DNA of 64,000 bases from Candidatus Poribacteria bacterium. GTDB lineage: Bacteria; Poribacteria; WGA-4E; WGA-3G. The stretch covers positions 5,681,821-5,745,820 of the forward strand of contig CBDBFT010000001.1 in the NCBI GenBank assembly GCA_965205065.1. The letters are read 5' to 3'. Below, one piece after another: positions 1 through 64,000 of the stretch (positions are counted from its first letter, which is position 1; every line of letters begins with the position of its first letter). Below the pieces are notes generated by a model that searched no databases, was not told where the DNA came from, and saw nothing but the letters and a program-made list of their open reading frames with translations. A program made the translations under genes and the position numbers.

Positions 1-7600: not shown

Positions 7601-9142
7601 CTACCTGTTTTTCTTTTTATTCCGTTTGAAGATTCCTTTCACTTTTGGCTTTAGTTCCTTTGCTTTATCAAAATCTGCTTCTGCTGCTTCGTGCTGTCCG
7701 AGTGCTTCATTAGAAACACCTCTGTCATGATAAAACAGTGCCTCCTTCGGTTTTAACCGAAGGCATTCATTGAAATCTTCAATCGCTTCCTGATGATCAC
7801 CGAGGGCAGCTTTTGCAGCACCACGCGTGTGAAAATAGTCTGATCCTTGAATGTTTCCCTCAGGCTGTAACCTTATTGCTTCGTTAGCATCGGACACTGC
7901 CTGTTGATATAACTTTTTTGCTTCAGATTCGTTTCCCTCTTTCGTTTCAATCTGACCAAGAAGATAGTTTGTCCACCCACGACCATTGTAACCGATACTA
8001 TATAGTGGATCTGGATTGATGACCTTGTTATTGACGACTTTGTTATAGTCGTCTATTGTCATTTGATAGTGACTTCTCGCCTCATAATCAATCACCTTGT
8101 TACAGTCGTCTATTGACATTTTATAATGACTTCTCGCTTCAACCAGAAAACCTTGTTTAGCTTTGGATTCACCGAGACTACAGTTTGCTCTCGCTCGGTT
8201 GATGTAAACTGAAGTAATATCTGGATTGAGTTTGTGCGCAGCATCATAGTAGGCTATCGCCTGCTTGTATTTCCCTGCATTTAATTTTCTGGTACCCAAA
8301 GTCATTTTACCGTATACACGTGTTCGTGGATGTTCCCACCATTCCGATATAGTCTCAACATCTCCTGAGTTTGCCAACAATGTTTTTAAAGTAATTAAAG
8401 GGATAGCATTGACGATGGAAACACTATTTGCCCCAGCTGTATCATCCTTATCTGCTCCTGATGCTATGACAAAGTCAACAACTCCAATTACCTCACCTTT
8501 GTTGTTTAACACTGGACCTCCGCTGTGACCAACAGCGTAATCTGTAGACAGTTGTACTTTAATTTGGAGACTTTTAGCGTTGTAATGTTTCCCAGAGATT
8601 GTCCCTGTAATACTCTTATATTCTTTCTTATTGTAACCAACAATGCATACCTGTTCGCCACTCTCAAAAGCATCGTTATTTCCAAAAGAAAGAGGTACGC
8701 CTGTTTCAGTAACCTTTAGGATAACAAGATCATTTCTGTCATCATACGCAGTCACACCTTCAATAGTATATTCTGGCGTCTCTTTAATATTTTGGAAATG
8801 GTTAGGTATTTCGTCCTCTTCCGCCTTTAATCGTTTTAGATTACGAACAAATAACTGCTTGCGTATGCTGTTGATCGTCTTAGAAATACGATGGATAAGG
8901 GGAACTTTACTGAGTTCAAGTTGTTCTGCTGTGACTATTTTGATACGGCAACCGGGACCTCCTCCTTCAATAACATGAATGTTCGTTGCAATCTTGTCCG
9001 GTTCTACGAAAAAACCAGTTCCTACTTGAAATGTCAACCCAAGTAACTTAGTTTTTAAGTAAACAGTAGATTTCTTGCCGTTTTCAGCAATTCGTTGGAG
9101 TTGGTCTTCTCTTTCTTGTTCCATTGTAGCATTCACTTTCAA
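7601..9142 (-). CDS. Signal-less trypsin-like (S1 family) serine protease fused to C-terminal TPR repeats
   Basis: Catalytic triad contexts are ATNIHVI (His), RNDLVILKV (Asp) and VGHSGGPVLNNKGEVIGV (Ser). The C-terminal half is TPR-like (AIAYYDAAHKLNP, AIEDFNECLRLKP, AEADFDKAKELKP). No signal peptide. The TTG at 9142 is an uncertain start; ATG at 9124 is an alternative. Confidence 0.85.
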   Translation of the reverse strand: MKVNATMEQEREDQLQRIAENGKKSTVYLKTKLLGLTFQVGTGFFVEPDKIATNIHVIEGGGPGCRIKIVTAEQLELSKVPLIHRISKTINSIRKQLFVRNLKRLKAEEDEIPNHFQNIKETPEYTIEGVTAYDDRNDLVILKVTETGVPLSFGNNDAFESGEQVCIVGYNKKEYKSITGTISGKHYNAKSLQIKVQLSTDYAVGHSGGPVLNNKGEVIGVVDFVIASGADKDDTAGANSVSIVNAIPLITLKTLLANSGDVETISEWWEHPRTRVYGKMTLGTRKLNAGKYKQAIAYYDAAHKLNPDITSVYINRARANCSLGESKAKQGFLVEARSHYKMSIDDCNKVIDYEARSHYQMTIDDYNKVVNNKVINPDPLYSIGYNGRGWTNYLLGQIETKEGNESEAKKLYQQAVSDANEAIRLQPEGNIQGSDYFHTRGAAKAALGDHQEAIEDFNECLRLKPKEALFYHDRGVSNEALGQHEAAEADFDKAKELKPKVKGIFKRNKKKNR

Positions 9143-9159
9143 TTGTCCAAGGTGTTAGT

Positions 9160-9291
9160 TTATAGTTTTCTTTTCTCTTTTGGGTCTAATTCCTTTGCTT
9201 TATCAAAATCTGCTTCTGCTGCTTCGTGCTGTCCGAGTGCTTCATTTGAAACACCCCTGTCATGATAAAACAATGCCTTCTTCGGTTTATG
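9160..9291 (-). pseudogene. 3' fragment of a paralogue of the protease-TPR gene
   Basis: About 100 nt (about 9185..9288) are nearly identical to about 7650..7753. Encodes KPKKALFYHDRGVSNEALGQHEAAEADFDKAKELDPK. Homology stops abruptly at about 9289, where the IS630-like element begins. Confidence 0.7.
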
Positions 9292-10223
9292 AAGATCAAA
9301 AAATAAATCGGGTAATTCTAAAAATCTGCTATAATGTTCATCAAGGAGGAACATTATTATGGCAAAACGACACATTCTTAACCTCACTGATGATCAACAA
9401 GACGCCCTTCGCAAACTTCGCAATAATGGGAAACAATCTTATATACGCGAGCGTGCCGCTGCAATATTGAAGATCGCATCAGGCATGTCTCCGCATAAAG
9501 TCGCAATGGAAGGTTTGCTGAAAAAACGCAAACCCGATACTGTCTATGACTGGTTGCGCCGATTTCGTGAGCAGGGCACCGATGGGCTCTTTCAAAAATC
9601 TGGCAGAGGCAGAAAGCCTTCGTATGCGCCGATGTCCGATGAAGATGCTGAAATTGAGCTGCAAACCCTTGTTGACAGCCCACCAGACCCCGTCTCGGGA
9701 CATCAGGGTTTGGGTTCGGATCAGGTCTGCTTCGGGATCGGTGCCCTGAACGCACACACTGGCGATGTCGTTTACCATCAAGTAAAGAGTGCCACTGTGT
9801 TAGCAACCCACGCGTTTTACACCGCAGTCTGTGAGCGATATCCTCATGCTAAACACATTTATATAATACAAGACAATCGTCCAATCCACCTCCATGTGCG
9901 TCTCTTGGAAGCACTTTTGCCACAAAACTCGACGTTTGATAAACCCCTCCCACCGAGTTGGGAGAAGGGTAATTCGAAAATAGAAAAACTGCCTCAGTTA
10001 CCAATAGAGATAATACAACTACCGACCTATGCGCCTTGGACAAACCCGATTGAAAAACTATGGAGATATGCGCGACAATCTATTTTACATTTACATCGTC
10101 TCACTGATGAATGGGAGGTCCTTCAACAACGGGTAATGACGTTTATGGAAGAGTTCATAGGCGGTTCAGAAAAACTCTTGCGATATGTTGGGTTATCACC
10201 CGTTTAATTATTTTAACTTCATC
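9289..10223 (+). mobile_element. IS630-family-like element, apparently shortened
   Basis: Left boundary is inferred from the break in TPR homology at about 9289. Imperfect inverted ends are atgaagatcaaaaaataa (left) and ttattttaacttcat (right, about 10208..10222). Only about 0.94 kb, shorter than I expect for IS630 elements. Confidence 0.4.
9359..10207 (+). CDS. IS630-family transposase, probably internally deleted
   Basis: N-terminal HTH region is LRKLRNNGKQSYIRERAAAILKIASG. C-terminal DDE_3-type motifs are IYIIQDNRPIH and LPTYAPWTNPIEKLW. Only 282 aa, and the segment that should carry the first catalytic Asp is not recognisable. Confidence 0.7.
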   Translation: MAKRHILNLTDDQQDALRKLRNNGKQSYIRERAAAILKIASGMSPHKVAMEGLLKKRKPDTVYDWLRRFREQGTDGLFQKSGRGRKPSYAPMSDEDAEIELQTLVDSPPDPVSGHQGLGSDQVCFGIGALNAHTGDVVYHQVKSATVLATHAFYTAVCERYPHAKHIYIIQDNRPIHLHVRLLEALLPQNSTFDKPLPPSWEKGNSKIEKLPQLPIEIIQLPTYAPWTNPIEKLWRYARQSILHLHRLTDEWEVLQQRVMTFMEEFIGGSEKLLRYVGLSPV

Positions 10224-10424
10224 TGGGGCTAAAGATTATTGTCTGTTCGTATTTCTATATACCTGTCGCCCCGCTGGGGCTGCTCTGTTCTATTAGTGAA
10301 GTTATATATGGGGTTTAGTAGTGAAGTTATATTGGGTTTAGAAACTGAGCCAAAATAGAAACGACATCAATGCGACAGTCCCAGAGGGACGAAAGGTATA
10401 TAGTAACATATGGGTTGGTATATA

Positions 10425-10687
10425 CTACTTACCGTTCTTTGAAAAGTCAATGTCCTCAAACGTTTCTGCGGTGAGGACCTGGTCAAACAAGTCATCAAGG
10501 TGAGCAAGGTCATCTATAGCCGTAATCTCATTGAGAACAGTGTCTGACTGCTCAGCGAACCGATACTGTACTATTTTGAGAACGTCTGTCCGCTTCTCGT
10601 TGATTCTACCTTTTTCAAGACCTTCTTCAAGACCTTCGGCTTTTCCTTCTTCAAGACCTTCGGTTTTTCCTTTTTCAAGTCCTTGTC
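10425..10687 (-). pseudogene. Start-less fragment homologous to the C-terminal (DUF4351-type) domain of the Rpn nuclease at 17322..18422
   Basis: Minus-strand frame reads QGLEKGKTEGLEEGKAEGLEEGLEKGRINEKRTDVLKIVQYRFAEQSDTVLNEITAIDDLAHLDDLFDQVLTAETFEDIDFSKNGK*. This is near-identical to the last 85 aa or so of the Rpn protein. A TGA lies directly upstream and there is no in-frame start. The same 3' flank (taccaacccatat) follows both copies. Confidence 0.65.
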
Positions 10688-10903
10688 AATGTGTTTAACA
10701 CTGAGAATGTGGGTCTTAAATGAGGGCACATTATGTTCAGAATTTCTTCTAAATTATGTATTTGCTGTTCTTCAGCCATTATTCCTCCAAAAAGGTTTAT
10801 TTCATAAGTATAGGTTAGCAGAAACTGATGAATATGTCAATGGAATAATTTAAACGGGTGTGTAAATATTTTGTCACTAAACCTTCAATACCTTCACCAA
10901 TAA

Positions 10904-11056
10904 TAGACATTCTGTTAGATTGTGCCTCTTTTGTAGCACATTCTGTTAGATTGTGCCTCTTTGTAGCACATTCTGTTAGATTGTGCCTCTTTGTAGCACA
11001 TTCTGTTAGATTGTGCCTCTTTGTAGCACATTCTGTTAGATTGTGCCTCTTTGTAG
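10904..11056. repeat. Head-to-tail array of a 30-bp unit gtagcacattctgttagattgtgcctcttt (about 5 copies)
   Basis: Read directly. Each unit contains the hairpin GCACAtTCT-gtt-AGAtTGTGC. There are no spacers between units. Confidence 0.9.
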
Positions 11057-11076
11057 CTGATCAAAGTCATATAATA

Positions 11077-11160
11077 ATGCAGAAACCCCTTCTGCGTCTT
11101 CCGTGTCCTTCGCGTAATCCGCGATTCAGACAAATAAAGTGACAAAAAGTTTACACACCC
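11077..11160. repeat. Inverted-orientation copy of the about 80-bp repeat at 5793..5870
   Basis: The reverse complement reads gggtgtgtaaactttttgtcactttatttgtctgaatcgcggattacgcgaaggacacggaag...tgcat. Confidence 0.8.
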
Positions 11161-11261
11161 ATTTAAACGGGGTGTGTAAATTAATTGTCACCTAAGAAAA
11201 GGATCGCTGAACCCTTGCTCCAGATGAAGTTATACCATTTCTACTATATAATATACCATTT

Positions 11262-11343
11262 CGTAGGTCGGGTAGAGGGACGAGACCCGACATGTATTGA
11301 TTATGGCTATCCTGTCGGGTTTCGTCCCTCTACCCGACCTACG
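11262..11343. repeat. Long near-perfect inverted repeat (31-bp arms, 20-nt spacer)
   Basis: cgtaggtcgggtagagggacgagacccgaca (11262..11292) pairs with tgtcgggtttcgtccctctacccgacctacg (11313..11343). There is one mismatch, which would be G-U in RNA. Confidence 0.85.
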
Positions 11344-12087
11344 GATGAATGGAATAAAAATAATTCAAATTGGTATTAAAATAATACTTTAGGTAATTTG
11401 GCACAAATTCGGTTCGGTTAGGAAACCGAACCTACCGGCCTGGGAAAATCTGATTTATCAAACTCACGTTACAATAACTGTCTGCAAACTATACACCTGT
11501 CGCCCCGTATGAAGTTTAAGTTATTAATTGGGTAATACGCGGGCGGGGAAACCCCGCCCCTACGAAACCTTACTCCTACGATGAGTCATATCAGTAGAAT
11601 TACCTGATTATTTATTTATTTAATCTTCATACGGGACTGAAGAGAACTCTGATTTTGGAAAACCCTTAAGTTGACGCCCGCCGAATACCAAACGCGTATT
11701 CTGCCACATTCATCCTTGATTGTGCTTCTTTCAACGGGTGTGTAAAGTTTGTGTATTCTATTCAGAATTCGCGCCAATTATATAGCTTGCGCTGAGGACG
11801 CTGAGGACGCTGAAGGGGATTCGGTTAGGAAACCGAACCTACCTGCCTGGACGCATGGAACACAAAACCGGTCTGGACGCAAGTGACAAATTATCCTGAA
11901 AATCCTATAATCCTATAAATCCCGGTTCAGACAAAGGAAGCATTTCCATCCTATCCATCAGACAGCACCAAAAACCTCTTATCCTGGAAATCCTATAAAT
12001 CCTGTAAATCCTGGTTCAGACAAATAGAGTGCAAAAACTTTACACGCCGAACCAAACCTTAATCGGAGTTGCTTTTTCTAACAGATT

Positions 12088-12243
12088 CTGATACAATAAC
12101 CCAAGTTGCCACCTAATGTAGCACATTCTGTTAGATTGTGCCTATGAGGACATAAACTGGAAATGGATGCTACAATATTGCCCAAAAGAGGGTGTTTTCA
12201 AACCAAAGTCTTGATAGGTAGCAACTTGGGTTACAATAATCAG
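12088..12243. repeat. About 156-bp MITE-like or structured element: 26-27-nt imperfect inverted arms enclosing one GTAGCACA-type hairpin
   Basis: Arms are ctgatacaataacccaagttgccacc (12088..12113) and ggtagcaacttgggttacaataatcag (12217..12243). The hairpin gtagcacattctgttagattgtgcc is at 12118..12142. The element ends 65 nt before the Pnkp start. Confidence 0.6.
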
Positions 12244-12308
12244 ATAAGTTTGAATATCAGAAAAGCAATTCGCTTTTATATATTCAATTTGGTGCGGACG
12301 ATACCTCT

Positions 12309-14873
12309 ATGCATATCAATATCCCTGATCCATCACTTGTAATTCTCATCGGTCCCTCAGGTTCTGGAAAGTCGACTTTTGCACAACAGCATTTTAAACC
12401 TACTGAGATTCTATCTTCAGATTTCTGTAGAGGTATTGTCTCTGATGATGAGACAGATCAAGCAGCAACAAAAGACGCGTTTGATGTCCTACACTTCATC
12501 GCTGCTAAACGACTGTCTGCAGGAAAATTGACTGTTATTGATGCGACAAATGTACAAGCAGATGCACGCAAAACTTTACAAGCATTAGCACGAAAATATC
12601 ACTACCTGACAGCTGCCATTGTATTTAATCTACCATCCAAGATTTGTCAAGAACGAAACGAAGGAAGACCTGACAGAGATATAAGACCCGATGTTATTCA
12701 CAGACAGAAAAGTCAACTCAGAAGGTCATTGCGTGGTCTAAAACGCGAGGGTTTTAGAAGCTATGTTTATGTCCTTTCCTCACCAGAGCAAGTGGAATCT
12801 GTGAGGATAGAACGTCAACAACTATGGACTAACCGAACAGATGAACACGGTCCACTTGACATAATTGGGGACATACACGGTTGTTATGATGAACTTCTTG
12901 AATTACTACAAAATTTAGGATATGATATTAAAATAGAGACTGATGGGGAGACGTCTGTTTCCCATCCAGAGGGTAGGAAAGTCGTTTTTGTTGGGGATTA
13001 TGTTGACCGAGGTCCAAAGGTTGTTGAAGTGCTACGAACGGTTATGGATATGCACAAGAACGGTGTTGCAATCTGTGTTCCGGGAAATCATGATGTAAAA
13101 CTTGCCAGAGCAATACGGGGTAAGAATGTTAATAGGACCCACGGATTAGCAGAATCGATGTCACAATTAGAAAAAGAATCGGAAGAATTTAGGGCACAAG
13201 TTGCAGATTTTATTGAGGGGTTAATCAGTCATTATGTTCTTGATGATGCAAAGTTGGTCGTTGCACATGCTGGTATGAAGCAAGAAATGCAAGGAAGATC
13301 ATCCGGACGTGTTAGAGAGTTTGCACTCTACGGTGAGACGACTGGAGAAACAGACGAATTCGGTCTACCTGAACGGCTCAATTGGGCAGAAGAATATAGA
13401 GGCACGGCAACTGTTGTCTATGGACACACGTCGGTTCCAGAACCGCAATGGATTAATCGAACCATCAACGTTGATACAGGCTGCGTTTATGGGGGACGTT
13501 TGACAGCATTACGATATCCTGAAAGAGAACTTGAATCTGTACCCGCGCACAACACCTATTATGAACCTGCTAAACCGCTAATTGATGAATCAAGCAAAAC
13601 GTCTGCTACACAAAAACATATTGATGACGGTATTTTAAACATAAATGATGTCATTGGAAAACGTATTATCAGCACACGTCTCAACCACAATGTAACCATT
13701 CGTGAGGAGAATACTGTCAACGCACTTGAGGTGATGAGTCGTTTTGCTGTCAATCCGAAATGGTTAATCTATCTTCCACCGACGATGTCACCCTGTGAAA
13801 CCTCAAAAGCAGCTGCTCTACTTGAACATCCAACAGAAGCGTTTACTTACTATCGTAATCAAGGTGTATCAAAAGTAATTTGGCAAGAGAAACACATGGG
13901 TTCCCGTGCAATCGTTGTCGTCTGTCGGGATACAGAATCTGCTAAGAAACGATTCGGTATTTCTGTAGAGACAATTGGTACGTGCTACACACGCACCGGC
14001 AGACCATTTTTTGACGATGGCTCTGTGGAAACAGAACTGTTGTCACACGTGAAGAGTGCAGCTGATAAAGCGGGATTATGGGAATCCTTGAATACAGATT
14101 GGTTATGTCTTGATTGTGAGTTAATGCCGTGGTCAGTTAAAGCTCAGGAGTTATTACGGCAACAATATGCCCCGGTTGCAGCATCTGCTCAGGTTGCTGT
14201 TGACACTGCAATTACATCTTTGATGTCCACTGAACAACGCGGTGTGAGTGTGAAGAAGATGCTGGATGTATTTCAGGAACGCGCAGCATCTGTCAAAGGA
14301 TATGTAGAAGCCTATAGACGTTACTGTTGGCACGTAAAAACTATCACAGATATGAAACTCGCACCTTTTCATCTGTTAGCGACTGAAGGTAAAGTCTATT
14401 TTGATAAAGACCATCAGTGGCACATGGAGATACTTAAGAAACTGTGTCAAAATGATGATAATGATCTACTGTTTGCAACATCTTATGACACAGTTGACTT
14501 ATCTGATCCTACCAGCGAAACTGATGCTACACAACAGTGGGAAAAGCTCACTGAAAGTGGTGGTGAAGGCATTGTCATAAAACCGTACGATTTCGTTGCT
14601 AAAGGTAAGCGAGGCGTAGTGCAACCCGCTGTCAAATGTAGAGGACGTGAATACCTTCGCATCATCTATGGACCTGAATATACTTTAAGTCATAATTTAG
14701 AACGACTCAAATCCAGAGGTCTATCTAAAAAACGTTCATTGGCTATACGTGAGTTCGCATTGGGTGTAGAAGCATTAGAACGTTTTGTTAACTATGAACC
14801 CTTATCCAAAGTCCATGAATGTGTGTTTGGCGTTTTAGCCCTTGAAAGCGAAACAGTTGATCCGAGACTATAG
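12309..14873 (+). CDS. pnkp: Bacterial polynucleotide kinase-phosphatase (Pnkp) with three modules: 5'-kinase, 2',3'-phosphatase, ligase-like adenylyltransferase
   Basis: 854 aa. P-loop LIGPSGSGKST. Calcineurin-type metallophosphoesterase motifs GDIHGCYDEL, GDYVDRGP, GNHD and GHT. C-terminal nucleotidyltransferase module with the lysine motif QEKHMGSRA. Size and order match the Clostridium thermocellum Pnkp architecture as I recall it. Confidence 0.85.
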   Translation: MHINIPDPSLVILIGPSGSGKSTFAQQHFKPTEILSSDFCRGIVSDDETDQAATKDAFDVLHFIAAKRLSAGKLTVIDATNVQADARKTLQALARKYHYLTAAIVFNLPSKICQERNEGRPDRDIRPDVIHRQKSQLRRSLRGLKREGFRSYVYVLSSPEQVESVRIERQQLWTNRTDEHGPLDIIGDIHGCYDELLELLQNLGYDIKIETDGETSVSHPEGRKVVFVGDYVDRGPKVVEVLRTVMDMHKNGVAICVPGNHDVKLARAIRGKNVNRTHGLAESMSQLEKESEEFRAQVADFIEGLISHYVLDDAKLVVAHAGMKQEMQGRSSGRVREFALYGETTGETDEFGLPERLNWAEEYRGTATVVYGHTSVPEPQWINRTINVDTGCVYGGRLTALRYPERELESVPAHNTYYEPAKPLIDESSKTSATQKHIDDGILNINDVIGKRIISTRLNHNVTIREENTVNALEVMSRFAVNPKWLIYLPPTMSPCETSKAAALLEHPTEAFTYYRNQGVSKVIWQEKHMGSRAIVVVCRDTESAKKRFGISVETIGTCYTRTGRPFFDDGSVETELLSHVKSAADKAGLWESLNTDWLCLDCELMPWSVKAQELLRQQYAPVAASAQVAVDTAITSLMSTEQRGVSVKKMLDVFQERAASVKGYVEAYRRYCWHVKTITDMKLAPFHLLATEGKVYFDKDHQWHMEILKKLCQNDDNDLLFATSYDTVDLSDPTSETDATQQWEKLTESGGEGIVIKPYDFVAKGKRGVVQPAVKCRGREYLRIIYGPEYTLSHNLERLKSRGLSKKRSLAIREFALGVEALERFVNYEPLSKVHECVFGVLALESETVDPRL

Positions 14874-14920
14874 AATCCTTTAATGAAGATTAACCATTGT
14901 AATTACAACAAACATTCATT

Positions 14921-15814
14921 ATGAAATTACAAATTTTTAAAATAGTTGCATTTACATTTTTTCTCTGTTTCTGCTATGCCCTTTGCGGTTGTGAAGATTC
15001 ACCTACTGTTGTGAACGGAACAGATAAGGATTCTGTCGTTGATATTGTAGACTCTGTTCTTTCTGAAGATACAACTTGGTCTGCAGACAAGGTCTATAAG
15101 GTTGAGGGTGTTTTAGAGATCCCGCCTGATGTGATTCTTGAGATATTACCTGGAACTACCGTAGAATTTGCGCGAGATGCTCTGATCAAAGTTAGAGGAA
15201 CCTTGAAAATCGGTACACCTATATCGGAAGTTGTGTTAGATGAGTGGGTAACACTTACGTCCGACAAATCCAACCCCGGTTCTGGAGATTGGACAGGTAT
15301 TCTTTATGATCACACACACGATATAGATAGTTTTGTGAGAGGCGCAGTGATTGAATATGCTGATATTGCGCTTGACATAGATACGGCTTCACCAACCGTA
15401 ATTGATAGTGTGTTCCGTAATAATAAGACAGCAATTACGTTAGACGGTAGTAACTCTAAAATCCAGTATAATGATATTCACGATAATGAAGTTGGTATTT
15501 ATACCCTCGGTAGACAGAACCGTCCACGTATTGAATATAACAACATTACGAACAATGATGTCGGTATTTGGTGTGAAAATGTACAGTCCATTATTGAATT
15601 CAATAATTTTGAGCGGAATAATTACGGATTCAGGCTCAATGTAAAGTTTGACTATAATATCTCTAACAACTGGTGGGGTACGGTCATTCAAGACGAAATT
15701 GACAGGGTAATCCTTGATGTTAAGGATACAGATATTATAGCGAAAGTCCTCGGTACAGTCACATATCAGCCGATTTCTCAATTCCGTCTTGAGGACGCTG
15801 GTTTTCGGGAGTGA
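14921..15814 (+). CDS. Putative lipoprotein with right-handed parallel beta-helix (PbH1/NosD-like) repeats
   Basis: Signal peptide followed by Cys (FLCFCYALCGC). Repeated motifs are YNDIHDNEVGIY, YNNITNNDVGIW and FNNFERNNYGF. Confidence 0.6.
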   Translation: MKLQIFKIVAFTFFLCFCYALCGCEDSPTVVNGTDKDSVVDIVDSVLSEDTTWSADKVYKVEGVLEIPPDVILEILPGTTVEFARDALIKVRGTLKIGTPISEVVLDEWVTLTSDKSNPGSGDWTGILYDHTHDIDSFVRGAVIEYADIALDIDTASPTVIDSVFRNNKTAITLDGSNSKIQYNDIHDNEVGIYTLGRQNRPRIEYNNITNNDVGIWCENVQSIIEFNNFERNNYGFRLNVKFDYNISNNWWGTVIQDEIDRVILDVKDTDIIAKVLGTVTYQPISQFRLEDAGFRE

Positions 15815-15820
15815 TGGATT

Positions 15821-17023
15821 ATGTTAACAGTTCTGAAAATCTCTCAGAATCATTATGTTCGGGGTGGGTCTGACAGATATTTTTTCACTTTGGGAGAACT
15901 GCTGCGAAAACATGGGCACAACGTTATTCCATTTACTGCTGCAAGTCCAAAGAATGAACCGACAGAATGGGAGCAGTATTTTCCACGTGGTGCGGACTTT
16001 GAAAATCCTGGACCGCTTGATCTTCTACGTTTTGTTTATTCTCAAGATGCGGTTAAATCAATTCGACGTTTGTTAGAAGACACAACTGTGGATCTTGCAC
16101 ATTTTCATATCTACCATGGCAAGTTAACGGCTTCAATACTAAGTAGTGTTAAAAAAGCAGGAATCCCACTTATTCAAACACTTCACGATTATAAATTAAC
16201 GTGTCCAGTGGCAACACATTTATCAAGCGAACAGATTTGCGAAGATTGTGCCGGTAAACATTTTATACGCGCACTACCGAAGCGGTGCAATAGAGGTAAA
16301 TTATCACGTACTGCGTTGAGTGTTACAGAATCCTATATATCACGTCTTCTCGGCTCAGTTGATAAGTTTGATCACTTTATTTCTGTGTCCCATTTTCATC
16401 GAAAAAAGATGATACAGATGGGAGTTCCAGAAGATAAGATTTCTACAGTTCATAACTTTACAGATGTATCAGATTTTCCAGCGAATTACGCTGGAGGAGA
16501 TTACGTGCTTTACTTTGGAAGGATAGATAGAAGCAAGGGGATACTGTCTTTGATTGAGGCTGCACTGCCACTCAAACATATTCCTCTCTATATCGCCGGT
16601 GAAGGTGAAGCTGCGTCTGAAGTTCAGAAGATGCTGGATGAAAATGATTGCAAACATATCCATCTCTTAGGTTTTAAACGTGGAGATGAACTCCGTGACT
16701 TAATTCTGAATAGTTTATGCACAGTTCTACCATCAGAATGGTATGAAAACTGTCCTATGTCTATTTTGGAATCCTTTGCTTATGGTAAACCTGTCATCGG
16801 CACGACGATTGGTGGAATTCCAGAATTAATTGACAATGAAGCTAATGGGTTTCTTGTACCGCCTAAAGAACCTGAGCAATTACGTGCCCGTTTGCTATGG
16901 ATGTCCGAAAACAGAACGGAAGCGATTGAGATGGGAAAAGCAGCCCGAAAAAAAGTGGAAACCGAGTTTAATGCTGACATTCACTATGAAAAGATTATGG
17001 ATGTGTATCAAAGGTTATTGTAA
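15821..17023 (+). CDS. Glycosyltransferase family 4 (GT-B, retaining)
   Basis: 400 aa. C-terminal EX7E region PSEWYENCPMSILESFAYGKPVIGTTIGGIPELI, followed by NGFLV. Confidence 0.85.
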   Translation: MLTVLKISQNHYVRGGSDRYFFTLGELLRKHGHNVIPFTAASPKNEPTEWEQYFPRGADFENPGPLDLLRFVYSQDAVKSIRRLLEDTTVDLAHFHIYHGKLTASILSSVKKAGIPLIQTLHDYKLTCPVATHLSSEQICEDCAGKHFIRALPKRCNRGKLSRTALSVTESYISRLLGSVDKFDHFISVSHFHRKKMIQMGVPEDKISTVHNFTDVSDFPANYAGGDYVLYFGRIDRSKGILSLIEAALPLKHIPLYIAGEGEAASEVQKMLDENDCKHIHLLGFKRGDELRDLILNSLCTVLPSEWYENCPMSILESFAYGKPVIGTTIGGIPELIDNEANGFLVPPKEPEQLRARLLWMSENRTEAIEMGKAARKKVETEFNADIHYEKIMDVYQRLL

Positions 17024-17185
17024 TTGGAACAAGAAGACCCAGTTAAACTTGTAGGCCGGTTAGAGCGTAACCGAAACCCCGACACATCCACGATTCAAAC
17101 AAAAGGAGAAACCCCAAAGAAAAAACATTGACATTCCACTTAGAATCTGTTACTATAAATCTATTGGAACGTGAGTTTGATAAAT

Positions 17186-17242
17186 GTAGCGCAAACTTTC
17201 CAGTTTGCGAAAATGTGCCACAAACTGAAAGTTTGTGCTACA
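17186..17242. repeat. Pair of oppositely oriented hairpin repeats (variant of the GTAGCACA family)
   Basis: gtagcgcaaactttccagtttgcg followed by gtgccacaaactgaaagtttgtgctac. Each has an 8-bp stem (CRCAAACT / AGTTTGYG). Confidence 0.7.
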
Positions 17243-17321
17243 ATTCACGCCTCTCGGATACGAAATGGTGTGAGTGAACGCAACCGAAATGATTAATCAA
17301 ACTCACGTTATTGGAGGAACA

Positions 17322-18422
17322 ATGCCAACAGTACAACAAACGGACGAATTCCAAGAAATACAGAAGATATTGGATCCAGACATTGGCCATTTTCCCGACA
17401 AACTTGCAAAATGGAAATTCAAAATACCCGAGTTTTTACGCGGCTTAGTGTTCATGGTCAAAGGAGACATGGTACATCTTCTCGATTTTGATCGTATGAA
17501 AGTCATCAGTCCGGAAAATATAACCGACATTTTGCAAGCGTCAGTGTCCGATTTGGTGTTCACCGTGCCATACCGAGACCCATCTCAAGGAGATGAGCTA
17601 ACGATATACATCTTACTGGAGCATCAATCCACGATGGATCGCATGATGGGGTATAGATTATTATCCTATATGTGCCAAATATGGCATGACCAGTTGAAGC
17701 AATTAGCCAACTCAGGTGTGAAACCGAGTCATCAGCGTTTGCATCCTATTCTCCCTATCGTCTTTTATACAGGTGAGCGGAGATGGGACGCACCGGTAAC
17801 GCTGAACGCAGTGATGGATGTACCAGAACAGATGAAGCCTTTTGTGCCATCATTTGAAACGCTTTTTCTCGGCGTGAAACAGGTTGACACAGATGAGTTG
17901 ACACAAACCGATCACCCTTTCGCTTGGTTGATGACCGTATTGCAAAAAGAGAAGGAAGATGAACACGTCATGCAACGGACATTGGAAACTGTGCTCACGC
18001 AGTTGGATACAATAAAGACAGAGAACCCTACCTTGCACCGAAACGCGATGATGTATCTGTCTCTTATCGTCCGGTGTAGACGTGAAAAAAACGAGCAACC
18101 TCAGTTGCTAAGAATGATAAATACGCATACAGAAAATGAGGAGGTTGAAAGTATTATTATGACTGGTATAGAAGCCATTCTTCAAGAAGGAAAAGCTGAA
18201 GCTCTTGAACAAGGAAAAGCTGAAGGACTTGAACAAGGTAGAATCAACGAGAAACGGACAGCCGTTCTCAAAATAGTACAGTATCGGTTCGCTGAGAAGT
18301 CAGACACTGTTCTCAATGAGATTACTGCTATAAATGACCTTGTCCACCTTGATGATCTGTTTGACCAGGTACTTACCGCAGAAACGTTTGAGGACATTGA
18401 CTTTTCAAAGAACGGTAAGTAG
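17322..18422 (+). CDS. Rpn-family recombination-promoting nuclease / putative transposase (PD-(D/E)xK, YhgA-like) with DUF4351-type C-terminus
   Basis: Core is SDLVFTVPY...LTIYILLEHQSTMDRMMGYRLLSYM (D...E.Q nuclease motif typical of the family). C-terminus is QEGKAEALEQGKAEGLEQGRINEKRTAVLKIVQYRF. ATG at 17322 has GGAGGA 4 nt upstream; the track start at 17274 is a GTG inside repeat DNA. Confidence 0.8.
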   Translation: MPTVQQTDEFQEIQKILDPDIGHFPDKLAKWKFKIPEFLRGLVFMVKGDMVHLLDFDRMKVISPENITDILQASVSDLVFTVPYRDPSQGDELTIYILLEHQSTMDRMMGYRLLSYMCQIWHDQLKQLANSGVKPSHQRLHPILPIVFYTGERRWDAPVTLNAVMDVPEQMKPFVPSFETLFLGVKQVDTDELTQTDHPFAWLMTVLQKEKEDEHVMQRTLETVLTQLDTIKTENPTLHRNAMMYLSLIVRCRREKNEQPQLLRMINTHTENEEVESIIMTGIEAILQEGKAEALEQGKAEGLEQGRINEKRTAVLKIVQYRFAEKSDTVLNEITAINDLVHLDDLFDQVLTAETFEDIDFSKNGK

Positions 18423-18452
18423 TATATACCAACCCATATATCACTTTGAACA

Positions 18453-18479
18453 GTAGCACATTCTTCCAGATTGTGCTAC
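18453..18479. repeat. GTAGCACA-family hairpin, variant copy
   Basis: gtagcacattcttccagattgtgctac forms a 12-bp stem with one mismatch. It lies between the Rpn stop and the next gene and could double as a terminator. Confidence 0.6.
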
Positions 18480-18502
18480 ATGAGAAGGAGACATGATACA
18501 AT

Positions 18503-19114
18503 ATGTCTGTAGAAAAGTCTTTGGTAGATTGTTTTTCAGAAAAACCCCCCTCAGTCTATTTTTCTGAATCTAATTCAGACAAAACAGGAATTCGACACAA
18601 TTACGCTAACCTATACGATTGGGTGATAGCCTCACTTCTTTTTCAAAACGGGATGCAACCTATACGCGTTCTGGAATTAGGTGTTACTATGTTCGGTGAA
18701 GGGAGTGGACACGCTTTTGGGAAGATGCCGTTTGTAGAAAAAATTGTGGGTCTTGATGTGAATCCAATTCAAGAAGATTTAGGTGAAAAAGGTGTTTTTC
18801 TGAACGTTGATGCTTACACAGAAAACGGATTACGAGCTGCTGCTGACCACGGACCGTATCATCTTCTGATTGATGACGCTGAGCATTCCCACAGTCAACA
18901 GGTTAAATTCTTTACGATGTATTCTTCACTGTGTGCAACGCCTGGCATCATGGTGTGTGAAGATGTGCCAAGATTGAGTATCGGTAATAGACTTAGAGCA
19001 ATAAAAGATCCGAGTCTTATGTGTGTGCAAGTGCCAGGGGAACTGTTAGCAACCAAATTTAAACTGGACAACAATGTGATACTGAAAATTAATATGTTAG
19101 GACATTTGGATTAA
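18503..19114 (+). CDS. Possible class I SAM-dependent methyltransferase-like protein
   Basis: 203 aa. VLELGV...GSG glycine-rich stretch, VGLDVNP, and LLIDDAEHSHSQQVKFF, which resembles the IDDGSH motif of some sugar O-methyltransferases. Weak assignment. Confidence 0.35.
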   Translation: MSVEKSLVDCFSEKPPSVYFSESNSDKTGIRHNYANLYDWVIASLLFQNGMQPIRVLELGVTMFGEGSGHAFGKMPFVEKIVGLDVNPIQEDLGEKGVFLNVDAYTENGLRAAADHGPYHLLIDDAEHSHSQQVKFFTMYSSLCATPGIMVCEDVPRLSIGNRLRAIKDPSLMCVQVPGELLATKFKLDNNVILKINMLGHLD

Positions 19115-19336
19115 CTGAATAATTACTTCAGACCTATATTTTTTTACATTTCTGACAAGTTTCTGTGATGAATTAGAAGTAATATATCTAATATCCAAAA
19201 TATCGTTCCTTAACCCATAACCTTACTACATAAAGGAGAATTAAATTGATAAGAATTCAGTTAACATTAATTACGATACTGCTTTGTTGTTTTGTCATCG
19301 TATCGTGTGAGTATGCTTCAGATGTGATGCGATCTG

Positions 19337-19897
19337 GTGCACCCACCCCCAGACGACAGTGTGAAAAGCACTGATGACAGTGTAAAAAGCACTGATGACA
19401 CAGACAACATGGGAATGGTGGAAATTGGTAATACTGAAGAAGATATGGAGAAGTTGGAAGGTTCTGCCGTGGTTATAAATGAATTGATGGCGGATAACGA
19501 CAATACCATCGCTGATCCTCAAGGAAACTATGATGATTGGCTTGAGTTATACAATCGCACGGATAATCCAATTTCAATTTCCGGTATGTATCTGAGCGAC
19601 GACGAGGAAGAACCAAATAAATGGCAATTCCCTGAAAACATTGAGATTCCAGCAAATGGATATTTAATTGTGTGGTTAGATGAGGATTTAGATGATACTC
19701 CGGGGTTGCATGCCGACATCAAACTATCTAAAGGTGGTGAAATGGCACTGCTTGTAGATACAGATGGAATTACAGTGTTGGATCAGGTCGTTTTTGGAGA
19801 ACAGGAAACAGACGTGTCTTATGGACGTATTCCGAATGGCACTGGTGAATTTCAAGTTGTAGATGCTACGCCTGGTGCTGAAAATAGGGCTGAATAG
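19337..19897 (+). CDS. Lamin-tail-domain (LTD) protein; probably the frameshifted body of a lipoprotein gene starting at 19246
   Basis: VVINELMADNDNTIADPQGNYDDWLELYNRTDNPISISGMYLSDD...ANGYLIVW is LTD-like. A strong RBS (aaaggagaa) plus TTG at 19246 opens a lipoprotein signal LIRIQLTLITILLCCFVIVSC in frame 1. That frame ends at about 19371, while the LTD ORF is in frame 2. Confidence 0.7.
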   Translation: MHPPPDDSVKSTDDSVKSTDDTDNMGMVEIGNTEEDMEKLEGSAVVINELMADNDNTIADPQGNYDDWLELYNRTDNPISISGMYLSDDEEEPNKWQFPENIEIPANGYLIVWLDEDLDDTPGLHADIKLSKGGEMALLVDTDGITVLDQVVFGEQETDVSYGRIPNGTGEFQVVDATPGAENRAE

Positions 19898-19911
19898 AAT
19901 CCATATTTTAT

Positions 19912-19966
19912 GTTGCTTCAGAAGGGATTTTCAAACTGGAATTCCTTCTGAAGCAACAACGTTTTT
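19912..19966 (+). terminator. Rho-independent terminator after the LTD gene
   Basis: Perfect 14-bp stem gttgcttcagaagg / ccttctgaagcaac (19912..19925 and 19944..19957) with an 18-nt loop, followed by aacgttttt. Confidence 0.7.
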
Positions 19967-19983
19967 GAAGGATTACAAATCTC

Positions 19984-21984
19984 TTGAAAATTTTCACACT
20001 TACTGAATTAACGCATATAGTGTTTACGCATATAGTGTTTAGAAGACAGACCTTGAATCTTGCCGTGGTGATAAAACGTATTGTTGTTTTAGGTATGCTT
20101 TTTTACCTGTCACACCAGATCGTATTGGCACAGACTGTTCATATTCCTGACCCAGGTCTTCGCACTGCTCTTGAATTAGCATTGGGTAAACAAGCTGGTG
20201 AAGATATAACTCAGGTAGACATGGCAAGTTTAGAATCGTTGAATGCTTTAGAAAAGGGTATTCACAACATAAGTGGACTTGAGTTTGCTGTCAATTTAAC
20301 AGAGCTGCATCTTGGACGTAATCGGATATTAAATTTGTCTCCGCTTGAAGACTTGAAAAACCTAAGCATACTAGATATCCACCTAAATGGAGAAGTATTA
20401 GTTTTAAATCCGATCAAGAGTTTGATTAACCTGACGCGGTTATCTTTAAGTGAGAACCGGATTACCGACGTGACACCACTCAAAGACTTAACAAATCTAA
20501 AATACCTTGCTCTTGATGAGAACGAGATATCAAATGTATCGCCGTTGAGAAATTTGACAAATCTGACAGAGTTACATCTTAACGACAACAAGAATCTCTC
20601 AGATGTCACACCACTCCAGAATATGCTCAATTTGACATTTCTGGAACTTCATGGAAACATTATATCAGATATTTCCGCGCTCAAGGGGCTTCTGAATCTA
20701 AGAGACCTAAGACTTCAAGAGAACCGAATATCGGATGTTTCCGCACTGGAACATTTGACAAAACTTACATACCTTAATCTTGACGATAATTACAGAATAT
20801 CTGATTTGACACCACTCGAAAGTTTGACAAATTTAAGACACCTTTCTCTTGATGAAAACCAAATAATCAACATATCTCCGCTAAGAAACTTAACAAATCT
20901 GAGATACCTTGCTCTTGATGATAATAGAATATCCGATATATCTCCACTGAAGAAATTGACGAATCTCAGAGAATTAGATCTTAACGACAACAAGAATATC
21001 TCAGATGTCACGCCACTCCAGAATATGGTCAATTTGACATTTCTGGAACTTCATGGTAACAATATATCAGATGTATCTTCTCTCAAAGGTCTTGTGAATT
21101 TAAGGGACTTAAGACTGCAGGAGAACCAAATCTCGAATGTGTTTTCACTTAAAAATATGGTACGTCTATCATACTTAGATATTCACGACAATGCTATATC
21201 GGATATATCTCCACTTAAGAGTCTAACAAATCTGAAATACTTAGATCTTAGGAGCAATAATATATCAGATTATTCCCCGCTTGAGGGTTTATTAGATAAC
21301 CTTGTGGAATATTATACAGAGCATCAATCGAAATCACCTGACGTGAATCGAGATGGAATTGTGGATATTACTGATCTTATTTTAATTGCATCCAACTTCA
21401 CATATCCTGATCTTAACGTGCTTGCAGAATCAAACATCTATCCAGATGTCAACAACGATGGTGTCGTTAATTTGATTGACTTGCTACTTGTTGCAGCGGA
21501 AATGGGTTCTAATGCAGCAGCCCCCGCACTCAGCAAGAATGCCGTTCTGGCATCAAATCTGACATCTGAAAACCTTGTAGAGTGGATTCAATCTGCGAAG
21601 CAACTTGATATTGAAATACCAAATTTACATAAAGGAATTTCTATATTACGACAACTCTTGGCTATCCGAAACAGTGTAGAGACATCGCACATTAAGACAG
21701 CTGTGCTGAGAAACTATCCAAATCCGTTTAACCCTGAGACGTGGATACCGTATCAATTGGCAAAACCAGCAAAAGTCGATATCTCAATTTTTTCTATAGA
21801 CGGTAAACGCATCAGAACCTTGAAATTAGGACATAAACCTGCCGGTAAATACCACGATAAACACCAATCTGCATATTGGGATGGTCGGAATGCGTTTGGC
21901 GAGTCAGTAGCAAGTGGAGTCTATTTCTACACGTTTAATGCTGATGATTTCAGATCGACGGGTAGAATGTTCATCCGCAAGTGA
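19984..21984 (+). CDS. Secreted internalin-type LRR protein 1 with the dockerin-like / linker / CTD cassette
   Basis: Cap motif IPDPGLRTALELALGK. About 15 tandem 22-residue repeats LTNLxxLxLxxNxISDISPL. Then DVNRDGIVDITDL and DVNNDGVVNLIDL, a helical linker, and LRNYPNPFNPETWIPYQL...GVYFYTF...RMFIRK. The true start is more likely the GTG at 20065/20068, which gives VIKRIVVLGMLFYLSHQIVLA/QT. The track start lies in a 15-bp direct repeat. Confidence 0.85.
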   Translation: MKIFTLTELTHIVFTHIVFRRQTLNLAVVIKRIVVLGMLFYLSHQIVLAQTVHIPDPGLRTALELALGKQAGEDITQVDMASLESLNALEKGIHNISGLEFAVNLTELHLGRNRILNLSPLEDLKNLSILDIHLNGEVLVLNPIKSLINLTRLSLSENRITDVTPLKDLTNLKYLALDENEISNVSPLRNLTNLTELHLNDNKNLSDVTPLQNMLNLTFLELHGNIISDISALKGLLNLRDLRLQENRISDVSALEHLTKLTYLNLDDNYRISDLTPLESLTNLRHLSLDENQIINISPLRNLTNLRYLALDDNRISDISPLKKLTNLRELDLNDNKNISDVTPLQNMVNLTFLELHGNNISDVSSLKGLVNLRDLRLQENQISNVFSLKNMVRLSYLDIHDNAISDISPLKSLTNLKYLDLRSNNISDYSPLEGLLDNLVEYYTEHQSKSPDVNRDGIVDITDLILIASNFTYPDLNVLAESNIYPDVNNDGVVNLIDLLLVAAEMGSNAAAPALSKNAVLASNLTSENLVEWIQSAKQLDIEIPNLHKGISILRQLLAIRNSVETSHIKTAVLRNYPNPFNPETWIPYQLAKPAKVDISIFSIDGKRIRTLKLGHKPAGKYHDKHQSAYWDGRNAFGESVASGVYFYTFNADDFRSTGRMFIRK

Positions 21985-22034
21985 ACTTGAATTCTGCTTA
22001 TAGTATTATATAGTATTGAAACTTGTAGGCATCT

Positions 22035-24410
22035 ATGTTAATCAAATATTATGAACACTGTTTCATGGCACTATTCAGGTATATTGGTATACGATTCTCA
22101 AGACAAAAGTTGAGACTTTTTCGTGTTGTCAACCTAATTCTCATAGCATGTCTGCTCTTTTTAGTAATGCATGGGAACACAATTGCAGAATCCGTGCATA
22201 TTCCTGATCCTTACCTCCGTGATGCACTTGAGTTAGCATTAGGCAAAGCTGAGAATGAGGACATTACGCAAGCGGATATGTCAGGTTTACAGGTACTTCA
22301 AGCCAGCAAATGTCGTTTCTTGATGTTATCTGAAGTACAAACGTTTGGTGCTCCTAATCGTTGGGTATGTCAAGATTCTGCTAATTTCCAAACCGGAATT
22401 AATAACTTGACCGGCATTGAGTTTGCTGTTAATTTGAAAGAATTACACCTTGGACGCAACTTTATATCAGACATATCACCGCTCAAAAATTTGACAAAAT
22501 TGGAATACTTAGATTTAGGTCTCAATCGGACTATATCCGATATATCACCGCTCAAAGATTTGATTAACTTAACGCATCTCTCACTTAGATATAATCAGGT
22601 ATCAGATCTATCACCGCTGAAAAATTTGAATAACTTGATAGATCTTGATCTTTTTGAAAATCAAATATCGGATATATCTCCATTAAAACATTTAGCAGAT
22701 AATTTGATGTTTCTTGAGCTCGGCTACAATGACTTAACCACTGATATTTCTTCACTCAGCAACTTAACAAAACTAACATTCCTATCACTTAGATACAATC
22801 AAATATCGGATTTGTCACCCCTAAAAAGATTAACAAACTTAATAGGCTTAGATGTGCAACATAACCAGTTATCGGATTTGGCACCACTAAAAGATTTGCG
22901 TAAACTGCAGCTTCTGGATGTTGACAGTAACCAGATATCAGATGTGACACCACTAAAAAACTTGACAGAACTATTACTGCTTGATATATCTGACAACGAA
23001 ATATCGGATATATCTTCAATTAAAGGTTTGATACATTTGGTATGGCTGGATATTGATGACAACTACTTGCAGGATATAACTGCATTAAAAGATCTAACAG
23101 AGCTAATTGAACTTGATCTTGACGACAATGAGATAGAAGACATTACGCTGCTTGAAAATATGAGATATCTGAATTGGTTGGACCTTGATGACAACCAGAT
23201 ATCTGACGTGTCTCCACTACAAAACTTGACAGAATTGACATATCTTGATTTGGATGGCAATCAAATTTCAGATGTGACCCCTCTACAAAACCTGATAGAA
23301 TTAAAGTTTCTTGATCTGGATAACAATCAGATATTAGATGTGTCACCTCTTCGGAATTTGATCCGCTTGGATGAACTTGATCTTCACAACAACCATATAT
23401 CAGATGTGTCCCCTCTTAATAACTTGGTAAACCTGATAGATCTGGATTTGGACGACAACCAAATTTCTGATATATCAGCACTTTACACATTGACAAAATT
23501 GATGGTGTTAGATTTAAATGGAAATCAGATATCAGATCTATCCCCATTACAAGGATTGACAAATCTGATTGAACTTGATCTTCGCGACAACCATATATCG
23601 AATGTGTTACCCCTCAGAGGATTGATACACTTGTCAGTGTTGGATCTCAGTGAAAACCGGATATCGGTTTTTTATCCCATCCTCGGCATAATAGAGAATT
23701 TAGTTGAATATGATGCCAGTAACCAATCCGTTCCAACCTACAAAACTGAAGATGTAAATCGAGATGGTAGCGTGAATACCACAGACCTCCTATTGATTGC
23801 ATCTTACTTCCATAATTCTGACTTAGAAACTCTGGCAGAGTCTAACATATTTCCAGATGTCAACTACGATGATACTGTTAATCTGATAGACCTATTAATT
23901 GTTGCAGCGGCAATGAGTGTAGATACTGCAGCCCCAGTCCTCAATAAGGATTCAGTTGAAGTATCTGATATTACAGCCAAAGAACTATCACACTGGATTC
24001 GGCGCGCTAAGCAGCTTGATATGGACGATCCACTTATGCACATTCCACATTTACAAAAGGGGATCGCTTTTTTAGAACAACTCTTGGAGGGTCTTTCCAT
24101 AGGAAACGTGCTGCCAAAAGAAACAGCACTGTTGACGAATTACCCGAATCCGTTTAACCCTGAGACATGGATACCGTTTCAACTCTCAGAACCGGCACAG
24201 GCCAGCATCTCAATTCATGCTGTAGATGGGAAACACATCAGGACTTTGAAACTTGGTTACTTACCTATAGGTATATATTACAATAAAGACAGATCAACGT
24301 ATTGGGATGGTAAGAATGAATTCGGTGAATCTGTTTCAAGTGGAGTCTATTTTTATACACTCTCTGCTGGAGAATTCACAGCTACGGGTAGAATGCTCAT
24401 TGTCAAGTAA
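22035..24410 (+). CDS. Secreted internalin-type LRR protein 2 with the same C-terminal cassette
   Basis: 791 aa. Hydrophobic N-terminus. IPDPYLRDALELALGK. A Cys-containing insert (CRFLML...RWVCQ). About 19 LRRs. DVNRDGSVNTTDL and DVNYDDTVNLIDL. LTNYPNPFNPETWIPFQL...GVYFYTL...RMLIVK. Confidence 0.85.
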   Translation: MLIKYYEHCFMALFRYIGIRFSRQKLRLFRVVNLILIACLLFLVMHGNTIAESVHIPDPYLRDALELALGKAENEDITQADMSGLQVLQASKCRFLMLSEVQTFGAPNRWVCQDSANFQTGINNLTGIEFAVNLKELHLGRNFISDISPLKNLTKLEYLDLGLNRTISDISPLKDLINLTHLSLRYNQVSDLSPLKNLNNLIDLDLFENQISDISPLKHLADNLMFLELGYNDLTTDISSLSNLTKLTFLSLRYNQISDLSPLKRLTNLIGLDVQHNQLSDLAPLKDLRKLQLLDVDSNQISDVTPLKNLTELLLLDISDNEISDISSIKGLIHLVWLDIDDNYLQDITALKDLTELIELDLDDNEIEDITLLENMRYLNWLDLDDNQISDVSPLQNLTELTYLDLDGNQISDVTPLQNLIELKFLDLDNNQILDVSPLRNLIRLDELDLHNNHISDVSPLNNLVNLIDLDLDDNQISDISALYTLTKLMVLDLNGNQISDLSPLQGLTNLIELDLRDNHISNVLPLRGLIHLSVLDLSENRISVFYPILGIIENLVEYDASNQSVPTYKTEDVNRDGSVNTTDLLLIASYFHNSDLETLAESNIFPDVNYDDTVNLIDLLIVAAAMSVDTAAPVLNKDSVEVSDITAKELSHWIRRAKQLDMDDPLMHIPHLQKGIAFLEQLLEGLSIGNVLPKETALLTNYPNPFNPETWIPFQLSEPAQASISIHAVDGKHIRTLKLGYLPIGIYYNKDRSTYWDGKNEFGESVSSGVYFYTLSAGEFTATGRMLIVK

Positions 24411-24431
24411 CTATACGAGGAGAATAAGTAT

Positions 24432-26858
24432 TTGAGAAGTTTAACTATTTCAAAATCAGCATATCCACAATCTTCAAGTCAAGATTTTGGGGTAATTCAC
24501 CCTATTTTGCTGATCCTCATTGCGGGTATGTTTTTATGTCTACCACATAAGATGGTATTTGCTCAGACCGTCACAATTCCGGATACTAACCTTCGTGCTG
24601 CACTCGAGTCAGCATTGGGTAAACTCGAAGGTGACGACATTACGAAAGCGGATATGGCAAGTTTACAATCGCTTCAAGCCAGCAGATGTCGCTTTGCAAG
24701 CTTATCAGAGAAAGGATGGCGATCACCTGACCGATGGATATGTCAGTTAACAGAGAATACTATCATATCTGAAATTCAAGATTTATCAGGTCTTGAGTTT
24801 GCTATCAATCTAAGAGAATTGCGACTGGGTCGCAATAAAATATCGGATATTACGCCACTTAAAGGTCTTACAAAACTAACATATCTGGACCTTGGACACA
24901 ACAGATTAATATCGGATGTTTCTCCACTCAAAGATCTAATAAGATTGACACATCTGTACCTCAGGGTAAACCAAATAAGAGATATATCACCATTAAAAAC
25001 ATTAGTAAATTTGGTAGAATTAGACCTTCACGCGAACCAGGTATCAAATATATCCTCACTTCAAGATTTGACGAAGATTGCATACCTGGATATTAGTCTG
25101 AATAGAGTGTCAGATTTGTCTCCACTCAATACCTTAATTGATCTGACTGTTCTTATTCTTCGCGATAACGACATATCAGATGTGTCATCTATCAGAGACC
25201 TGACGAAACTAACGCACCTATATCTTGGTGTTAACCAGATCATCAATATCTCACCACTCAAGGATTTAATAGAGCTAAAAGAATTAGATTTTGAAGAAAA
25301 TTTGTTGTCAGATATATCTGCACTTACCAACTTAACTAAACTGACATGGTTGGACCTTGACACCAACAATATATCAGATGCGTCACCACTCAGAAATTTG
25401 AAAAGACTGGGACTGCTGGATTTATCTGACAACATGGTATCAGACATTTCACCATTAGATGCTATGATAAATCTGGTATACTTAGATATTGACGACAATC
25501 CAATCTCAGATGTGTTTCCGCTTGGAAATCTAACCAATTTGACATATATCGATTTAGACCAAACCACGATATCAGATATATCGCCACTTGCCAACTTAAC
25601 AAAACTGGCATGGTTGGACCTTCAAGGTAACGAAATATCGGATATATCGCCACTCAAAAACTTGACAGAATTAACATATCTTGATATTAATGCAAACAAA
25701 ATAAGTGATGTGTCAGCTCTTCGTAATTTGACTAATCTAACGGAATTAGATCTTGACGAAAACGAGATATTTGATGTCTCACCGCTCGAAAATTTGACAA
25801 ATCTAACGATACTGGATATTCACAATAATAAAATTTCAGATTTGTCCCCACTTAGAAACTTGAGAGGTCTAATTGAATTAGATCTGGATGACAATAATAT
25901 ATCAGATATTTCCTATCTCAAGTATATGAGAAAACTGAAGATACTTGACCTTGATGGCAACAGAATATCGGATATATCGGCATTGCAGAATATGATAAAT
26001 CTAATTGAACTTGATCTTCACGACAACCATATATCAAATGTGTTACCACTCAAAGGATTGATACACTTGTCAATATTGGATCTCAGCGAAAACCGGATTT
26101 CGGATTTCTCACCCATCGCTGGTATAATAGAGAATTTAGTAGAATATGATGCCAGTAACCAAACAGTTTCGGCATATAAACCTGAAGATGTGAACAGAGA
26201 TGGTACTGTAAATATTGCGGATCTGCTTTTAGTTGCTTCTCACTTTATCGATCCTGATTTGGAGTCTCTTGCAGATATGAACATCTATCCGGATGTGAAC
26301 TACGATGAAGTTATTAATTTAATTGATCTGCTTCTTGTTGCAGCAGCGATAGATGCGGTTGCTGGTGCCCCATTACTAAACAAAAATCTAATTGAAGCAT
26401 CTAATCTCACAGTTGAAAACCTTACCCAATGGCTAAATGACGCTAAACAGCTTGAGATGGACGATCCACTTATGCACATTCCACATTTACAAAAGGGGAT
26501 TGCTTTTTTGGAACAACTCTTGGAGAGTCTTTCCAACGGAAACGTGCTGCCAAAAGAAACAGCACTATTGACGAATTACCCGAATCCGTTTAACCCTGAG
26601 ACATGGATCCCTTACCAATTGGCTAAACCCGCAAAGGTTGTCATCTCAATCTATTCTGCAGAAGGTCATCACGTACGGCGTTTGGATTTGGGACACTTAC
26701 CTGCGGGTGTCTATCAGAGCAAATCACGAGCAGCATATTGGGATGGTAAAAATGCGTTCGGTGAGTCTGTCGCAAGTGGGATTTATTTCTATACACTTAC
26801 TACAGATACCAGCACATATAATTTTAGTGCCATTGGGAAAATGTTAATCGTAAAATAG
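24432..26858 (+). CDS. Secreted internalin-type LRR protein 3 with the same C-terminal cassette
   Basis: 808 aa. Signal-like ILLILIAGMFLCLPHKMVFA/QT. IPDTNLRAALESALGK. Cys insert CRFASL...RWICQ. About 19 LRRs. DVNRDGTVNIADL and DVNYDEVINLIDL. LTNYPNPFNPETWIPYQL...GIYFYTL...KMLIVK. Confidence 0.85.
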   Translation: MRSLTISKSAYPQSSSQDFGVIHPILLILIAGMFLCLPHKMVFAQTVTIPDTNLRAALESALGKLEGDDITKADMASLQSLQASRCRFASLSEKGWRSPDRWICQLTENTIISEIQDLSGLEFAINLRELRLGRNKISDITPLKGLTKLTYLDLGHNRLISDVSPLKDLIRLTHLYLRVNQIRDISPLKTLVNLVELDLHANQVSNISSLQDLTKIAYLDISLNRVSDLSPLNTLIDLTVLILRDNDISDVSSIRDLTKLTHLYLGVNQIINISPLKDLIELKELDFEENLLSDISALTNLTKLTWLDLDTNNISDASPLRNLKRLGLLDLSDNMVSDISPLDAMINLVYLDIDDNPISDVFPLGNLTNLTYIDLDQTTISDISPLANLTKLAWLDLQGNEISDISPLKNLTELTYLDINANKISDVSALRNLTNLTELDLDENEIFDVSPLENLTNLTILDIHNNKISDLSPLRNLRGLIELDLDDNNISDISYLKYMRKLKILDLDGNRISDISALQNMINLIELDLHDNHISNVLPLKGLIHLSILDLSENRISDFSPIAGIIENLVEYDASNQTVSAYKPEDVNRDGTVNIADLLLVASHFIDPDLESLADMNIYPDVNYDEVINLIDLLLVAAAIDAVAGAPLLNKNLIEASNLTVENLTQWLNDAKQLEMDDPLMHIPHLQKGIAFLEQLLESLSNGNVLPKETALLTNYPNPFNPETWIPYQLAKPAKVVISIYSAEGHHVRRLDLGHLPAGVYQSKSRAAYWDGKNAFGESVASGIYFYTLTTDTSTYNFSAIGKMLIVK

Positions 26859-26892
26859 AGTTAAGTCACACACGGATAGATTAGGAGGAAAA

Positions 26893-29553
26893 ATGCGAAA
26901 TTTGGTACTTTTATTGGTTTTCTGTTCAGCATCTTCAGCATGGGGAGGCATTCAATTTCAGGATGTCTCACATCAAGCAGGAATCACACGCATCGGTGAA
27001 AGTTGGGGAAATGCTTGGGGTGATTTTGATGGAGATGGATACCTCGATTTATGGGCAACAAACCATAAACATAAACCGAGTCTTTATCGTAATAATCAAG
27101 ATGGAACTTTCACAGATATTATTGATGAAGTATGGGATGCTTATCATTTTGCGGACACGCATGGGGTTGCATGGGCAGATTTTGATAATGATGGTGACCA
27201 AGACCTGATTGTATTATGTGGTGCTGGTGGCGGTGTTAACCGTCTAAACAGAAAACATTACAATCATTTTTATGTCAATGAAAATGGTAGGCTAAATGAA
27301 CGGGCGACTGAATTCGGAATTGACATACCCCTACTTCGGGGTAGAGCTCCTCTCTGGTTCGATTGGAACAGAGATGGATTATTAGATCTGCTTGTCACAG
27401 GCAAAACACAAACTGATGGGTCAGGAGCACTCGTACATTCAACCATATTTGAACAAACCGAAGTAGGATTTGAAAATGTAAATATTGAATCAGGATGCCA
27501 TATTCACGAAAATTCCTCATTAGCACAACTTGTTGATGTTACTGGAGATGGGGCAATGGAGATTTTTGTAGAGGGAAGTCTTTATCCAGCACATATATAT
27601 GACACGTCAAGCATGCCATTTAATGACATAAAAGATACCTTCAATTTTCCTAAAGTCTACAGTGTTCAGGATGCCACTTTTGCCGATTTCAACGGTGATT
27701 TAGTACCAGATGCGTTCTTAGCACGCGGTGTGTATCGTTCGTTTATTGATACTTCTAAAGCAGAGACTTTACAAGGATCAAGTGAACCTATTAATCCTGA
27801 TACGTATCCTTACAAAATACAGATAAATATTAAAATAAACGTTGGTCAGAAGGGTTTTACATTTCAGACAGATGGTTCCGTAAAGTTTGAAGTGCATTCC
27901 GATTGGGCATCTCAACTCCACCACTTAGCAATCGGTAAAGATGCACTTAATGTATACGCTTTGGATGGTGAATTTACGCCGACAGATTTGGAACGTAATG
28001 TATCCTCCTTTTCATTCACTCTTGATCCTGCTGACCCAAGGGTTAGCGGATTAGCGGAACGACCAAAAAACGAGAACTGGAGGACTTATGTTGGATACGA
28101 CCCAGATTCAAATGAATGGACAGTGTTATACAATACAATGCCAGCTATTGACACAAACTGGACTGGATTTGAGGCTCTCATATCTTCGAAGAATCCGATT
28201 GTAGATGTTGAACATATTAACTTCAGTGGGTTTGATCTGACCTATCAACCGAAATCCATACTTTGTACGATAACACCACCTAACAACTTCAAGAGTATTA
28301 ATTTTGTTGATGCGTTTGAAGTACGTTCTGTTGCATCAGGTGATTTTGATAACGATATGGATGTAGACCTTTATGTCGTTCGGTCAACAAGTGCAGCGAA
28401 TCTTCCAAACCAACTTTATGAAAACCGAGGTGATGGTACTTTTATTAAAGTTCCTAATGCTGGCGGGGCAGAAGCAAACACAGAAGGAAAGGGGATGAGT
28501 GTTACCATGGGGGACTATGACTTGGACGGTTACCTTGACCTATTTGTTACAAATGGCAGAGGCGTTTATCCATATAACAATGGACCTGACCAACTTTATC
28601 GCAACATAGGGCAGGGTAACAACTGGCTACAGGTAGATTTGGAGGGGACGATTTCAAATAGAGACGGGATCGGAGCAAAACTCTTTGCTACGACACCTGA
28701 CGGTAAAACTCAACTTCGCGAACGAAATGGGGGGATTCACTGGGCTCAACAGGATCAAAAACGTATACACTTTGGACTTGCACAAAATTTGAAGGTCAGT
28801 GAATTAATCATCTATTGGCCAAGCGGTATCCTACAAAAACTAAACGATATTCCTGTGAACCAAGTCCTACACGTTGTTGAAGAAGGTGATACACCTCTAC
28901 CCTCTGGAGATGTTAATTTAGATGGAAAAGTAGATATATTAGACCTGCTTACAATCGTTGCACATTTTGACACGAGACTACTTTGGAATTCTCAATATGA
29001 TGTTAACAGAGATGGGAAAGTTGACTTGGAAGATGTCGTTTATGTAATTGAGAAAATTGAAGAACAACAGGTTGCGGCAGCCCCAGGAACAAAGAAGGAT
29101 ACAAACACGCTGTCTAAAATTAGTTCTTCTCTCTCGGATGCGGAAATAGCATTCCTACATGCATTCTACGAGAAAATTGAAGAATTATCAGGTCATACTA
29201 CACATAAAATAGTAGTAAAAAGATTTATAGAGAACCTGTTAATGCCTGCTGACGGTCCTATGTTAACAAAACTGTTGCCGAACTATCCAAACCCATTTAA
29301 TCCAGAAACATGGATACCTTATCAACTTTCGGAGAGTGAAGAAATCTCAATACGGATTTACAATGCTGCTGGTAAAGTGATAAGAACGGTCTTTTCTGGT
29401 CATCAAGAGTCTGGTTATTATCTTACTCGGGACCGAGCGGCGCATTGGGATGGACGAAATGACGTTGGTGAAGCAGTCGCAAACGGCGTCTATATTTATG
29501 AACTCACAACTCCGTCTTTCAAAAAGACCAGAAGAATGGTTATCCTTAAATAG
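26893..29553 (+). CDS. Secreted FG-GAP/VCBS repeat protein with ASPIC/UnbV domain (CRTAC1-like) and the same C-terminal cassette
   Basis: Sec signal MRNLVLLLVFCSASSAWG. FG-GAP-like GDFDGDGYLDLW, ADFDNDGDQDL, GDFDNDMDVDLY and GDYDLDGYLDLF. ASPIC-like GIGAKL...NGGIHWAQQDQKRIHFGL. GDVNLDGKVDILDL and DVNRDGKVDLEDV. LLPNYPNPFNPETWIPYQL...GVYIYEL...RMVILK. Confidence 0.85.
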   Translation: MRNLVLLLVFCSASSAWGGIQFQDVSHQAGITRIGESWGNAWGDFDGDGYLDLWATNHKHKPSLYRNNQDGTFTDIIDEVWDAYHFADTHGVAWADFDNDGDQDLIVLCGAGGGVNRLNRKHYNHFYVNENGRLNERATEFGIDIPLLRGRAPLWFDWNRDGLLDLLVTGKTQTDGSGALVHSTIFEQTEVGFENVNIESGCHIHENSSLAQLVDVTGDGAMEIFVEGSLYPAHIYDTSSMPFNDIKDTFNFPKVYSVQDATFADFNGDLVPDAFLARGVYRSFIDTSKAETLQGSSEPINPDTYPYKIQINIKINVGQKGFTFQTDGSVKFEVHSDWASQLHHLAIGKDALNVYALDGEFTPTDLERNVSSFSFTLDPADPRVSGLAERPKNENWRTYVGYDPDSNEWTVLYNTMPAIDTNWTGFEALISSKNPIVDVEHINFSGFDLTYQPKSILCTITPPNNFKSINFVDAFEVRSVASGDFDNDMDVDLYVVRSTSAANLPNQLYENRGDGTFIKVPNAGGAEANTEGKGMSVTMGDYDLDGYLDLFVTNGRGVYPYNNGPDQLYRNIGQGNNWLQVDLEGTISNRDGIGAKLFATTPDGKTQLRERNGGIHWAQQDQKRIHFGLAQNLKVSELIIYWPSGILQKLNDIPVNQVLHVVEEGDTPLPSGDVNLDGKVDILDLLTIVAHFDTRLLWNSQYDVNRDGKVDLEDVVYVIEKIEEQQVAAAPGTKKDTNTLSKISSSLSDAEIAFLHAFYEKIEELSGHTTHKIVVKRFIENLLMPADGPMLTKLLPNYPNPFNPETWIPYQLSESEEISIRIYNAAGKVIRTVFSGHQESGYYLTRDRAAHWDGRNDVGEAVANGVYIYELTTPSFKKTRRMVILK

Positions 29554-29561
29554 GTGTTTTA

Positions 29562-30557
29562 ATGCAAATACTAATTCTTGACATCGGCTGTTCATTTACA
29601 AAAGGTTACCTGTTCAATGATACATTAGATATCGTTGCAGACTTTAAAGTGGAAACCGATATATCTACACCTGGAACGCTTGAGGTAGGTGTGAGAGCAG
29701 TAATTTCTGAATTTAATAAGCACACCTATCAAGCGATCTTTCCACTTAGTTTTGGAGAAGGTGTTGTCTATAACAATATCATCTACGAACCGACACACAA
29801 CCGTGAGTCGCTCATAGATAACAACTATGGACAGACAGGTACACCTACGGATGTAAAGCGGGATATCGGTTCAGCCTTCCAGTCGCTTCTTACTTTTCCC
29901 TCTTATTCCAATGGACCAGCATTACCCGTGTCAACCTATATCGCTTCAAGACTCTCCAGGACTCAGATAGATAGGTGGGATTTGACCCACGCGGGGAATA
30001 GCGGTATGTTGAACGTTTCTCAGAGACAATGGTTTGTGGAATTGCTCAAAAAACATAAATGTGAGCCACTACCCTTTTCTACAGAATTCATGAGTTCCGC
30101 TACCATTGTAGGACATACAGAAAAAGGAGTTGCTGTTTTTGCTGGTGGACATGATCACAGTTGTATCTCAGTATTTGATCCCAAACCGATTATTATTGCG
30201 GGGACATGGGTGGTTATTAGTTATCCAGAGATAGCATTTATACCGAGAGAACAAGAGAAAAGTGCTGGTATTAGATGGACTATTACTGCAAATGGAGGTT
30301 ATCATAAACAGGTCGTAAAAAAAGTCTCCAATCCAATTACGGTTGCTGATATGAATTATATTATCTCAATCTACGAACGGATGCGAGTCCCCGAAAAATC
30401 GGAAGTCTATGTTATTGGCGGATATGGAGAAAAACTTGCTCCTGAGATGGATAGATTAGAGAGCCCATACCACTTTATAGCACCTCCAGAAGCGGAAGTA
30501 TACCAGCACAGACAGACAGCAAGATACGCATTTAGAGCATTGGAGCTACATAAGTGA
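29562..30557 (+). CDS. Short FGGY-family (rhamnulokinase/fuculokinase-like) carbohydrate kinase
   Basis: ILILDIGCSFTKG (phosphate-1 type), RWDLTHAGNSGMLNVSQRQW, FAGGHDHSCIS and AGTWVVIS resemble FGGY motifs. Only 331 aa. The stop overlaps the next gene. Confidence 0.5.
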   Translation: MQILILDIGCSFTKGYLFNDTLDIVADFKVETDISTPGTLEVGVRAVISEFNKHTYQAIFPLSFGEGVVYNNIIYEPTHNRESLIDNNYGQTGTPTDVKRDIGSAFQSLLTFPSYSNGPALPVSTYIASRLSRTQIDRWDLTHAGNSGMLNVSQRQWFVELLKKHKCEPLPFSTEFMSSATIVGHTEKGVAVFAGGHDHSCISVFDPKPIIIAGTWVVISYPEIAFIPREQEKSAGIRWTITANGGYHKQVVKKVSNPITVADMNYIISIYERMRVPEKSEVYVIGGYGEKLAPEMDRLESPYHFIAPPEAEVYQHRQTARYAFRALELHK

Positions 30558-30967
30558 AAACTGTTTTAGTTACGGGATGTTTCGACCTATTTCACTACGG
30601 ACATCTCAAATTTTTGGAAGCATCTGCCGCTTGTGGAGATTATCTTATCGTCGGTGTTGCTGAGGATGATACGGTACGTCGCGTCAAAGGGGAAAATAGA
30701 CCTATCTATCCACTTGAACATCGGATGGCACTTATAGATGCATGTAGACATGTAGATAAAGTTGAGGTATTCTCTTTAGAGTCTCAGCTGGATTTAGTTG
30801 CTCAAGTATCGCCGGATGTATGTGTCGAAGGTGCTGACGGTAACGCGAGGCTCAGAGAGATTCTTGAAGAGTTAGGTGTTAATACCCCAGTTCAGACAGT
30901 ATATACGGATTATATCCATACGACTGATATTGTCAGAAAGATCCTCAATGTATCATCAGGGACTTGA
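30554..30967 (+). CDS. Cytidylyltransferase-like nucleotidyltransferase (TagD / RfaE domain II type)
   Basis: 137 aa. VLVTGCFDLFHYGHLKFL carries the HxGH signature. 4-nt overlap with the upstream kinase. Confidence 0.8.
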   Translation: MKTVLVTGCFDLFHYGHLKFLEASAACGDYLIVGVAEDDTVRRVKGENRPIYPLEHRMALIDACRHVDKVEVFSLESQLDLVAQVSPDVCVEGADGNARLREILEELGVNTPVQTVYTDYIHTTDIVRKILNVSSGT

Positions 30968-30979
30968 GAATACCAGAAT

Positions 30980-32347
30980 TTGAAGCAGACTCACACGCAA
31001 GACCTATCTAAAAAGTTGAGAACTTTTGCCAAAATTTTGAGGCATGAACCTACACCTTGGGTAATGTTAATTACTTTTTCAGGGATGTGTTTGAGTCTCA
31101 TTTTTCATATCTTAATACCGTGGCAGCTTGATGTCAGCGAATCTGCGGATGCTCTAATTGCAGCATTAAAGGTCGTTCTTATAGTTGACATAATTTTTCG
31201 TGAGGGGGCAAAATTCAGTCTTGTTCCTCTTTTTATTGCTGAGGAAAGAACGAGAGTAAGCGTTGATTTTCAACGTTTCACAAGTGGTATCATAAACTTC
31301 TCACTATGTGTGGGTGTAGTTTTGATGTTGCTACTTACTTTACTGTCAACGCAAATAGCAGGTCTTTTACTTTCAAGTAGAACGGGTACGGTTCAAGCGG
31401 AAATGGCAACCCTCTTGCGATGGAGTGCACCGTTAGTCATCTTCGGTTCTGGGAGTACGATACTCGGTGCTTATTTAAATAGCCGAAAACACTTCAAGAC
31501 GGTAGCATTTCGAAATACGCTTCCACCAATGTTAGCAATCATAGTTTTGCTTTTTTGGACAGATACAGAGCAGTTAGTGTATTCTGTTTCTATTGCTTAT
31601 GCGGGTGGTTTTTTGGTCTACTTTGCGTGGCTGTGTTTTGGCATGTATCGCACCGGATACAGATATAGTTTTTCTTGGATTTCTATTGATGCGCTACGGT
31701 CTCTCAAGGATGCAATTTCTCTCCCAACAATGGGTTTCGCAATCCGGCAGTTGAGTGCAAGGATAATAGTTGAAGTTCTATTGGTTGGAAGACTGGGGAA
31801 AGGTGCTATTACACTATACAACAGTGCATTTCGTATTTTCTCTGCGATCCAGACACTGATTGGGATTAGTATAGCAACTACAGGATTGCCAGAAATGACA
31901 ACTGATAGCATTGAGAAAGACCTTAGAAAGCTGAATCAATCTCTATTACGCAAGTTACGTTGGGTGATATGTATTGCTATTCCACTATCCATCGTACTTT
32001 TTTTGGGTGCATCAAGAATTGCGCAGCTCCTATTTAGTGGGGATAAGTTCAATCCACAGGCTATAGAACAAATTGGAAAGCTCCTGATGTGGTTGAGTTT
32101 AGGAACAGTCTTTTCTTGCATGATTCCAGTATTAAATGCAGGTCTCTATGCACAGAAGGAATATGGATTGGTTTTCAGAAATATGGTGACTATGGCAGTC
32201 TTGAACCTCCTTATTGCAGTAGTGCTTTTGTCTGTTTGGGGACTCAACGGTATAGCGTTAACGATCTCTATTACGGCTTTCCTTGCCGTAGGTAATTTGG
32301 TTTTTCTTCTTAGTAAGTCAGGCGTGTTCTTTGTAAGAGGGACTTAG
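30980..32347 (+). CDS. Polysaccharide flippase (MOP superfamily, Wzx/MurJ-like)
   Basis: 455 aa, about 12-14 predicted hydrophobic helices, located in a polysaccharide locus. TTG start. Confidence 0.6.
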   Translation: MKQTHTQDLSKKLRTFAKILRHEPTPWVMLITFSGMCLSLIFHILIPWQLDVSESADALIAALKVVLIVDIIFREGAKFSLVPLFIAEERTRVSVDFQRFTSGIINFSLCVGVVLMLLLTLLSTQIAGLLLSSRTGTVQAEMATLLRWSAPLVIFGSGSTILGAYLNSRKHFKTVAFRNTLPPMLAIIVLLFWTDTEQLVYSVSIAYAGGFLVYFAWLCFGMYRTGYRYSFSWISIDALRSLKDAISLPTMGFAIRQLSARIIVEVLLVGRLGKGAITLYNSAFRIFSAIQTLIGISIATTGLPEMTTDSIEKDLRKLNQSLLRKLRWVICIAIPLSIVLFLGASRIAQLLFSGDKFNPQAIEQIGKLLMWLSLGTVFSCMIPVLNAGLYAQKEYGLVFRNMVTMAVLNLLIAVVLLSVWGLNGIALTISITAFLAVGNLVFLLSKSGVFFVRGT

Positions 32348-32376
32348 TATGGTAATACGGGACAAAGGTGCTATAA

Positions 32377-33354
32377 ATGACCAAAAAAAACACCGATTCA
32401 GAAAAACCTGTCAGTGACTATCAATATCTGATTGTGGGTGGGACAACAAAGGCAGCAACAACGTCCCTATTCTCTTATCTGGCAGACCATCCAACAATCT
32501 GTGCTGCGTCGTACAAGGAGACACGTTTCTTTCTTGACTCTGACTATCCGTTACCCTCAAAATTCAGATTTAAAGGTGATGTTGAAGAATACAATCAGTT
32601 GTTTACAGATTGTGATGAAAATCAGATAAGACTTGAGTCTACACCAGATTATCTCTACTGTTCTTATGCGCTTGAGAGAATTGCGGGGTTTTTACCACAT
32701 GCAAAATTGGTCTTCAGTCTTCGAGAGCCTATTTCAAGATTAGTTTCGTGGTATCGGTTTGCAGTTCAGATAGGAAGGCTGCCGAAGAGTCTTAACTTTG
32801 ATGATTATGCTGAAAGTCTACTTTCTGATACAGAACAGCAGGATTTAATGCGTGATGCAAAACCTTCTGACGTTCCCCAGTATATGCAGGCACTTCAGCA
32901 AGGTTGTTATAGCGATTATCTCAAACGGTATTATCGTATAATTGGTAAGCATCAAATATATACGTTGTTTTTTGAAGAACTTGCAGAGAACCCATTAAAA
33001 GTGCTTATTGATATTTGTAAATTTGCTGGGATTGAATCTGATTTCTATAAGGATTACACATTTAAGGTTACAAATCAAACTGAAACGATGCGGAATTCTG
33101 GGTTACATAACAACTATAGAACGTTAAGATACAAAATTCGGAAGTGGACACACAATAAACCGATAATACATGAACCGCTACGGGCAATGAAAAAAGCTAT
33201 AGAACCTTTATATCTGCGTTTAAATACTCGGTCTGAAGACGCTGTTTCCATATCGGATAAAACCCGTAGTCGGTTAATTGCGTATTTTAGATCGGATGTT
33301 GATGATCTGAGCAAGTTAATTGGTAAGAAACCACCATGGCAACCTTTTGAATAG
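32377..33354 (+). CDS. Sulfotransferase 1 (PAPS-dependent, Sulfotransfer_1-like)
   Basis: 5'-PSB loop LIVGGTTKAATTSLFSYLADHP. 3'-PB region SLREPISRLVSWY. Confidence 0.8.
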   Translation: MTKKNTDSEKPVSDYQYLIVGGTTKAATTSLFSYLADHPTICAASYKETRFFLDSDYPLPSKFRFKGDVEEYNQLFTDCDENQIRLESTPDYLYCSYALERIAGFLPHAKLVFSLREPISRLVSWYRFAVQIGRLPKSLNFDDYAESLLSDTEQQDLMRDAKPSDVPQYMQALQQGCYSDYLKRYYRIIGKHQIYTLFFEELAENPLKVLIDICKFAGIESDFYKDYTFKVTNQTETMRNSGLHNNYRTLRYKIRKWTHNKPIIHEPLRAMKKAIEPLYLRLNTRSEDAVSISDKTRSRLIAYFRSDVDDLSKLIGKKPPWQPFE

Positions 33355-33363
33355 GTTTTACGC

Positions 33364-34260
33364 ATGAATATTAAAGCAGAATCACTTATTAAATTGATGA
33401 TTGTTGGTGCTCAGAAGTCAGGCACTTCATCACTATTGCAATACTTAGCGCAACATCCGGATATCTACACACATCCTCAACCGGAGTTGACATATTTTCT
33501 TCAAGATCATGAATACGAAAAAGGATATGATCGAGCTTACACAAAATACTTCTCAAAATGTCCGCCAGATAAGACATTGATTGCGAAGAACGTGATGGTT
33601 ATGTGTTCGGCAGATAGAATGCAACGCATTCAGGAACATAATCCTGATATTCATCTTGTGATCCTCTTGCGTGAACCCGTTTCGCGGGCATACTCAGCAT
33701 ATTGGTGGGCACGTCGTAGAGGATGGGAGAACATCAAGACATTCGAAGCGGCACTTGAAGCAGAAAAAGACCGATTAAATGAAGATTGGTTTAAATGGAG
33801 ACAGTGTGCTTACACATTAAACAGTTTTTATGTTATGCATATAGAGTCCATTATTTCAATGTTTGATATAAAACAGGTTCACTGCATATTGACAGATGAA
33901 TTGAAAGTGGATGCAGGAAACGTGTGTCAAAAGTTATTTAATCTTATGGGTGTAAGCAGTGAATTTGAACCGTTGGTGGAAGAAAAACACAACCAAGCCT
34001 CCATGGCACGTTCAGAATCATTTAGTTTTCTGTTCACACAATTTCTCGCTTCACGGAATCCGTTGCGTCGTGCAATTCGCAAGTTGGTTCCTGATTCGGC
34101 GGCTTACAAAATCAGAAAAGCGGTTTTAGACATTAACGACAAACCTTTTTCACCTCCACCAATAAATCCTCAGACACAGCAAACATTAGCAGAATACTTT
34201 GCTCCTTATAATATTCAGCTTGCACAGTTAATAGGTCAGGATTTATCGCATTGGGATTAG
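33364..34260 (+). CDS. Sulfotransferase 2 (PAPS-dependent, Sulfotransfer_1-like)
   Basis: MIVGAQKSGTSSLLQYLAQHPDI and LLREPVSRAYSAYWW. Confidence 0.85.
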   Translation: MNIKAESLIKLMIVGAQKSGTSSLLQYLAQHPDIYTHPQPELTYFLQDHEYEKGYDRAYTKYFSKCPPDKTLIAKNVMVMCSADRMQRIQEHNPDIHLVILLREPVSRAYSAYWWARRRGWENIKTFEAALEAEKDRLNEDWFKWRQCAYTLNSFYVMHIESIISMFDIKQVHCILTDELKVDAGNVCQKLFNLMGVSSEFEPLVEEKHNQASMARSESFSFLFTQFLASRNPLRRAIRKLVPDSAAYKIRKAVLDINDKPFSPPPINPQTQQTLAEYFAPYNIQLAQLIGQDLSHWD

Positions 34261-34269
34261 TAGTTTAGT

Positions 34270-35619
34270 ATGGGTATAATCTATTTCCTCACCGGATACT
34301 TTGCTTTTGAAGAGTTTGTACTGAAGTTTCTTCCAGTCAGTGATGCAGTTTACTCTTATTTTAGATTCTTGGGTGAGATATTCATCTATGTAGCATTTGC
34401 TAAGCTTGTATTAAACAAACTCTATAAGGGTATCCCTTTTGTTAAAACACCTATTGATTTCCCAATTATTGGCTTCTACCTCGTTGTCTTTCTCTCAATA
34501 GTGATAAATCGTTCCCCTCTGGTAGGGAGTTTATACAATATTCGTCCACTTGCGCGATACATCGTTCTATTCTATCTGATTGTGAATTCTCCGTTATCTA
34601 AACAACGGATTGATACACTCATAAGGATAATTTTGTGTATTGGCGTAGTACAAATTGGAATCGGAATGATACAGTGGTTTGGTGGTCCTACAATATACGA
34701 TCTCTTTTTACCGCGGGCGTCCACCCTTGAGGTGGCAGGATTTACAAAGGAATTTAGATTGCTTGAAATTGGTAGAGAGATTGGCAGTATATACGGTACT
34801 TTAGGGGATACAGTTATATATGGTGTCTTTATGATCGTTGTATTGGTGATCTTTCTATCACGAGTCAAACGTCTTGAATACCTGAATCTACTCGCTATCG
34901 GTGTATTGTTGATGTTCATTGCAAGGTCATATTCTCGTGCAGCAACATTTTCAGCACTGCTCGCATGTGTTGTATGGTTCTTTTTTCAATACGGTTGGAA
35001 AAAAACGTTGCGTTTATCACTTGCCGTATTGTTGGTTTTCGGGGTATTATTGGCTATAGTAAATCCATTTGAACTGGAATATATCAATCCACGTAAAGCA
35101 AGAGTTGGTCTTGTGGGGAATGTAACGGGTGTATTCTCAGGTTCTTACGTTAAGGTTGCACAGAAGCAACGACTTGGTGCTATCCTTGGGAAAGCTCCTA
35201 CTGTATTAGCAAATAAACCTATTTTGGGGTATGGTGCTGACCAAAACACCACAATTGATAGATTGAACAAGAGTAAACGTTCTTTTCTCTTTAAAGTCCT
35301 AAGTAAGAAGGGTTTTAAAGATGTCTACTGGGTCGCTATTCTATGCTTTTACGGTGTTTTAGGATTAGGTCTGTTTGCATTCATATTTTACCGACTGTTT
35401 ATCGCATCATTAAGGTTATATAGACAAGCTGCTAACAGAATAACAAAAGAGATGGCTCTGGTGATGCTTTGTCTGGTTGTCGTTACAGTCTTCCTTCTCT
35501 TTTTCAATAGAACCCTTGAATTCAGGGGATACGGTTTCTATTTTTGGATGTGTGCTGGCATTATGTTCGTAAGCGATACAGCAATACAGACTTATAAACC
35601 GATAAAAATTACCTTATGA
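34270..35619 (+). CDS. O-antigen ligase/polymerase family membrane protein (Wzy-like)
   Basis: 449 aa polytopic protein. Central ARSYSRAATFSALL-type loop as in Wzy_C/O-antigen ligase proteins. Sits next to the flippase. Confidence 0.6.
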   Translation: MGIIYFLTGYFAFEEFVLKFLPVSDAVYSYFRFLGEIFIYVAFAKLVLNKLYKGIPFVKTPIDFPIIGFYLVVFLSIVINRSPLVGSLYNIRPLARYIVLFYLIVNSPLSKQRIDTLIRIILCIGVVQIGIGMIQWFGGPTIYDLFLPRASTLEVAGFTKEFRLLEIGREIGSIYGTLGDTVIYGVFMIVVLVIFLSRVKRLEYLNLLAIGVLLMFIARSYSRAATFSALLACVVWFFFQYGWKKTLRLSLAVLLVFGVLLAIVNPFELEYINPRKARVGLVGNVTGVFSGSYVKVAQKQRLGAILGKAPTVLANKPILGYGADQNTTIDRLNKSKRSFLFKVLSKKGFKDVYWVAILCFYGVLGLGLFAFIFYRLFIASLRLYRQAANRITKEMALVMLCLVVVTVFLLFFNRTLEFRGYGFYFWMCAGIMFVSDTAIQTYKPIKITL

Positions 35620-35629
35620 GTTTACCCTT

Positions 35630-37240
35630 ATGAATTTACAAACGATCTTGAATTCCAATTTGATAAGAAATATACTGATATGCTTTACACTCGGTATAAG
35701 TGTTGTTCTCCTAATGATGTTTAATTTAGAATGTAGCAGAAGAGGATCTGACAGAGATAGTGTTCAAATATATATTGATACTGAGTCTGCAGTACCTTTG
35801 CGGAAAGACCTTTACGGTTTCAATACAAATATGATGAGTGGGGATTATGGATACTTGGATAAAGACTTCATAGCATTAACAGAAACACTCAATCCGTCGA
35901 GTCTCCGTTTTCCAGGCGGAACAGTAGGTAACTTTTATCACTGGGATATTTCAGGTTTCTATGAAGATGAAATGAACACAACCCTTAGCACTCAACTCAA
36001 TAAGCGGAATAGAGGGAATTTCAATAGACTGAGAAAAAAACGGAATGGGAAGATTTCTTTTGACCACTTTATGAAGTTGTGCACTGATCTAAATATTAAA
36101 CCGATCATTATGGTCAATTTGTGGACAGGTTCTCCAGAAAAAAGTGCAGCATGGGTTCGTTATGCAAAAGAGATGGGGTATAACATTCGGCATTGGGAAC
36201 TTGGCAACGAACACTATCTGTCTCACTACTTAAACAGATTCCCTACAGTTCAAACCTATATGCAAACAGCGAAGGAACACGCGTTGGCTATGAAAGCAGT
36301 TGATCCAGAAATAAAGTTATCCGTGTGTGCTTCACCTGTTGCTTTTCATAAAGAAGGCTTCTTGTTAGCAACACCACAACGCAAGTGGGACAAAGGACTC
36401 GCTGACAATGTTTCTGAAGCTACAGACTGGTATGATGCATTCTCAGTGCATGTCTATGCCTATAAAGCCGTAAAGGATATAGAAATAGAGAAGATGAAAG
36501 CTTATCTATTCGGATGGATACATTTTGGTTTTGATGAAGCGATGGATTATTATCAGGAGTTGTTTCCAGATAAAGAGATGTGGGTCACAGAATGGAATAT
36601 AGCAAATCCTGCGAATAGAGTTGCCAACACACAACTCCATGCCATGTATGTCGGAGACTTTTTTATGAAAATGCTGAGTATTCCAAAGATCACACATGCA
36701 AACTTTCATGTCATAGCTGGCTACGGTAAAGGTTTCCCTGTTTTTTCCAAAGTTACACCGATTTCACAGAGAACATTCTGGAAATATGGCGGTGAGCCAG
36801 AATCAGACTATGGAGACACTATCCGTCGTACTGTATTTTACGCATTTCAGTTGATAGGTGAAGTGATTGATAGAGCAGAAACACTTTTTGACGTTTCACA
36901 AGAGAACGTTCATAAGTTTGAGGGGGAGTTAGACTATAAAGGCAAAATGATGTCTGGTATTCAGGTAAGAGTGATGGGTAACAAAGACACGTATTTCATT
37001 ATGATTAGCAATCATATCAGCGAAACTATTTCACCTATATTTTATATTGATGGAAAACACCTGAAAAAAGATGCAACGTATCGGTATGTAGCGAATGAGA
37101 ATCTCAAAGCAACTAATGGTGGTAATGCTGAGATGGAGGGTTCAGGTGAGATTGAAGTTAAGATTCAAGAATGGAAAGGTCATATCAAAGAGATCATAAT
37201 TCCAAAAAACAGTTTCGGTATAGTTGAGGTAAGAAAGTGA
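35630..37240 (+). CDS. Membrane-anchored or secreted clan GH-A glycoside hydrolase (family not assigned)
   Basis: N-terminal hydrophobic anchor ILICFTLGISVVLLMMF. Candidate acid/base HWELGNEHY and nucleophile MWVTEWNIA motifs typical of (beta/alpha)8 GH-A enzymes. Confidence 0.65.
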   Translation: MNLQTILNSNLIRNILICFTLGISVVLLMMFNLECSRRGSDRDSVQIYIDTESAVPLRKDLYGFNTNMMSGDYGYLDKDFIALTETLNPSSLRFPGGTVGNFYHWDISGFYEDEMNTTLSTQLNKRNRGNFNRLRKKRNGKISFDHFMKLCTDLNIKPIIMVNLWTGSPEKSAAWVRYAKEMGYNIRHWELGNEHYLSHYLNRFPTVQTYMQTAKEHALAMKAVDPEIKLSVCASPVAFHKEGFLLATPQRKWDKGLADNVSEATDWYDAFSVHVYAYKAVKDIEIEKMKAYLFGWIHFGFDEAMDYYQELFPDKEMWVTEWNIANPANRVANTQLHAMYVGDFFMKMLSIPKITHANFHVIAGYGKGFPVFSKVTPISQRTFWKYGGEPESDYGDTIRRTVFYAFQLIGEVIDRAETLFDVSQENVHKFEGELDYKGKMMSGIQVRVMGNKDTYFIMISNHISETISPIFYIDGKHLKKDATYRYVANENLKATNGGNAEMEGSGEIEVKIQEWKGHIKEIIIPKNSFGIVEVRK

Positions 37241-38262
37241 TACTGGATAAAATGCTGTTTGTAGTTGGTAATAGCCGTAGTGGTACAACAATGATGGGAC
37301 GGATATTAGGTAATCACGATGATGTATTTACATTTGGAGAACTGCATTTTTTCGGGCAGTTATGGTCGCCAGCATCTTCAACCGAGTTAGATATATCAGA
37401 AGCGACAGAATTGGCTGCAAAACTATTCTGCATACAACGTGAAGGTTATCGCATGCATGGAGGACATCAGCGATTTCTTGAAGAGGCGGGTCCATTCTGT
37501 GAAAGTATTACAGGTTATCCGATTTCTCCAGTGGTTCTGTTTTCTGAGTTCTTACGTTTTGAGGCATCACGGAACGGGAATTCAATACCTTGCGACCAAA
37601 CCCCGCGCAATGTATTCTATATGGATGAGATACTCAAGTCCTATCCTCAGGTGAAGATAATAAATATGATTCGTGACCCGCGTGATGTGCTATTGTCAAA
37701 AAAACGGAAATGGAAACGCCGTTTTCTTGGCGGAACAAACTTACCTTTAAAGGAGAGTTTTCGAGATTGGTTGAACTACCATCCGATTACAATTAGTAGA
37801 ATTTGGCAGACTGCAGTTTCCGCCGCTGATAAGTTCTCGGAGCATGACAATGTCATATCAATCTATTTTGAAAAACTCCTTGCTGCTCCTGAAGACACAG
37901 TTTCCCAAATCTGTGATTTTGTAGGTATTGATTACTGTCAATCCTTACTCAAAGTGCCTCAAGTAGGGTCTTCTGTAAACGCAGATGCACCTGATAACCT
38001 CGGCATAAACCCCAATCGTGCGGGAAACTGGCATGATAAGAATAGGAATGAAGGTAAACTCAATTCATCCGAACTCTATATCAGTCAAAAAGTAAACGGT
38101 TCATTAATGAGAAAACACAACTATGAGCTGGTAAGGATTCAACCGAGTATTTTCTATCTTCTCTTGAATATAGTTTCATTTCCACTAAAATCAATAGGTG
38201 CTTTTCTTTTTAACCTCAACCGTATCAAAAACATCCGTGAAACATTAAAAAGACGTTTATGA
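37237..38262 (+). CDS. Sulfotransferase 3 (Sulfotransfer_3-like) with hydrophobic C-terminal tail
   Basis: FVVGNSRSGTTMMGRILGNH and MIRDPRDVLLS. The C-terminus SIFYLLLNIVSFPLKSIGAFLF is hydrophobic. 4-nt overlap with the GH gene. Confidence 0.8.
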   Translation: MILDKMLFVVGNSRSGTTMMGRILGNHDDVFTFGELHFFGQLWSPASSTELDISEATELAAKLFCIQREGYRMHGGHQRFLEEAGPFCESITGYPISPVVLFSEFLRFEASRNGNSIPCDQTPRNVFYMDEILKSYPQVKIINMIRDPRDVLLSKKRKWKRRFLGGTNLPLKESFRDWLNYHPITISRIWQTAVSAADKFSEHDNVISIYFEKLLAAPEDTVSQICDFVGIDYCQSLLKVPQVGSSVNADAPDNLGINPNRAGNWHDKNRNEGKLNSSELYISQKVNGSLMRKHNYELVRIQPSIFYLLLNIVSFPLKSIGAFLFNLNRIKNIRETLKRRL

Positions 38263-38325
38263 TAATTCAACTTATAATTTTGACACATTCTCATACCATT
38301 TCTTAAATCAAAATGCCTCTTTACT

Positions 38326-38350
38326 GTAGCACATTCTGTTAGATTGTGCC
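38326..38350. repeat. GTAGCACA-family hairpin, canonical copy
   Basis: gtagcacattctgttagattgtgcc sits in the only sizeable gap (38263..38437) of the polysaccharide gene array. Confidence 0.85.
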
Positions 38351-38437
38351 GTTCTCCGCTTCATTTCTAAACAGTCGGTAATGAGAGAAAAATTAATTGA
38401 AATGGTATCACATGTAATACAGGCTCACATATAAGAC

Positions 38438-39439
38438 ATGATTGCGCAGCTAAATAAAGAATACATCAGAACACGGCCAAAGAAAGTTATTCCTCGTTTG
38501 ATGAGTTACTTCCTCTTTGAAGGACGTCCTGCAACGACAAAAGGACGTTGGATAAATCCGCTTGTTCTTTCTTTCTTGAGAAGGATCGCAACCAGTAAAC
38601 GAAAATTTAGACCCGTAAAAAAGCCTATTTTTATCATAGGAACAGGTCGTAGTGGGACAACAGTTCTTGGCACGGTTCTTTCAATGCATCGGGATGTCGG
38701 TTATCTAAATGAACCGAAGGCACTGTGGCATATAATTCATCCAAGAGAGGACATCATCGGCAGTTATAGTGATATTGAAGGTGTTTATAGATTGTCTTCA
38801 AAAGACGTTACAGACGAAATGTGCCAAAGCGCGAAACAACTCTTTGGTGCTTATTTGTCTACCACACGCGCACATAGGATCGTTGACAAATATCCTGAGT
38901 TGATATTTAGAGTCGGTTTTGTGCAAACACTGTTTCCTGATGCAAAGTTCATTTTCCTCATTCGAAATGGATGGGATACGTGTCAATCCATAGCTGCATG
39001 GTCCAAACGACTCGGGATCCAATTGAAAGGTGAAACGCATGATTGGTGGGGTGTAGATAACCGTAAATGGAGATTATTAGTAGAACAGTTGGTCGCCACA
39101 GACGATGATTTGAAAGAGATAATTACAGAAAAAAGAGATTTTGACCGGCACTTGGACAGAGCTGCAGTTGAATGGGTGGTAACAATGCATGAAGGTCTAC
39201 GGTTATTAGATATAACTTCAGATTGTATATATCCAGTGAGGTTTGAGGAGCTGACATCAAAACCTGATGAAGTCCTTCCACCTATATGTGATTTTTGTGA
39301 TCTGCAACTTGATAGGACTTTTCTGGATTATGCACAACAAACGTTACACACTGTTCCACCCAGAGACCAATTCGATGTACATCATAAGATTGCACCATTT
39401 TTTAATGACACGATGGCAAGATTAGGATATAATAGTTAG
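38438..39439 (+). CDS. Sulfotransferase 4 (Sulfotransfer_3-like)
   Basis: IFIIGTGRSGTTVLGTVLSMH and FLIRNGWDTCQS. Confidence 0.75.
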   Translation: MIAQLNKEYIRTRPKKVIPRLMSYFLFEGRPATTKGRWINPLVLSFLRRIATSKRKFRPVKKPIFIIGTGRSGTTVLGTVLSMHRDVGYLNEPKALWHIIHPREDIIGSYSDIEGVYRLSSKDVTDEMCQSAKQLFGAYLSTTRAHRIVDKYPELIFRVGFVQTLFPDAKFIFLIRNGWDTCQSIAAWSKRLGIQLKGETHDWWGVDNRKWRLLVEQLVATDDDLKEIITEKRDFDRHLDRAAVEWVVTMHEGLRLLDITSDCIYPVRFEELTSKPDEVLPPICDFCDLQLDRTFLDYAQQTLHTVPPRDQFDVHHKIAPFFNDTMARLGYNS

Positions 39440-39499
39440 GTAGTCTTCTCAATTTAGGTTTCCGAATAGACATCCAGAATAAAAAAGGACCGTATCAGC

Positions 39500-41653
39500 A
39501 TGAAGCAACCCCCCAACATGACAAATTTAAAACTAACTTCTAAAGCACGTTCTTTTACGCGAAGAGAGTTTTTATCTACAAGTTTGAAAGCAGGTACTGC
39601 AGCCTTTACGACAAGTCTTATCCCCTCTCTAAACGCTACATCTAACACACCCTATAATGTCCTATTTATTATGATCGACGATCTCCGTCCAATGTTAGGT
39701 TGTTATGGACACTCAGAGATGCATACACCAAATATTGACAGGTTAGCAGCAAGGGGGACAGTATTTAATAGAGCTTACTGCAATTTTCCATTATGCAATC
39801 CATCACGTGCTTCACTGCTGACCGGGTTACGTCCCGATACAACAGCGATTAAAGATAATTCATCAAGTAGCACAGAGACTCTACCGGGTGTCACAATTCC
39901 GCAACATTTTAAAGAAAACGGATATTATACACATTCTATCGGTAAAATTGCCCACGGATGGTATGCTTGGACTGATAAAGTTTCCTGGAGTAAGAGAATC
40001 TGGAAATTACCGTATGAGGATCACGATTATTGGGCAAGACCTTCACAATGGAAGATACTTGATGTAGCGGATGATGAGCTTAGAGATGGGCAAGCGGCTC
40101 GGGAGGCGGTAAAAGAGTTATCTGTTTTAAAGGACAGACCTTTTTTCCTCGGGGTCGGATTTGATAGACCGCATGTGCCTTTTAGGGCACCTCGCAAGTA
40201 TTATGATCTTTATTCAAGAAATGATTTTTCTTTACCGAAGACGAATACACTACCAAAAAATGCCCCCCTTTACGCGATTGAGGCGGATCCTACAAAGTTA
40301 GAAGACAATGTGGTATTGGAATACATACATGCTTATGCAGCATGTACAAGTTATGTTGATGCACAGATAGGATTAATACTTGATCAACTTGAAAAGTTAG
40401 AACTTAATAACAAAACAGTAATCGTTCTGATGGGAGATCACGGATTTCACCTCGGTGAACATTCTAAGTGGCAAAAAGGAACACTGTTTGAGATCGGGTT
40501 ACTTACACCCCTGATTGTCAGTATGCCAGAGCAGACAAATATCGGAAGAACAACAGATGCTTTGGTTGAACTCGTTGATGTTTTTCCTACATTATGTGAT
40601 GCTTGCGACCTCTCTATCCCCGAAGAACTTGAAGGTTTCAGTATGCTGCCTTTAATAGAAGAACCTGAACAACAGTGGAAATCAGCAGCATTTAGTCAAG
40701 TTAGACGAAGACCCGGACAAGTCTGGTATAGAAGACAAACACTATCAGATATGGCAGGTGTTGAACTAACAAACGAAGATACTGTGGATGGATATTCGCT
40801 GCGTTCGGATCGCTACAGATATAGCGAATGGGGGGCATATAACAAAAATGGCGAGAAATTTGCTGACCTGGTAACTGAGCTTTATGATTATCAGAATGAT
40901 CCTCATGAAACCGTTAATGTTGCGAATCTACCAGAAAATGCAAAACTGGTATCTCAATTGAGCAAACAGTTACAATTGGGTTGGCAAGCTACATCAACTG
41001 AATTAGAACAGAGACTCCCATTAACCAAAAACAGACTACCTTGGGATATTGACGAGAACGGAATTGTTGATATTGAAGATCTTCTGTTAGTCTCAAACAG
41101 TTTTGGATCAAAGACAATTGACAACCCTAAAGTTGATGTTAATAAAGATGGCAACGTAGATATTATAGATCTGCTAATCGTTGCTGCACATTTAGGTGAA
41201 TCTTCAAATACAGGGTCTCCAAGGTCTATCTCCATTACAGATCAGCACTTAGACCGAGTTCAACAATGGGTCGACGAAGCACGTAAAATCAAGGAAACTT
41301 CTCCAATTTATCGCAAAGGCATAAAGAATTTAGAGATGTTTATAGATTCTTATGTTCCAAAATTAACCAAGCTTTTACCCAATTTTCCAAATCCGTTTAA
41401 TCCTGAAACTTGGATACCGTATGACTTAGGGGAAGGTGCTGATGTCAATATCTACATCCACAACTTGAAAGGTGAGTTAATTCGACATCTTAGCGTGGGG
41501 TTTCAGAGTCCTGGAAAATATAGATCGCGTTCACGTGCAGCCTATTGGGATGGACGCAATTCGTATGGTGAAGAGGTTTCCAGTGGAGTCTATTTTTATT
41601 CTTTTGACACTGGACAGAATATATTAACCCGTAAAATGGTCATTACAAAATAG
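39500..41653 (+). CDS. Tat-signal iduronate-2-sulfatase-like sulfatase 1 with the dockerin-like / linker / CTD cassette
   Basis: Tat motif SFTRREFLSTSLKAGTAAF. YNVLFIMIDDLRPMLGCYGHSEMHTPNIDRLA...CNPSRASLLTGLRPDTT is closely similar by eye to human IDS, including the Cys-type FGly motif CxPSR. GDHGFHLGEH. DIDENGIVDIEDL and DVNKDGNVDIIDL. LLPNFPNPFNPETWIPYDL...GVYFYSF...KMVITK. Confidence 0.9.
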   Translation: MKQPPNMTNLKLTSKARSFTRREFLSTSLKAGTAAFTTSLIPSLNATSNTPYNVLFIMIDDLRPMLGCYGHSEMHTPNIDRLAARGTVFNRAYCNFPLCNPSRASLLTGLRPDTTAIKDNSSSSTETLPGVTIPQHFKENGYYTHSIGKIAHGWYAWTDKVSWSKRIWKLPYEDHDYWARPSQWKILDVADDELRDGQAAREAVKELSVLKDRPFFLGVGFDRPHVPFRAPRKYYDLYSRNDFSLPKTNTLPKNAPLYAIEADPTKLEDNVVLEYIHAYAACTSYVDAQIGLILDQLEKLELNNKTVIVLMGDHGFHLGEHSKWQKGTLFEIGLLTPLIVSMPEQTNIGRTTDALVELVDVFPTLCDACDLSIPEELEGFSMLPLIEEPEQQWKSAAFSQVRRRPGQVWYRRQTLSDMAGVELTNEDTVDGYSLRSDRYRYSEWGAYNKNGEKFADLVTELYDYQNDPHETVNVANLPENAKLVSQLSKQLQLGWQATSTELEQRLPLTKNRLPWDIDENGIVDIEDLLLVSNSFGSKTIDNPKVDVNKDGNVDIIDLLIVAAHLGESSNTGSPRSISITDQHLDRVQQWVDEARKIKETSPIYRKGIKNLEMFIDSYVPKLTKLLPNFPNPFNPETWIPYDLGEGADVNIYIHNLKGELIRHLSVGFQSPGKYRSRSRAAYWDGRNSYGEEVSSGVYFYSFDTGQNILTRKMVITK

Positions 41654-41664
41654 AAAGGTGTCAG

Positions 41665-43725
41665 ATGGTAGATACTAAGCTTCACGGTGTGTTCTCCAAC
41701 ACATTTAGCCGTCGTGAATTCATTTCAAAAAGTTTGAAAACAGGTGCAGCAGCAGCAGCAGCATTCACTACAAGTCTTCTTCCCGCCTTAAACGTTTCGT
41801 CAAGTACACCATACAATGTACTGTTTTTTATGGTAGATGACTTACGACCTCTATTAGGTTGTTATGGACACGCGGAAATGCATACCCCCAATATTGATAG
41901 TATAGCTGAAAGAGGAACGGTTTTTAACAGTGCCTATTGTCAATTTCCGCTTTGTAGTCCTTCGCGAACGACGGTCATGACAGGACTAAGACCTGATTCA
42001 ACGCGTATATCTGAGAATAGAACTTTTTTTCGTGAAACTGTCCCGGATGTCGTTACGCTCCCTCAACATTTTAAAGATAGCGGTTATCATACACAATCCA
42101 TCGGAAAAGTTGCTCATATTCCTAAATTCCAAGATGATATGTATTCATGGAGCGTCCCATCATGGAGACCCTTATGGCCTCGATTTGATGAAACAACACT
42201 ATCATGGGAGGCTTTTGATGTTGAGGATGATGCGTTTAGAGATGGTAAAACAGCAATACGTGCTGTTCAAGTGTTGGATCAGATTAAGAACGATCAGTTC
42301 TTTTTGACGGTTGGATTTTACAAACCGCATCTCCCTTTACGAGCACCAAGAAAGTATTACGATTTATATGAAAACACATCCATTAACATTCCATTTACAT
42401 CAGGAGAAACTCCTATTGATATTAACCCGCCAGTATGGAATGAGGTGCGACCTTATGCGGATATATCATCCAAGCGGGAACCGATACCCTATAGCAAGAT
42501 GCTTGAACTGATTCGGGCTTATGCTGCTACAATAAGTTATGTGGACGCGCAAATAGGTCTTATCTTGAACAAACTTGATGTACTTGGACTGAAAGATAAC
42601 ACGATTATAGTCTTCTGTGGTGATCATGGCTATAATCTCGGAGAGCATGAGAACTGGGGGAAAAACATCGTCTATGAAGCAACACTACATTCACCTTTGA
42701 TTGTAAGTATTCCTGGACAGCTGGAGGTTGGCAAAAACACAGATGCACTGGTAGAACTTGTTGATGTATTTCCAACTTTATGTGATGCATGTCAAATTCC
42801 GATTCTACCTGAATTGGAGGGACTGAGCATGATGCCAGTTATAGACGACCCCGAAATCCCATGGAAAACTGCAGCTTTTAGTCAACGAAAGAACAAACGG
42901 ACAATCCGAACCGACGAATTCAGATACATTGAAGAAGGAAGGTATAAAGAACTTTACGACTATAGAACTGACCCGTATTCTGAAGTAAACGTGGTGGATG
43001 ATCCTGCGTATGTTGAACAGGTTGAACTGCTCAGTGAAAGACTACGAGCGGGTTGGCAAGAAGCATTACCTGAGAATATACCCCCACGCGTTGTGCCCCC
43101 TAACACATTACCTTGGGATATAAACAGTGATGGTATTGTTGATATTGAAGACCTTTTGCTCATATCTAACAGTTTCGGAATAGAGTCCCCTGACAACCCT
43201 AAAATTGATGTTAATGAAGATGGTAAAGTAAATATTATAGATCTGCTAATCGTTGCCGCGCATTTAGGGGAATCTTCTCAGACAGGTGCTCCAAGGACTA
43301 TTTCCATAGCAGATCAACACATAGACCGTGTTGAAGAATGGATTCATGATGCCCGTAAAATCAAGGATGCTTCTCCTATTTATCACAAAGGCATTAAAAA
43401 CTTAGAGATGTTGATCAATTCAGTTGTTCCAAATGAAACCAGACTCCTGCCCAATTTTCCGAATCCTTTTAACCCTGAGACGTGGATACCTTACGAGTTA
43501 GCAGAAAATGCAGATGTCAGAATAAACATCTATAATATAAGAGGTGAATCTATTAGAAAACTTGAAATCGGTTTTCAATCTGCTGGGACATATCGGACAC
43601 AGGTGAGTGCAGCACATTGGGATGGGCGAAACTCTGCAGGTGAACCTGTCTCCAGTGGTGTCTATTTCTATACACTTATTGCGGGAGATTTCACCACTAC
43701 CCGAAAAATGTTGATACGGAAATAG
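41665..43725 (+). CDS. Tat-signal iduronate-2-sulfatase-like sulfatase 2 with the same cassette
   Basis: TFSRREFISKSLKTGAAAAAAF. CSPSRTTVMTGLRPD. GDHGYNLGEH. DINSDGIVDIEDL and DVNEDGKVNIIDL. LLPNFPNPFNPETWIPYEL...GVYFYTL...KMLIRK. Confidence 0.9.
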   Translation: MVDTKLHGVFSNTFSRREFISKSLKTGAAAAAAFTTSLLPALNVSSSTPYNVLFFMVDDLRPLLGCYGHAEMHTPNIDSIAERGTVFNSAYCQFPLCSPSRTTVMTGLRPDSTRISENRTFFRETVPDVVTLPQHFKDSGYHTQSIGKVAHIPKFQDDMYSWSVPSWRPLWPRFDETTLSWEAFDVEDDAFRDGKTAIRAVQVLDQIKNDQFFLTVGFYKPHLPLRAPRKYYDLYENTSINIPFTSGETPIDINPPVWNEVRPYADISSKREPIPYSKMLELIRAYAATISYVDAQIGLILNKLDVLGLKDNTIIVFCGDHGYNLGEHENWGKNIVYEATLHSPLIVSIPGQLEVGKNTDALVELVDVFPTLCDACQIPILPELEGLSMMPVIDDPEIPWKTAAFSQRKNKRTIRTDEFRYIEEGRYKELYDYRTDPYSEVNVVDDPAYVEQVELLSERLRAGWQEALPENIPPRVVPPNTLPWDINSDGIVDIEDLLLISNSFGIESPDNPKIDVNEDGKVNIIDLLIVAAHLGESSQTGAPRTISIADQHIDRVEEWIHDARKIKDASPIYHKGIKNLEMLINSVVPNETRLLPNFPNPFNPETWIPYELAENADVRINIYNIRGESIRKLEIGFQSAGTYRTQVSAAHWDGRNSAGEPVSSGVYFYTLIAGDFTTTRKMLIRK

Positions 43726-43737
43726 GAGAGACAACAG

Positions 43738-45765
43738 ATGCAAGAAGATTCACAGCGGAAGGCAAGTTCTGGTTTCATGACCCGTCGTAGTTTCCTAAAT
43801 ACTGGTTTGAAAATTGGTGCTGCCACATTTACAACCGGTCTGTTACCACGTCTAAATGCACATAGTGAGAACAGATACAATGTTCTGTTCATGATTGTAG
43901 ATGATTTGCGTCCAATGCTTGGTTGCTACGGTATTGATGAAATGCACACCCCAAATATTGATAGGTTAGCAGAACGGGGAACGCTTTTCAATCGTGCTTA
44001 TTGTCAATATCCACTATGTAACCCGTCCCGTGCATCTATACTAACGGGATTACGTCCTGAGACGACGAAGGTGCACACCAATTCCGCTGACTATGAGCAT
44101 ACTGTTCCTGATGCTGTGGACATACCGCAGTACTTTATGGAACAAGGTTATAATACATATTCAATAGGTAAAATCAAGCACTATCCTGCCACCACCTCTT
44201 ATGCTGGAAAACCTTCATGGATAGCACTTGATGTGTCTGACGATGAACTGAATGATGGGATAACTGCAAAAAAATCTGAGGATCTCCTTGCTGAGATAAA
44301 GGATGAACTGTTCTTTTTAGCTGTCGGATTTGACAAACCGCATTTACCGCTTTACGCGCCGCGAAAGTACTTTGATTTATATGATGAAGATACTTTCAAT
44401 TTACCCATTACATCTACCTTTCCTCAGCATGCACCAGCTTATGCAGAAAACAGTATTGAATGGTTTAGAATATATCGGGACATACCATCTGGCGACGCGC
44501 CTATTTCTGATCAGAAGACCTTAGAACTCATTCGAGCTTACGCTGCTTCAACGAGTTACATGGATGCACAAGTTGGTCGAGTCCTAATGCAGTTAGATAA
44601 TCTGGAATTAACTGAAAAGACAGTTATTGTATTTTGTGGGGACCACGGTTTTCATCTTGGAGAACACGGAACTTGGCGGAAAAATACACTTTTCGAAATT
44701 GCTACGCGTTCGCCATTGATTATCAGTGTTCCGGGTCAGCAACCCTCACGAACTGATGCCTTAACAGAGCTTGTAGATATTTATCCTACTTTATGTGATG
44801 CATGTGACTTACCGATATCCAATCAGTTAGAAGGTTTGAGTCTCCTCCCTGTAATAGAAGAACCTAATAGGTCCTGGAAAACCGGGGCAATTAGTTTTCT
44901 GAGCCGTGGGGGTTCCAAATCCTATTCTCTTCGTACCGACAGGTACCGCTACACTGAATGGGGCCCGCGAGGGAAGTTTGGTAATGAACTATACGACTAT
45001 AACGTTGACCCGAACGAAACTATAAATGTTGCAGATTTTCCTGAATATTCAGAGCTTGTTGAACATCTAAAACAACGACTTCGTTCAGGTTGGAAAAACG
45101 AAATGCCGAATGGCGATAAAAATCCACCGATACCCAGGAGTATAATACCTTGGGATGTAAACAGTGATGGGATTGTTGATATACAAGACCTTATCCTCAC
45201 ATCAAATAGTTTTGGGATAGTGACTCCTGACAATGAGAGAGTAGATGTGAATAAAGATGGAAAAGTTAATATCATCGATTTATTAATTATAGCGGCGCAT
45301 TTAGGTAAATCTACCATCACCTCAGCACCACAAGTATCTTTATCCGTTTTACCCGAGCATGTTGACACTATTTCAGAATGGCTTATTGAGGCACGGAAAA
45401 TAGATGACGGTTCAGAAGTTTTTCGTAATGGGATAGCTAAGCTGGAAGCACTTTTTGATACTATAAATCCAGCAAAAACAGTACTTTTACAAAATTATCC
45501 CAATCCATTCAATCCAGAGACGTGGATACCTTACGATTTAGCGCAAGATGCAAAGGTGAACATTAAAATCTATAATCTGAAAGGTGAAACTATCAGAGAA
45601 CTTAATATAGGTTTTCAAAACGCAGGCAGCTACAGGAGCAAAGAATTGGCGGCATATTGGGATGGACGTAATTCTGCTGGTGAACTTGTCGCAAGCGGGG
45701 TCTATTTTTATAGTCTCAATACAGGTAGAGCAAGAGCAATCCGACAAATGACAGTTGTGAAATAA
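43738..45765 (+). CDS. Tat-signal iduronate-2-sulfatase-like sulfatase 3 with the same cassette
   Basis: FMTRRSFLNTGLKIGAATF. CNPSRASILTGLRPE. GDHGFHLGEH. DVNSDGIVDIQDL and DVNKDGKVNIIDL. LLQNYPNPFNPETWIPYDL...GVYFYSL...QMTVVK. Confidence 0.9.
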   Translation: MQEDSQRKASSGFMTRRSFLNTGLKIGAATFTTGLLPRLNAHSENRYNVLFMIVDDLRPMLGCYGIDEMHTPNIDRLAERGTLFNRAYCQYPLCNPSRASILTGLRPETTKVHTNSADYEHTVPDAVDIPQYFMEQGYNTYSIGKIKHYPATTSYAGKPSWIALDVSDDELNDGITAKKSEDLLAEIKDELFFLAVGFDKPHLPLYAPRKYFDLYDEDTFNLPITSTFPQHAPAYAENSIEWFRIYRDIPSGDAPISDQKTLELIRAYAASTSYMDAQVGRVLMQLDNLELTEKTVIVFCGDHGFHLGEHGTWRKNTLFEIATRSPLIISVPGQQPSRTDALTELVDIYPTLCDACDLPISNQLEGLSLLPVIEEPNRSWKTGAISFLSRGGSKSYSLRTDRYRYTEWGPRGKFGNELYDYNVDPNETINVADFPEYSELVEHLKQRLRSGWKNEMPNGDKNPPIPRSIIPWDVNSDGIVDIQDLILTSNSFGIVTPDNERVDVNKDGKVNIIDLLIIAAHLGKSTITSAPQVSLSVLPEHVDTISEWLIEARKIDDGSEVFRNGIAKLEALFDTINPAKTVLLQNYPNPFNPETWIPYDLAQDAKVNIKIYNLKGETIRELNIGFQNAGSYRSKELAAYWDGRNSAGELVASGVYFYSLNTGRARAIRQMTVVK

Positions 45766-45803
45766 AAGTGAGATGATTAACTATTTTTCAGAGGAAGAAA
45801 AAC

Positions 45804-47444
45804 ATGCAAAGTGAAAAAATCAACCGTATCGTTCTTGTATTCTGCATAATTGCACAATTCTGTTCTTTTTCGTCTGCCGAAGCAGCATCACTCATAAATG
45901 TTCCACTAAACCCAGATATATCAGACTTTAATACTGAAACCTACAGATTTATTCATCGTTTACTTAATAAACGTGTAGTGTCAGGTATATCGCGAGGGAC
46001 TCTACCGTATTCAAGAAAACAGGTTGCCTCTTTGCTGCTGGAAGTTTCACAAAAACTGGACAGAGGTGAAGTGGTGCTTAGTAGCAATGACCAAAAACGA
46101 TTAAAAGCACTGATGTCATTTTATGCTGAAGCGGGTACTGAGGTGCCTCCAAATCGTAGGTTACATCTGATGACACTCACAGATGAATCTACTTACCGTT
46201 TCTCATTTGATTTGCGTGCTGAACAGCGAATAATCACAAGATTAGTTGATAATGTCTCTGGATTGCCACCTGTTGAAGGAAACATGCATATCACGACACT
46301 TTACCCTCAATTATATGGACAGGTTGATGAGAGTTTCGCTTTTACAACAGACATGGCATACAGATTCCTATATGGTGATATTTTTGACGATCTCTTTAAA
46401 GATGAGTCAAAATATAGACAGTTGGAGGGACAACTCAAAAACAGAACGGCTGTGAATAGTTATCTCAAGTTTAAACTGCCATGGTTTGAAATGCAACTTG
46501 GACAAGATAATGTACAATGGGGTCCTGGCTATCACGGTAATCTAATGCTCTCTGCTTATCCAAATGCGATGGATATGCTGAAATTACAGACAACATACAA
46601 CAATGTTACATATACAGCATTTACCGGTATTTTGGAAGACTTATCGGTGGATATCAACAAGAAATATATTTCTGGACACAGAATTGAAGGTTATTTCTGG
46701 AATAGATTCGGTATCGGTTTATCTGAGGTTGTCGTCTTTGGGAATAGATTCGAACCGAGTTATCTGAATCCTGTTAGTATTTACCTCATCAGCGAACAAA
46801 CAATTGCCCGTGGTGATAGTCGTGTGCAGGGAAGTGGAGACAACATTTTGGCAAGTGTTGACCTACGCTTACGTCCATTCAATAATTTTGAGATATATGG
46901 TGAATTGATGGTAGACGATGGAAATCCTGCTGCAAGTTTTAAGCATTGGGATACAAAATTTGGAGTACTTGGCGGTATCTATCTTACGGATCCACTTGGC
47001 TTACAGGATACCGATGTGAATGTAGAATACGCCTTTGTTAACCAATATGCATATACGCATGTTAATCCGAATAATGTCTACAGACACTTCACTTCGGTCA
47101 TTGGACATCACATCGGTTCTGATGCAGACAGTCTTTGGATAGTATTTCGTAAACGTTTTACGGATAAACTTGAAACTGTTTTCGGATATGAACTTGAAAG
47201 GCATGGGGAAGGAGATGTAGCGTTAAGCCATCCCCCCGATGCACCTGCTGATGATGTATGGATACCTCTTTCTGGAATTACTGAGAGTGAACACCGTTTA
47301 AGGTTGGGGTTTAACTGGGTCGATATTGGTCGGTATTCAATCTATGGAGAATGGTCACGCATCTGGCGAAGAAATGTTGATAATATAGCGGATATGAATG
47401 AATCGGGGAATGAAATAGAAGCAAAAGCACTTTATCGTTTTTAG
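45804..47444 (+). CDS. Outer-membrane beta-barrel protein, possibly capsule-assembly Wzi-like
   Basis: Signal peptide IVLVFCIIAQFCSFSSAEA. N-terminal helical segment with TLPYSRKQVASLL, resembling the Wzi N-terminal motif. Alternating beta-strand-like sequence. C-terminal aromatic residue (ALYRF), typical of OMPs. Confidence 0.45.
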   Translation: MQSEKINRIVLVFCIIAQFCSFSSAEAASLINVPLNPDISDFNTETYRFIHRLLNKRVVSGISRGTLPYSRKQVASLLLEVSQKLDRGEVVLSSNDQKRLKALMSFYAEAGTEVPPNRRLHLMTLTDESTYRFSFDLRAEQRIITRLVDNVSGLPPVEGNMHITTLYPQLYGQVDESFAFTTDMAYRFLYGDIFDDLFKDESKYRQLEGQLKNRTAVNSYLKFKLPWFEMQLGQDNVQWGPGYHGNLMLSAYPNAMDMLKLQTTYNNVTYTAFTGILEDLSVDINKKYISGHRIEGYFWNRFGIGLSEVVVFGNRFEPSYLNPVSIYLISEQTIARGDSRVQGSGDNILASVDLRLRPFNNFEIYGELMVDDGNPAASFKHWDTKFGVLGGIYLTDPLGLQDTDVNVEYAFVNQYAYTHVNPNNVYRHFTSVIGHHIGSDADSLWIVFRKRFTDKLETVFGYELERHGEGDVALSHPPDAPADDVWIPLSGITESEHRLRLGFNWVDIGRYSIYGEWSRIWRRNVDNIADMNESGNEIEAKALYRF

Positions 47445-47583
47445 GCGATTGTCAGTAAACGTTGGTTTAAATGAATATTTCGTTCTTATTAGGTATCTAA
47501 TGAGTGTTTTTAGATAGATTGCTAATCGGAATAGAAGTACTAAAATTGATCTTGTAGGTTTATCATAGGTTGAAGGATTTTAC

Positions 47584-48702
47584 ATGAAGATTAGAGTGTT
47601 AGGAATCAGAGGACTTCCTGCTACTTATAGCGGTTCTGAGACAGTGATGGGTGAACTTGCACCACGTTGGGTTGAAGCTGGACATGAAGTGATTGTCTAC
47701 TGTAGAAAGGGGTTTTTCAAAGAAAGACCTTCAGAATGGAAGGGCATAAAACTCATCTACCTACCGAGTATTGAACATAAGATTTTTAGCACGCTTAGCC
47801 ATAGTTTCTTTGCGTCTATTCATGCATCTTTTTCTCCATCCGATATAGTTTTTGTTTGGAATGCTGGTAACGGTCCGTTCGGTTGGTTCTTCAGGATTTT
47901 TGGAAAGAAGGCAGTCATCAATGTTGATGGTATGGAGTGGTTAAGACCGAAATGGAAGGGTATAGGTGGGGTCTATTTCAAATGGGCAGCAAAGATGGCA
48001 ACTTCAGCCTTTCATAAGGTAATTACCGATGCTGAAGAGATGAAACGACTCTACCTTGAAGATTTAGGCGCAGAAACAACCTATATCGCCTACGGTGCGA
48101 ATATTGAACCTTCTGAACACCCTGAAGTTCTTGAGGAATACGGTCTACAGTCCAGAGATTATTATCTGATTGCCAGTCGTCTTGTCCCTGACAATAATGC
48201 AGACCTGATTATGGAAGCTTTTGTAACTTCTAATAGTGAGAAGAAACTTGCAATTGCTGGTGGTGCAGACTATAGAGGGAACAAAATGGAGAATGCGTTC
48301 TTGGATCAATTGAAAAGTATGGCGAATGAAAATGTGCTTTTTCTTGGTCATATTGACAATTCTGAGCATATTAAGGAACTACATCATCACTGTTTTGCTT
48401 ATATTCATGGACATCAGTTTGGTGGAATCAACCCATCTATTCTGAAAGCTTTAGGATTTTCTAACTGCATCCTGGCACTCAACACACCCTTCAACCACGA
48501 AGTATTGGAAGGGGGAAAATACGGTGTGCTTTTTGACAAAAATGCTGAATCCCTCAAAACTCAGATTGAATCTTTAGAACAGAATTTGGAAAAAGTTGAA
48601 GATTTTCGTCAACGTGCAACGGAACAGATACATAAACGTTTTAATTGGGACCACATTGCTGAACAGTACATAGATGTATTCACTGATTTACAGAAAAAAT
48701 GA
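47584..48702 (+). CDS. Glycosyltransferase (GT4-like with DUF1972-type N-terminus)
   Basis: MKIRVLGIRGLPATYSGSETVMGELAPRW is the DUF1972-type N-terminus, as I recall from rhamnosyl/glucosyl transferases of capsule loci. C-terminal GT-B half with HGHQFGGINPSILKALG. Confidence 0.7.
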   Translation: MKIRVLGIRGLPATYSGSETVMGELAPRWVEAGHEVIVYCRKGFFKERPSEWKGIKLIYLPSIEHKIFSTLSHSFFASIHASFSPSDIVFVWNAGNGPFGWFFRIFGKKAVINVDGMEWLRPKWKGIGGVYFKWAAKMATSAFHKVITDAEEMKRLYLEDLGAETTYIAYGANIEPSEHPEVLEEYGLQSRDYYLIASRLVPDNNADLIMEAFVTSNSEKKLAIAGGADYRGNKMENAFLDQLKSMANENVLFLGHIDNSEHIKELHHHCFAYIHGHQFGGINPSILKALGFSNCILALNTPFNHEVLEGGKYGVLFDKNAESLKTQIESLEQNLEKVEDFRQRATEQIHKRFNWDHIAEQYIDVFTDLQKK

Positions 48703-48743
48703 TGTCCTTTACAGATTCGAAAACAAATTAGGAAGCAAGCAAT

Positions 48744-49397
48744 ATGCCTGCTAAATATTACATTACAAAACCTGATCTCTCATATATGAACGACACAGCA
48801 GGACAGAATTCAGTTGATAGGCTTAACTCCTTTTATGCAAAGAGAGGAAAATATCTATTGGATTTTGTTGCGTCACTGTTCTTAATTCTGATATTCTCAC
48901 CTTTGATGCTAATTATAGCCGTATTGATAAAACTCTCTTCGCGCGGACCTGTGTTCTTCTCTCACGAACGAGTCGGTATAAATAATAGACGTTTTGTCAT
49001 ACATAAGTTCAGAAGTCTCCATATTGATACGCCATCTTATTCAGAGAAACCCGATTCAACTGATGATGTACGTATTACATCCGTAGGAAAGTGGATTCGG
49101 AAAACGAGCTTAGATGAATTACCGCAGCTATTTAATGTAATTAAAGGTGAAATGAGCCTTGTCGGACCTCGACCAGAAATGCCATTTCTTGCTGATCAAT
49201 ATGAGGAATGGGAGAACGAACGGCATCTTGTTAGACCTGGAATGACAGGCTTGTGGCAGCTGAGTCCACGTAGACGTGGGACGATTCGTGAAGGTATTCC
49301 TGTTGATTTAGAGTATATTGATAAGCTATCTTTATGGAATGACTTCAAGATTCTACTACGAACCTTCAAAGTCTTTTGGGATGATAACACATATTAG
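48744..49397 (+). CDS. Undecaprenyl-phosphate sugar-phosphate transferase (Bac_transf; WbaP/PglC-like initiating enzyme)
   Basis: One N-terminal TM segment. [24 protein letters not shown] and RPGMTGLWQ motifs. Confidence 0.9.
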
Positions 49398-49404
49398 TTT
49401 TCAT

Positions 49405-50175
49405 CTATCTTGTAAATATCTGTCCACGCATATAAGAACCTTCATCAGATGCGAGAAAAGTAAGGACTCGTGCTACACCTGCAGGATCACCGAGTGATTT
49501 TAATGCATTAGCAACAGCGGCATCAGGATCACTTCCTGAGAGTCTTGCTGATTCGGCAATCTGACCTAATTTCAATGGTGTTGCGAGACCCCCTGGACAG
49601 ATCGTGTGCATCCGGATATTATGGGAGCTGACCTGATTCTCTACTGTCATCACTAAACCGTTTACACCCCCTTTACTTGAGGCGTAAGCGACAGATGAAC
49701 TTCCACCACGCACACCTGCCCCTGAGGCGATACAGAGAATGACGCCTCCGTCACTCCTTGACATTATTGGCACAGCATGTTTTATTGCAAAGAAAGTTCC
49801 CTTTAGATTGACATCAATAACAGTATCAAAGATTGACTCTTCAAAGTCTTCTATTTGTACGTTGGGTCCCCGCAAGACGCCAGCACAAGTGACCAAAATG
49901 TTTATCTGTCCATAAGTGGCATCAGCGGTCTGCATGAGTTTCTTTACGTCACTCTCTGAAGTAACATCGGTTGAGCAATATATTGCTGTGCCGTTATCAT
50001 TTTCAATAACGTTTAGTGTCTCATGTCCATCCTGTTCATTTATATCTGCAAGAACAACCTTTGCCCCTGCTTTTGAGTATGTAATTGCGGTTGCTGCACC
50101 GATTCCGGTCGATGCTCCTGTGATAACCGCTACTTTGTCAGTTAATCGTATATCCATTTTATCTCTCCAATTCAT
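49405..50175 (-). CDS. Short-chain dehydrogenase/reductase (SDR)
   Basis: VITGASTGIGAA (TGxxxGxG), NILVTCAG, and YASSKGG (YxxxK). Confidence 0.9.
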   Translation of the reverse strand: MNWRDKMDIRLTDKVAVITGASTGIGAATAITYSKAGAKVVLADINEQDGHETLNVIENDNGTAIYCSTDVTSESDVKKLMQTADATYGQINILVTCAGVLRGPNVQIEDFEESIFDTVIDVNLKGTFFAIKHAVPIMSRSDGGVILCIASGAGVRGGSSSVAYASSKGGVNGLVMTVENQVSSHNIRMHTICPGGLATPLKLGQIAESARLSGSDPDAAVANALKSLGDPAGVARVLTFLASDEGSYMRGQIFTR

Positions 50176-50945
50176 TGCATGAGTTGAATGAATGACAGCA
50201 TCCTTCCTGTCTGTCCCCCTTCAGCACGATAAGAATAGAACAGATCCGTATTGCAAGAAGTGCAGTATGGTGACGTAGAAATCGACTCTAGTCGTACGCC
50301 TATATCACATAACTGCTTGATGTTTGCGGTTTGTAAACAGAGTCGATTCTCAGTCTTTACATCGCTGCCAAAATGATCAGTGAACTGTTTGAGTAATTCT
50401 GAGCTGACAGTATAGCAGCATTTCTGTATTGATGGACCCAAATGGATTCTACAATTCCTGATATGAGAACCGAAAGCAGTATTCATTGCCGTGAGGGTCT
50501 TTGCTGCAATTAGGGCAAGTGTTCCGCGCCAGCCTGCATGGGTTATACCGATTGCCGGTGTTTCTGTATCAACAATGAAAATTGGCACACAGTCTGCTGT
50601 AAAGATACCTAATGTCTCACCATGACGATTTGAAATCAGCGCATCTCCGGTTATTGCCTTAACGTTGTGATTCTCTGTATTCCACGTTGAGAATGGGACT
50701 CTATCAGCATTGCAGATGACATCACTATGAACTTGCTGACAGTATTTAAGCTGCTTGACCGCAGTTTGAGAGGAGAAACGTCTCTGATTTTGAGAAACGA
50801 CAGTAGGGTCGTCTCCTACATGGAAGGCTAAATTAAGGGAAGCATAAGGTGTCTTACTGTATCCACCGTTACGCAGACTGATTCCTGCGTGTACGATAGA
50901 TGTATCCGATAATTCTTGAATGGGGTGATATAATTTAGCAGTCAC
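50172..50945 (-). CDS. pgeF: YfiH/PgeF family (Cu-oxidase_4, laccase-domain) protein
   Basis: 257 aa. QVHSD, FTADCVPIF and GITHAGWRGT motifs. 4-nt overlap with the SDR gene. Confidence 0.85.
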   Translation of the reverse strand: MTAKLYHPIQELSDTSIVHAGISLRNGGYSKTPYASLNLAFHVGDDPTVVSQNQRRFSSQTAVKQLKYCQQVHSDVICNADRVPFSTWNTENHNVKAITGDALISNRHGETLGIFTADCVPIFIVDTETPAIGITHAGWRGTLALIAAKTLTAMNTAFGSHIRNCRIHLGPSIQKCCYTVSSELLKQFTDHFGSDVKTENRLCLQTANIKQLCDIGVRLESISTSPYCTSCNTDLFYSYRAEGGQTGRMLSFIQLMQ

Positions 50946-51001
50946 GGGAAAATTGAAAGATCCCTGTCCGAACGAATCTCTATTGTTGACAAAAAGTTAT
51001 T

Positions 51002-51745
51002 CTACGGATAGGGTATATCAGAGGACTCCGGTTCAACGTACAGTAGGCGTTTGCAGTTGGAACAGTATACCAATTTTTCATATTTCTGTGCTTCTTTTAG
51101 GTTTTGGGGTTGTATTGTGAGTCGACAACTGCCGCAGGTGCCATTTCTTCCTAATGCGACAAAGGCTGACCTTCTTTTTTCCATCCATCGATGATACTGT
51201 GTTGAGAGGTCTTTTTCAATTTTCGGAAAATACTTTTTCCGTTGTTCTATTTTCTGCTCAATGTTTGCTTTTAGGTTCTTCTGTTCTTCACGATATTCTT
51301 TAGTCTTCTCTGCAGTTTTCTGGTTTTCGCTGTCAGCCTTAGATTCGAGCTCGGTCAATTCATCTTTATATTGGTCAACCTTTTCCATAAGTTCTAATAT
51401 TTCTTCTTCAGTCTCCCCATCCTGTTTATCAAGGAATTCTATCTGATTTTCAAGTGCGGCATATTCCTTATTGGTTGTTACGGTGCGTTGTTCATTCCTA
51501 TATTTTTCTTTCTGGACTTCATTCATTTCCAGTTTCGCGTTGAGTGATCGTAAGTTTTTTTCAATTTCACCGAGTTCCTCAGTTTTTGTTGTAATTTCAT
51601 CTTTGTATTTCGTAACGCCTGCTTCTAACTGTGCAATCTGTTTTGGAATTGTGTGTAGCTGCTTGTGAAAAGACAACAACTCTCGGTCATGTTCTTGTAA
51701 TTCATACAACCACGCGAGCTGCTGTCGTAAAGATTCGTTAGCCAT
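51002..51745 (-). CDS. Coiled-coil protein with C-terminal C4 zinc ribbon (COG1579/DUF164-like)
   Basis: Long heptad-rich region, then CGSCRLTI...CSNCKRLLY. Confidence 0.75.
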   Translation of the reverse strand: MANESLRQQLAWLYELQEHDRELLSFHKQLHTIPKQIAQLEAGVTKYKDEITTKTEELGEIEKNLRSLNAKLEMNEVQKEKYRNEQRTVTTNKEYAALENQIEFLDKQDGETEEEILELMEKVDQYKDELTELESKADSENQKTAEKTKEYREEQKNLKANIEQKIEQRKKYFPKIEKDLSTQYHRWMEKRRSAFVALGRNGTCGSCRLTIQPQNLKEAQKYEKLVYCSNCKRLLYVEPESSDIPYP

Positions 51746-51750
51746 TGATC

Positions 51751-52566
51751 CTATGCCTCCTTTTCAACGAGGAATGCGAAAAAGATACCTAATTGATATA
51801 GAATGAAAAGTGGAATTGCCATGAGAAGCATTGATTGGGGATCGGCAGGTGTCAAGAACGCAGAGAGAACTGCAATACCTAATAGCGCATGCCGCTGTTT
51901 CCCTCGGAAACCGCGCCAGTCAATAATACCGATTCGTGCCAGAAATGCCATTACAATCGGTAACTCAAATGCCACACCGAACCCTAAAACCAACATTGTT
52001 ACAACACCAATATATGTTTTAAAGTTCCAGAGGCTTCTCATTTCTGGAAATAGATCTGCCGAGAAATGCAACACGACTGGAACTACAATCAGATGTGCGA
52101 AAACCGCACCGAGAAGAAAGAAAAAAACAACTGTAAAGAAAAGGGGTAACGCTAATCTTCGTTCAGACCTCTTTAATGCAGGAAAAATAAACATCCATAC
52201 CTGATATAATAGGACTGGGATTGATATCAGTACACCACTTGTAATACCCATTGTTAGCCATGCCATGATGTTATCAAGTGGACCTGTAAAAATAAGTTCT
52301 GCATCTACATTGGAACTGCCGGCTTTAAACGTAAGAGCGAAAAAACCGAGAATTGAACCATCTTCACCAGCAGCCGTTTCAATCACATTTGCGATCGTAT
52401 TGGTGATTGGACTGTTCAGTGGTAACTCAAGAACATATCTGATGGGACCAGTAAACCAGAGCCCAATAAATGTAAAAACACCTAAGGAAATGAGGCATAT
52501 TATGATGCGTCTTCGGAGTTCTTCAAGATGCTCCCAAAAGGTCATTGCAACATCGTTCGATTCCAT
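51751..52566 (-). CDS. tatC: Twin-arginine translocase subunit TatC
   Basis: MTFWEHLEELRRRII N-terminus, six hydrophobic helices, and a position directly downstream of tatA. Confidence 0.9.
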   Translation of the reverse strand: MESNDVAMTFWEHLEELRRRIIICLISLGVFTFIGLWFTGPIRYVLELPLNSPITNTIANVIETAAGEDGSILGFFALTFKAGSSNVDAELIFTGPLDNIMAWLTMGITSGVLISIPVLLYQVWMFIFPALKRSERRLALPLFFTVVFFFLLGAVFAHLIVVPVVLHFSADLFPEMRSLWNFKTYIGVVTMLVLGFGVAFELPIVMAFLARIGIIDWRGFRGKQRHALLGIAVLSAFLTPADPQSMLLMAIPLFILYQLGIFFAFLVEKEA

Positions 52567-52586
52567 CTTACTTTGTACTCACGGCG

Positions 52587-52817
52587 TTATGTAGATTTTG
52601 GGGGTTTAATGTTTTTATCCGGGGGTTTAATGTTTTTATCCGGGTCGATATCAATGTCATCAGTGACTTTTGTTATCTCATCCTGAATTTCGTTACCGAC
52701 ACTTTTAAATTCACGAATCGCTTTGCCTAATGATTTTCCCATTTCCGGTAGTCTTTTTGGTCCAAAAACTACCAGGGCAAGCACGAGGATTCCAATTATC
52801 TCCATAGGACCTAACAT
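52587..52817 (-). CDS. tatA: Twin-arginine translocase subunit TatA/E
   Basis: MLGPMEIIGILVLALVVFGPKRLPEMGKSLGKAIREFK. The ATG at 52817 is preceded by AAGGAGG. The track ORF extends to 52874, probably spuriously. The C-terminus contains the duplicated DKNIKPP. Confidence 0.9.
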   Translation of the reverse strand: MLGPMEIIGILVLALVVFGPKRLPEMGKSLGKAIREFKSVGNEIQDEITKVTDDIDIDPDKNIKPPDKNIKPPKST

Positions 52818-52911
52818 CTGCTTATTCCTCCTTAATAAGAAATATGCGTATTCCCTGCATAAGAAGTATATCATAGATATATGTGTATTGACAACACAAT
52901 TTTTGATATTT

Positions 52912-53030
52912 CACTGCAAAGTAGTAGGCACACGCCGTGTGCCGTAATTTCTGAAAACGGCACTGCAAAGTAGTAGGCACACGCCGTGTGCCGTAATTTC
53001 TGAAAACGGCACGCGGAGCGTGCCTACTAC
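52912..53030. repeat. Two tandem 49-bp units plus an inverted partial unit of the GTAGTAGGCAC hairpin family
   Basis: cactgcaaagtagtaggcacacgccgtgtgccgtaatttctgaaaacgg occurs twice (52912..52960 and 52961..53009), then cacgcggagcgtgcctactac (53010..53030). Each unit contains GGCACAC-gcc-GTGTGCC. Confidence 0.9.
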
Positions 53031-53039
53031 CATGTTGGT

Positions 53040-54230
53040 TTAATGTCTTGGAAAAAAAGTGTCAATCCCTGCTTCAATATCATCAATAGGATGTCCATAC
53101 ATTTTTTCATATTTCCTGTGTGATGCAAGTTCGGTTTCAGTCAGATTTGAGATTGGGAATAGAATCGTTTCTCTACTACGTTTGCCAGATTCATTCATTG
53201 CGATGTTCATCTCCTGGTCCTGACGTGCAAGGGCAGCACCATATTCTGGTTCAGTATCATTTTGCACTGCCTTTGCAATACTCAAGAGTTCATCTGCTAT
53301 AGCAATTTGTCGTTCAGCAAGTGGATAGTTTTTGAATGGATTATCCCACGTTACTGTCTTGTCTGGGAGTTCTAATTCAATCTTCTCAATGACATCCACA
53401 CCATTAACCTCAATAGTTGTTCTCTTTGCGCGATGTGCGATACCTTTAGCTCCGGACTGCAGGGCAGATTGCGGTGTTACATATATATCTTCACCGACGA
53501 TTGTTCCCTTGCTTCCATCAATTTGTGATATGCCAGTTTGTCCGCGTCCGAGAGACCGCGCGTGGATAACATTTGAGTATACCATAATAGCAGATGTGTT
53601 GTTGTCAAAGTCAATATAACCGAGGCTCCATCTTTCGTCAGTGTGTTTTCTCTTCATTTGATCAATTATGGGTATTACAGGTGTGTTCTGCGTTATACCC
53701 AGCACTGATTTCGGTTCTCCTCCCGCGCGTAGTCGGAGCATACTCATCCCGTGGTATCCCCCCTCATGAAAGATACGGTAAATTCTTGACACATCACCGA
53801 TAACATCCGCATCAATGACTTCTGACAAAAAACGTTCCCGTGGTGCCCGATAATAGTTTTCTGCTATTTCAAGTTTTACACTGTTTGCTTTAGCACTTTC
53901 AATCATCAGATCAGACATAGGAAGGCTAAGGGCGATAGGTGTTTCGCAAAGGATATGTATACCTGCATCAGCAATAAAGCATGCAATTGCATGGTGTGCG
54001 AAGCTGGGTACTGTAATATCTACAACATCCAGATCTTCCTTATCCACGAGGTCTCGGACGTTTGTGTATGGGTTTGCGCCGTACTGTTTGGCAAATTTTG
54101 TAGCTGTTGCTTCTTCCATATCGCAGATTGCTACAAGATTGTACACATCTTTGAGTTTTGCAATTACAGAAAGATGTGTGCCGCCCCCACGTCTCCCCGC
54201 ACCGATTAATGCTATATTAAGTTTTGACAT
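53040..54230 (-). CDS. Gfo/Idh/MocA family oxidoreductase
   Basis: N-terminal Rossmann motif LNIALIGAGRRGG. 396 aa, with a typical CETP motif (ILCETPIA). Confidence 0.85.
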   Translation of the reverse strand: MSKLNIALIGAGRRGGGTHLSVIAKLKDVYNLVAICDMEEATATKFAKQYGANPYTNVRDLVDKEDLDVVDITVPSFAHHAIACFIADAGIHILCETPIALSLPMSDLMIESAKANSVKLEIAENYYRAPRERFLSEVIDADVIGDVSRIYRIFHEGGYHGMSMLRLRAGGEPKSVLGITQNTPVIPIIDQMKRKHTDERWSLGYIDFDNNTSAIMVYSNVIHARSLGRGQTGISQIDGSKGTIVGEDIYVTPQSALQSGAKGIAHRAKRTTIEVNGVDVIEKIELELPDKTVTWDNPFKNYPLAERQIAIADELLSIAKAVQNDTEPEYGAALARQDQEMNIAMNESGKRSRETILFPISNLTETELASHRKYEKMYGHPIDDIEAGIDTFFPRH

Positions 54231-54436
54231 TTATTTCTCCTTCAATTGACAAAGTATGCATTCGGAATCGCTATTGAGGATATTAAACAAAATTAGCATT
54301 TCTCGTTATTTCTGTCAATAGAAAACAGAGCGTGTCTGGATATATTTCAAACAAATCCACCCCTTCCAATCTTCTGCCAGAAGGGTGTGTAAACATTTTG
54401 TCCCTATAAGTGTGAATTTTGTGACTTCATATCCTC

Positions 54437-54507
54437 TTAATAGTAGTAGGCACGCTCCGAGTGCCGTCTCTTTAATAGTAGTAGGCACGCTCCGAGTGCC
54501 GTCTCTT
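54437..54507. repeat. Two tandem 35-bp units of the GTAGTAGGCAC hairpin family
   Basis: taatagtagtaggcacgctccgagtgccgtctctt occurs twice (the tagtagtagg starts are at 54441 and 54476). Hairpin is GGCAC-gctccga-GTGCC. Confidence 0.9.
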
Positions 54508-54740
54508 ATGAAAAAAGGTGACAAAATACTTACTCACCCACGCGTGATTATTCCATTGACATTCCTCTTAATACCTGTTAATCTATACTATGAAACAAAT
54601 CAGTCTGTACCAGATGGACGTTGGCGGTGACCTTTAGTCCAGATGGGAAGGTGACCGCAAGTGCCAGCGGGAGTACCTTTCTGTTGTGGGAAATCTCCAT
54701 TCTACAGTAACTGATTTTTCTCAAAAGCTGTCTAATCTCA

Positions 54741-55448
54741 ATGGTTGTCCCAGAAAAAATAGATATGTTTGCAGTACTCCTAAAAGACCTTCGCATTTAT
54801 ACGAATTCCCGTAGATACCGAATAGTTCAACTCACAGTTCTATGTTGCCTTGTGCTCTGTTTCTTCCTAAGTACTTTGGAGTTTTATGCCCAAGGTATAG
54901 AAAAGCAATCATCTGGTGTGTTTTTTGATGTTGGCAGACATGTCTATTCAGTTCTCACTGTTTGCATTTACATTACGCAACTGTTGATCCCTAAACATGC
55001 AATTGAATCGATTTACATAGAACGTCCCTCTTATGTGACTAAATATAATACTGATAAGAACAGTGACAATGCTGCTTTATTGGTGCTAACACCTATACCT
55101 TTTTGGAAGATGATTCTCGGAAAAATATCAGCAGTCATTGTGTGGTGGTTTTTTGGGATTTTCTTAACAATACCTTTATTCACATTATCGCTTTATATGG
55201 GTGGCTTGAGCATTTCTCAGCTGATTAAATGTGGTTTTATACTCATCGCAAATAGTCTATTTGTTGCTCTGGTAGGTATAATGTCTGCAATATGGAATCA
55301 TCCTAAACGCGCAGCATCAATCAGTTACGGGATTATATTGACTATCAACATTTTTCCTCTTATTCCTATCACACCTATTGATAGATTCCCGATGCTTAAC
55401 ATGCTGAGTCCGTTACATGCTCTATTGACAGTCTTGTCTTCTCTTTAG
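54741..55448 (+). CDS. Hypothetical polytopic membrane protein
   Basis: 235 aa with about 6 hydrophobic segments. No motif recognised. Confidence 0.5.
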   Translation: MVVPEKIDMFAVLLKDLRIYTNSRRYRIVQLTVLCCLVLCFFLSTLEFYAQGIEKQSSGVFFDVGRHVYSVLTVCIYITQLLIPKHAIESIYIERPSYVTKYNTDKNSDNAALLVLTPIPFWKMILGKISAVIVWWFFGIFLTIPLFTLSLYMGGLSISQLIKCGFILIANSLFVALVGIMSAIWNHPKRAASISYGIILTINIFPLIPITPIDRFPMLNMLSPLHALLTVLSSL

Positions 55449-55640
55449 TCCCGACAAATGCCAAACGCGCATTTGGCGTTGATTTGGTAGGGACTGAAGA
55501 GGGTTTCTGACATCAAATATTCCTTAAGCTTACACCTATAGGTCTCGCCACGCTCTAACCGACATACGAAAGGACTTACGGGAGACCTACGAGAGGATGG
55601 CACGAATTTACAGTAATAGTTAGAGCGAAAGTATCATACA

Positions 55641-57614
55641 ATGCATAAGTTGTCCATAGAATCCTCAACAGACGATGAAACCTATCGATCTAAACACTTA
55701 GGTGTGACCTTTCGTGCTATCCTGATCGGTTTATTGCTAATCCCCCCAAATACCTATTTTATTATGGCAAATCATCTCCGTTACTGGAGTACTTTGCCAA
55801 CGACCATGTCCCTAATTTACAATGTTGTCATTACATTAACACTGTTAACCGGGTTGAATTTCTTGGTTAAACTCTTATTGCCACGGTTTGCCTTGCAACA
55901 GGCAGAACTTCTAACGATTTATGTGATTTTATCGCTATCGTCAGCGATTGCTGGTCACGACATGATGCAAACCGTTATACCCGTGATACCAAACGGGTTT
56001 TGGTTTGCTACACCTGAGAACGAGTGGCAACAACTCTTTTGGCGATATCTACCGAGTTGGATGACGCTTAATGACTTATCCGTATTACAAGATTTCTATG
56101 ATGGGGATACGACATTTTACACAAAGAGGTATCTATCTGCATGGTGGGAACCGATCTTATGGTGGACACTTTTTCTGTCCGTGCTAATTTGGGTGATGAT
56201 CTGTATTGATCTTCTCTTGCGGAAACAGTGGATAGAACGCGAAAGATTGACATATCCAATTGTTCGGTTGCCGATAGAAATGACACATTCAGATGGCAGA
56301 CTCTTCAAGAGCAAGATGTTATGGGTCGGTTTTGCGATCGCAGGAGGCATTGATCTGATCAACGGTATCCATGTGTTCTTTCCTGTATTTCCTGAGATTC
56401 CGGTTCGCGAATTTAATCTCGGCGCGTACTTCACTGAAAAACCGTGGGATGCTATAGGGTGGACACCGATTTACATCCTTTCATTCGGTGTAGGGTTAGC
56501 ATTCTTGATGCCGTTGGAGATGTCATTTTCGCTGTGGTTCTTCTATCTGTTCTGGAAAGGTGAACGGGTTTTGGGTAGAGCGATGGGTCTGCAGATTCTA
56601 CCGGGATTTCCATACCACGGACCGCAAGGTGTAGGTGCATATCTTGGAATCGCTTGTTTTGCACTCTATGGCGGTCGTAGACATATCCTTCATGTTATAA
56701 AGAGAATAATTGGAACAAGAAACGGGAATAGTAAAGGGGGCACTTCAGATGGATACATTGCTCCTGAAATGAAAGATACAACGAACTATCGTTGGGTGTT
56801 TGCTGGACTTGTTGCGGGGATGCTCTTTCTATTTATATTCTCAGGTTATGGTGGCATGGCAGTTTGGATGATCGCGTTGTACTTTCTGATCTATTACTTA
56901 CTTGCTTTGGGGATTACGCGAGTGCGTGCTGAAGTCGGTCCGCCAACACATGAAATGTTCGTAGCGAATCCTCGTCAGTTTATATTGGATGCTTTCGGTT
57001 CACGACCTATTCCGCCACAGAGTCTAACGATGATGTCACTATACTATGCGTTCAATAGAGGTTATCGTGCACATCCTATGCCGCACACATTGGAAGGCTT
57101 TAAACTTGCTGAGGTTGGGAACATGAAAAGCAAACATATCGTAATTGCCATGATGTGTGCAGTCTTTTTTGGTATCCTTGCATCATTCTGGTCATATCTA
57201 ATTGTATCCTACGATATAGGTGCTAATCCAGGTTTAGGGAATGGTGGTTATAACAGACTACGAACTTGGCTATACTATCCGAGTGAGACGAATGTCCCAG
57301 CTGTAACATTTATGGGTGTTGGTTTTCTGTTTACAGGATTATTGTGGTGGCTTCGCTCTCGTTTTCCAATGTTTCCCTTTCATCCAACAGGTTATGCTGT
57401 CGCCAGTAGTATGTGGACATTCGGTTGGCTCTGGTTTTCAGTATTCATTAGTTGGGCAGCAAAAAACCTGATTTTGCGTTTTGGTGGAATTCGTCTATAT
57501 CATCGTGTGATCCCACTGTTCTTAGGTCTAATATTGGGTGAATTCATCGTAGGTGGCACCTGGGTGATCATCAGACTTATATGGGGTGTATCTGTCTATT
57601 CGTTTTATCGTTGA
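55641..57614 (+). CDS. Hypothetical large polytopic membrane protein (657 aa, about 14 or more helices)
   Basis: Long ORF dominated by aromatic-rich hydrophobic helices. No transporter signature recognised. Confidence 0.65.
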   Translation: MHKLSIESSTDDETYRSKHLGVTFRAILIGLLLIPPNTYFIMANHLRYWSTLPTTMSLIYNVVITLTLLTGLNFLVKLLLPRFALQQAELLTIYVILSLSSAIAGHDMMQTVIPVIPNGFWFATPENEWQQLFWRYLPSWMTLNDLSVLQDFYDGDTTFYTKRYLSAWWEPILWWTLFLSVLIWVMICIDLLLRKQWIERERLTYPIVRLPIEMTHSDGRLFKSKMLWVGFAIAGGIDLINGIHVFFPVFPEIPVREFNLGAYFTEKPWDAIGWTPIYILSFGVGLAFLMPLEMSFSLWFFYLFWKGERVLGRAMGLQILPGFPYHGPQGVGAYLGIACFALYGGRRHILHVIKRIIGTRNGNSKGGTSDGYIAPEMKDTTNYRWVFAGLVAGMLFLFIFSGYGGMAVWMIALYFLIYYLLALGITRVRAEVGPPTHEMFVANPRQFILDAFGSRPIPPQSLTMMSLYYAFNRGYRAHPMPHTLEGFKLAEVGNMKSKHIVIAMMCAVFFGILASFWSYLIVSYDIGANPGLGNGGYNRLRTWLYYPSETNVPAVTFMGVGFLFTGLLWWLRSRFPMFPFHPTGYAVASSMWTFGWLWFSVFISWAAKNLILRFGGIRLYHRVIPLFLGLILGEFIVGGTWVIIRLIWGVSVYSFYR

Positions 57615-57615
57615 T

Positions 57616-59019
57616 TTACAACAATTGATCCTCCCACCATGCGACGTAATCAGCATCACTGATATCTGGTGAGAGTCCCCGACTTTCCATTCTGTCGTTG
57701 TATGATTCTTTCATGTTTTCTTTCCAGTATGCAATTATATCATCAGGTTCTGGTGTTTCCCCCATATCCCCTGTTTCTTCAATCCATGTAGCTAATGTTG
57801 TTCGTAAATCCTTGAGAATAGTTGCATGTTTTTCGTCATTTGCAAGGTTATTAACTTCATAAGGGTCGTTCTGTAAGTCATAGAGTTCTTCTTCTGGACG
57901 AGATTTCTGTCTGAAGTGTTCTTGTGCGTCATTCAACTCACCTTTTTCCGCTAATACATTGATTAATGACCAAAGCGGATACTGTAGTTTCTTATATCCG
58001 TTGAACTGCATGTATGGTAAATCGGGATGATAGTTTCGTATAAGTTTGTATTGCTGTGTACGGATGCAACGTATGCGATCAACTGTTCCATCACATCTGT
58101 CACGTGCCGCGAAGATGGCATCGCGTGTTGTTGCTTGTTCTCCGATGAAAGTCTGTCCCTGTACATAATTTGGCACATCAATTCCTGCAAGTTTCAGAGA
58201 AGTTGGCATAAAATCGACACCGCTGACAAGTTTGTTGCTCACTGCGCCTGCTTCTATATTTGCATTGTTACCGGGATATCTGACTATCAACGGAATATGG
58301 ATTCCCCCATCATATAGAAATTGTTTGCAGCGTATGTGTGCCCGTCCATGGTCACTCATGAAAAAGACGATTGTGTTATCGGTAAGTCCTTCATCATCAA
58401 GGCGTTGGAGTATCTTCCCGACCTTTCGGTCTAATATCTGTATACTTTCAAGGTAGAGTGCCCAATCCTTTCGTATAAGCGGATGATCTGGATAATAGTC
58501 TGGTAGTTTGACGTCATCAGGATTGATAGGTCTTTGCGGATCAGGTTTAAAAGTTCGGTGTGTGTCAGGGATATTAATTTGCGCGTAGAAGGGTTGTCCA
58601 TCTGCGCGTTCTTTCCAGTCTATCCCATCAAACGGGTTTTTCCGATCAAAATTGAAATCTGTCTTACCTCGACGGTTATACTTTGGTGGACCGGGACTGT
58701 TGCATGTAAAATATCCTGCTTCTCTAAAACAATCTGTGATGAGTTTCATATCTTCCCGTAACGGTTTATCACGATTGCTTCGATGGTTATGTGCATCAAA
58801 ATGTGTCTGGTATGTCCCCGTAATTAGTGCTGAGCGGCTTGGTGAACAGACTGGACAAGTGACATAAGCGTTGGTAAATCGTGTTCCTTCTGATGCAAGA
58901 CGGTCAATATTCGGTGTTGCTACCGCAGGTGTTCCATAGCACCCTAAATCAGGTGATAGGTCTTCTCCGTATATCCAGAGTATATTAGGTTGAGTTGATG
59001 ATGTTTCTTTTTTTGACAT
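57616..59019 (-). CDS. Sulfatase (arylsulfatase A-like, Cys-type) without a signal peptide
   Basis: NILWIYGEDLSPDLGCYG, CPVCSPSRSALITGTY (CxPSR) and FFMSDHG. The N-terminus MSKKETSSTQP is hydrophilic. Confidence 0.9.
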   Translation of the reverse strand: MSKKETSSTQPNILWIYGEDLSPDLGCYGTPAVATPNIDRLASEGTRFTNAYVTCPVCSPSRSALITGTYQTHFDAHNHRSNRDKPLREDMKLITDCFREAGYFTCNSPGPPKYNRRGKTDFNFDRKNPFDGIDWKERADGQPFYAQINIPDTHRTFKPDPQRPINPDDVKLPDYYPDHPLIRKDWALYLESIQILDRKVGKILQRLDDEGLTDNTIVFFMSDHGRAHIRCKQFLYDGGIHIPLIVRYPGNNANIEAGAVSNKLVSGVDFMPTSLKLAGIDVPNYVQGQTFIGEQATTRDAIFAARDRCDGTVDRIRCIRTQQYKLIRNYHPDLPYMQFNGYKKLQYPLWSLINVLAEKGELNDAQEHFRQKSRPEEELYDLQNDPYEVNNLANDEKHATILKDLRTTLATWIEETGDMGETPEPDDIIAYWKENMKESYNDRMESRGLSPDISDADYVAWWEDQLL

Positions 59020-59259
59020 CTGATCCTCCTATTGGTGGATTTCTTGAGATAAGTTTAGCATGTATAGGAGAATCTGTCAACATAGTGGATGGTAATTACC
59101 ATTGTATTTTTTTAAGACGACTTAACAGACGTCTTTCGCGCATTTCGTGATTCATTCAAAAATCAGAACATAAAAGTGCTTGCTATTCTTATCAATTCTC
59201 AGATATAATTAACAAAAGATGTCTCCACGGTTTCGAGTATTAACAATATTCTCACGTAT

Positions 59260-60165
59260 TTGTCTAAAGGAGAAACACCGATGACAGGCTCTACAGATGA
59301 ACTGAAAATATCTTCTGTTCCAGCAGACACACCAATATTTTATCCTGATACGGATGGTAAACCCATGGCTGCAAGCGACCGTCACAGACGGATTCTCTTT
59401 CGCACAATAGAAAAACTTGAAGCACATTACGCACAACAATCGGATGTTTATGTCTCTGGTGATATACTGATGTATTATGTGAAGGGTGACCCACATCAAG
59501 TGATTTCGCCGGACGTGTTAGTCTCTTTCGGATTAGAGAAAAAAGAACGGCTTACTTATCTTGTCTGGGTTGAGGGTAAAGTTCCTGATTTTGTGATGGA
59601 ATTCAGTAGCAAAACCACTTTTCATGACGATTTAGGACCTAAAAAGGATCGCTATGCTTCCTTAGGAATCCAGGATTACTTCTTATATGATGCGTTAGAT
59701 ATATACCTGCCAACACCACTGATGGGCTTTACATTAGTTGATGGTATATATGTTCCGATTTCCGGTGATGAAGATGGTGGTCTACATTCTGACGTACTAA
59801 GTTTAGATTTCCATGTGGACGATGTAGGTTTAGGAATTTATGATCCTGTTGCGGATGTGTGGCTGCAGCCCCTTGCTGAAACACGCGCTGAGCAGGAAGC
59901 TGCACGCGCTGAGACCGCTGAAACACGCGCTGAGCAGGAAGCTGCACGCGCTGAGACCGCTGAAACACGCGCTGAGCAGGAAGCTGCACGCGCTGAGACC
60001 GCTGAAACACGCGCTGAGCAGGAAGCTGCACGCGCTGGGCAGGAAGCTGCACGCGCTGAGACCGCTGAAACACGCGCTGAGCAGGAAGCTGCACGCGCTG
60101 AGACCGCTGAAACTGAAGTCGCACAACTCCGAGAACAATTGGAACGCTTACAAAGTCTCAGATAA
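59260..60165 (+). CDS. Uma2-family (DUF820) PD-(D/E)xK endonuclease with a C-terminal 14-residue tandem repeat
   Basis: YPDTDGKPMAASDRH, SPDVLVSFG, VWVEGKVPDFVMEFSS and GIQDYFLYD match the Uma2 pattern. The C-terminus is (AETRAEQEAARAET)n. Confidence 0.85.
   Translation: MSKGETPMTGSTDELKISSVPADTPIFYPDTDGKPMAASDRHRRILFRTIEKLEAHYAQQSDVYVSGDILMYYVKGDPHQVISPDVLVSFGLEKKERLTYLVWVEGKVPDFVMEFSSKTTFHDDLGPKKDRYASLGIQDYFLYDALDIYLPTPLMGFTLVDGIYVPISGDEDGGLHSDVLSLDFHVDDVGLGIYDPVADVWLQPLAETRAEQEAARAETAETRAEQEAARAETAETRAEQEAARAETAETRAEQEAARAGQEAARAETAETRAEQEAARAETAETEVAQLREQLERLQSLR
59875..60112. repeat. 42-bp tandem repeat, about 5.5 copies, GC-rich relative to its surroundings
   Basis: Unit gctgaaacacgcgctgagcaggaagctgcacgcgctgagacc. 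One copy carries an extra 21-bp partial duplication (ggcaggaagctgcacgcgctg). Confidence 0.9.
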
Positions 60166-60410
60166 CCCAAAGTCATAATAGGAAATTGGAAGCGAGGAAG
60201 AGGCTACACATAATTCCACACTATACTCTATTTAATCCATGCTTGCTACAACGACACCATAAGCGGCAATCTAAGGGCAATTATACCATGTATCCATAGA
60301 CATCCAATTTAGTATTGACAAAGGAACAAATAATAATTGGAAATTGTTTAGTAAGTGCGTTATCAGTCTCTTTCAGCACAATGTAAGCAGAACATTTAGG
60401 AGATGATAAG

Positions 60411-61241
60411 TTGAGAATTCCATTCTTGAACACATTTAAAAGATATACTCAAAAGGTGGGAAAACCTCCCGGGACCCTTGAATATCTTGGTGAAGAACAA
60501 ACGGAACCTATTCGTATTACAGTATTGGATTACGATGAAACACATTTTCATATAGAAAAAATACAAACATTTGAGACTTGTTTATCTTACAAGGATACTG
60601 AGACAGTAACATGGATACAGATTGAGGGAATACATGATATATCTGTTATTGAAGATATTGGCGAGTGTTTTGGTGTTGACCCACTCTTACTTGAGGATAT
60701 ACTGAGTCCAACTCAGATGCCCAAGATAGAACTTACTGAAAACTTTGTATGTATTTTTTTTAAAAGTCTTGACTATGATACTGAATCCGATAAGATTTCC
60801 AGAGAACAGATTTGTCTTATCGTCGGTCATAACTATGTAATCTCGCTGCAAGAAAACGATAGCAATATTTTCGCTTCCATCCGAAACAGACTTCAAAATG
60901 GACAGGGGAGAATTCGACGAATGCATTCCGGCTATCTTGCCTATGCGTTGATAGATGTAATTGTTGACCACTATTTTGTGGTACTTGATGAAGTCAATGA
61001 ACGAGTGCATGTATTGGAAGAAGAGATCATGAATGAATCTTCACCAGAAGTTCTAAAAAAAGTTAATGATTTAAGAGCAGAACAGCTGTTGCTACGCAGA
61101 CCCATCTTCCCGTTAAGGGATGTCCTGATAGAGATTTTGGACGATGAAATCCCACTATTGAACTTGCTATTTCTTGATTTCTGGGCTCAGACGCACGACA
61201 CGAAATCCAATTGTGTTTTGAATCCAGAGGATAATACTTAA
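60411..61241 (+). pseudogene. corA: CorA-type Mg/Co transporter, N-terminal cytoplasmic domain only (3'-truncated)
   Basis: The N-terminal 250 aa or so look CorA-like (PGTLEYLGE...IRITVLDYD..., LRAEQLLLRRPIFPLRDVL). The ORF ends at 276 aa. There is no GMN motif and no TM helices in any frame of the following 250 nt. Confidence 0.55.
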
Positions 61242-61497
61242 TCTGTTGGTAGACTTCCACCGCTCCATTCGGCAAAAGCTTGGGCATCAAACCACGTTAC
61301 ACCGACCACAGGTTGTTTATCACCGTTGAAATCTTCCGTTTTCTAAGCTTCTTCCACCCCTTTCAAGGTAATGACATAAAAGTTGACTATTTAGCACGTA
61401 ATGATTATAATATTGTAGCTTTGTATTCGTAATTTGATAAGTTATAACGTTTCGACTTGGTAACAACATTCTTGAGGTGATATTGAGGTAAATTAGT

Positions 61498-63849
61498 ATG
61501 TTCTCAAAGTTAGGACAACAGAACGGTAACAGATTTAGCAGCAATCTTGAATCGCATCAACATGGTCACGGTTTCGGGACTGCTCCGGTCTTTTTGGCTT
61601 CTATTAGTACGATTTTAGGTGCGATTCTTTTCTTAAGATTTGGCTATGCTGTCGGTCATATTGGTCTCTTTCAGAGTCTCGGCGTTATTGCACTGGGTCA
61701 TCTTGTGACTATTCCAACAGTTTTAGCAGTATCAGAGATTGCGACCAACAGACGTGTTGCTGGTGGTGGTGCGTATTACATCGTGAGTCGATCGTTCGGT
61801 ACCAGTATTGGTGGAACGATCGGTTTTGCTTTATTCCTTTCACAAGCGATTTCTATCGCATTTTATATGGTTGCGTTGGCGGCAGCTTGTGAACCGGTCT
61901 TTGATTTCATAAAAACAAAATATGAATTGGAGAATCCGATTAACATTCGTTTCTTGAGCATTCCGTGCACAATCATTCTCATCCTGCTCATGTTGACGAA
62001 GGGGGCTAACATGGGGGTGTCAATGCTATGGGTCATCTGCGCGATATTGGCTGCCTCCCTCGCAGCTTTCTTCTTGGGTTCTGAGTTGCCTGTTGGTGAA
62101 ATAGTTAACGGGATTGATGCTGCTGATTTGCCAGAAAAGTTGACTAATGGAGATGTTCCTGTTGAACAGTCGTCAAAGAGTCTGGACTTTAATGCAAGAA
62201 TTGAAGATGGAGATTCGTTTGGAAGAGTATTTGCGATCTGTTTTCCTGCCTTTACGGGTATGATTGCAGGTTTAGGTTTATCAGGTGATTTGCGGAATCC
62301 GCAACGGAGTATACCTCTCGGCACGATTGCTGCTACTGTAGCAGGCATGGTGGTTTATGTTCTCGTAGCCTTTAAGCTTGCACAAAGTGCTACACCTGAG
62401 CAACTTGCTGGCGACAAATTCATTATGGCACGTATATCAATATGGGATGCCGCGATATATATCGGATTAGCTGCAGCATCGTTGTCTTCAGCGTTAGGAT
62501 CGATTATGATTGCACCGCGGACATTGCAGGCACTTGCAAGAGATAATGTCCTTCCGATTCCTGCCCTGAACCGTTTGATGGGTACAGGAGTTGGTAAGAC
62601 GCAGGAACCTATACCTGCGACATTCGTATCGGGTGCAATTGCAATAGTGTTTGTCGCCATAGGTGAACTCAACTTCATTGCCCAGATTCTGACGATGTTT
62701 TTCTTAGTTACTTATGGAGCATTATGTGTCGTATCATTTCTTGAACATTTTGCTGGGAATCCATCTTACCGTCCTACGTTCCATTCTCGCTGGTATGTAT
62801 CTCTGTTAGGAGTTGTTATGTCGGGTATGATGATGATACAGATCAGTGTGTTATATGCGTTCATATCTATATTTTTGATGATAGCGATTTACATCGGATT
62901 GCGTCGGGGTCATCGTGAACATCCTGGTATGTCAGGTATTTTTCAAGGTGCGATGATTCAGTTAACACGTTGGTTACAGACTACGTTGCAAAAAGACCGG
63001 GTAAACCTATCAGAGAGTGGGTGGAGACCTTCTATTGTAGGTATAACCCAATTCGGAGAGAGACGTTTGGGTCACTTCGATTTACTACGATGGATATGTC
63101 ATAGACAGGGATTTGGTCATTTCATTCAGTTTTTTCCTGGAGATTACTCGTTTCCCGAAGAGATCTCTGCTCGGTTACATGTTGATGCGTTGATTCAACA
63201 GACAGAGGCGAGTAAAGCGGGCATTTTTGTCGACTCGTTGATATGTCCAAATTTTCAGCTTGCGTTGGCACAAGTGTTACAGATGCCAGGATATGCTGGT
63301 TTACCGAACAACTCTATCCTGCTTGAATTTGATGAGGATCATCCTGAAGAGATCCCAGAAGTTACGCAGGGCGCATTACTTGCGGCGGAATCACTTTTTA
63401 ATGTGTTGATACTGCGTTCAACGAAGTACCGATTTGGCTATCGCTCGTCCATCCATGTGTGGGTAACCGATGATAACATCTCGAATGTGCCGATGATGCT
63501 ATTGCTTGCTTATATTTTAGTCGGTCACCCGGAATGGAAACGCGCGAAGATAAGGCTTTTCGCCTGCTCAGATTCTTGGGATACTGAATTGGAAGCAGAT
63601 CATCTTTCAACCGTTATCAAGGAAGGTAGACTTCCAATCTCTATGCAGAATTTAACGTCAGTCACTTATGACAGTCCGGAATCCTTGGAGCAGGAGGTAA
63701 CACAAAGGTCTTCACAGGCGGACCTTGTCATTGTTGGTTTAACAGCAGAGGATCTGAATTCAGCTGATTTAGACCTAATTTTACAGCGTTACGACGGTGT
63801 GAACGATGTTCTGTTTGTCCACTCAATTGAACAGATTCCGATTGAATAA
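61498..63849 (+). CDS. Cation-chloride cotransporter-like (SLC12/CCC, APC superfamily) permease with a large cytoplasmic C-terminal domain
   Basis: GTAPVFLASISTILGAILFLRFGYAVGHIG is the SLC12-type TM1 motif. About 12 TM helices, then a soluble domain of about 300 aa. Confidence 0.8.
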   Translation: MFSKLGQQNGNRFSSNLESHQHGHGFGTAPVFLASISTILGAILFLRFGYAVGHIGLFQSLGVIALGHLVTIPTVLAVSEIATNRRVAGGGAYYIVSRSFGTSIGGTIGFALFLSQAISIAFYMVALAAACEPVFDFIKTKYELENPINIRFLSIPCTIILILLMLTKGANMGVSMLWVICAILAASLAAFFLGSELPVGEIVNGIDAADLPEKLTNGDVPVEQSSKSLDFNARIEDGDSFGRVFAICFPAFTGMIAGLGLSGDLRNPQRSIPLGTIAATVAGMVVYVLVAFKLAQSATPEQLAGDKFIMARISIWDAAIYIGLAAASLSSALGSIMIAPRTLQALARDNVLPIPALNRLMGTGVGKTQEPIPATFVSGAIAIVFVAIGELNFIAQILTMFFLVTYGALCVVSFLEHFAGNPSYRPTFHSRWYVSLLGVVMSGMMMIQISVLYAFISIFLMIAIYIGLRRGHREHPGMSGIFQGAMIQLTRWLQTTLQKDRVNLSESGWRPSIVGITQFGERRLGHFDLLRWICHRQGFGHFIQFFPGDYSFPEEISARLHVDALIQQTEASKAGIFVDSLICPNFQLALAQVLQMPGYAGLPNNSILLEFDEDHPEEIPEVTQGALLAAESLFNVLILRSTKYRFGYRSSIHVWVTDDNISNVPMMLLLAYILVGHPEWKRAKIRLFACSDSWDTELEADHLSTVIKEGRLPISMQNLTSVTYDSPESLEQEVTQRSSQADLVIVGLTAEDLNSADLDLILQRYDGVNDVLFVHSIEQIPIE

Positions 63850-63886
63850 ACAAGTAACTTCAATATAGAGAATTAGGTCATGCAAG

Positions 63887-64000
63887 ATGGATGAAATATG
63901 GAATCAGATTACAGAATTCCTCAATACGCCTGTGATCGAGTTGGATAATCCTGTCTCTTGGGGGAACATATTAACACTGTTTGGATTTTTGGCGGTATGG
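63887..64000 (+). CDS. 5' end of an ORF running off the window (possibly a mechanosensitive-channel-like membrane protein)
   Basis: MDEIWNQITEFLNTPVIELDNPVSWGNILTLFGFLAVW. Only 38 codons are visible, so the functional guess is weak. Confidence 0.3.
   Translation, partial: MDEIWNQITEFLNTPVIELDNPVSWGNILTLFGFLAVW

Follow-up and report, generated by a model that had tools for sequence, protein, structure and literature searches.

The window, that is, the whole 64 kb stretch of DNA analysed here, encodes exactly seven proteins that end in one common tail, all on the + strand and within 19984–29553 and 39500–45765. The tail, 205–226 aa long, consists of a type I dockerin, a two-helix hairpin of ~50 aa and a β-sandwich of ~95 aa of the T9SS type-A-like/FlgD-Ig kind, and it is a phylum-wide poribacterial feature, not an oddity of one locus. 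On balance, we lean slightly towards the view that its bearers are surface or envelope proteins, which would be sorted by the C-terminal domain (CTD) and would dock through the dockerin–hairpin onto the cohesins of sibling proteins, thus building a cellulosome-like coat.

Seven exported proteins share one C-terminal tail

The tails are borne by three leucine-rich-repeat (LRR) proteins, one FG-GAP protein and three sulfatases, and all seven open reading frames reported by the first-pass annotation were found again at their positions. Domain boundaries were set with our own HMMs alongside Pfam and NCBIfam, and all features below lie on the + strand unless indicated otherwise. LRR1 (19984–21984; 666 aa; LRR_4 192 bits, Dockerin_1 30.2, FlgD_ig 25.5, TIGR04183 25.6) is an exported LRR protein with a dockerin of two Ca-loop repeats at 21334–21516 (own HMM; Pfam Dockerin_1 at residues 453–505), a helical hairpin at 21523–21666 (own HMM, 52 bits) and a sorting domain, the C-terminal β-sandwich, at 21697–21981 (own HMM, 157 bits; TIGR04183 at residues 578–662). 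For the other proteins, unless stated otherwise, the dockerins are supported by Pfam and our own HMM, the hairpins by our own HMM, and the sorting domains by TIGR04183 and our own HMM. LRR2 (22035–24410; 791 aa, exported; LRR_4 231 bits, Dockerin_1 35.0, TIGR04183 24.5) has its dockerin at 23745–23927, its hairpin at 23934–24122, with a 5-residue insertion common to LRR2 and LRR3, and its sorting domain at 24123–24407. The corresponding parts of LRR3 (24432–26858; 808 aa, exported; LRR_4 254 bits, Dockerin_1 34.3, FlgD_ig 33.0, TIGR04183 23.7) lie at 26181–26360, 26370–26558 and 26559–26855. The FG-GAP/ASPIC (VCBS-type) protein (26893–29553; 886 aa; FG-GAP_3 121 bits, UnbV_ASPIC 54, Dockerin_1 31.5, FlgD_ig 33.3, TIGR04183 34.1) carries its dockerin at 28903–29070, the most divergent of the seven hairpins at 29110–29262 (own HMM, only 20 bits, plus alignment) and its sorting domain at 29266–29550.

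Sulfatase 1 (39500–41653; 717 aa; Sulfatase 164 bits, SGSH_C 66, Dockerin_1 33.2, TIGR04183 24.2), a Cys-type CxPxR sulfatase, has dockerin, hairpin and sorting domain at 41036–41206, 41219–41362 and 41366–41650, respectively. In Sulfatase 2 (41665–43725; 686 aa; Sulfatase 147 bits, Dockerin_1 36.5, FlgD_ig 31.9, TIGR04183 30.9), the dockerin (43108–43278) is additionally covered by an AF2 model, which places the helices of the hairpin (43294–43437) at tail residues 69–83 and 90–104 and predicts an eight-strand β-sandwich for the sorting domain (43438–43722). Sulfatase 3 (43738–45765; 675 aa; Sulfatase 144 bits, Dockerin_1 35.9, FlgD_ig 29.7, TIGR04183 24.2) completes the set, with its three parts at 45148–45315, 45328–45477 and 45478–45762. 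The head classes are as first described (Pfam LRR_4/LRR_8; FG-GAP_3 with UnbV_ASPIC; Sulfatase with SGSH_C). To judge from their sequences, the N termini of the three LRR proteins and the FG-GAP protein look like Sec signal peptides, and those of the sulfatases look like twin-arginine signals (TRREFL, SRREFI and TRRSFL).

A six-frame scan of the 64 kb found the motif PNPFNPETWIP[YF] seven times, each at the C terminus of one tail-bearing frame, and the dockerin loop motif 14 times, all in the C termini of the same seven frames. Pairwise identity between tails is 59–70% inside one head class and 38–48% across classes, with 49 invariant columns; the seven genes may have arisen through local tandem duplication inside each head class. 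LRR2 and LRR3 share a patch of 93% nucleotide identity in the hairpin region. The invariant NYPNPFNPETWIPY peptide is encoded by synonymous codons that differ among the seven genes; the peptide is therefore kept by selection at the protein level, and neither recent copying nor an assembly artefact accounts for it.

Identity and predicted structure of the tail

The assignment of the first part to type I dockerins and of the last to T9SS type-A/FlgD-Ig-type C-terminal domains was borne out by profile searches: Dockerin_1 scored above threshold in all seven tails (30–36.5 bits versus 22.9), as did TIGR04183 (23.7–34.1 bits versus 23), and FlgD_ig exceeded its threshold of 27 in five. None of the seven reached the threshold of Pfam Por_Secre_tail (19–24 versus 27). 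The best PDB sequence matches to the dockerin part, 2y3n_B (6e-10), 4fl4 and 2b59, are dockerins crystallised with cohesins, and among 56 sequences the Ca-ligand positions of the two loops show conservation of 90% or more.

Modelling of the tail alone, as the first-pass annotation had proposed, gave an AF2 model for Sulfatase 2 (pLDDT 88) whose fold agrees with both assignments. In fold searches the modelled sorting domain matched the CTDs of PorU and PorZ, and also FlgD, which was among the best matches, and streptococcal C5a peptidase; the predicted fold is a generic Ig-like sandwich that these last two also have.

The middle part had been read as a helical linker. This reading does not hold: among more than 290 open reading frames sampled, just 3 have the hairpin but no dockerin, and when dockerin and hairpin were modelled alone with AlphaFold (pTM 0.83), they were predicted to pack into one compact four-helix unit. 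PDB counterparts found by fold search are limited to the dockerin half of this unit, and the hairpin itself has neither a Pfam nor a PDB match.

A modular tail widespread in Poribacteria

At E≤1e-30, 5,764 representative protein clusters match the tail profile; among the best 150 of them, nearly all have the tail at their very C terminus. The named matches are Candidatus Poribacteria, and the full-length tail is almost confined to this sponge-associated phylum, of which it is a hallmark. The window genome is itself a divergent member of Candidatus Poribacteria, its nearest species representative being only 55% identical in a housekeeping protein. A survey of 1.33 Mb of DNA from the phylum showed ~64 more CTD genes per Mb adjoining the targeted ones.

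The proposal that the tail is portable across unrelated heads extends to the whole phylum, in which WD40, LRR, sulfatase, peptidase, intimin-like, EF-hand and cohesin heads were found. By contrast, the tail is not one tripartite unit, as had been claimed: the sorting domain is a universal tag of Poribacteria that stands alone in about half of the proteins sampled (62 of 144 have neither dockerin nor hairpin), and the dockerin and hairpin are an optional addition to it. The tail accordingly consists of two modules, dockerin–hairpin and sorting domain, and not three. The architectures found in the phylum are CTD alone, dockerin–hairpin–CTD and cohesin(1–4)–dockerin–hairpin–CTD.

Cohesins as candidate partners

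As the first-pass annotation had stated, the window is devoid of a recognisable cohesin gene (profile searches of the 64 kb). The docking partner is, however, not wholly open, since cohesins are abundant on sibling proteins of the phylum that carry the same tail. In many poribacterial proteins it is immediately preceded by cohesins, one to four in number and confirmed by Pfam (42 bits in P0038 and 39 bits in P0089), and L235:4155-6653 comprises four cohesin stretches with 150 bits in total. In one poribacterial sample a cohesin stands immediately upstream of the dockerin in 69+15+5+1 of about 160 tails, and over 50 MAG species have cohesin-bearing tail proteins. The cohesin proteins found belong to other members of the phylum; none is linked to the window genome.

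This co-occurrence suggests that the dockerin with its packed hairpin could act as a Ca2+-dependent protein–protein plug that docks onto the cohesins of same-tail siblings, including those with three or four cohesins. Sulfatases, peptidases and LRR, WD40 and FG-GAP binding proteins would then be brought together in multi-protein surface complexes, as in a cellulosome-like coat. Alternatively, the dockerin–hairpin might be no more than a spacer stabilised by Ca2+, or else might bind carbohydrate or a host, and have no cohesin partner, the sibling cohesins serving otherwise. The absence of cohesins from the window would be consistent with this, as would the weak match of the dockerin profile to calmodulin-type EF-hands and the predicted packing of the hairpin, which could mask the cohesin-binding face; moreover, partnerless dockerins are widespread, many non-cellulosomal ones reportedly having no known cohesin partner. 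We nevertheless consider this alternative distinctly improbable in view of the frequent placement of cohesins next to the very same dockerin, in so many species, and of the pattern of conservation. Repeat 2 is better conserved than repeat 1 across 145 representatives (≤50% identical overall), and its helix, the classical cohesin-contact helix, is the most conserved dockerin part across all head classes, which fits a single shared type of partner.

Sorting domain and export route

The proposed docking would follow two earlier steps. The N-terminal signals, as read from the sequences, would direct the proteins across the inner membrane by a Sec-type route for the LRR and FG-GAP proteins and a twin-arginine route for the sulfatases, the expected route for the latter being the TatC encoded on the – strand at 51751–52566 (Pfam TatC, 197 bits). 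As a tag, the β-sandwich would then sort the proteins to the outer membrane or cell surface and anchor them there, possibly working like a T9SS CTD, as its motifs and predicted fold suggest. It contains the three classical type-A CTD motifs, namely N-terminal NYPNPF, central GVYFY and a basic C-terminal K-x-x-I-x-K, and the distance from motif to stop is fixed at 88 residues in 133 of 145 sorting-domain frames.

Bacteroidota possess a T9SS. Profile searches, including Pfam, revealed no T9SS component in the 64 kb window, as had been noted before, and none in a 2.5-Mb sample of poribacterial DNA, in which single-copy control genes were missed as well. The export puzzle, raised as an open question by the first-pass annotation, dates from 2014: Kamke et al. 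(PMC3909097) described eukaryote-like proteins of the phylum that carry TIGR04183 domains, and their six single-cell genomes yielded no Por structural or secretion genes.

One explanation is that the β-sandwich is not an export signal but a permanent Ig-like anchor or self-association domain, which might, for example, bind the sulfated capsule or another envelope polymer, or polymerise with other copies, the proteins either crossing the outer membrane in some other way, for instance through a T2SS, or staying periplasmic. Besides the missing T9SS genes in the window, the sample and the 2014 genomes, this would account for the near-invariance of the domain over its full length in thousands of proteins (including the 145 representatives mentioned above), which suits an attached domain more than a cleaved signal. 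FlgD_ig scores that equal or exceed those of T9SS models, the good fold match to FlgD and the location of the genes in a polysaccharide locus that includes Wzi point in the same direction. The three type-A motifs at a constant, extreme C-terminal place are, however, characteristic of a terminal sorting signal, TIGR04183 exceeds its cutoff in every tail, and the model superposes on substrate CTDs caught in the SprA–PorV translocon (8gl6_D, TM 0.64; 8glk_D, TM 0.71). In addition, CTD-only relatives are spread over FCB phyla, and the single PorV/PorQ-family gene recovered comes from a Cloacimonadota locus, where its neighbour encodes a CTD protein. A purely anchoring domain therefore appears unlikely to us.

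Conversely, Poribacteria may have an ordinary T9SS that has been overlooked, the tailed proteins being routine cargo that loses its CTD to a PorU-like sortase, with the dockerin–cohesin layer as a decoration, in an architecture like that proposed for Cloacimonadota. The CTD is canonical in sequence and fold, and the negative poribacterial sampling carries no weight because the control genes were also missed. Proteins of the dockerin–helical–CTD type are present in one Gemmatimonadota MAG, and Ca. Stygibacter (Cloacimonadota) has been proposed to form a comparable, cellulosome-like complex of dockerin enzymes and a CTD-bearing cohesin scaffoldin (Williams et al. 2021; PMC8542988). Against this stand the six single-cell genomes of Kamke et al. 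and the statement of Robbins et al. (2021) that secretion systems are encoded by few lineages of sponge symbionts. Furthermore, no full-length PorU or PorZ was found among 43 long CTD proteins, and the GldK-like matches are FGE-type domains of a generic kind that fall far short of the GldK cutoff, save one that passes it only through the summing of three repeats. We judge an overlooked T9SS to be rather unlikely.

Comparison with known systems

The poribacterial tail combines kinds of device that are already known, cohesin–dockerin assembly and CTD sorting. Like the type A CTDs of Bacteroidota (gingipains, RemA, NucA), the sorting domain is a β-sandwich of ~70–100 aa at the extreme C terminus of proteins that carry signal peptides and differ widely in their heads, and the likeness extends to NYPNPF, GVYFY, the basic C terminus, TIGR04183 scores above cutoff and the PorU/PorZ fold match. 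Poribacteria, however, lie outside Bacteroidota, and no T9SS machinery was found in them (in the 2014 genomes and in the sample that missed control genes). Their domain is far more uniform and has a phylum-specific extension, PNPFNPETWIPY, and three of the window cargoes appear to carry twin-arginine instead of Sec signals.

Clostridial cellulosomes likewise have duplicated 22-residue Ca-binding dockerin segments, to which the best PDB matches belong, and enzymes with a C-terminal dockerin, paralleled in the phylum by proteins in which three or four cohesins stand in tandem. In Poribacteria, however, the host is of the Gram-negative type, anchoring would use the CTD instead of SLH or sortase, a helical hairpin is fused to the dockerin, and the cargo consists of sulfatases, repeat proteins and peptidases, not plant-cell-wall glycoside hydrolases. 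A scan of three scaffoldin-like proteins detected no CBM. Putative cargoes and putative scaffolds all bear both dockerin and CTD, an arrangement known from no characterised cellulosome, and this counts against the proposed coat.

The system proposed for Ca. Stygibacter, too, belongs to an uncultured Gram-negative lineage and pairs cohesin–dockerin assembly with a CTD of the T9SS type, by which the complex would attach to the surface of the cell that makes it. There, the CTD is described on the scaffoldin only and the enzymes end in the dockerin, whereas every poribacterial dockerin precedes a hairpin and a CTD of its own, in a family of thousands. The proteins of Kamke et al. (PMC3909097) share with ours the phylum, the C-terminal domain, the heads (WD40, LRR, VCBS/FG-GAP, ASPIC) and the question of the secretion route; dockerins and cohesins are absent from that paper ('cohesin' has 0 occurrences). 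In the literature searched, we found no description of the dockerin–hairpin addition, the sulfatase cargo or the cohesin-bearing siblings in Poribacteria. The first-pass annotation held that a standard T9SS together with a cohesin scaffoldin would make the arrangement an ordinary one; scaffoldin-like proteins, at least, are present in the phylum.

Locus context

Between the FG-GAP and sulfatase genes lie polysaccharide-synthesis genes outside the tail family (29562–39439, + strand), which according to Pfam encode FGGY-like, cytidylyltransferase, MurJ/Wzx-type flippase, Wzy_C-like and GH-like proteins and four sulfotransferases. The locus also includes Wzi (Pfam), a family of capsule-anchoring lectins. 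The seven genes thus lie inside a Wzx/Wzy-type sulfated-polysaccharide locus, and the complex proposed for the tail proteins therefore probably works in or on this capsule or matrix. The locus context is conserved in a related strain.

A conserved C-terminal tail in seven proteins

The tail found at the C-termini of three leucine-rich repeat proteins (LRR1–3), an FG-GAP/ASPIC protein and sulfatases 1–3 is an ordinary and extremely abundant building block of Poribacteria, and the puzzle that it poses has been partly known since 2014. What is new is that a helical hairpin is coupled to the dockerin, that a universal C-terminal sorting domain (CTD) can be told apart from a dockerin unit which is optional, and that siblings with cohesins, scaffoldin-like proteins among them, are abundant.

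The first-pass annotation had proposed, from the sequence alone, that these seven proteins end in a common cassette, and all seven + strand ORFs were indeed recovered where it had placed them. Over all six frames of the 64 kb there are precisely seven occurrences of the motif PNPFNPETWIP[YF] and 14 of the dockerin loop motif, in every case within the C-termini of these ORFs. The tails are 205–226 aa long and share 49 invariant columns in the seven-tail alignment; their identity amounts to 59–70% inside a head class and to 38–48% across classes. At the DNA level the paralogues are only ~50–80% identical, and even the invariant NYPNPFNPETWIPY stretch is written with different synonymous codons in the seven genes. 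The similarity of the tails is thus kept by selection on the protein, and this purifying selection is strong. The same two observations rule out recent gene conversion or copying as its source. Only LRR2 and LRR3 depart from this pattern: they share a patch of 93% nucleotide identity (~23970–24150 versus ~26400–26590), which runs over the hairpin into the beginning of the CTD, as compared with 55–75% elsewhere, and which suggests local gene conversion between tandem paralogues.

The dockerin and the helical hairpin

Both domain calls of the first-pass annotation, a dockerin and a CTD of the T9SS type A/FlgD-Ig-like kind, proved right in profile searches. Pfam Dockerin_1 (PF00404) was above its gathering score in all seven proteins (30.2–36.5 bits against a threshold of 22.9). 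Each dockerin consists of two tandem EF-hand-like Ca loops of the form D-x-[ND]-x-D-G-x-[VI]-x-x-x-D, each followed by a helix; the 14 loops of the seven proteins start 30–35 aa apart, and the Ca-ligand columns are at least 90% conserved among 56 sequences. A profile search of PDB sequences retrieved cellulosomal dockerins that had been crystallised with cohesins, namely 2y3n_B (6e-10), 4fl4_A and 2b59_B. By score, repeat structure and Ca ligands, the domain therefore qualifies, as judged from its sequence, as a putative type I dockerin. Among 145 representative tails, the second dockerin repeat is more conserved than the first.

The AF2 model of the sulfatase-2 tail, built on a 56-sequence alignment (pLDDT 88.4), comprises two short dockerin helices (residues 13–20 and 43–50), a two-helix hairpin (69–83 and 90–104) and an eight-strand beta-sandwich. 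The modelled dockerin matches 6kg9 (probability 0.90) and 2ozn_B (rmsd 1.2 Å over 48 columns), with weak E-values. The hairpin alone found no significant match in Pfam or among PDB sequences, and its core, W...A / GI..LE.LL, is conserved across the 145 representative tails. When dockerin and hairpin were modelled by themselves the pTM reached 0.83, which predicts that the two pack against each other into a single compact unit. Foldseek comparison of this dockerin–hairpin model with the PDB returned solved counterparts for the dockerin half only.

The C-terminal sorting domain

The NCBIfam model for the T9SS type A sorting domain (TIGR04183) exceeded its cutoff of 23 in all seven proteins (23.7–34.1). 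Pfam Por_Secre_tail (PF18962) stayed below its threshold of 27 in all seven (19–24), and FlgD_ig (PF13860), to which a relationship had been suggested, exceeded its threshold in five of the seven tails. The domain runs to the stop codon in all seven proteins, the distance from motif to stop being 88 aa in 133 of 145 poribacterial ORFs, and it is nearly invariant along its whole length in the 145 representative tails. Its modelled sandwich superposes on FlgD Ig domains (7eha, 7bhq and 3osv match in fold), on the PorU and PorZ C-terminal domains, and on those of substrates caught in the SprA–PorV translocon (8gl6_D, 8glk_D). The relation to FlgD is one of fold only, since the proteins have no FlgD N-terminal region and the window has no flagellar gene that would provide a hook-cap context. 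By score, position and fold the CTD qualifies as a TIGR04183-type domain; such a match gives no claim to functional membership of a T9SS.

The terminal beta-sandwich is combined with an N-terminal export signal, as read by eye: this looks Sec-like in the LRR and FG-GAP proteins, whereas sulfatases 1–3 start with the twin-arginine motifs TRREFL, SRREFI and TRRSFL (39500–39650, 41665–41800 and 43738–43870). A gene for TatC lies 6 kb downstream of the sulfatase genes (51751–52566, − strand). A Tat signal and a T9SS-type CTD make an unusual pairing, and a twin-arginine motif was present in only one of 147 representative tail proteins.

Distribution and modular anatomy

The named relatives all belong to Candidatus Poribacteria. 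A housekeeping protein of the window also found its best match on a poribacterial chromosome, at 55% identity only, which indicates that the lineage of the window is divergent from the species representatives. The seven-tail profile matched at least 7,971 proteins in a 90%-clustered database, and 291,437, 120,777 and 5,764 representatives of a 50%-clustered library at E-values of up to 1e-3, 1e-10 and 1e-30, respectively; in nearly all of the best 150 of the latter library the full tail occupies the extreme C-terminus of proteins of 200–2,300 aa. Among species-representative genomes, full-length matches were confined to Poribacteria, a few ‘uncultured bacterium’ MAGs and, weakly, one MAG each of Gemmatimonadota and GN15. 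When only the final 100 residues were used, matches extended to Bacteroidota, Ignavibacteria, Cloacimonadota, Zixibacteria, Calditrichia, Latescibacterota and Marinimicrobia in the same set. At the level of DNA patterns, the longer motif PNPFNPETWIP is a signature of Poribacteria. The family has expanded across the phylum.

A more distant version of the arrangement is found in a Gemmatimonadota MAG (CP070758.1), where two adjacent ORFs of ~1000 aa terminate in a dockerin-like pair with Cys, ~50 aa of helical sequence and CTDs that begin with NYPNPFNPETTIQF or NYPNPFNPETEITY. Many short ‘tail-only’ proteins of 200–400 aa are frameshift fragments from low-coverage long-read assemblies and not stand-alone tails; on a related-strain contig (L199, from ENA ERZ26693581, a 3x long-read assembly) the sulfatase genes are split into four to six pieces.

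Architectures were assigned on poribacterial loci with our own HMMs. In a first sample, 72 proteins had the order dockerin–hairpin–CTD, 62 the CTD only and ten dockerin–CTD; in a wider scan the hairpin occurred without a dockerin in only three ORFs. Within 1.33 Mb around genes resembling that of P0038, a cohesin-bearing relative, we counted 69 ORFs with cohesin–dockerin–hairpin–CTD, 46 with dockerin–hairpin–CTD, 17 with the CTD only, and 15, five and one with two, three and four cohesins, respectively, in front of the tail. The cassette had been described as tripartite. Its parts are all present, but they do not form a single three-part unit: a very large poribacterial exoproteome is universally tagged by the CTD, and about half of the CTD proteins add to it a dockerin fused to the undescribed helical hairpin. 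The near-constant PNPFNPETWIPY motif accordingly offers a sequence handle with which the surface proteome of an uncultured phylum may be catalogued.

The expectation that the tail is joined to unrelated classes of head was confirmed phylum-wide. WD40 heads were found in 23 of 53 tail representatives, and the others included internalin-like LRR, sulfatase, M36 and serine peptidase, intimin-like, TolB-like, EF-hand and FGE-type domains; this Pfam summary is dominated by redundant WD40 families and gives a partial repertoire only.

The export route

Kamke et al. 2014 (PMC3909097) described eukaryote-like proteins of Poribacteria with TIGR04183 domains, detected none of the Por structural genes and left the route of these CTD proteins “to be revealed”, and according to Robbins et al. 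2021 the usual secretion systems are absent from most sponge-symbiont lineages. None of the 64 kb of the window encodes T9SS machinery, just as the first-pass annotation had stated. By analogy with T9SS CTDs, the poribacterial domain may direct proteins to or across the outer membrane, anchor them there, or both. If a complete poribacterial genome were truly without T9SS genes, the CTD would point to an undescribed export route.

Alternatively, the proteins may use an ordinary T9SS that has so far been overlooked. The TIGR04183 scores and the superposition on translocon-bound substrates agree with this explanation. We used Sov, GldK, GldM, PorP and PorQ sequences from the supplement of PMC7323717 as phmmer seeds for a search of poribacterial loci (2.48 Mb, ORFs from all six frames). 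Sov, GldM, PorP and PorQ gave no poribacterial match in this sample, which is too thin to give the search much power, the single-copy controls TatC, Tmk, YfiH and CT398 having been missed as well. The sole PorQ match, a true member of the PorV/PorQ family encoded next to a CTD gene, came from Cloacimonadota, which implies that these seeds reach across phyla. None of 43 long poribacterial CTD proteins had a full-length PorU/PorZ-like head, the matches being at the level of the CTD. Clustering of the neighbours of CTD genes yielded no conserved adjacent machinery gene; spurious antisense ORFs, WD40 proteins and oxidoreductases were what recurred. On balance, we regard an overlooked ordinary T9SS as rather unlikely.

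GldK-like matches were rejected as evidence of PorK, being generic FGE/EgtB-type domains according to NCBIfam. The only one above the GldK cutoff, a poribacterial protein of 928 aa (L133:4844–7627) with three FGE/EgtB-type domains and a dockerin match, scores 411 against 350 bits for GldK (PorK) by summed repeats only, and could mislead automated T9SS calls.

It might also be that the sandwich is a permanent anchor with no role in export. The near-invariance of the domain and the lack of recognizable machinery in the loci searched would suit a purely structural function; its strictly terminal position and its likeness to CTDs caught in a translocon fit better with an export signal, and we consider the pure anchor unlikely. 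A CTD that probably serves in targeting, in anchoring or in both is the reading that we favour.

Cohesin-bearing siblings

The window itself contains no cohesin gene; a Pfam/HMM scan of the 64 kb upheld the first reading, which had seen no cohesin-bearing scaffold. Multi-cohesin scaffoldins were seen in other Poribacteria, and a cohesin lies directly upstream of a large share of poribacterial tails. Pfam confirmed cohesins in the relatives P0038 (42 bits) and P0089 (39 bits), four cohesin stretches totalling 150 bits in L235:4155–6653, and three cohesins each in L254:6196–8259 and L243:4713–6764. The layout of these last three, shared by genes at L238, L246 and L253, is scaffoldin-like: a signal region is followed by three or four tandem cohesins and then by dockerin, hairpin and CTD. 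In six MAGs a scaffoldin-like gene precedes, by ~4 kb, the gene for a P0038-type tail protein with a single cohesin, and full-length cohesin-tail proteins were found in more than 50 poribacterial MAG species. Matching cohesins, including those on multi-cohesin scaffoldin-like proteins, thus sit together with the same tail, and cohesins and dockerin–hairpin units provide concrete candidate binding pairs. Another relative, P0350, has a cohesin and an FGE-sulfatase domain within one protein, which hints that sulfatase-maturing-type domains also join the cohesin–dockerin set.

From this co-occurrence, the dockerin–hairpin unit would plug in a Ca2+-dependent manner into the cohesins of sibling proteins, and such docking might build multi-protein surface complexes of binding proteins and enzymes such as the sulfatases of the window. 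A dockerin without any partner would be compatible with the window taken alone; the frequency with which cohesins adjoin tails elsewhere in the phylum makes it improbable. A combined model, each half of which we infer, in which the CTD accounts for outer-membrane targeting or anchoring and dockerin–cohesin pairs for surface complexes, appears somewhat more probable than otherwise; the alternatives considered here overlap with parts of it.

The closest described system is the cellulosome-like set proposed for Ca. Stygibacter (Cloacimonadota), in which dockerin enzymes meet a CTD-bearing cohesin scaffoldin. In Poribacteria, by contrast, a hairpin and a CTD of its own follow every dockerin, scaffold-like and cargo-like proteins have the same tail, and the cargo consists of sulfatases and repeat proteins. 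The poribacterial set also departs from a cellulosome proper: CBM families had no match on the three scaffoldin-like proteins scanned, and the cargo heads are sulfatases, LRR, WD40, FG-GAP and peptidase domains and not plant-cell-wall hydrolases. Sulfatases would be brought into a cellulosome-like type of assembly. Database annotation already labels some tail proteins ‘dockerin type I domain-containing’ or ‘T9SS type A sorting domain-containing’. In the literature searched, we found no paper that links Poribacteria with dockerins, cohesins or cellulosome-like assemblies, and the terms cohesin and dockerin have no occurrence in Robbins et al. 2021.

The polysaccharide locus and its surroundings

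The seven tail genes lie inside a co-directional + strand cluster (14921–49397) with the look of a sulfated-polysaccharide locus of the Wzx/Wzy type. The cluster further encodes a beta-helix protein, two GT4 glycosyltransferases, a Bac_transf initiating transferase, a cytidylyltransferase, a MurJ/Wzx-type flippase, Wzy_C-like and GH-like proteins, four sulfotransferases and Wzi. Sulfatases 1–3 have the CxPxR active-site motif, and the presence of sulfotransferases beside secreted sulfatases suggests that a sulfated capsule or matrix is both made and edited. The order of sulfotransferase, sulfatase, Wzi and GT genes is kept on the related-strain contig L199 (88% aa identity).

These findings touch on the question of how sponge symbionts present eukaryote-like repeat proteins and matrix-degrading enzymes to their host. 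It is tempting to speculate that the near-invariant PNPFNPETWIPY-type CTD serves in outer-membrane export and anchoring by a route other than the canonical T9SS and, at the same time, that dockerin–hairpin units and sibling cohesins form a self-assembled surface lattice displaying eukaryote-like repeat proteins, peptidases and sulfatases in a sulfated capsule. The dockerin–hairpin unit would then represent a dockerin class without a solved counterpart. If so, the lattice would be the physical interface between symbiont and sponge matrix, and the long-sought route of eukaryote-like proteins to the host; as a whole, this proposal is doubtful and is put forward tentatively.

A fourth sulfatase (57616–59019, − strand; 467 aa) consists of Sulfatase and SGSH_C domains and, unlike its three exported paralogues, lacks dockerin, hairpin and CTD; its domain begins at residue 11, which leaves no obvious signal peptide. 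Three ORFs without a Pfam match were recorded: 3799–5568 (−, 589 aa), 18503–19114 (+, 203 aa) and 54741–55448 (+, 235 aa). A DUF6785/DUF6784 membrane protein (55641–57614) adjoins ORFs of this group. A small Lamin Tail Domain (LTD) protein without a tail is encoded directly upstream of LRR1 (19337–19897, +).

The 2.1 kb at 10208–12308 contain no ORF longer than 94 aa and gave no Pfam, Rfam or tRNA match. Directly after this gap follows a Pnkp-type RNA repair gene (12309–14873) with kinase, phosphatase and ligase domains; as its Hen1 partner could be expected in the gap, the stretch could be a decayed gene. Transposase-type genes of three kinds occur on the + strand (5983–6931, 9359–10207 and 17274–18422): an HTH_Tnp_4 plus DDE_Tnp_4 insertion sequence, split over two overlapping ORFs that likely reflect a frameshift; a DDE_3 transposase; and a YhgA-like (Transposase_31) gene, which has inserted into the polysaccharide locus between the GT4 and the LRR genes.

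Follow-up and report, generated by a model that had tools for sequence, protein, structure and literature searches.

A conserved Wzx/Wzy-type locus of Poribacteria predicted to make a multiply sulfated surface glycan, with exported sulfatases in the same gene string

Sulfated cell-surface sugar polymers are rare in bacteria. A precedent for sulfotransferases within a Wzx/Wzy cluster is the synechan (xss) locus of Synechocystis sp. PCC 6803 (PMC8205485). The poribacterial locus described here resembles it in being a Wzx/Wzy-type exopolysaccharide cluster with PAPS-type sulfotransferases of different subfamilies, in not encoding an OPX exporter within the cluster and in the presumed sulfation of the lipid-linked repeat unit. 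The xss cluster has two sulfotransferases, eight glycosyltransferases, an octasaccharide repeat with two sulfates, a PCP and the regulators XssQ/R/S, and it is without a hydrolase, Wzi or sulfatases; in contrast, the poribacterial locus, from another phylum, has four sulfotransferases, two to three transferases, an embedded glycoside hydrolase (GH) and exported sulfatases. Synechan is chemically proven, whereas the poribacterial polymer is predicted from genes. A second precedent is the wps-1 cluster of Actinoplanes missouriensis, in which two sulfotransferases and an embedded GH26 accompany the Wzx/Wzy genes (PMC13390465, 2026). Shared with our locus are the predicted sulfated exopolysaccharide, Wzx, an O-antigen-ligase-like Wzy, few glycosyltransferases, the embedded hydrolase and, of its two sulfotransferases, one of heparan sulfate type. 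The wps-1 cluster, whose product is predicted as well, differs in belonging to an actinomycete, in carrying GH26 instead of a GH51-like enzyme, in its PCP gene and adjacent sulfate adenylyltransferase/APS kinase gene, and in having no sulfatases.

Exopolysaccharide operons such as Psl, Bcs and Alg encode a periplasm-facing enzyme that can cleave the operon's own product (PslG, BcsZ and AlgL, respectively); of these, PslG belongs to clan GH-A and is anchored in the membrane. The poribacterial locus likewise has a hydrolase within a predicted biosynthetic gene string, but these systems use other GH families or a lyase, make unsulfated polymers and are not known to combine hydrolase and sulfatase. 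In the heparan sulfate system of animals (NST/3-OST, iduronate-2-sulfatase and the extracellular animal Sulf1/2), sulfation takes place within the cell and sulfate removal beyond it, as we propose here; two of the poribacterial sulfotransferases (ST1 and ST2) are nearest to heparan sulfate NST and 3-OST, and the sulfatases are near iduronate-2-sulfatase (IDS). This likeness holds at the superfamily or subfamily level only, a GlcA/IdoA-GlcN backbone being unsupported in Poribacteria. Moreover, the animal enzymes are Golgi-located, whereas the poribacterial ones are cytoplasmic, with assembly on undecaprenyl phosphate.

Poribacteria are an uncultured phylum of sponge symbionts. In the 64-kb window, by which we mean the whole stretch of DNA analysed and which derives from Candidatus Poribacteria, we found all 15 genes of what the first-pass annotation had described as a near-gapless, single-strand array; they are co-directional, with intergenic spacing of -4 to 175 nt (Table 1) and no terminator signal above chance within the string. 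Using the GH gene as a search anchor, we retrieved 60 loci from Poribacteria and Latescibacterota. The order flippase-ST1-ST2-Wzy-GH-ST3-ST4-(sulfatases)-Wzi-GT4-PGT, where PGT is the initiating transferase, is kept in 44 species-level Poribacteria genomes, and this identity of gene order excludes a chance arrangement. Protein families, motifs and the 44-genome order thus agree with the earlier proposal of a Wzx/Wzy-type locus with four PAPS-type sulfotransferases, and the sequence comparisons support its conservation across the phylum. Median identity, computed over 38 distant loci, was 82% for the GT4, 81% for the PGT and 78% for the Wzy protein, as against 55% for the flippase. The backbone enzymes are therefore the most conserved proteins of the locus, which points to a predicted product built from a single invariable repeat unit, short and multiply sulfated. 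Genes for PAPS synthesis (sat/cysDN, cysC), Wza/Wzc and FGE/anSME were not found within the window.

Table 1. Coordinates of the locus and its neighbors in the window
Feature	Coordinates	Strand	Evidence
Beta-helix (NosD/Beta_helix) lipoprotein	14921..15814	+	Pfam NosD 41 bits, Beta_helix 40 bits
GT4 glycosyltransferase GT4up	15821..17023	+	Glycos_transf_1 104 bits
Three LRR proteins with dockerin-like module and T9SS-type C-terminal domain (CTD; hot spot A cargo)	19984..26858	+	
FG-GAP/UnbV_ASPIC beta-propeller protein with dockerin+CTD tail	26893..29553	+	FG-GAP_3 121 bits, UnbV_ASPIC 54 bits
15-gene locus	29562-49397	+	ORFs exactly as placed by the first-pass annotation
ASKHA/FGGY-like sugar kinase	29562..30557	+	FGGY_N 27.5 bits, below cutoff 28.8 (weak)
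CTP_transf_like nucleotidyltransferase (cytidylyl/adenylyl-transferase superfamily)	30554..30967	+	74.6 bits
MOP-superfamily flippase (MurJ/MATE-type)	30980..32347	+	MurJ 138 bits, MatE 37 bits
ST1, cytoplasmic PAPS-type carbohydrate sulfotransferase	32377..33354	+	Sulfotransfer_1 48 bits
ST2, cytoplasmic PAPS-type carbohydrate sulfotransferase	33364..34260	+	Sulfotransfer_1/_3; PDB matches
Wzy_C-family multi-pass membrane protein	34270..35619	+	Wzy_C 25 bits, below cutoff 31.7
Membrane/lipid-anchored clan GH-A hydrolase, GH51-like	35630..37240	+	AF2 model and Foldseek
ST3, Sulfotransfer_3 enzyme	37237..38262	+	Sulfotransfer_3 91 bits
ST4, Sulfotransfer_3 enzyme, TPST-like	38438..39439	+	Sulfotransfer_3 85 bits
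Sulf1, exported S1_7-like formylglycine sulfatase with dockerin-like module and CTD	39500..41653	+	Sulfatase 164 bits
Sulf2, paralogous exported sulfatase	41665..43725	+	Sulfatase 147 bits; RREFI, CSPSR; TIGR04183 30.9 bits
Sulf3, paralogous exported sulfatase	43738..45765	+	Sulfatase 144 bits; RRSFL, CNPSR
Wzi-like outer-membrane beta-barrel	45804..47444	+	Caps_assemb_Wzi 98 bits; Sec-type signal peptide
GT4 with DUF1972, Cps2T/WchF-like second-step glycosyltransferase	47584..48702	+	Pfam
Initiating polyprenyl-phosphate hexose-1-phosphate transferase, catalytic domain only	48744..49397	+	Bac_transf 212 bits

The suggestion that the distant upstream GT4 contributes was borne out by synteny. 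Orthologs of GT4up with 70-76% identity adjoin the core in loci L010, L011, L013, L028, L030, L032, L034, L038, L043 and L054; in L032 the beta-helix, GT4, epimerase and flippase genes are contiguous, and in about ten other loci a single FG-GAP gene parts GT4up from the core. In the window, the intervening genes code for a transposase, an LTD protein and proteins with the CTD tail. To judge from these arrangements, GT4up belongs to the ancestral locus and is probably the third transferase of the pathway. The beta-helix protein, whose N-terminus (...ALCGC) is lipobox-like and whose gene in L032 lies immediately 5' of GT4up-epimerase-flippase, is likely an outer member of the same ancestral locus. 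A second hot spot of the region is filled by LRR and FG-GAP/ASPIC proteins with the same tail as the sulfatases; the LRR proteins (LRR_4 193-254 bits, with Dockerin_1 and FlgD_ig/Por_Secre_tail matches) differ in presence between loci, and most loci have an FG-GAP/ASPIC ortholog (55-93%) immediately 5' of the kinase gene or of the epimerase gene. The whole region looks like a surface-coat island. The kinase, which has a phosphate-binding-like LDIGCSFTKG motif and matched neither NCBIfam nor PDB entries, is found in 13 loci only, there in place of a GalE-like epimerase, and its stop codon is overlapped by 4 nt by the start of the nucleotidyltransferase gene. Among curated models, the latter comes nearest to RfaE-II, a heptose-1-P adenylyltransferase domain (rfaE_dom_II 104 bits); a TagD identity was rejected on its lower score (46 bits), both scores lying below the equivalog cutoffs. 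The pair is a subclade-specific replacement of the epimerase and so falls outside the core.

All four sulfotransferases had been credited with both PAPS-binding signatures. The 5'-PSB holds throughout (K25-A-A-T-T in ST1, K18-S-G-T-S in ST2, R14-S-G-T-T in ST3 and R71-S-G-T-T in ST4), whereas the 3'-PB signature R-[ED]-P holds in ST1 (R116-E-P..S), ST2 (R103-E-P) and ST3 (R146-D-P) and not in ST4, which has R176-N-G..S, similar to the R-D-G of tyrosylprotein sulfotransferases. When aligned, both motifs and the candidate catalytic Glu (in ST1, E48 of KETRFF) proved to vary little or not at all across 45-47 orthologs per enzyme: 46 sequences each for ST1 and ST2, 47 for ST3, whose two motifs are invariant, and 45 for ST4. 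None of the four has a signal peptide and ST1 is also without a TM segment; the C-terminal tail of ST3 is hydrophobic (segment aa 305-323). The Pfam matches of the sulfotransferases exceed the cutoffs. PDB searches matched ST1 to 3rnl (2e-20) and heparan sulfate NST (6e-9), and ST2 to 3rnl (3e-27) and heparan sulfate 3-OST-5 (6e-15), their nearest characterised enzymes. ST3 and ST4 show remote similarity only, to non-glycan sulfotransferases (polyketide-synthase domains of CurM type and SULT2 for ST3, TPST1 at 3e-8 for ST4). Given four intact cytoplasmic PAPS-type sulfotransferases in a Wzx/Wzy-type locus, the most parsimonious product is a surface glycan that carries several sulfates.

The glycosaminoglycan-like character proposed earlier for this product finds no support in the gene content, from which genes for uronic acids and hexosamines are absent. 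The initiating enzyme is a hexose-1-P transferase of WcaJ/WbaP type (TIGR03025 265, WcaJ 233 and WbaP 195 bits, all below equivalog cutoffs), and the next glycosyltransferase falls in the Cps2T/WchF rhamnosyltransferase family (NF046071 Cps2T 182 bits, below the cutoff of 500). The flippase has about 12 hydrophobic segments and is not a housekeeping MurJ, its TIGR01695 score of 138 being below the cutoff of 235. The embedded enzyme had been called a membrane-anchored GH-A hydrolase, and we agree: its N-terminus is an anchor or lipoprotein signal, with a lipobox GC in most orthologs, and a confident AF2 model (pLDDT 75.6, pTM 0.79) gave GH51 arabinofuranosidases as top Foldseek matches (TM 0.6-0.67), followed by GH79 and GH44. 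Its catalytic glutamates, E194 (GNEHY) and E321 (TEWN), show no variation among 26 sequences.

The description of the sulfatases as secreted and iduronate-2-sulfatase-like was likewise confirmed. They are S1_7-like, and the best PDB matches of Sulf1 were 6hhm (8e-76) and 5fql, human IDS (1e-55). Sulf1 has the Tat motif RREFL at aa 21, CNPSR at aa 99, NFPNPFNPETWIPY at aa 628 and a TIGR04183 score of 24.2 bits (cutoff 23). Across loci, the RR motif is present in 66/69 copies, CxPSR in 66/69 and the tail in 68/69. The ST4-Wzi interval, fully visible in 28 loci, holds one to three copies in 25 and none in three. Sulf3 represents the type commonest beside Wzi in other species and carried by most single-sulfatase loci. 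It is nevertheless conceivable, though we consider it rather unlikely, that the polymer is real and the sulfatases, perhaps also the hydrolase, are unrelated to it: enzymes for foraging on host or algal glycans, merely co-transcribed from a recombination-prone hot spot. Sulfatase copy number does vary from 0 to at least 4, and the hot spots accept LRR genes (downstream in L034, between Wzy and GH in L031). The dockerin+CTD tail is carried by at least 6806 proteins, among them LRR, FG-GAP, WD40 and cohesin proteins, and carriers are also encoded far from the locus. In Latescibacterota the GH homolog stands beside a signal-less sulfatase, a Na+/solute (SSF) symporter, LarA_N and PhyH, with no sulfotransferase nearby, a neighborhood that looks catabolic. 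Moreover, an enrichment of enzymes directed at the tissue of the sponge and the organic matter of the reef, namely glycoside hydrolases and carbohydrate esterases, is described for sponge-associated Poribacteria (PMC8163846). However, the sulfatase genes lie mid-string rather than at an edge, and the ST4-Wzi interval is occupied by the S1_7 type only. Two of the three empty intervals contain sulfatase or CTD remnants, which indicates that sulfatase presence is ancestral, and the paralogs are old and kept phylum-wide, since 49/51 copies best match another species' locus. Furthermore, L021 and L023 have a locus broken in two behind ST4, and both retain a sulfatase beside (upstream of) the sulfotransferase-bearing part. 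On this comparative evidence, the sulfatases appear to be ancient, retained members of the locus.

The Wzy_C protein has a precomputed PF04932 match in most orthologs and no match in a PDB profile search; it is a polymerase or, possibly, a ligase. In the latter case, a WaaL-type ligase or PglL-type O-oligosaccharyltransferase would place a single sulfated oligosaccharide on lipid A-core or on the tail-bearing surface proteins, for which it might act as an anionic anchor. The Pfam model Wzy_C centers on O-antigen ligases and its match here is weak, a chain-length regulator and Wza are absent from the window, the conservation of the protein is higher than is usual among polymerases, and seven tail-bearing genes crowd around the locus. 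In Porphyromonas gingivalis, a Wzx/Wzy-made anionic glycan (A-LPS) anchors T9SS cargo at the surface. That cargo shares the type-A C-terminal beta-sandwich domain but has Sec signals, whereas the poribacterial proteins have Tat signals and a dockerin-like module before the CTD. Many TIGR04183 proteins are reported from Poribacteria, and Por/T9SS structural genes are reported absent from them (PMC3909097). A glycan-protein link is hypothetical here. Tail carriers are also common elsewhere in the genome, so that tail-bearing genes near the locus are not special per se; Wzi, a capsule-retention protein, fits a polymer; and the His of the H[NSQ]x9G motif of WaaL ligases was not found at the corresponding place, which reads K350-D351 by eye. 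We thus regard a ligase as improbable. It is very improbable that one or more of the sulfotransferases, up to all four, use lipids, peptides or small molecules as acceptors, or that the locus is inactive for want of PAPS: the remote matches of ST3 and ST4 (NoeE among them) and the lack of PAPS genes in the window would allow it, but the fixed place of the four sulfotransferases among polysaccharide genes in 44 genomes and the invariance of their cofactor residues argue for function and a shared glycan substrate, and ST1 and ST2 are nearest to carbohydrate sulfotransferases.

We therefore favor, with moderate confidence, a locus whose product is a multiply sulfated cell-surface glycan of short repeats and whose gene string also encodes exported sulfatases. 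The WcaJ/WbaP-type transferase would load hexose-1-phosphate onto undecaprenyl phosphate, and the Cps2T-like GT4, probably together with GT4up, would add one or two further sugars. Up to four PAPS-derived sulfates would be added at the cytoplasmic face by the four sulfotransferases before the MurJ-like flippase carried the unit outward for polymerisation by the Wzy_C protein. The lipid-anchored GH51-like hydrolase may then process or release chains in the periplasm, and the Wzi-like barrel may hold the polymer at the surface. The combination of Tat signal, dockerin-like module and T9SS-type C-terminal domain indicates that the sulfatases act outside the cytoplasm, apart from the sulfotransferases; most likely, they would strip certain sulfate esters off the polymer once it is exported, off matrix glycans of the host that resemble it, or off both. 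A literature search found no paper on this locus or on a sulfated polymer from Poribacteria. The locus joins sulfated-exopolysaccharide clusters such as synechan, in a phylum new for them, and a sulfated polymer could make the symbiont resemble the matrix of its host.

The first-pass annotation described the locus as a nearly gapless gene string on one strand, and this arrangement, which is far from chance, was confirmed: fifteen ORFs of the 64-kb window follow one another on the plus strand at intergenic distances of -4 to 175 nt. Profile searches likewise confirmed each family that had been named, some with qualifications. The kinase is weakly FGGY-like (27.5 bits, cutoff 28.8), and it had neither an NCBIfam match nor a match to a PDB sequence at E≤10. 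The 137-aa nucleotidyltransferase (NT), previously called a cytidylyltransferase, does belong to the cytidylyltransferase-like superfamily, but its best-scoring model is the heptose-1-phosphate adenylyltransferase domain (104 bits) and not TagD (46 bits). The flippase is a MOP-family protein of MurJ-like rather than classical Polysacc_synt type (MurJ, 138 bits; MatE, 37 bits). The initiating transferase (PGT), which matches Bac_transf (212 bits) and TIGR03025 (265 bits), is of the WcaJ/WbaP hexose-1-P type. The GT4 next to it carries DUF1972 and falls in the Cps2T/WchF rhamnosyltransferase family with a score below the equivalog cutoff, and Wzi was recognized at 98 bits. Promoter and terminator scans over 29500-49450 gave no signal above shuffled controls. 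Although Wzi is present, no Wzb, Wza or Wzc was found in the window or in the flanks of related loci, leaving the group 1-type capsule set incomplete. PCP (Wzc/Wzz) and OPX (Wza) proteins were absent among ORFs of at least 150 aa in the window, and no recognisable homolog lay within ~10 kb in related loci. Their genes may be located elsewhere in the genome, as is the OPX gene in Synechocystis (PMC8205485).

Using the gene for the embedded hydrolase (GH) as anchor and one genome per species, we retrieved 60 loci with 54-92% identity, all belonging either to Candidatus Poribacteria or to sponge-associated Latescibacterota; the same scan returned three unrelated Paenibacillus matches at 22%. These matches identify the window as poribacterial. 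With the window proteins mapped on, 44 Poribacteria loci kept the order flippase, sulfotransferases ST1 and ST2, Wzy, GH, sulfotransferases ST3 and ST4, hot spot B (the ST4-Wzi interval), Wzi, GT4 and PGT, followed by a convergent SDR gene. Upstream, the order is a beta-helix gene and a further GT4 (GT4up), hot spot A, then either a GalE-like epimerase or the kinase and NT, and the flippase. The idea that GT4up contributes to the pathway gains support from the compact form of the locus (L032), in which the beta-helix gene, GT4up, epimerase and flippase are contiguous; in the window, GT4up has been pushed from the core by a transposase, a lamin-tail-domain protein, three LRR genes and an FG-GAP gene. 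The kinase and NT occur in only 13 loci, exactly at the place of the 331-aa epimerase in the others; the pair is a lineage-specific swap of precursor supply and not core machinery.

Loci for surface polysaccharides tend to diversify, with Wzy typically one of the genes that vary most. In the poribacterial locus, it is the enzymes building the backbone that were most constrained, as the median identities in the table indicate. Two additional genes were seen in subsets of the loci. A conserved 174-192-aa ORF with no Pfam match, absent from the window, lies between ST4 and the first sulfatase in L015, L018, L024, L028, L030, L034-L037, L040, L055, L057 and L064. An AAA_35/PD-(D/E)XK protein of 555-599 aa, apparently an ATPase plus nuclease, is found between ST1 and ST2 in L031, L033 and L034, in an otherwise undisturbed gene order.

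Features of the window and related loci. Coordinates are those of the window unless a related locus is named; median identities are for 38 more distant loci against the window proteins.
Feature	Coordinates	Strand	Description	Median identity
Viperin and kinase	100-1447	-	prokaryotic viperin beside thymidylate-kinase-like nucleotide kinase	
Transposase	5983-6931		DDE_Tnp_4, split over two overlapping ORFs	
Transposase gene or fragment	9359-10207		DDE_3/IS630-like	
Tandem repeat	10907-11057		30 bp, 5 copies, 99% matches, within 2-kb stretch without ORF of at least 100 aa	
Pnkp	12309-14873	+	full-length bacterial RNA-repair enzyme; kinase, phosphatase and PNKP_ligase domains (ligase 596 bits)	
GT4up	15821-17023		upstream GT4	
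Transposase	17274-18422		Transposase_31/YhgA-like, exactly at point separating GT4up from rest of locus	
Gene string	29562-49397	+	15 ORFs	
Sulf1 Tat signal	39560-39574		RREFL	
Sulf2 Tat signal	41710-41724		RREFI	
Sulf3 Tat signal	43783-43797		RRSFL	
tatC	51751-52566	-	2.3 kb downstream of locus	
DUF6785/DUF6784 protein	55641-57614	+	657 aa, convergent with fourth sulfatase	
Fourth sulfatase	57616-59019	-	CSPSR, no signal peptide	
Cohesin proteins	L065 3029-5125, 10001-10951; L066 10001-11191		cohesin, dockerin and common CTD, some with WD40 (Poribacteria chromosomes)	
Latescibacterota gene set	L039-L052, L059, ~5000-11500 each		conserved LarA_N - PhyH - signal-less sulfatase - SSF symporter - GH	
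GT4				82%
PGT				81%
Wzy				78%
Wzi				69%
ST1-4				61-66%
GH				64%
Sulfatase				59%
Flippase				55%

For ST1 and ST2, the closest matches were PDB 3rnl and the heparan sulfate 3-O-/N-sulfotransferases; an exact search for the ST2 protein in the assembly index gave no record. ST3 and ST4 clearly belong to Sulfotransfer_3 and show only distant similarity to polyketide-synthase (CurM-type) sulfotransferase domains, SULT2, TPST and NoeE. Both PAPS-binding signatures had been ascribed to all four. The 5'-PSB loop is indeed present in each (K25AATT in ST1, K18SGTS in ST2, R14SGTT in ST3 and R71SGTT in ST4), but the R-[ED]-P form of the 3'-PB motif holds for ST1-3 only, the Arg in ST4 standing in a TPST-like variant, R-N-G. 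In alignments of 45-47 orthologs per enzyme, the motifs stood up: the 5'-PSB loop and the 3'-PB Arg...Ser are invariant or nearly so. The same is true of a Glu within KETRFF, PELTYF, GELHFF and LNEPKA, a candidate catalytic base in the light of the 3-OST, NST and TPST literature; a phmmer alignment places the ST4 residue opposite the EET segment of TPST1. No signal peptide or N-terminal membrane segment was found in ST1-4, and ST3 has a hydrophobic stretch at its C-terminus. The 64-kb window contains no gene for ATP sulfurylase, APS kinase or CysQ; that the cofactor residues are under strong purifying selection suggests a PAPS supply in the cell.

The first-pass proposal that a Wzx/Wzy locus makes a surface glycan bearing several sulfates, with GT4up taking part, is right in outline; we infer all functional steps of the pathway. 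As the locus has no more than three transferases beside its four sulfotransferases, the simplest product would be a repeat of two or three sugars that carries up to four sulfates and is the same throughout the phylum. The further description of the polymer as glycosaminoglycan-like found no support in gene content: initiation is of WcaJ/WbaP type, the next GT is of the Cps2T/WchF family, and genes for a dehydrogenase, an aminotransferase or an acetyltransferase, as might indicate a backbone of uronic acid and hexosamine, are absent. The term should thus be read as "highly sulfated" only.

The Wzy_C match of the window protein (25 bits) is under the Pfam cutoff of 31.7, and most orthologs carry a precomputed Wzy_C match. 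An AlphaFold model based on 23 close orthologs was too poor for a fold search (pLDDT 42), and a profile of the alignment had no match among PDB sequences at E≤10. The protein may be a polymerase, a ligase or an O-oligosaccharyltransferase.

The GH model, built from 26 sequences, was confident (pLDDT 75.6, pTM 0.79). The best 45 Foldseek matches were all GH51 (TM 0.57-0.67). The nearest structures were alpha-L-arabinofuranosidases of that family (TM 0.6-0.67, 12-19% identity), and GH79 beta-glucuronidase and GH44 came next. E194 (NE) and E321 (TEW) are invariant in the 26 sequences, and the model has a GH51-type (beta/alpha)8 barrel plus beta-sandwich with predicted acid/base and nucleophile Glu. 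At the sequence level, the phmmer matches were confined to the N-terminal part of the catalytic domain (residues 69-276 at most), and the score against the ArfA model was 50 bits for a cutoff of 625; orthologs carry a precomputed PF22848 match. Most poribacterial orthologs have a lipobox (...GC), which reads ...NLEC in the window clade. With 52 clusters at E≤1e-30 in a set of 1.84 billion representatives, the family is a modest one. The position of the GH gene between Wzy and ST3 is fixed in every Poribacteria locus. Psl, cellulose and alginate operons have built-in hydrolases or lyases, which the GH resembles in its placement; it also parallels the GH26 inside the Actinoplanes wps-1 cluster (PMC13390465).

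In Latescibacterota, the GH homolog (57-61% identical) has a Sec signal and is accompanied by a signal-less sulfatase, an Na+/solute symporter, LarA_N and PhyH, and its neighbourhoods contain no sulfotransferases. This context looks catabolic, which suggests either that a symbiont sharing the sponge also feeds on the GH substrate or that the two phyla act on similar glycans of the host. LarA_N, PhyH-like and SSF genes also abut a half-locus in the Poribacteria locus L025, and this common neighbourhood hints at gene transfer between co-resident sponge symbionts. The fourth sulfatase of the window is the window protein closest to the Latescibacterota sulfatases adjoining the GH homolog.

The three sulfatases of the locus (Sulf1-3) match PF00884 at 144-164 bits and carry a CNPSR/CSPSR formylglycine motif; across all loci, the C-x-P-x-R maturation motif is present in 66 of 69 sulfatases. 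Their reading as iduronate-2-sulfatase-like was borne out: the human enzyme (5fql/6ioz, ~1e-55) and 6hhm (8e-76) were far ahead of other solved sulfatases. In SulfAtlas, these structures belong to S1_7. The twin-arginine (Tat) signal on each sulfatase agrees with the claim that they are secreted. Since ST1-4 have no signal peptide, sulfate addition would be cytoplasmic and sulfate removal extracytoplasmic. A tatC gene lies near these Tat-signal sulfatases, separated from the locus by genes for the SDR, a Cu-oxidase_4/YfiH-like protein and a CT398-like zinc-ribbon protein. No FGE or anSME was found in the 64-kb window; the radical-SAM gene at 551-1447 was rejected as an anSME, scoring 329.6 bits against the prokaryotic viperin model NF038283 (cutoff 180) and 38 bits against the anSME model.

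Sulf1-3 end in a tripartite tail comprising two dockerin-like DVNxDGxV calcium loops, a linker and a NYPNPFNPETWIPY beta-sandwich. The T9SS type-A sorting domain TIGR04183 scored 24.2 bits in Sulf1 and 30.9 bits in Sulf2 (cutoff 23); in Pfam, Por_Secre_tail remained below cutoff and FlgD_ig was above its own in several cases. Known T9SS cargo is Sec-exported. Sulf1-3 combine a Tat signal with the T9SS type-A C-terminal domain (CTD) in one protein and have no Sec signal. Poribacteria were previously found to encode many TIGR04183 proteins and no Por structural or secretion genes, and the export of these proteins was left unexplained (Kamke et al. 2014, PMC3909097). Cohesin-bearing proteins in two other Poribacteria loci suggest cohesin-dockerin assemblies on the cell surface, where dockerin-bearing sulfatases, LRR and FG-GAP proteins could bind.

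We then weighed the evidence that the sulfatases belong to the locus. One to three S1_7-type sulfatases were present in 25 of the 28 loci in which the ST4-Wzi interval is fully visible, and further loci had at least four, in arrays running beyond the fetched flank. Two of the three empty intervals contain remnants, namely a catalytic-domain fragment in L016 (E ~1e-16 to 1e-17) and a tail fragment in L032 (1e-39); the third, L022, had no sulfatase or tail remnant and is the sole clean case. A sulfatase-free ancestral state was therefore rejected for the two loci with remnants. Loss of the Tat motif, CxPSR or the tail is rare among the copies, and in L021 and L023, which are broken after ST4, a sulfatase lies upstream of the sulfotransferase-bearing part. 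Recent tandem duplication of the array was rejected as well, since for 49 of 51 copies the best match lies in a different species, which indicates that the paralogs predate speciation and were retained. Counted against a specific link were the spread of the tail, found on at least 6806 proteins with other domains including sulfatase, LRR, WD40, cohesin and EF-hand, the unrelated gene neighbourhoods of two tail-bearing proteins that we examined, and the occupation of the hot spots at times by LRR genes instead. The number of carriers and these two neighbourhoods led us to dismiss the notion that tail-bearing genes are specific to the locus. On balance, we read the S1_7 sulfatases as long-standing and presumably co-expressed members of a surface island; their targets may be the cell's own polymer, host glycans or both.

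Elsewhere in the window, the viperin and its neighbouring nucleotide kinase look like a pVip-type antiviral defence gene pair. Pnkp has no obvious Hen1 partner, as the preceding 2 kb contain no ORF of at least 100 aa and the next downstream gene encodes the beta-helix lipoprotein. The tandem repeat has no spacers and is thus not CRISPR-like.

Sulfated polysaccharides are characteristic of animals and algae. In bacteria, their genetic documentation is essentially restricted to cyanobacteria (synechan, PMC8205485) and was lately proposed for one actinomycete (PMC13390465). The synechan xss cluster is the nearest characterised system, with a Wzx/Wzy pathway, two sulfotransferases, eight GTs and an OPX gene elsewhere, and its authors noted that sulfotransferases were unseen in other bacterial EPS clusters (PMC8205485). 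The Actinoplanes wps-1 cluster, for a proposed sulfated EPS, has two sulfotransferases, a GH26, an O-antigen-ligase-like Wzy and an adjoining sulfate adenylyltransferase/APS kinase gene (2026, PMC13390465). Sulfatases are present in the poribacterial locus but in neither xss nor wps-1. The poribacterial locus stands apart from the known clusters in several ways: four sulfotransferases would serve a repeat of very few sugars, the backbone is fixed in the whole phylum, a GH51-like lipoprotein is encoded within the locus, and the exported sulfatases have been linked to it since ancient times. In the papers covered here, Poribacteria are treated as degraders of sponge and reef glycans, and the sponge host matrix contains glycosaminoglycans (PMC8163846). 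Our literature searches yielded no paper that links the phylum to sulfotransferases or to the making of a sulfated polymer, and none of relevance on Poribacteria in combination with PAPS, sulfate assimilation, T9SS or dockerin.

It is conceivable, if rather unlikely, that Poribacteria wear a coat of this two- to three-sugar repeat with up to four sulfates, a heparin-like charge density and a phylum-fixed backbone, which would mimic sulfated matrix glycans of the sponge so that the cells are tolerated and not phagocytosed, would be edited after export by the operon-encoded, dockerin-bearing surface sulfatases, and might also be the missing anchor for the many T9SS-type CTD proteins of a phylum reported to lack T9SS machinery. 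If this is true, bacteria would have, in the sulfatase-edited coat, their own version of the sulfotransferase/Sulf "sulfation code" of animals. Cytoplasmic sulfotransferases and exported sulfatases in one gene string would, as far as we found, constitute the first case of built-in sulfate editing in bacteria, and the four new sulfotransferases, with their small transferase set, could serve microbial production of sulfated glycans. A phylum-wide four-sulfotransferase locus in uncultured sponge symbionts would bring sulfated-polysaccharide chemistry to a new lineage and would provide a concrete, testable candidate for the face that abundant symbionts show to a host capable of phagocytosis.
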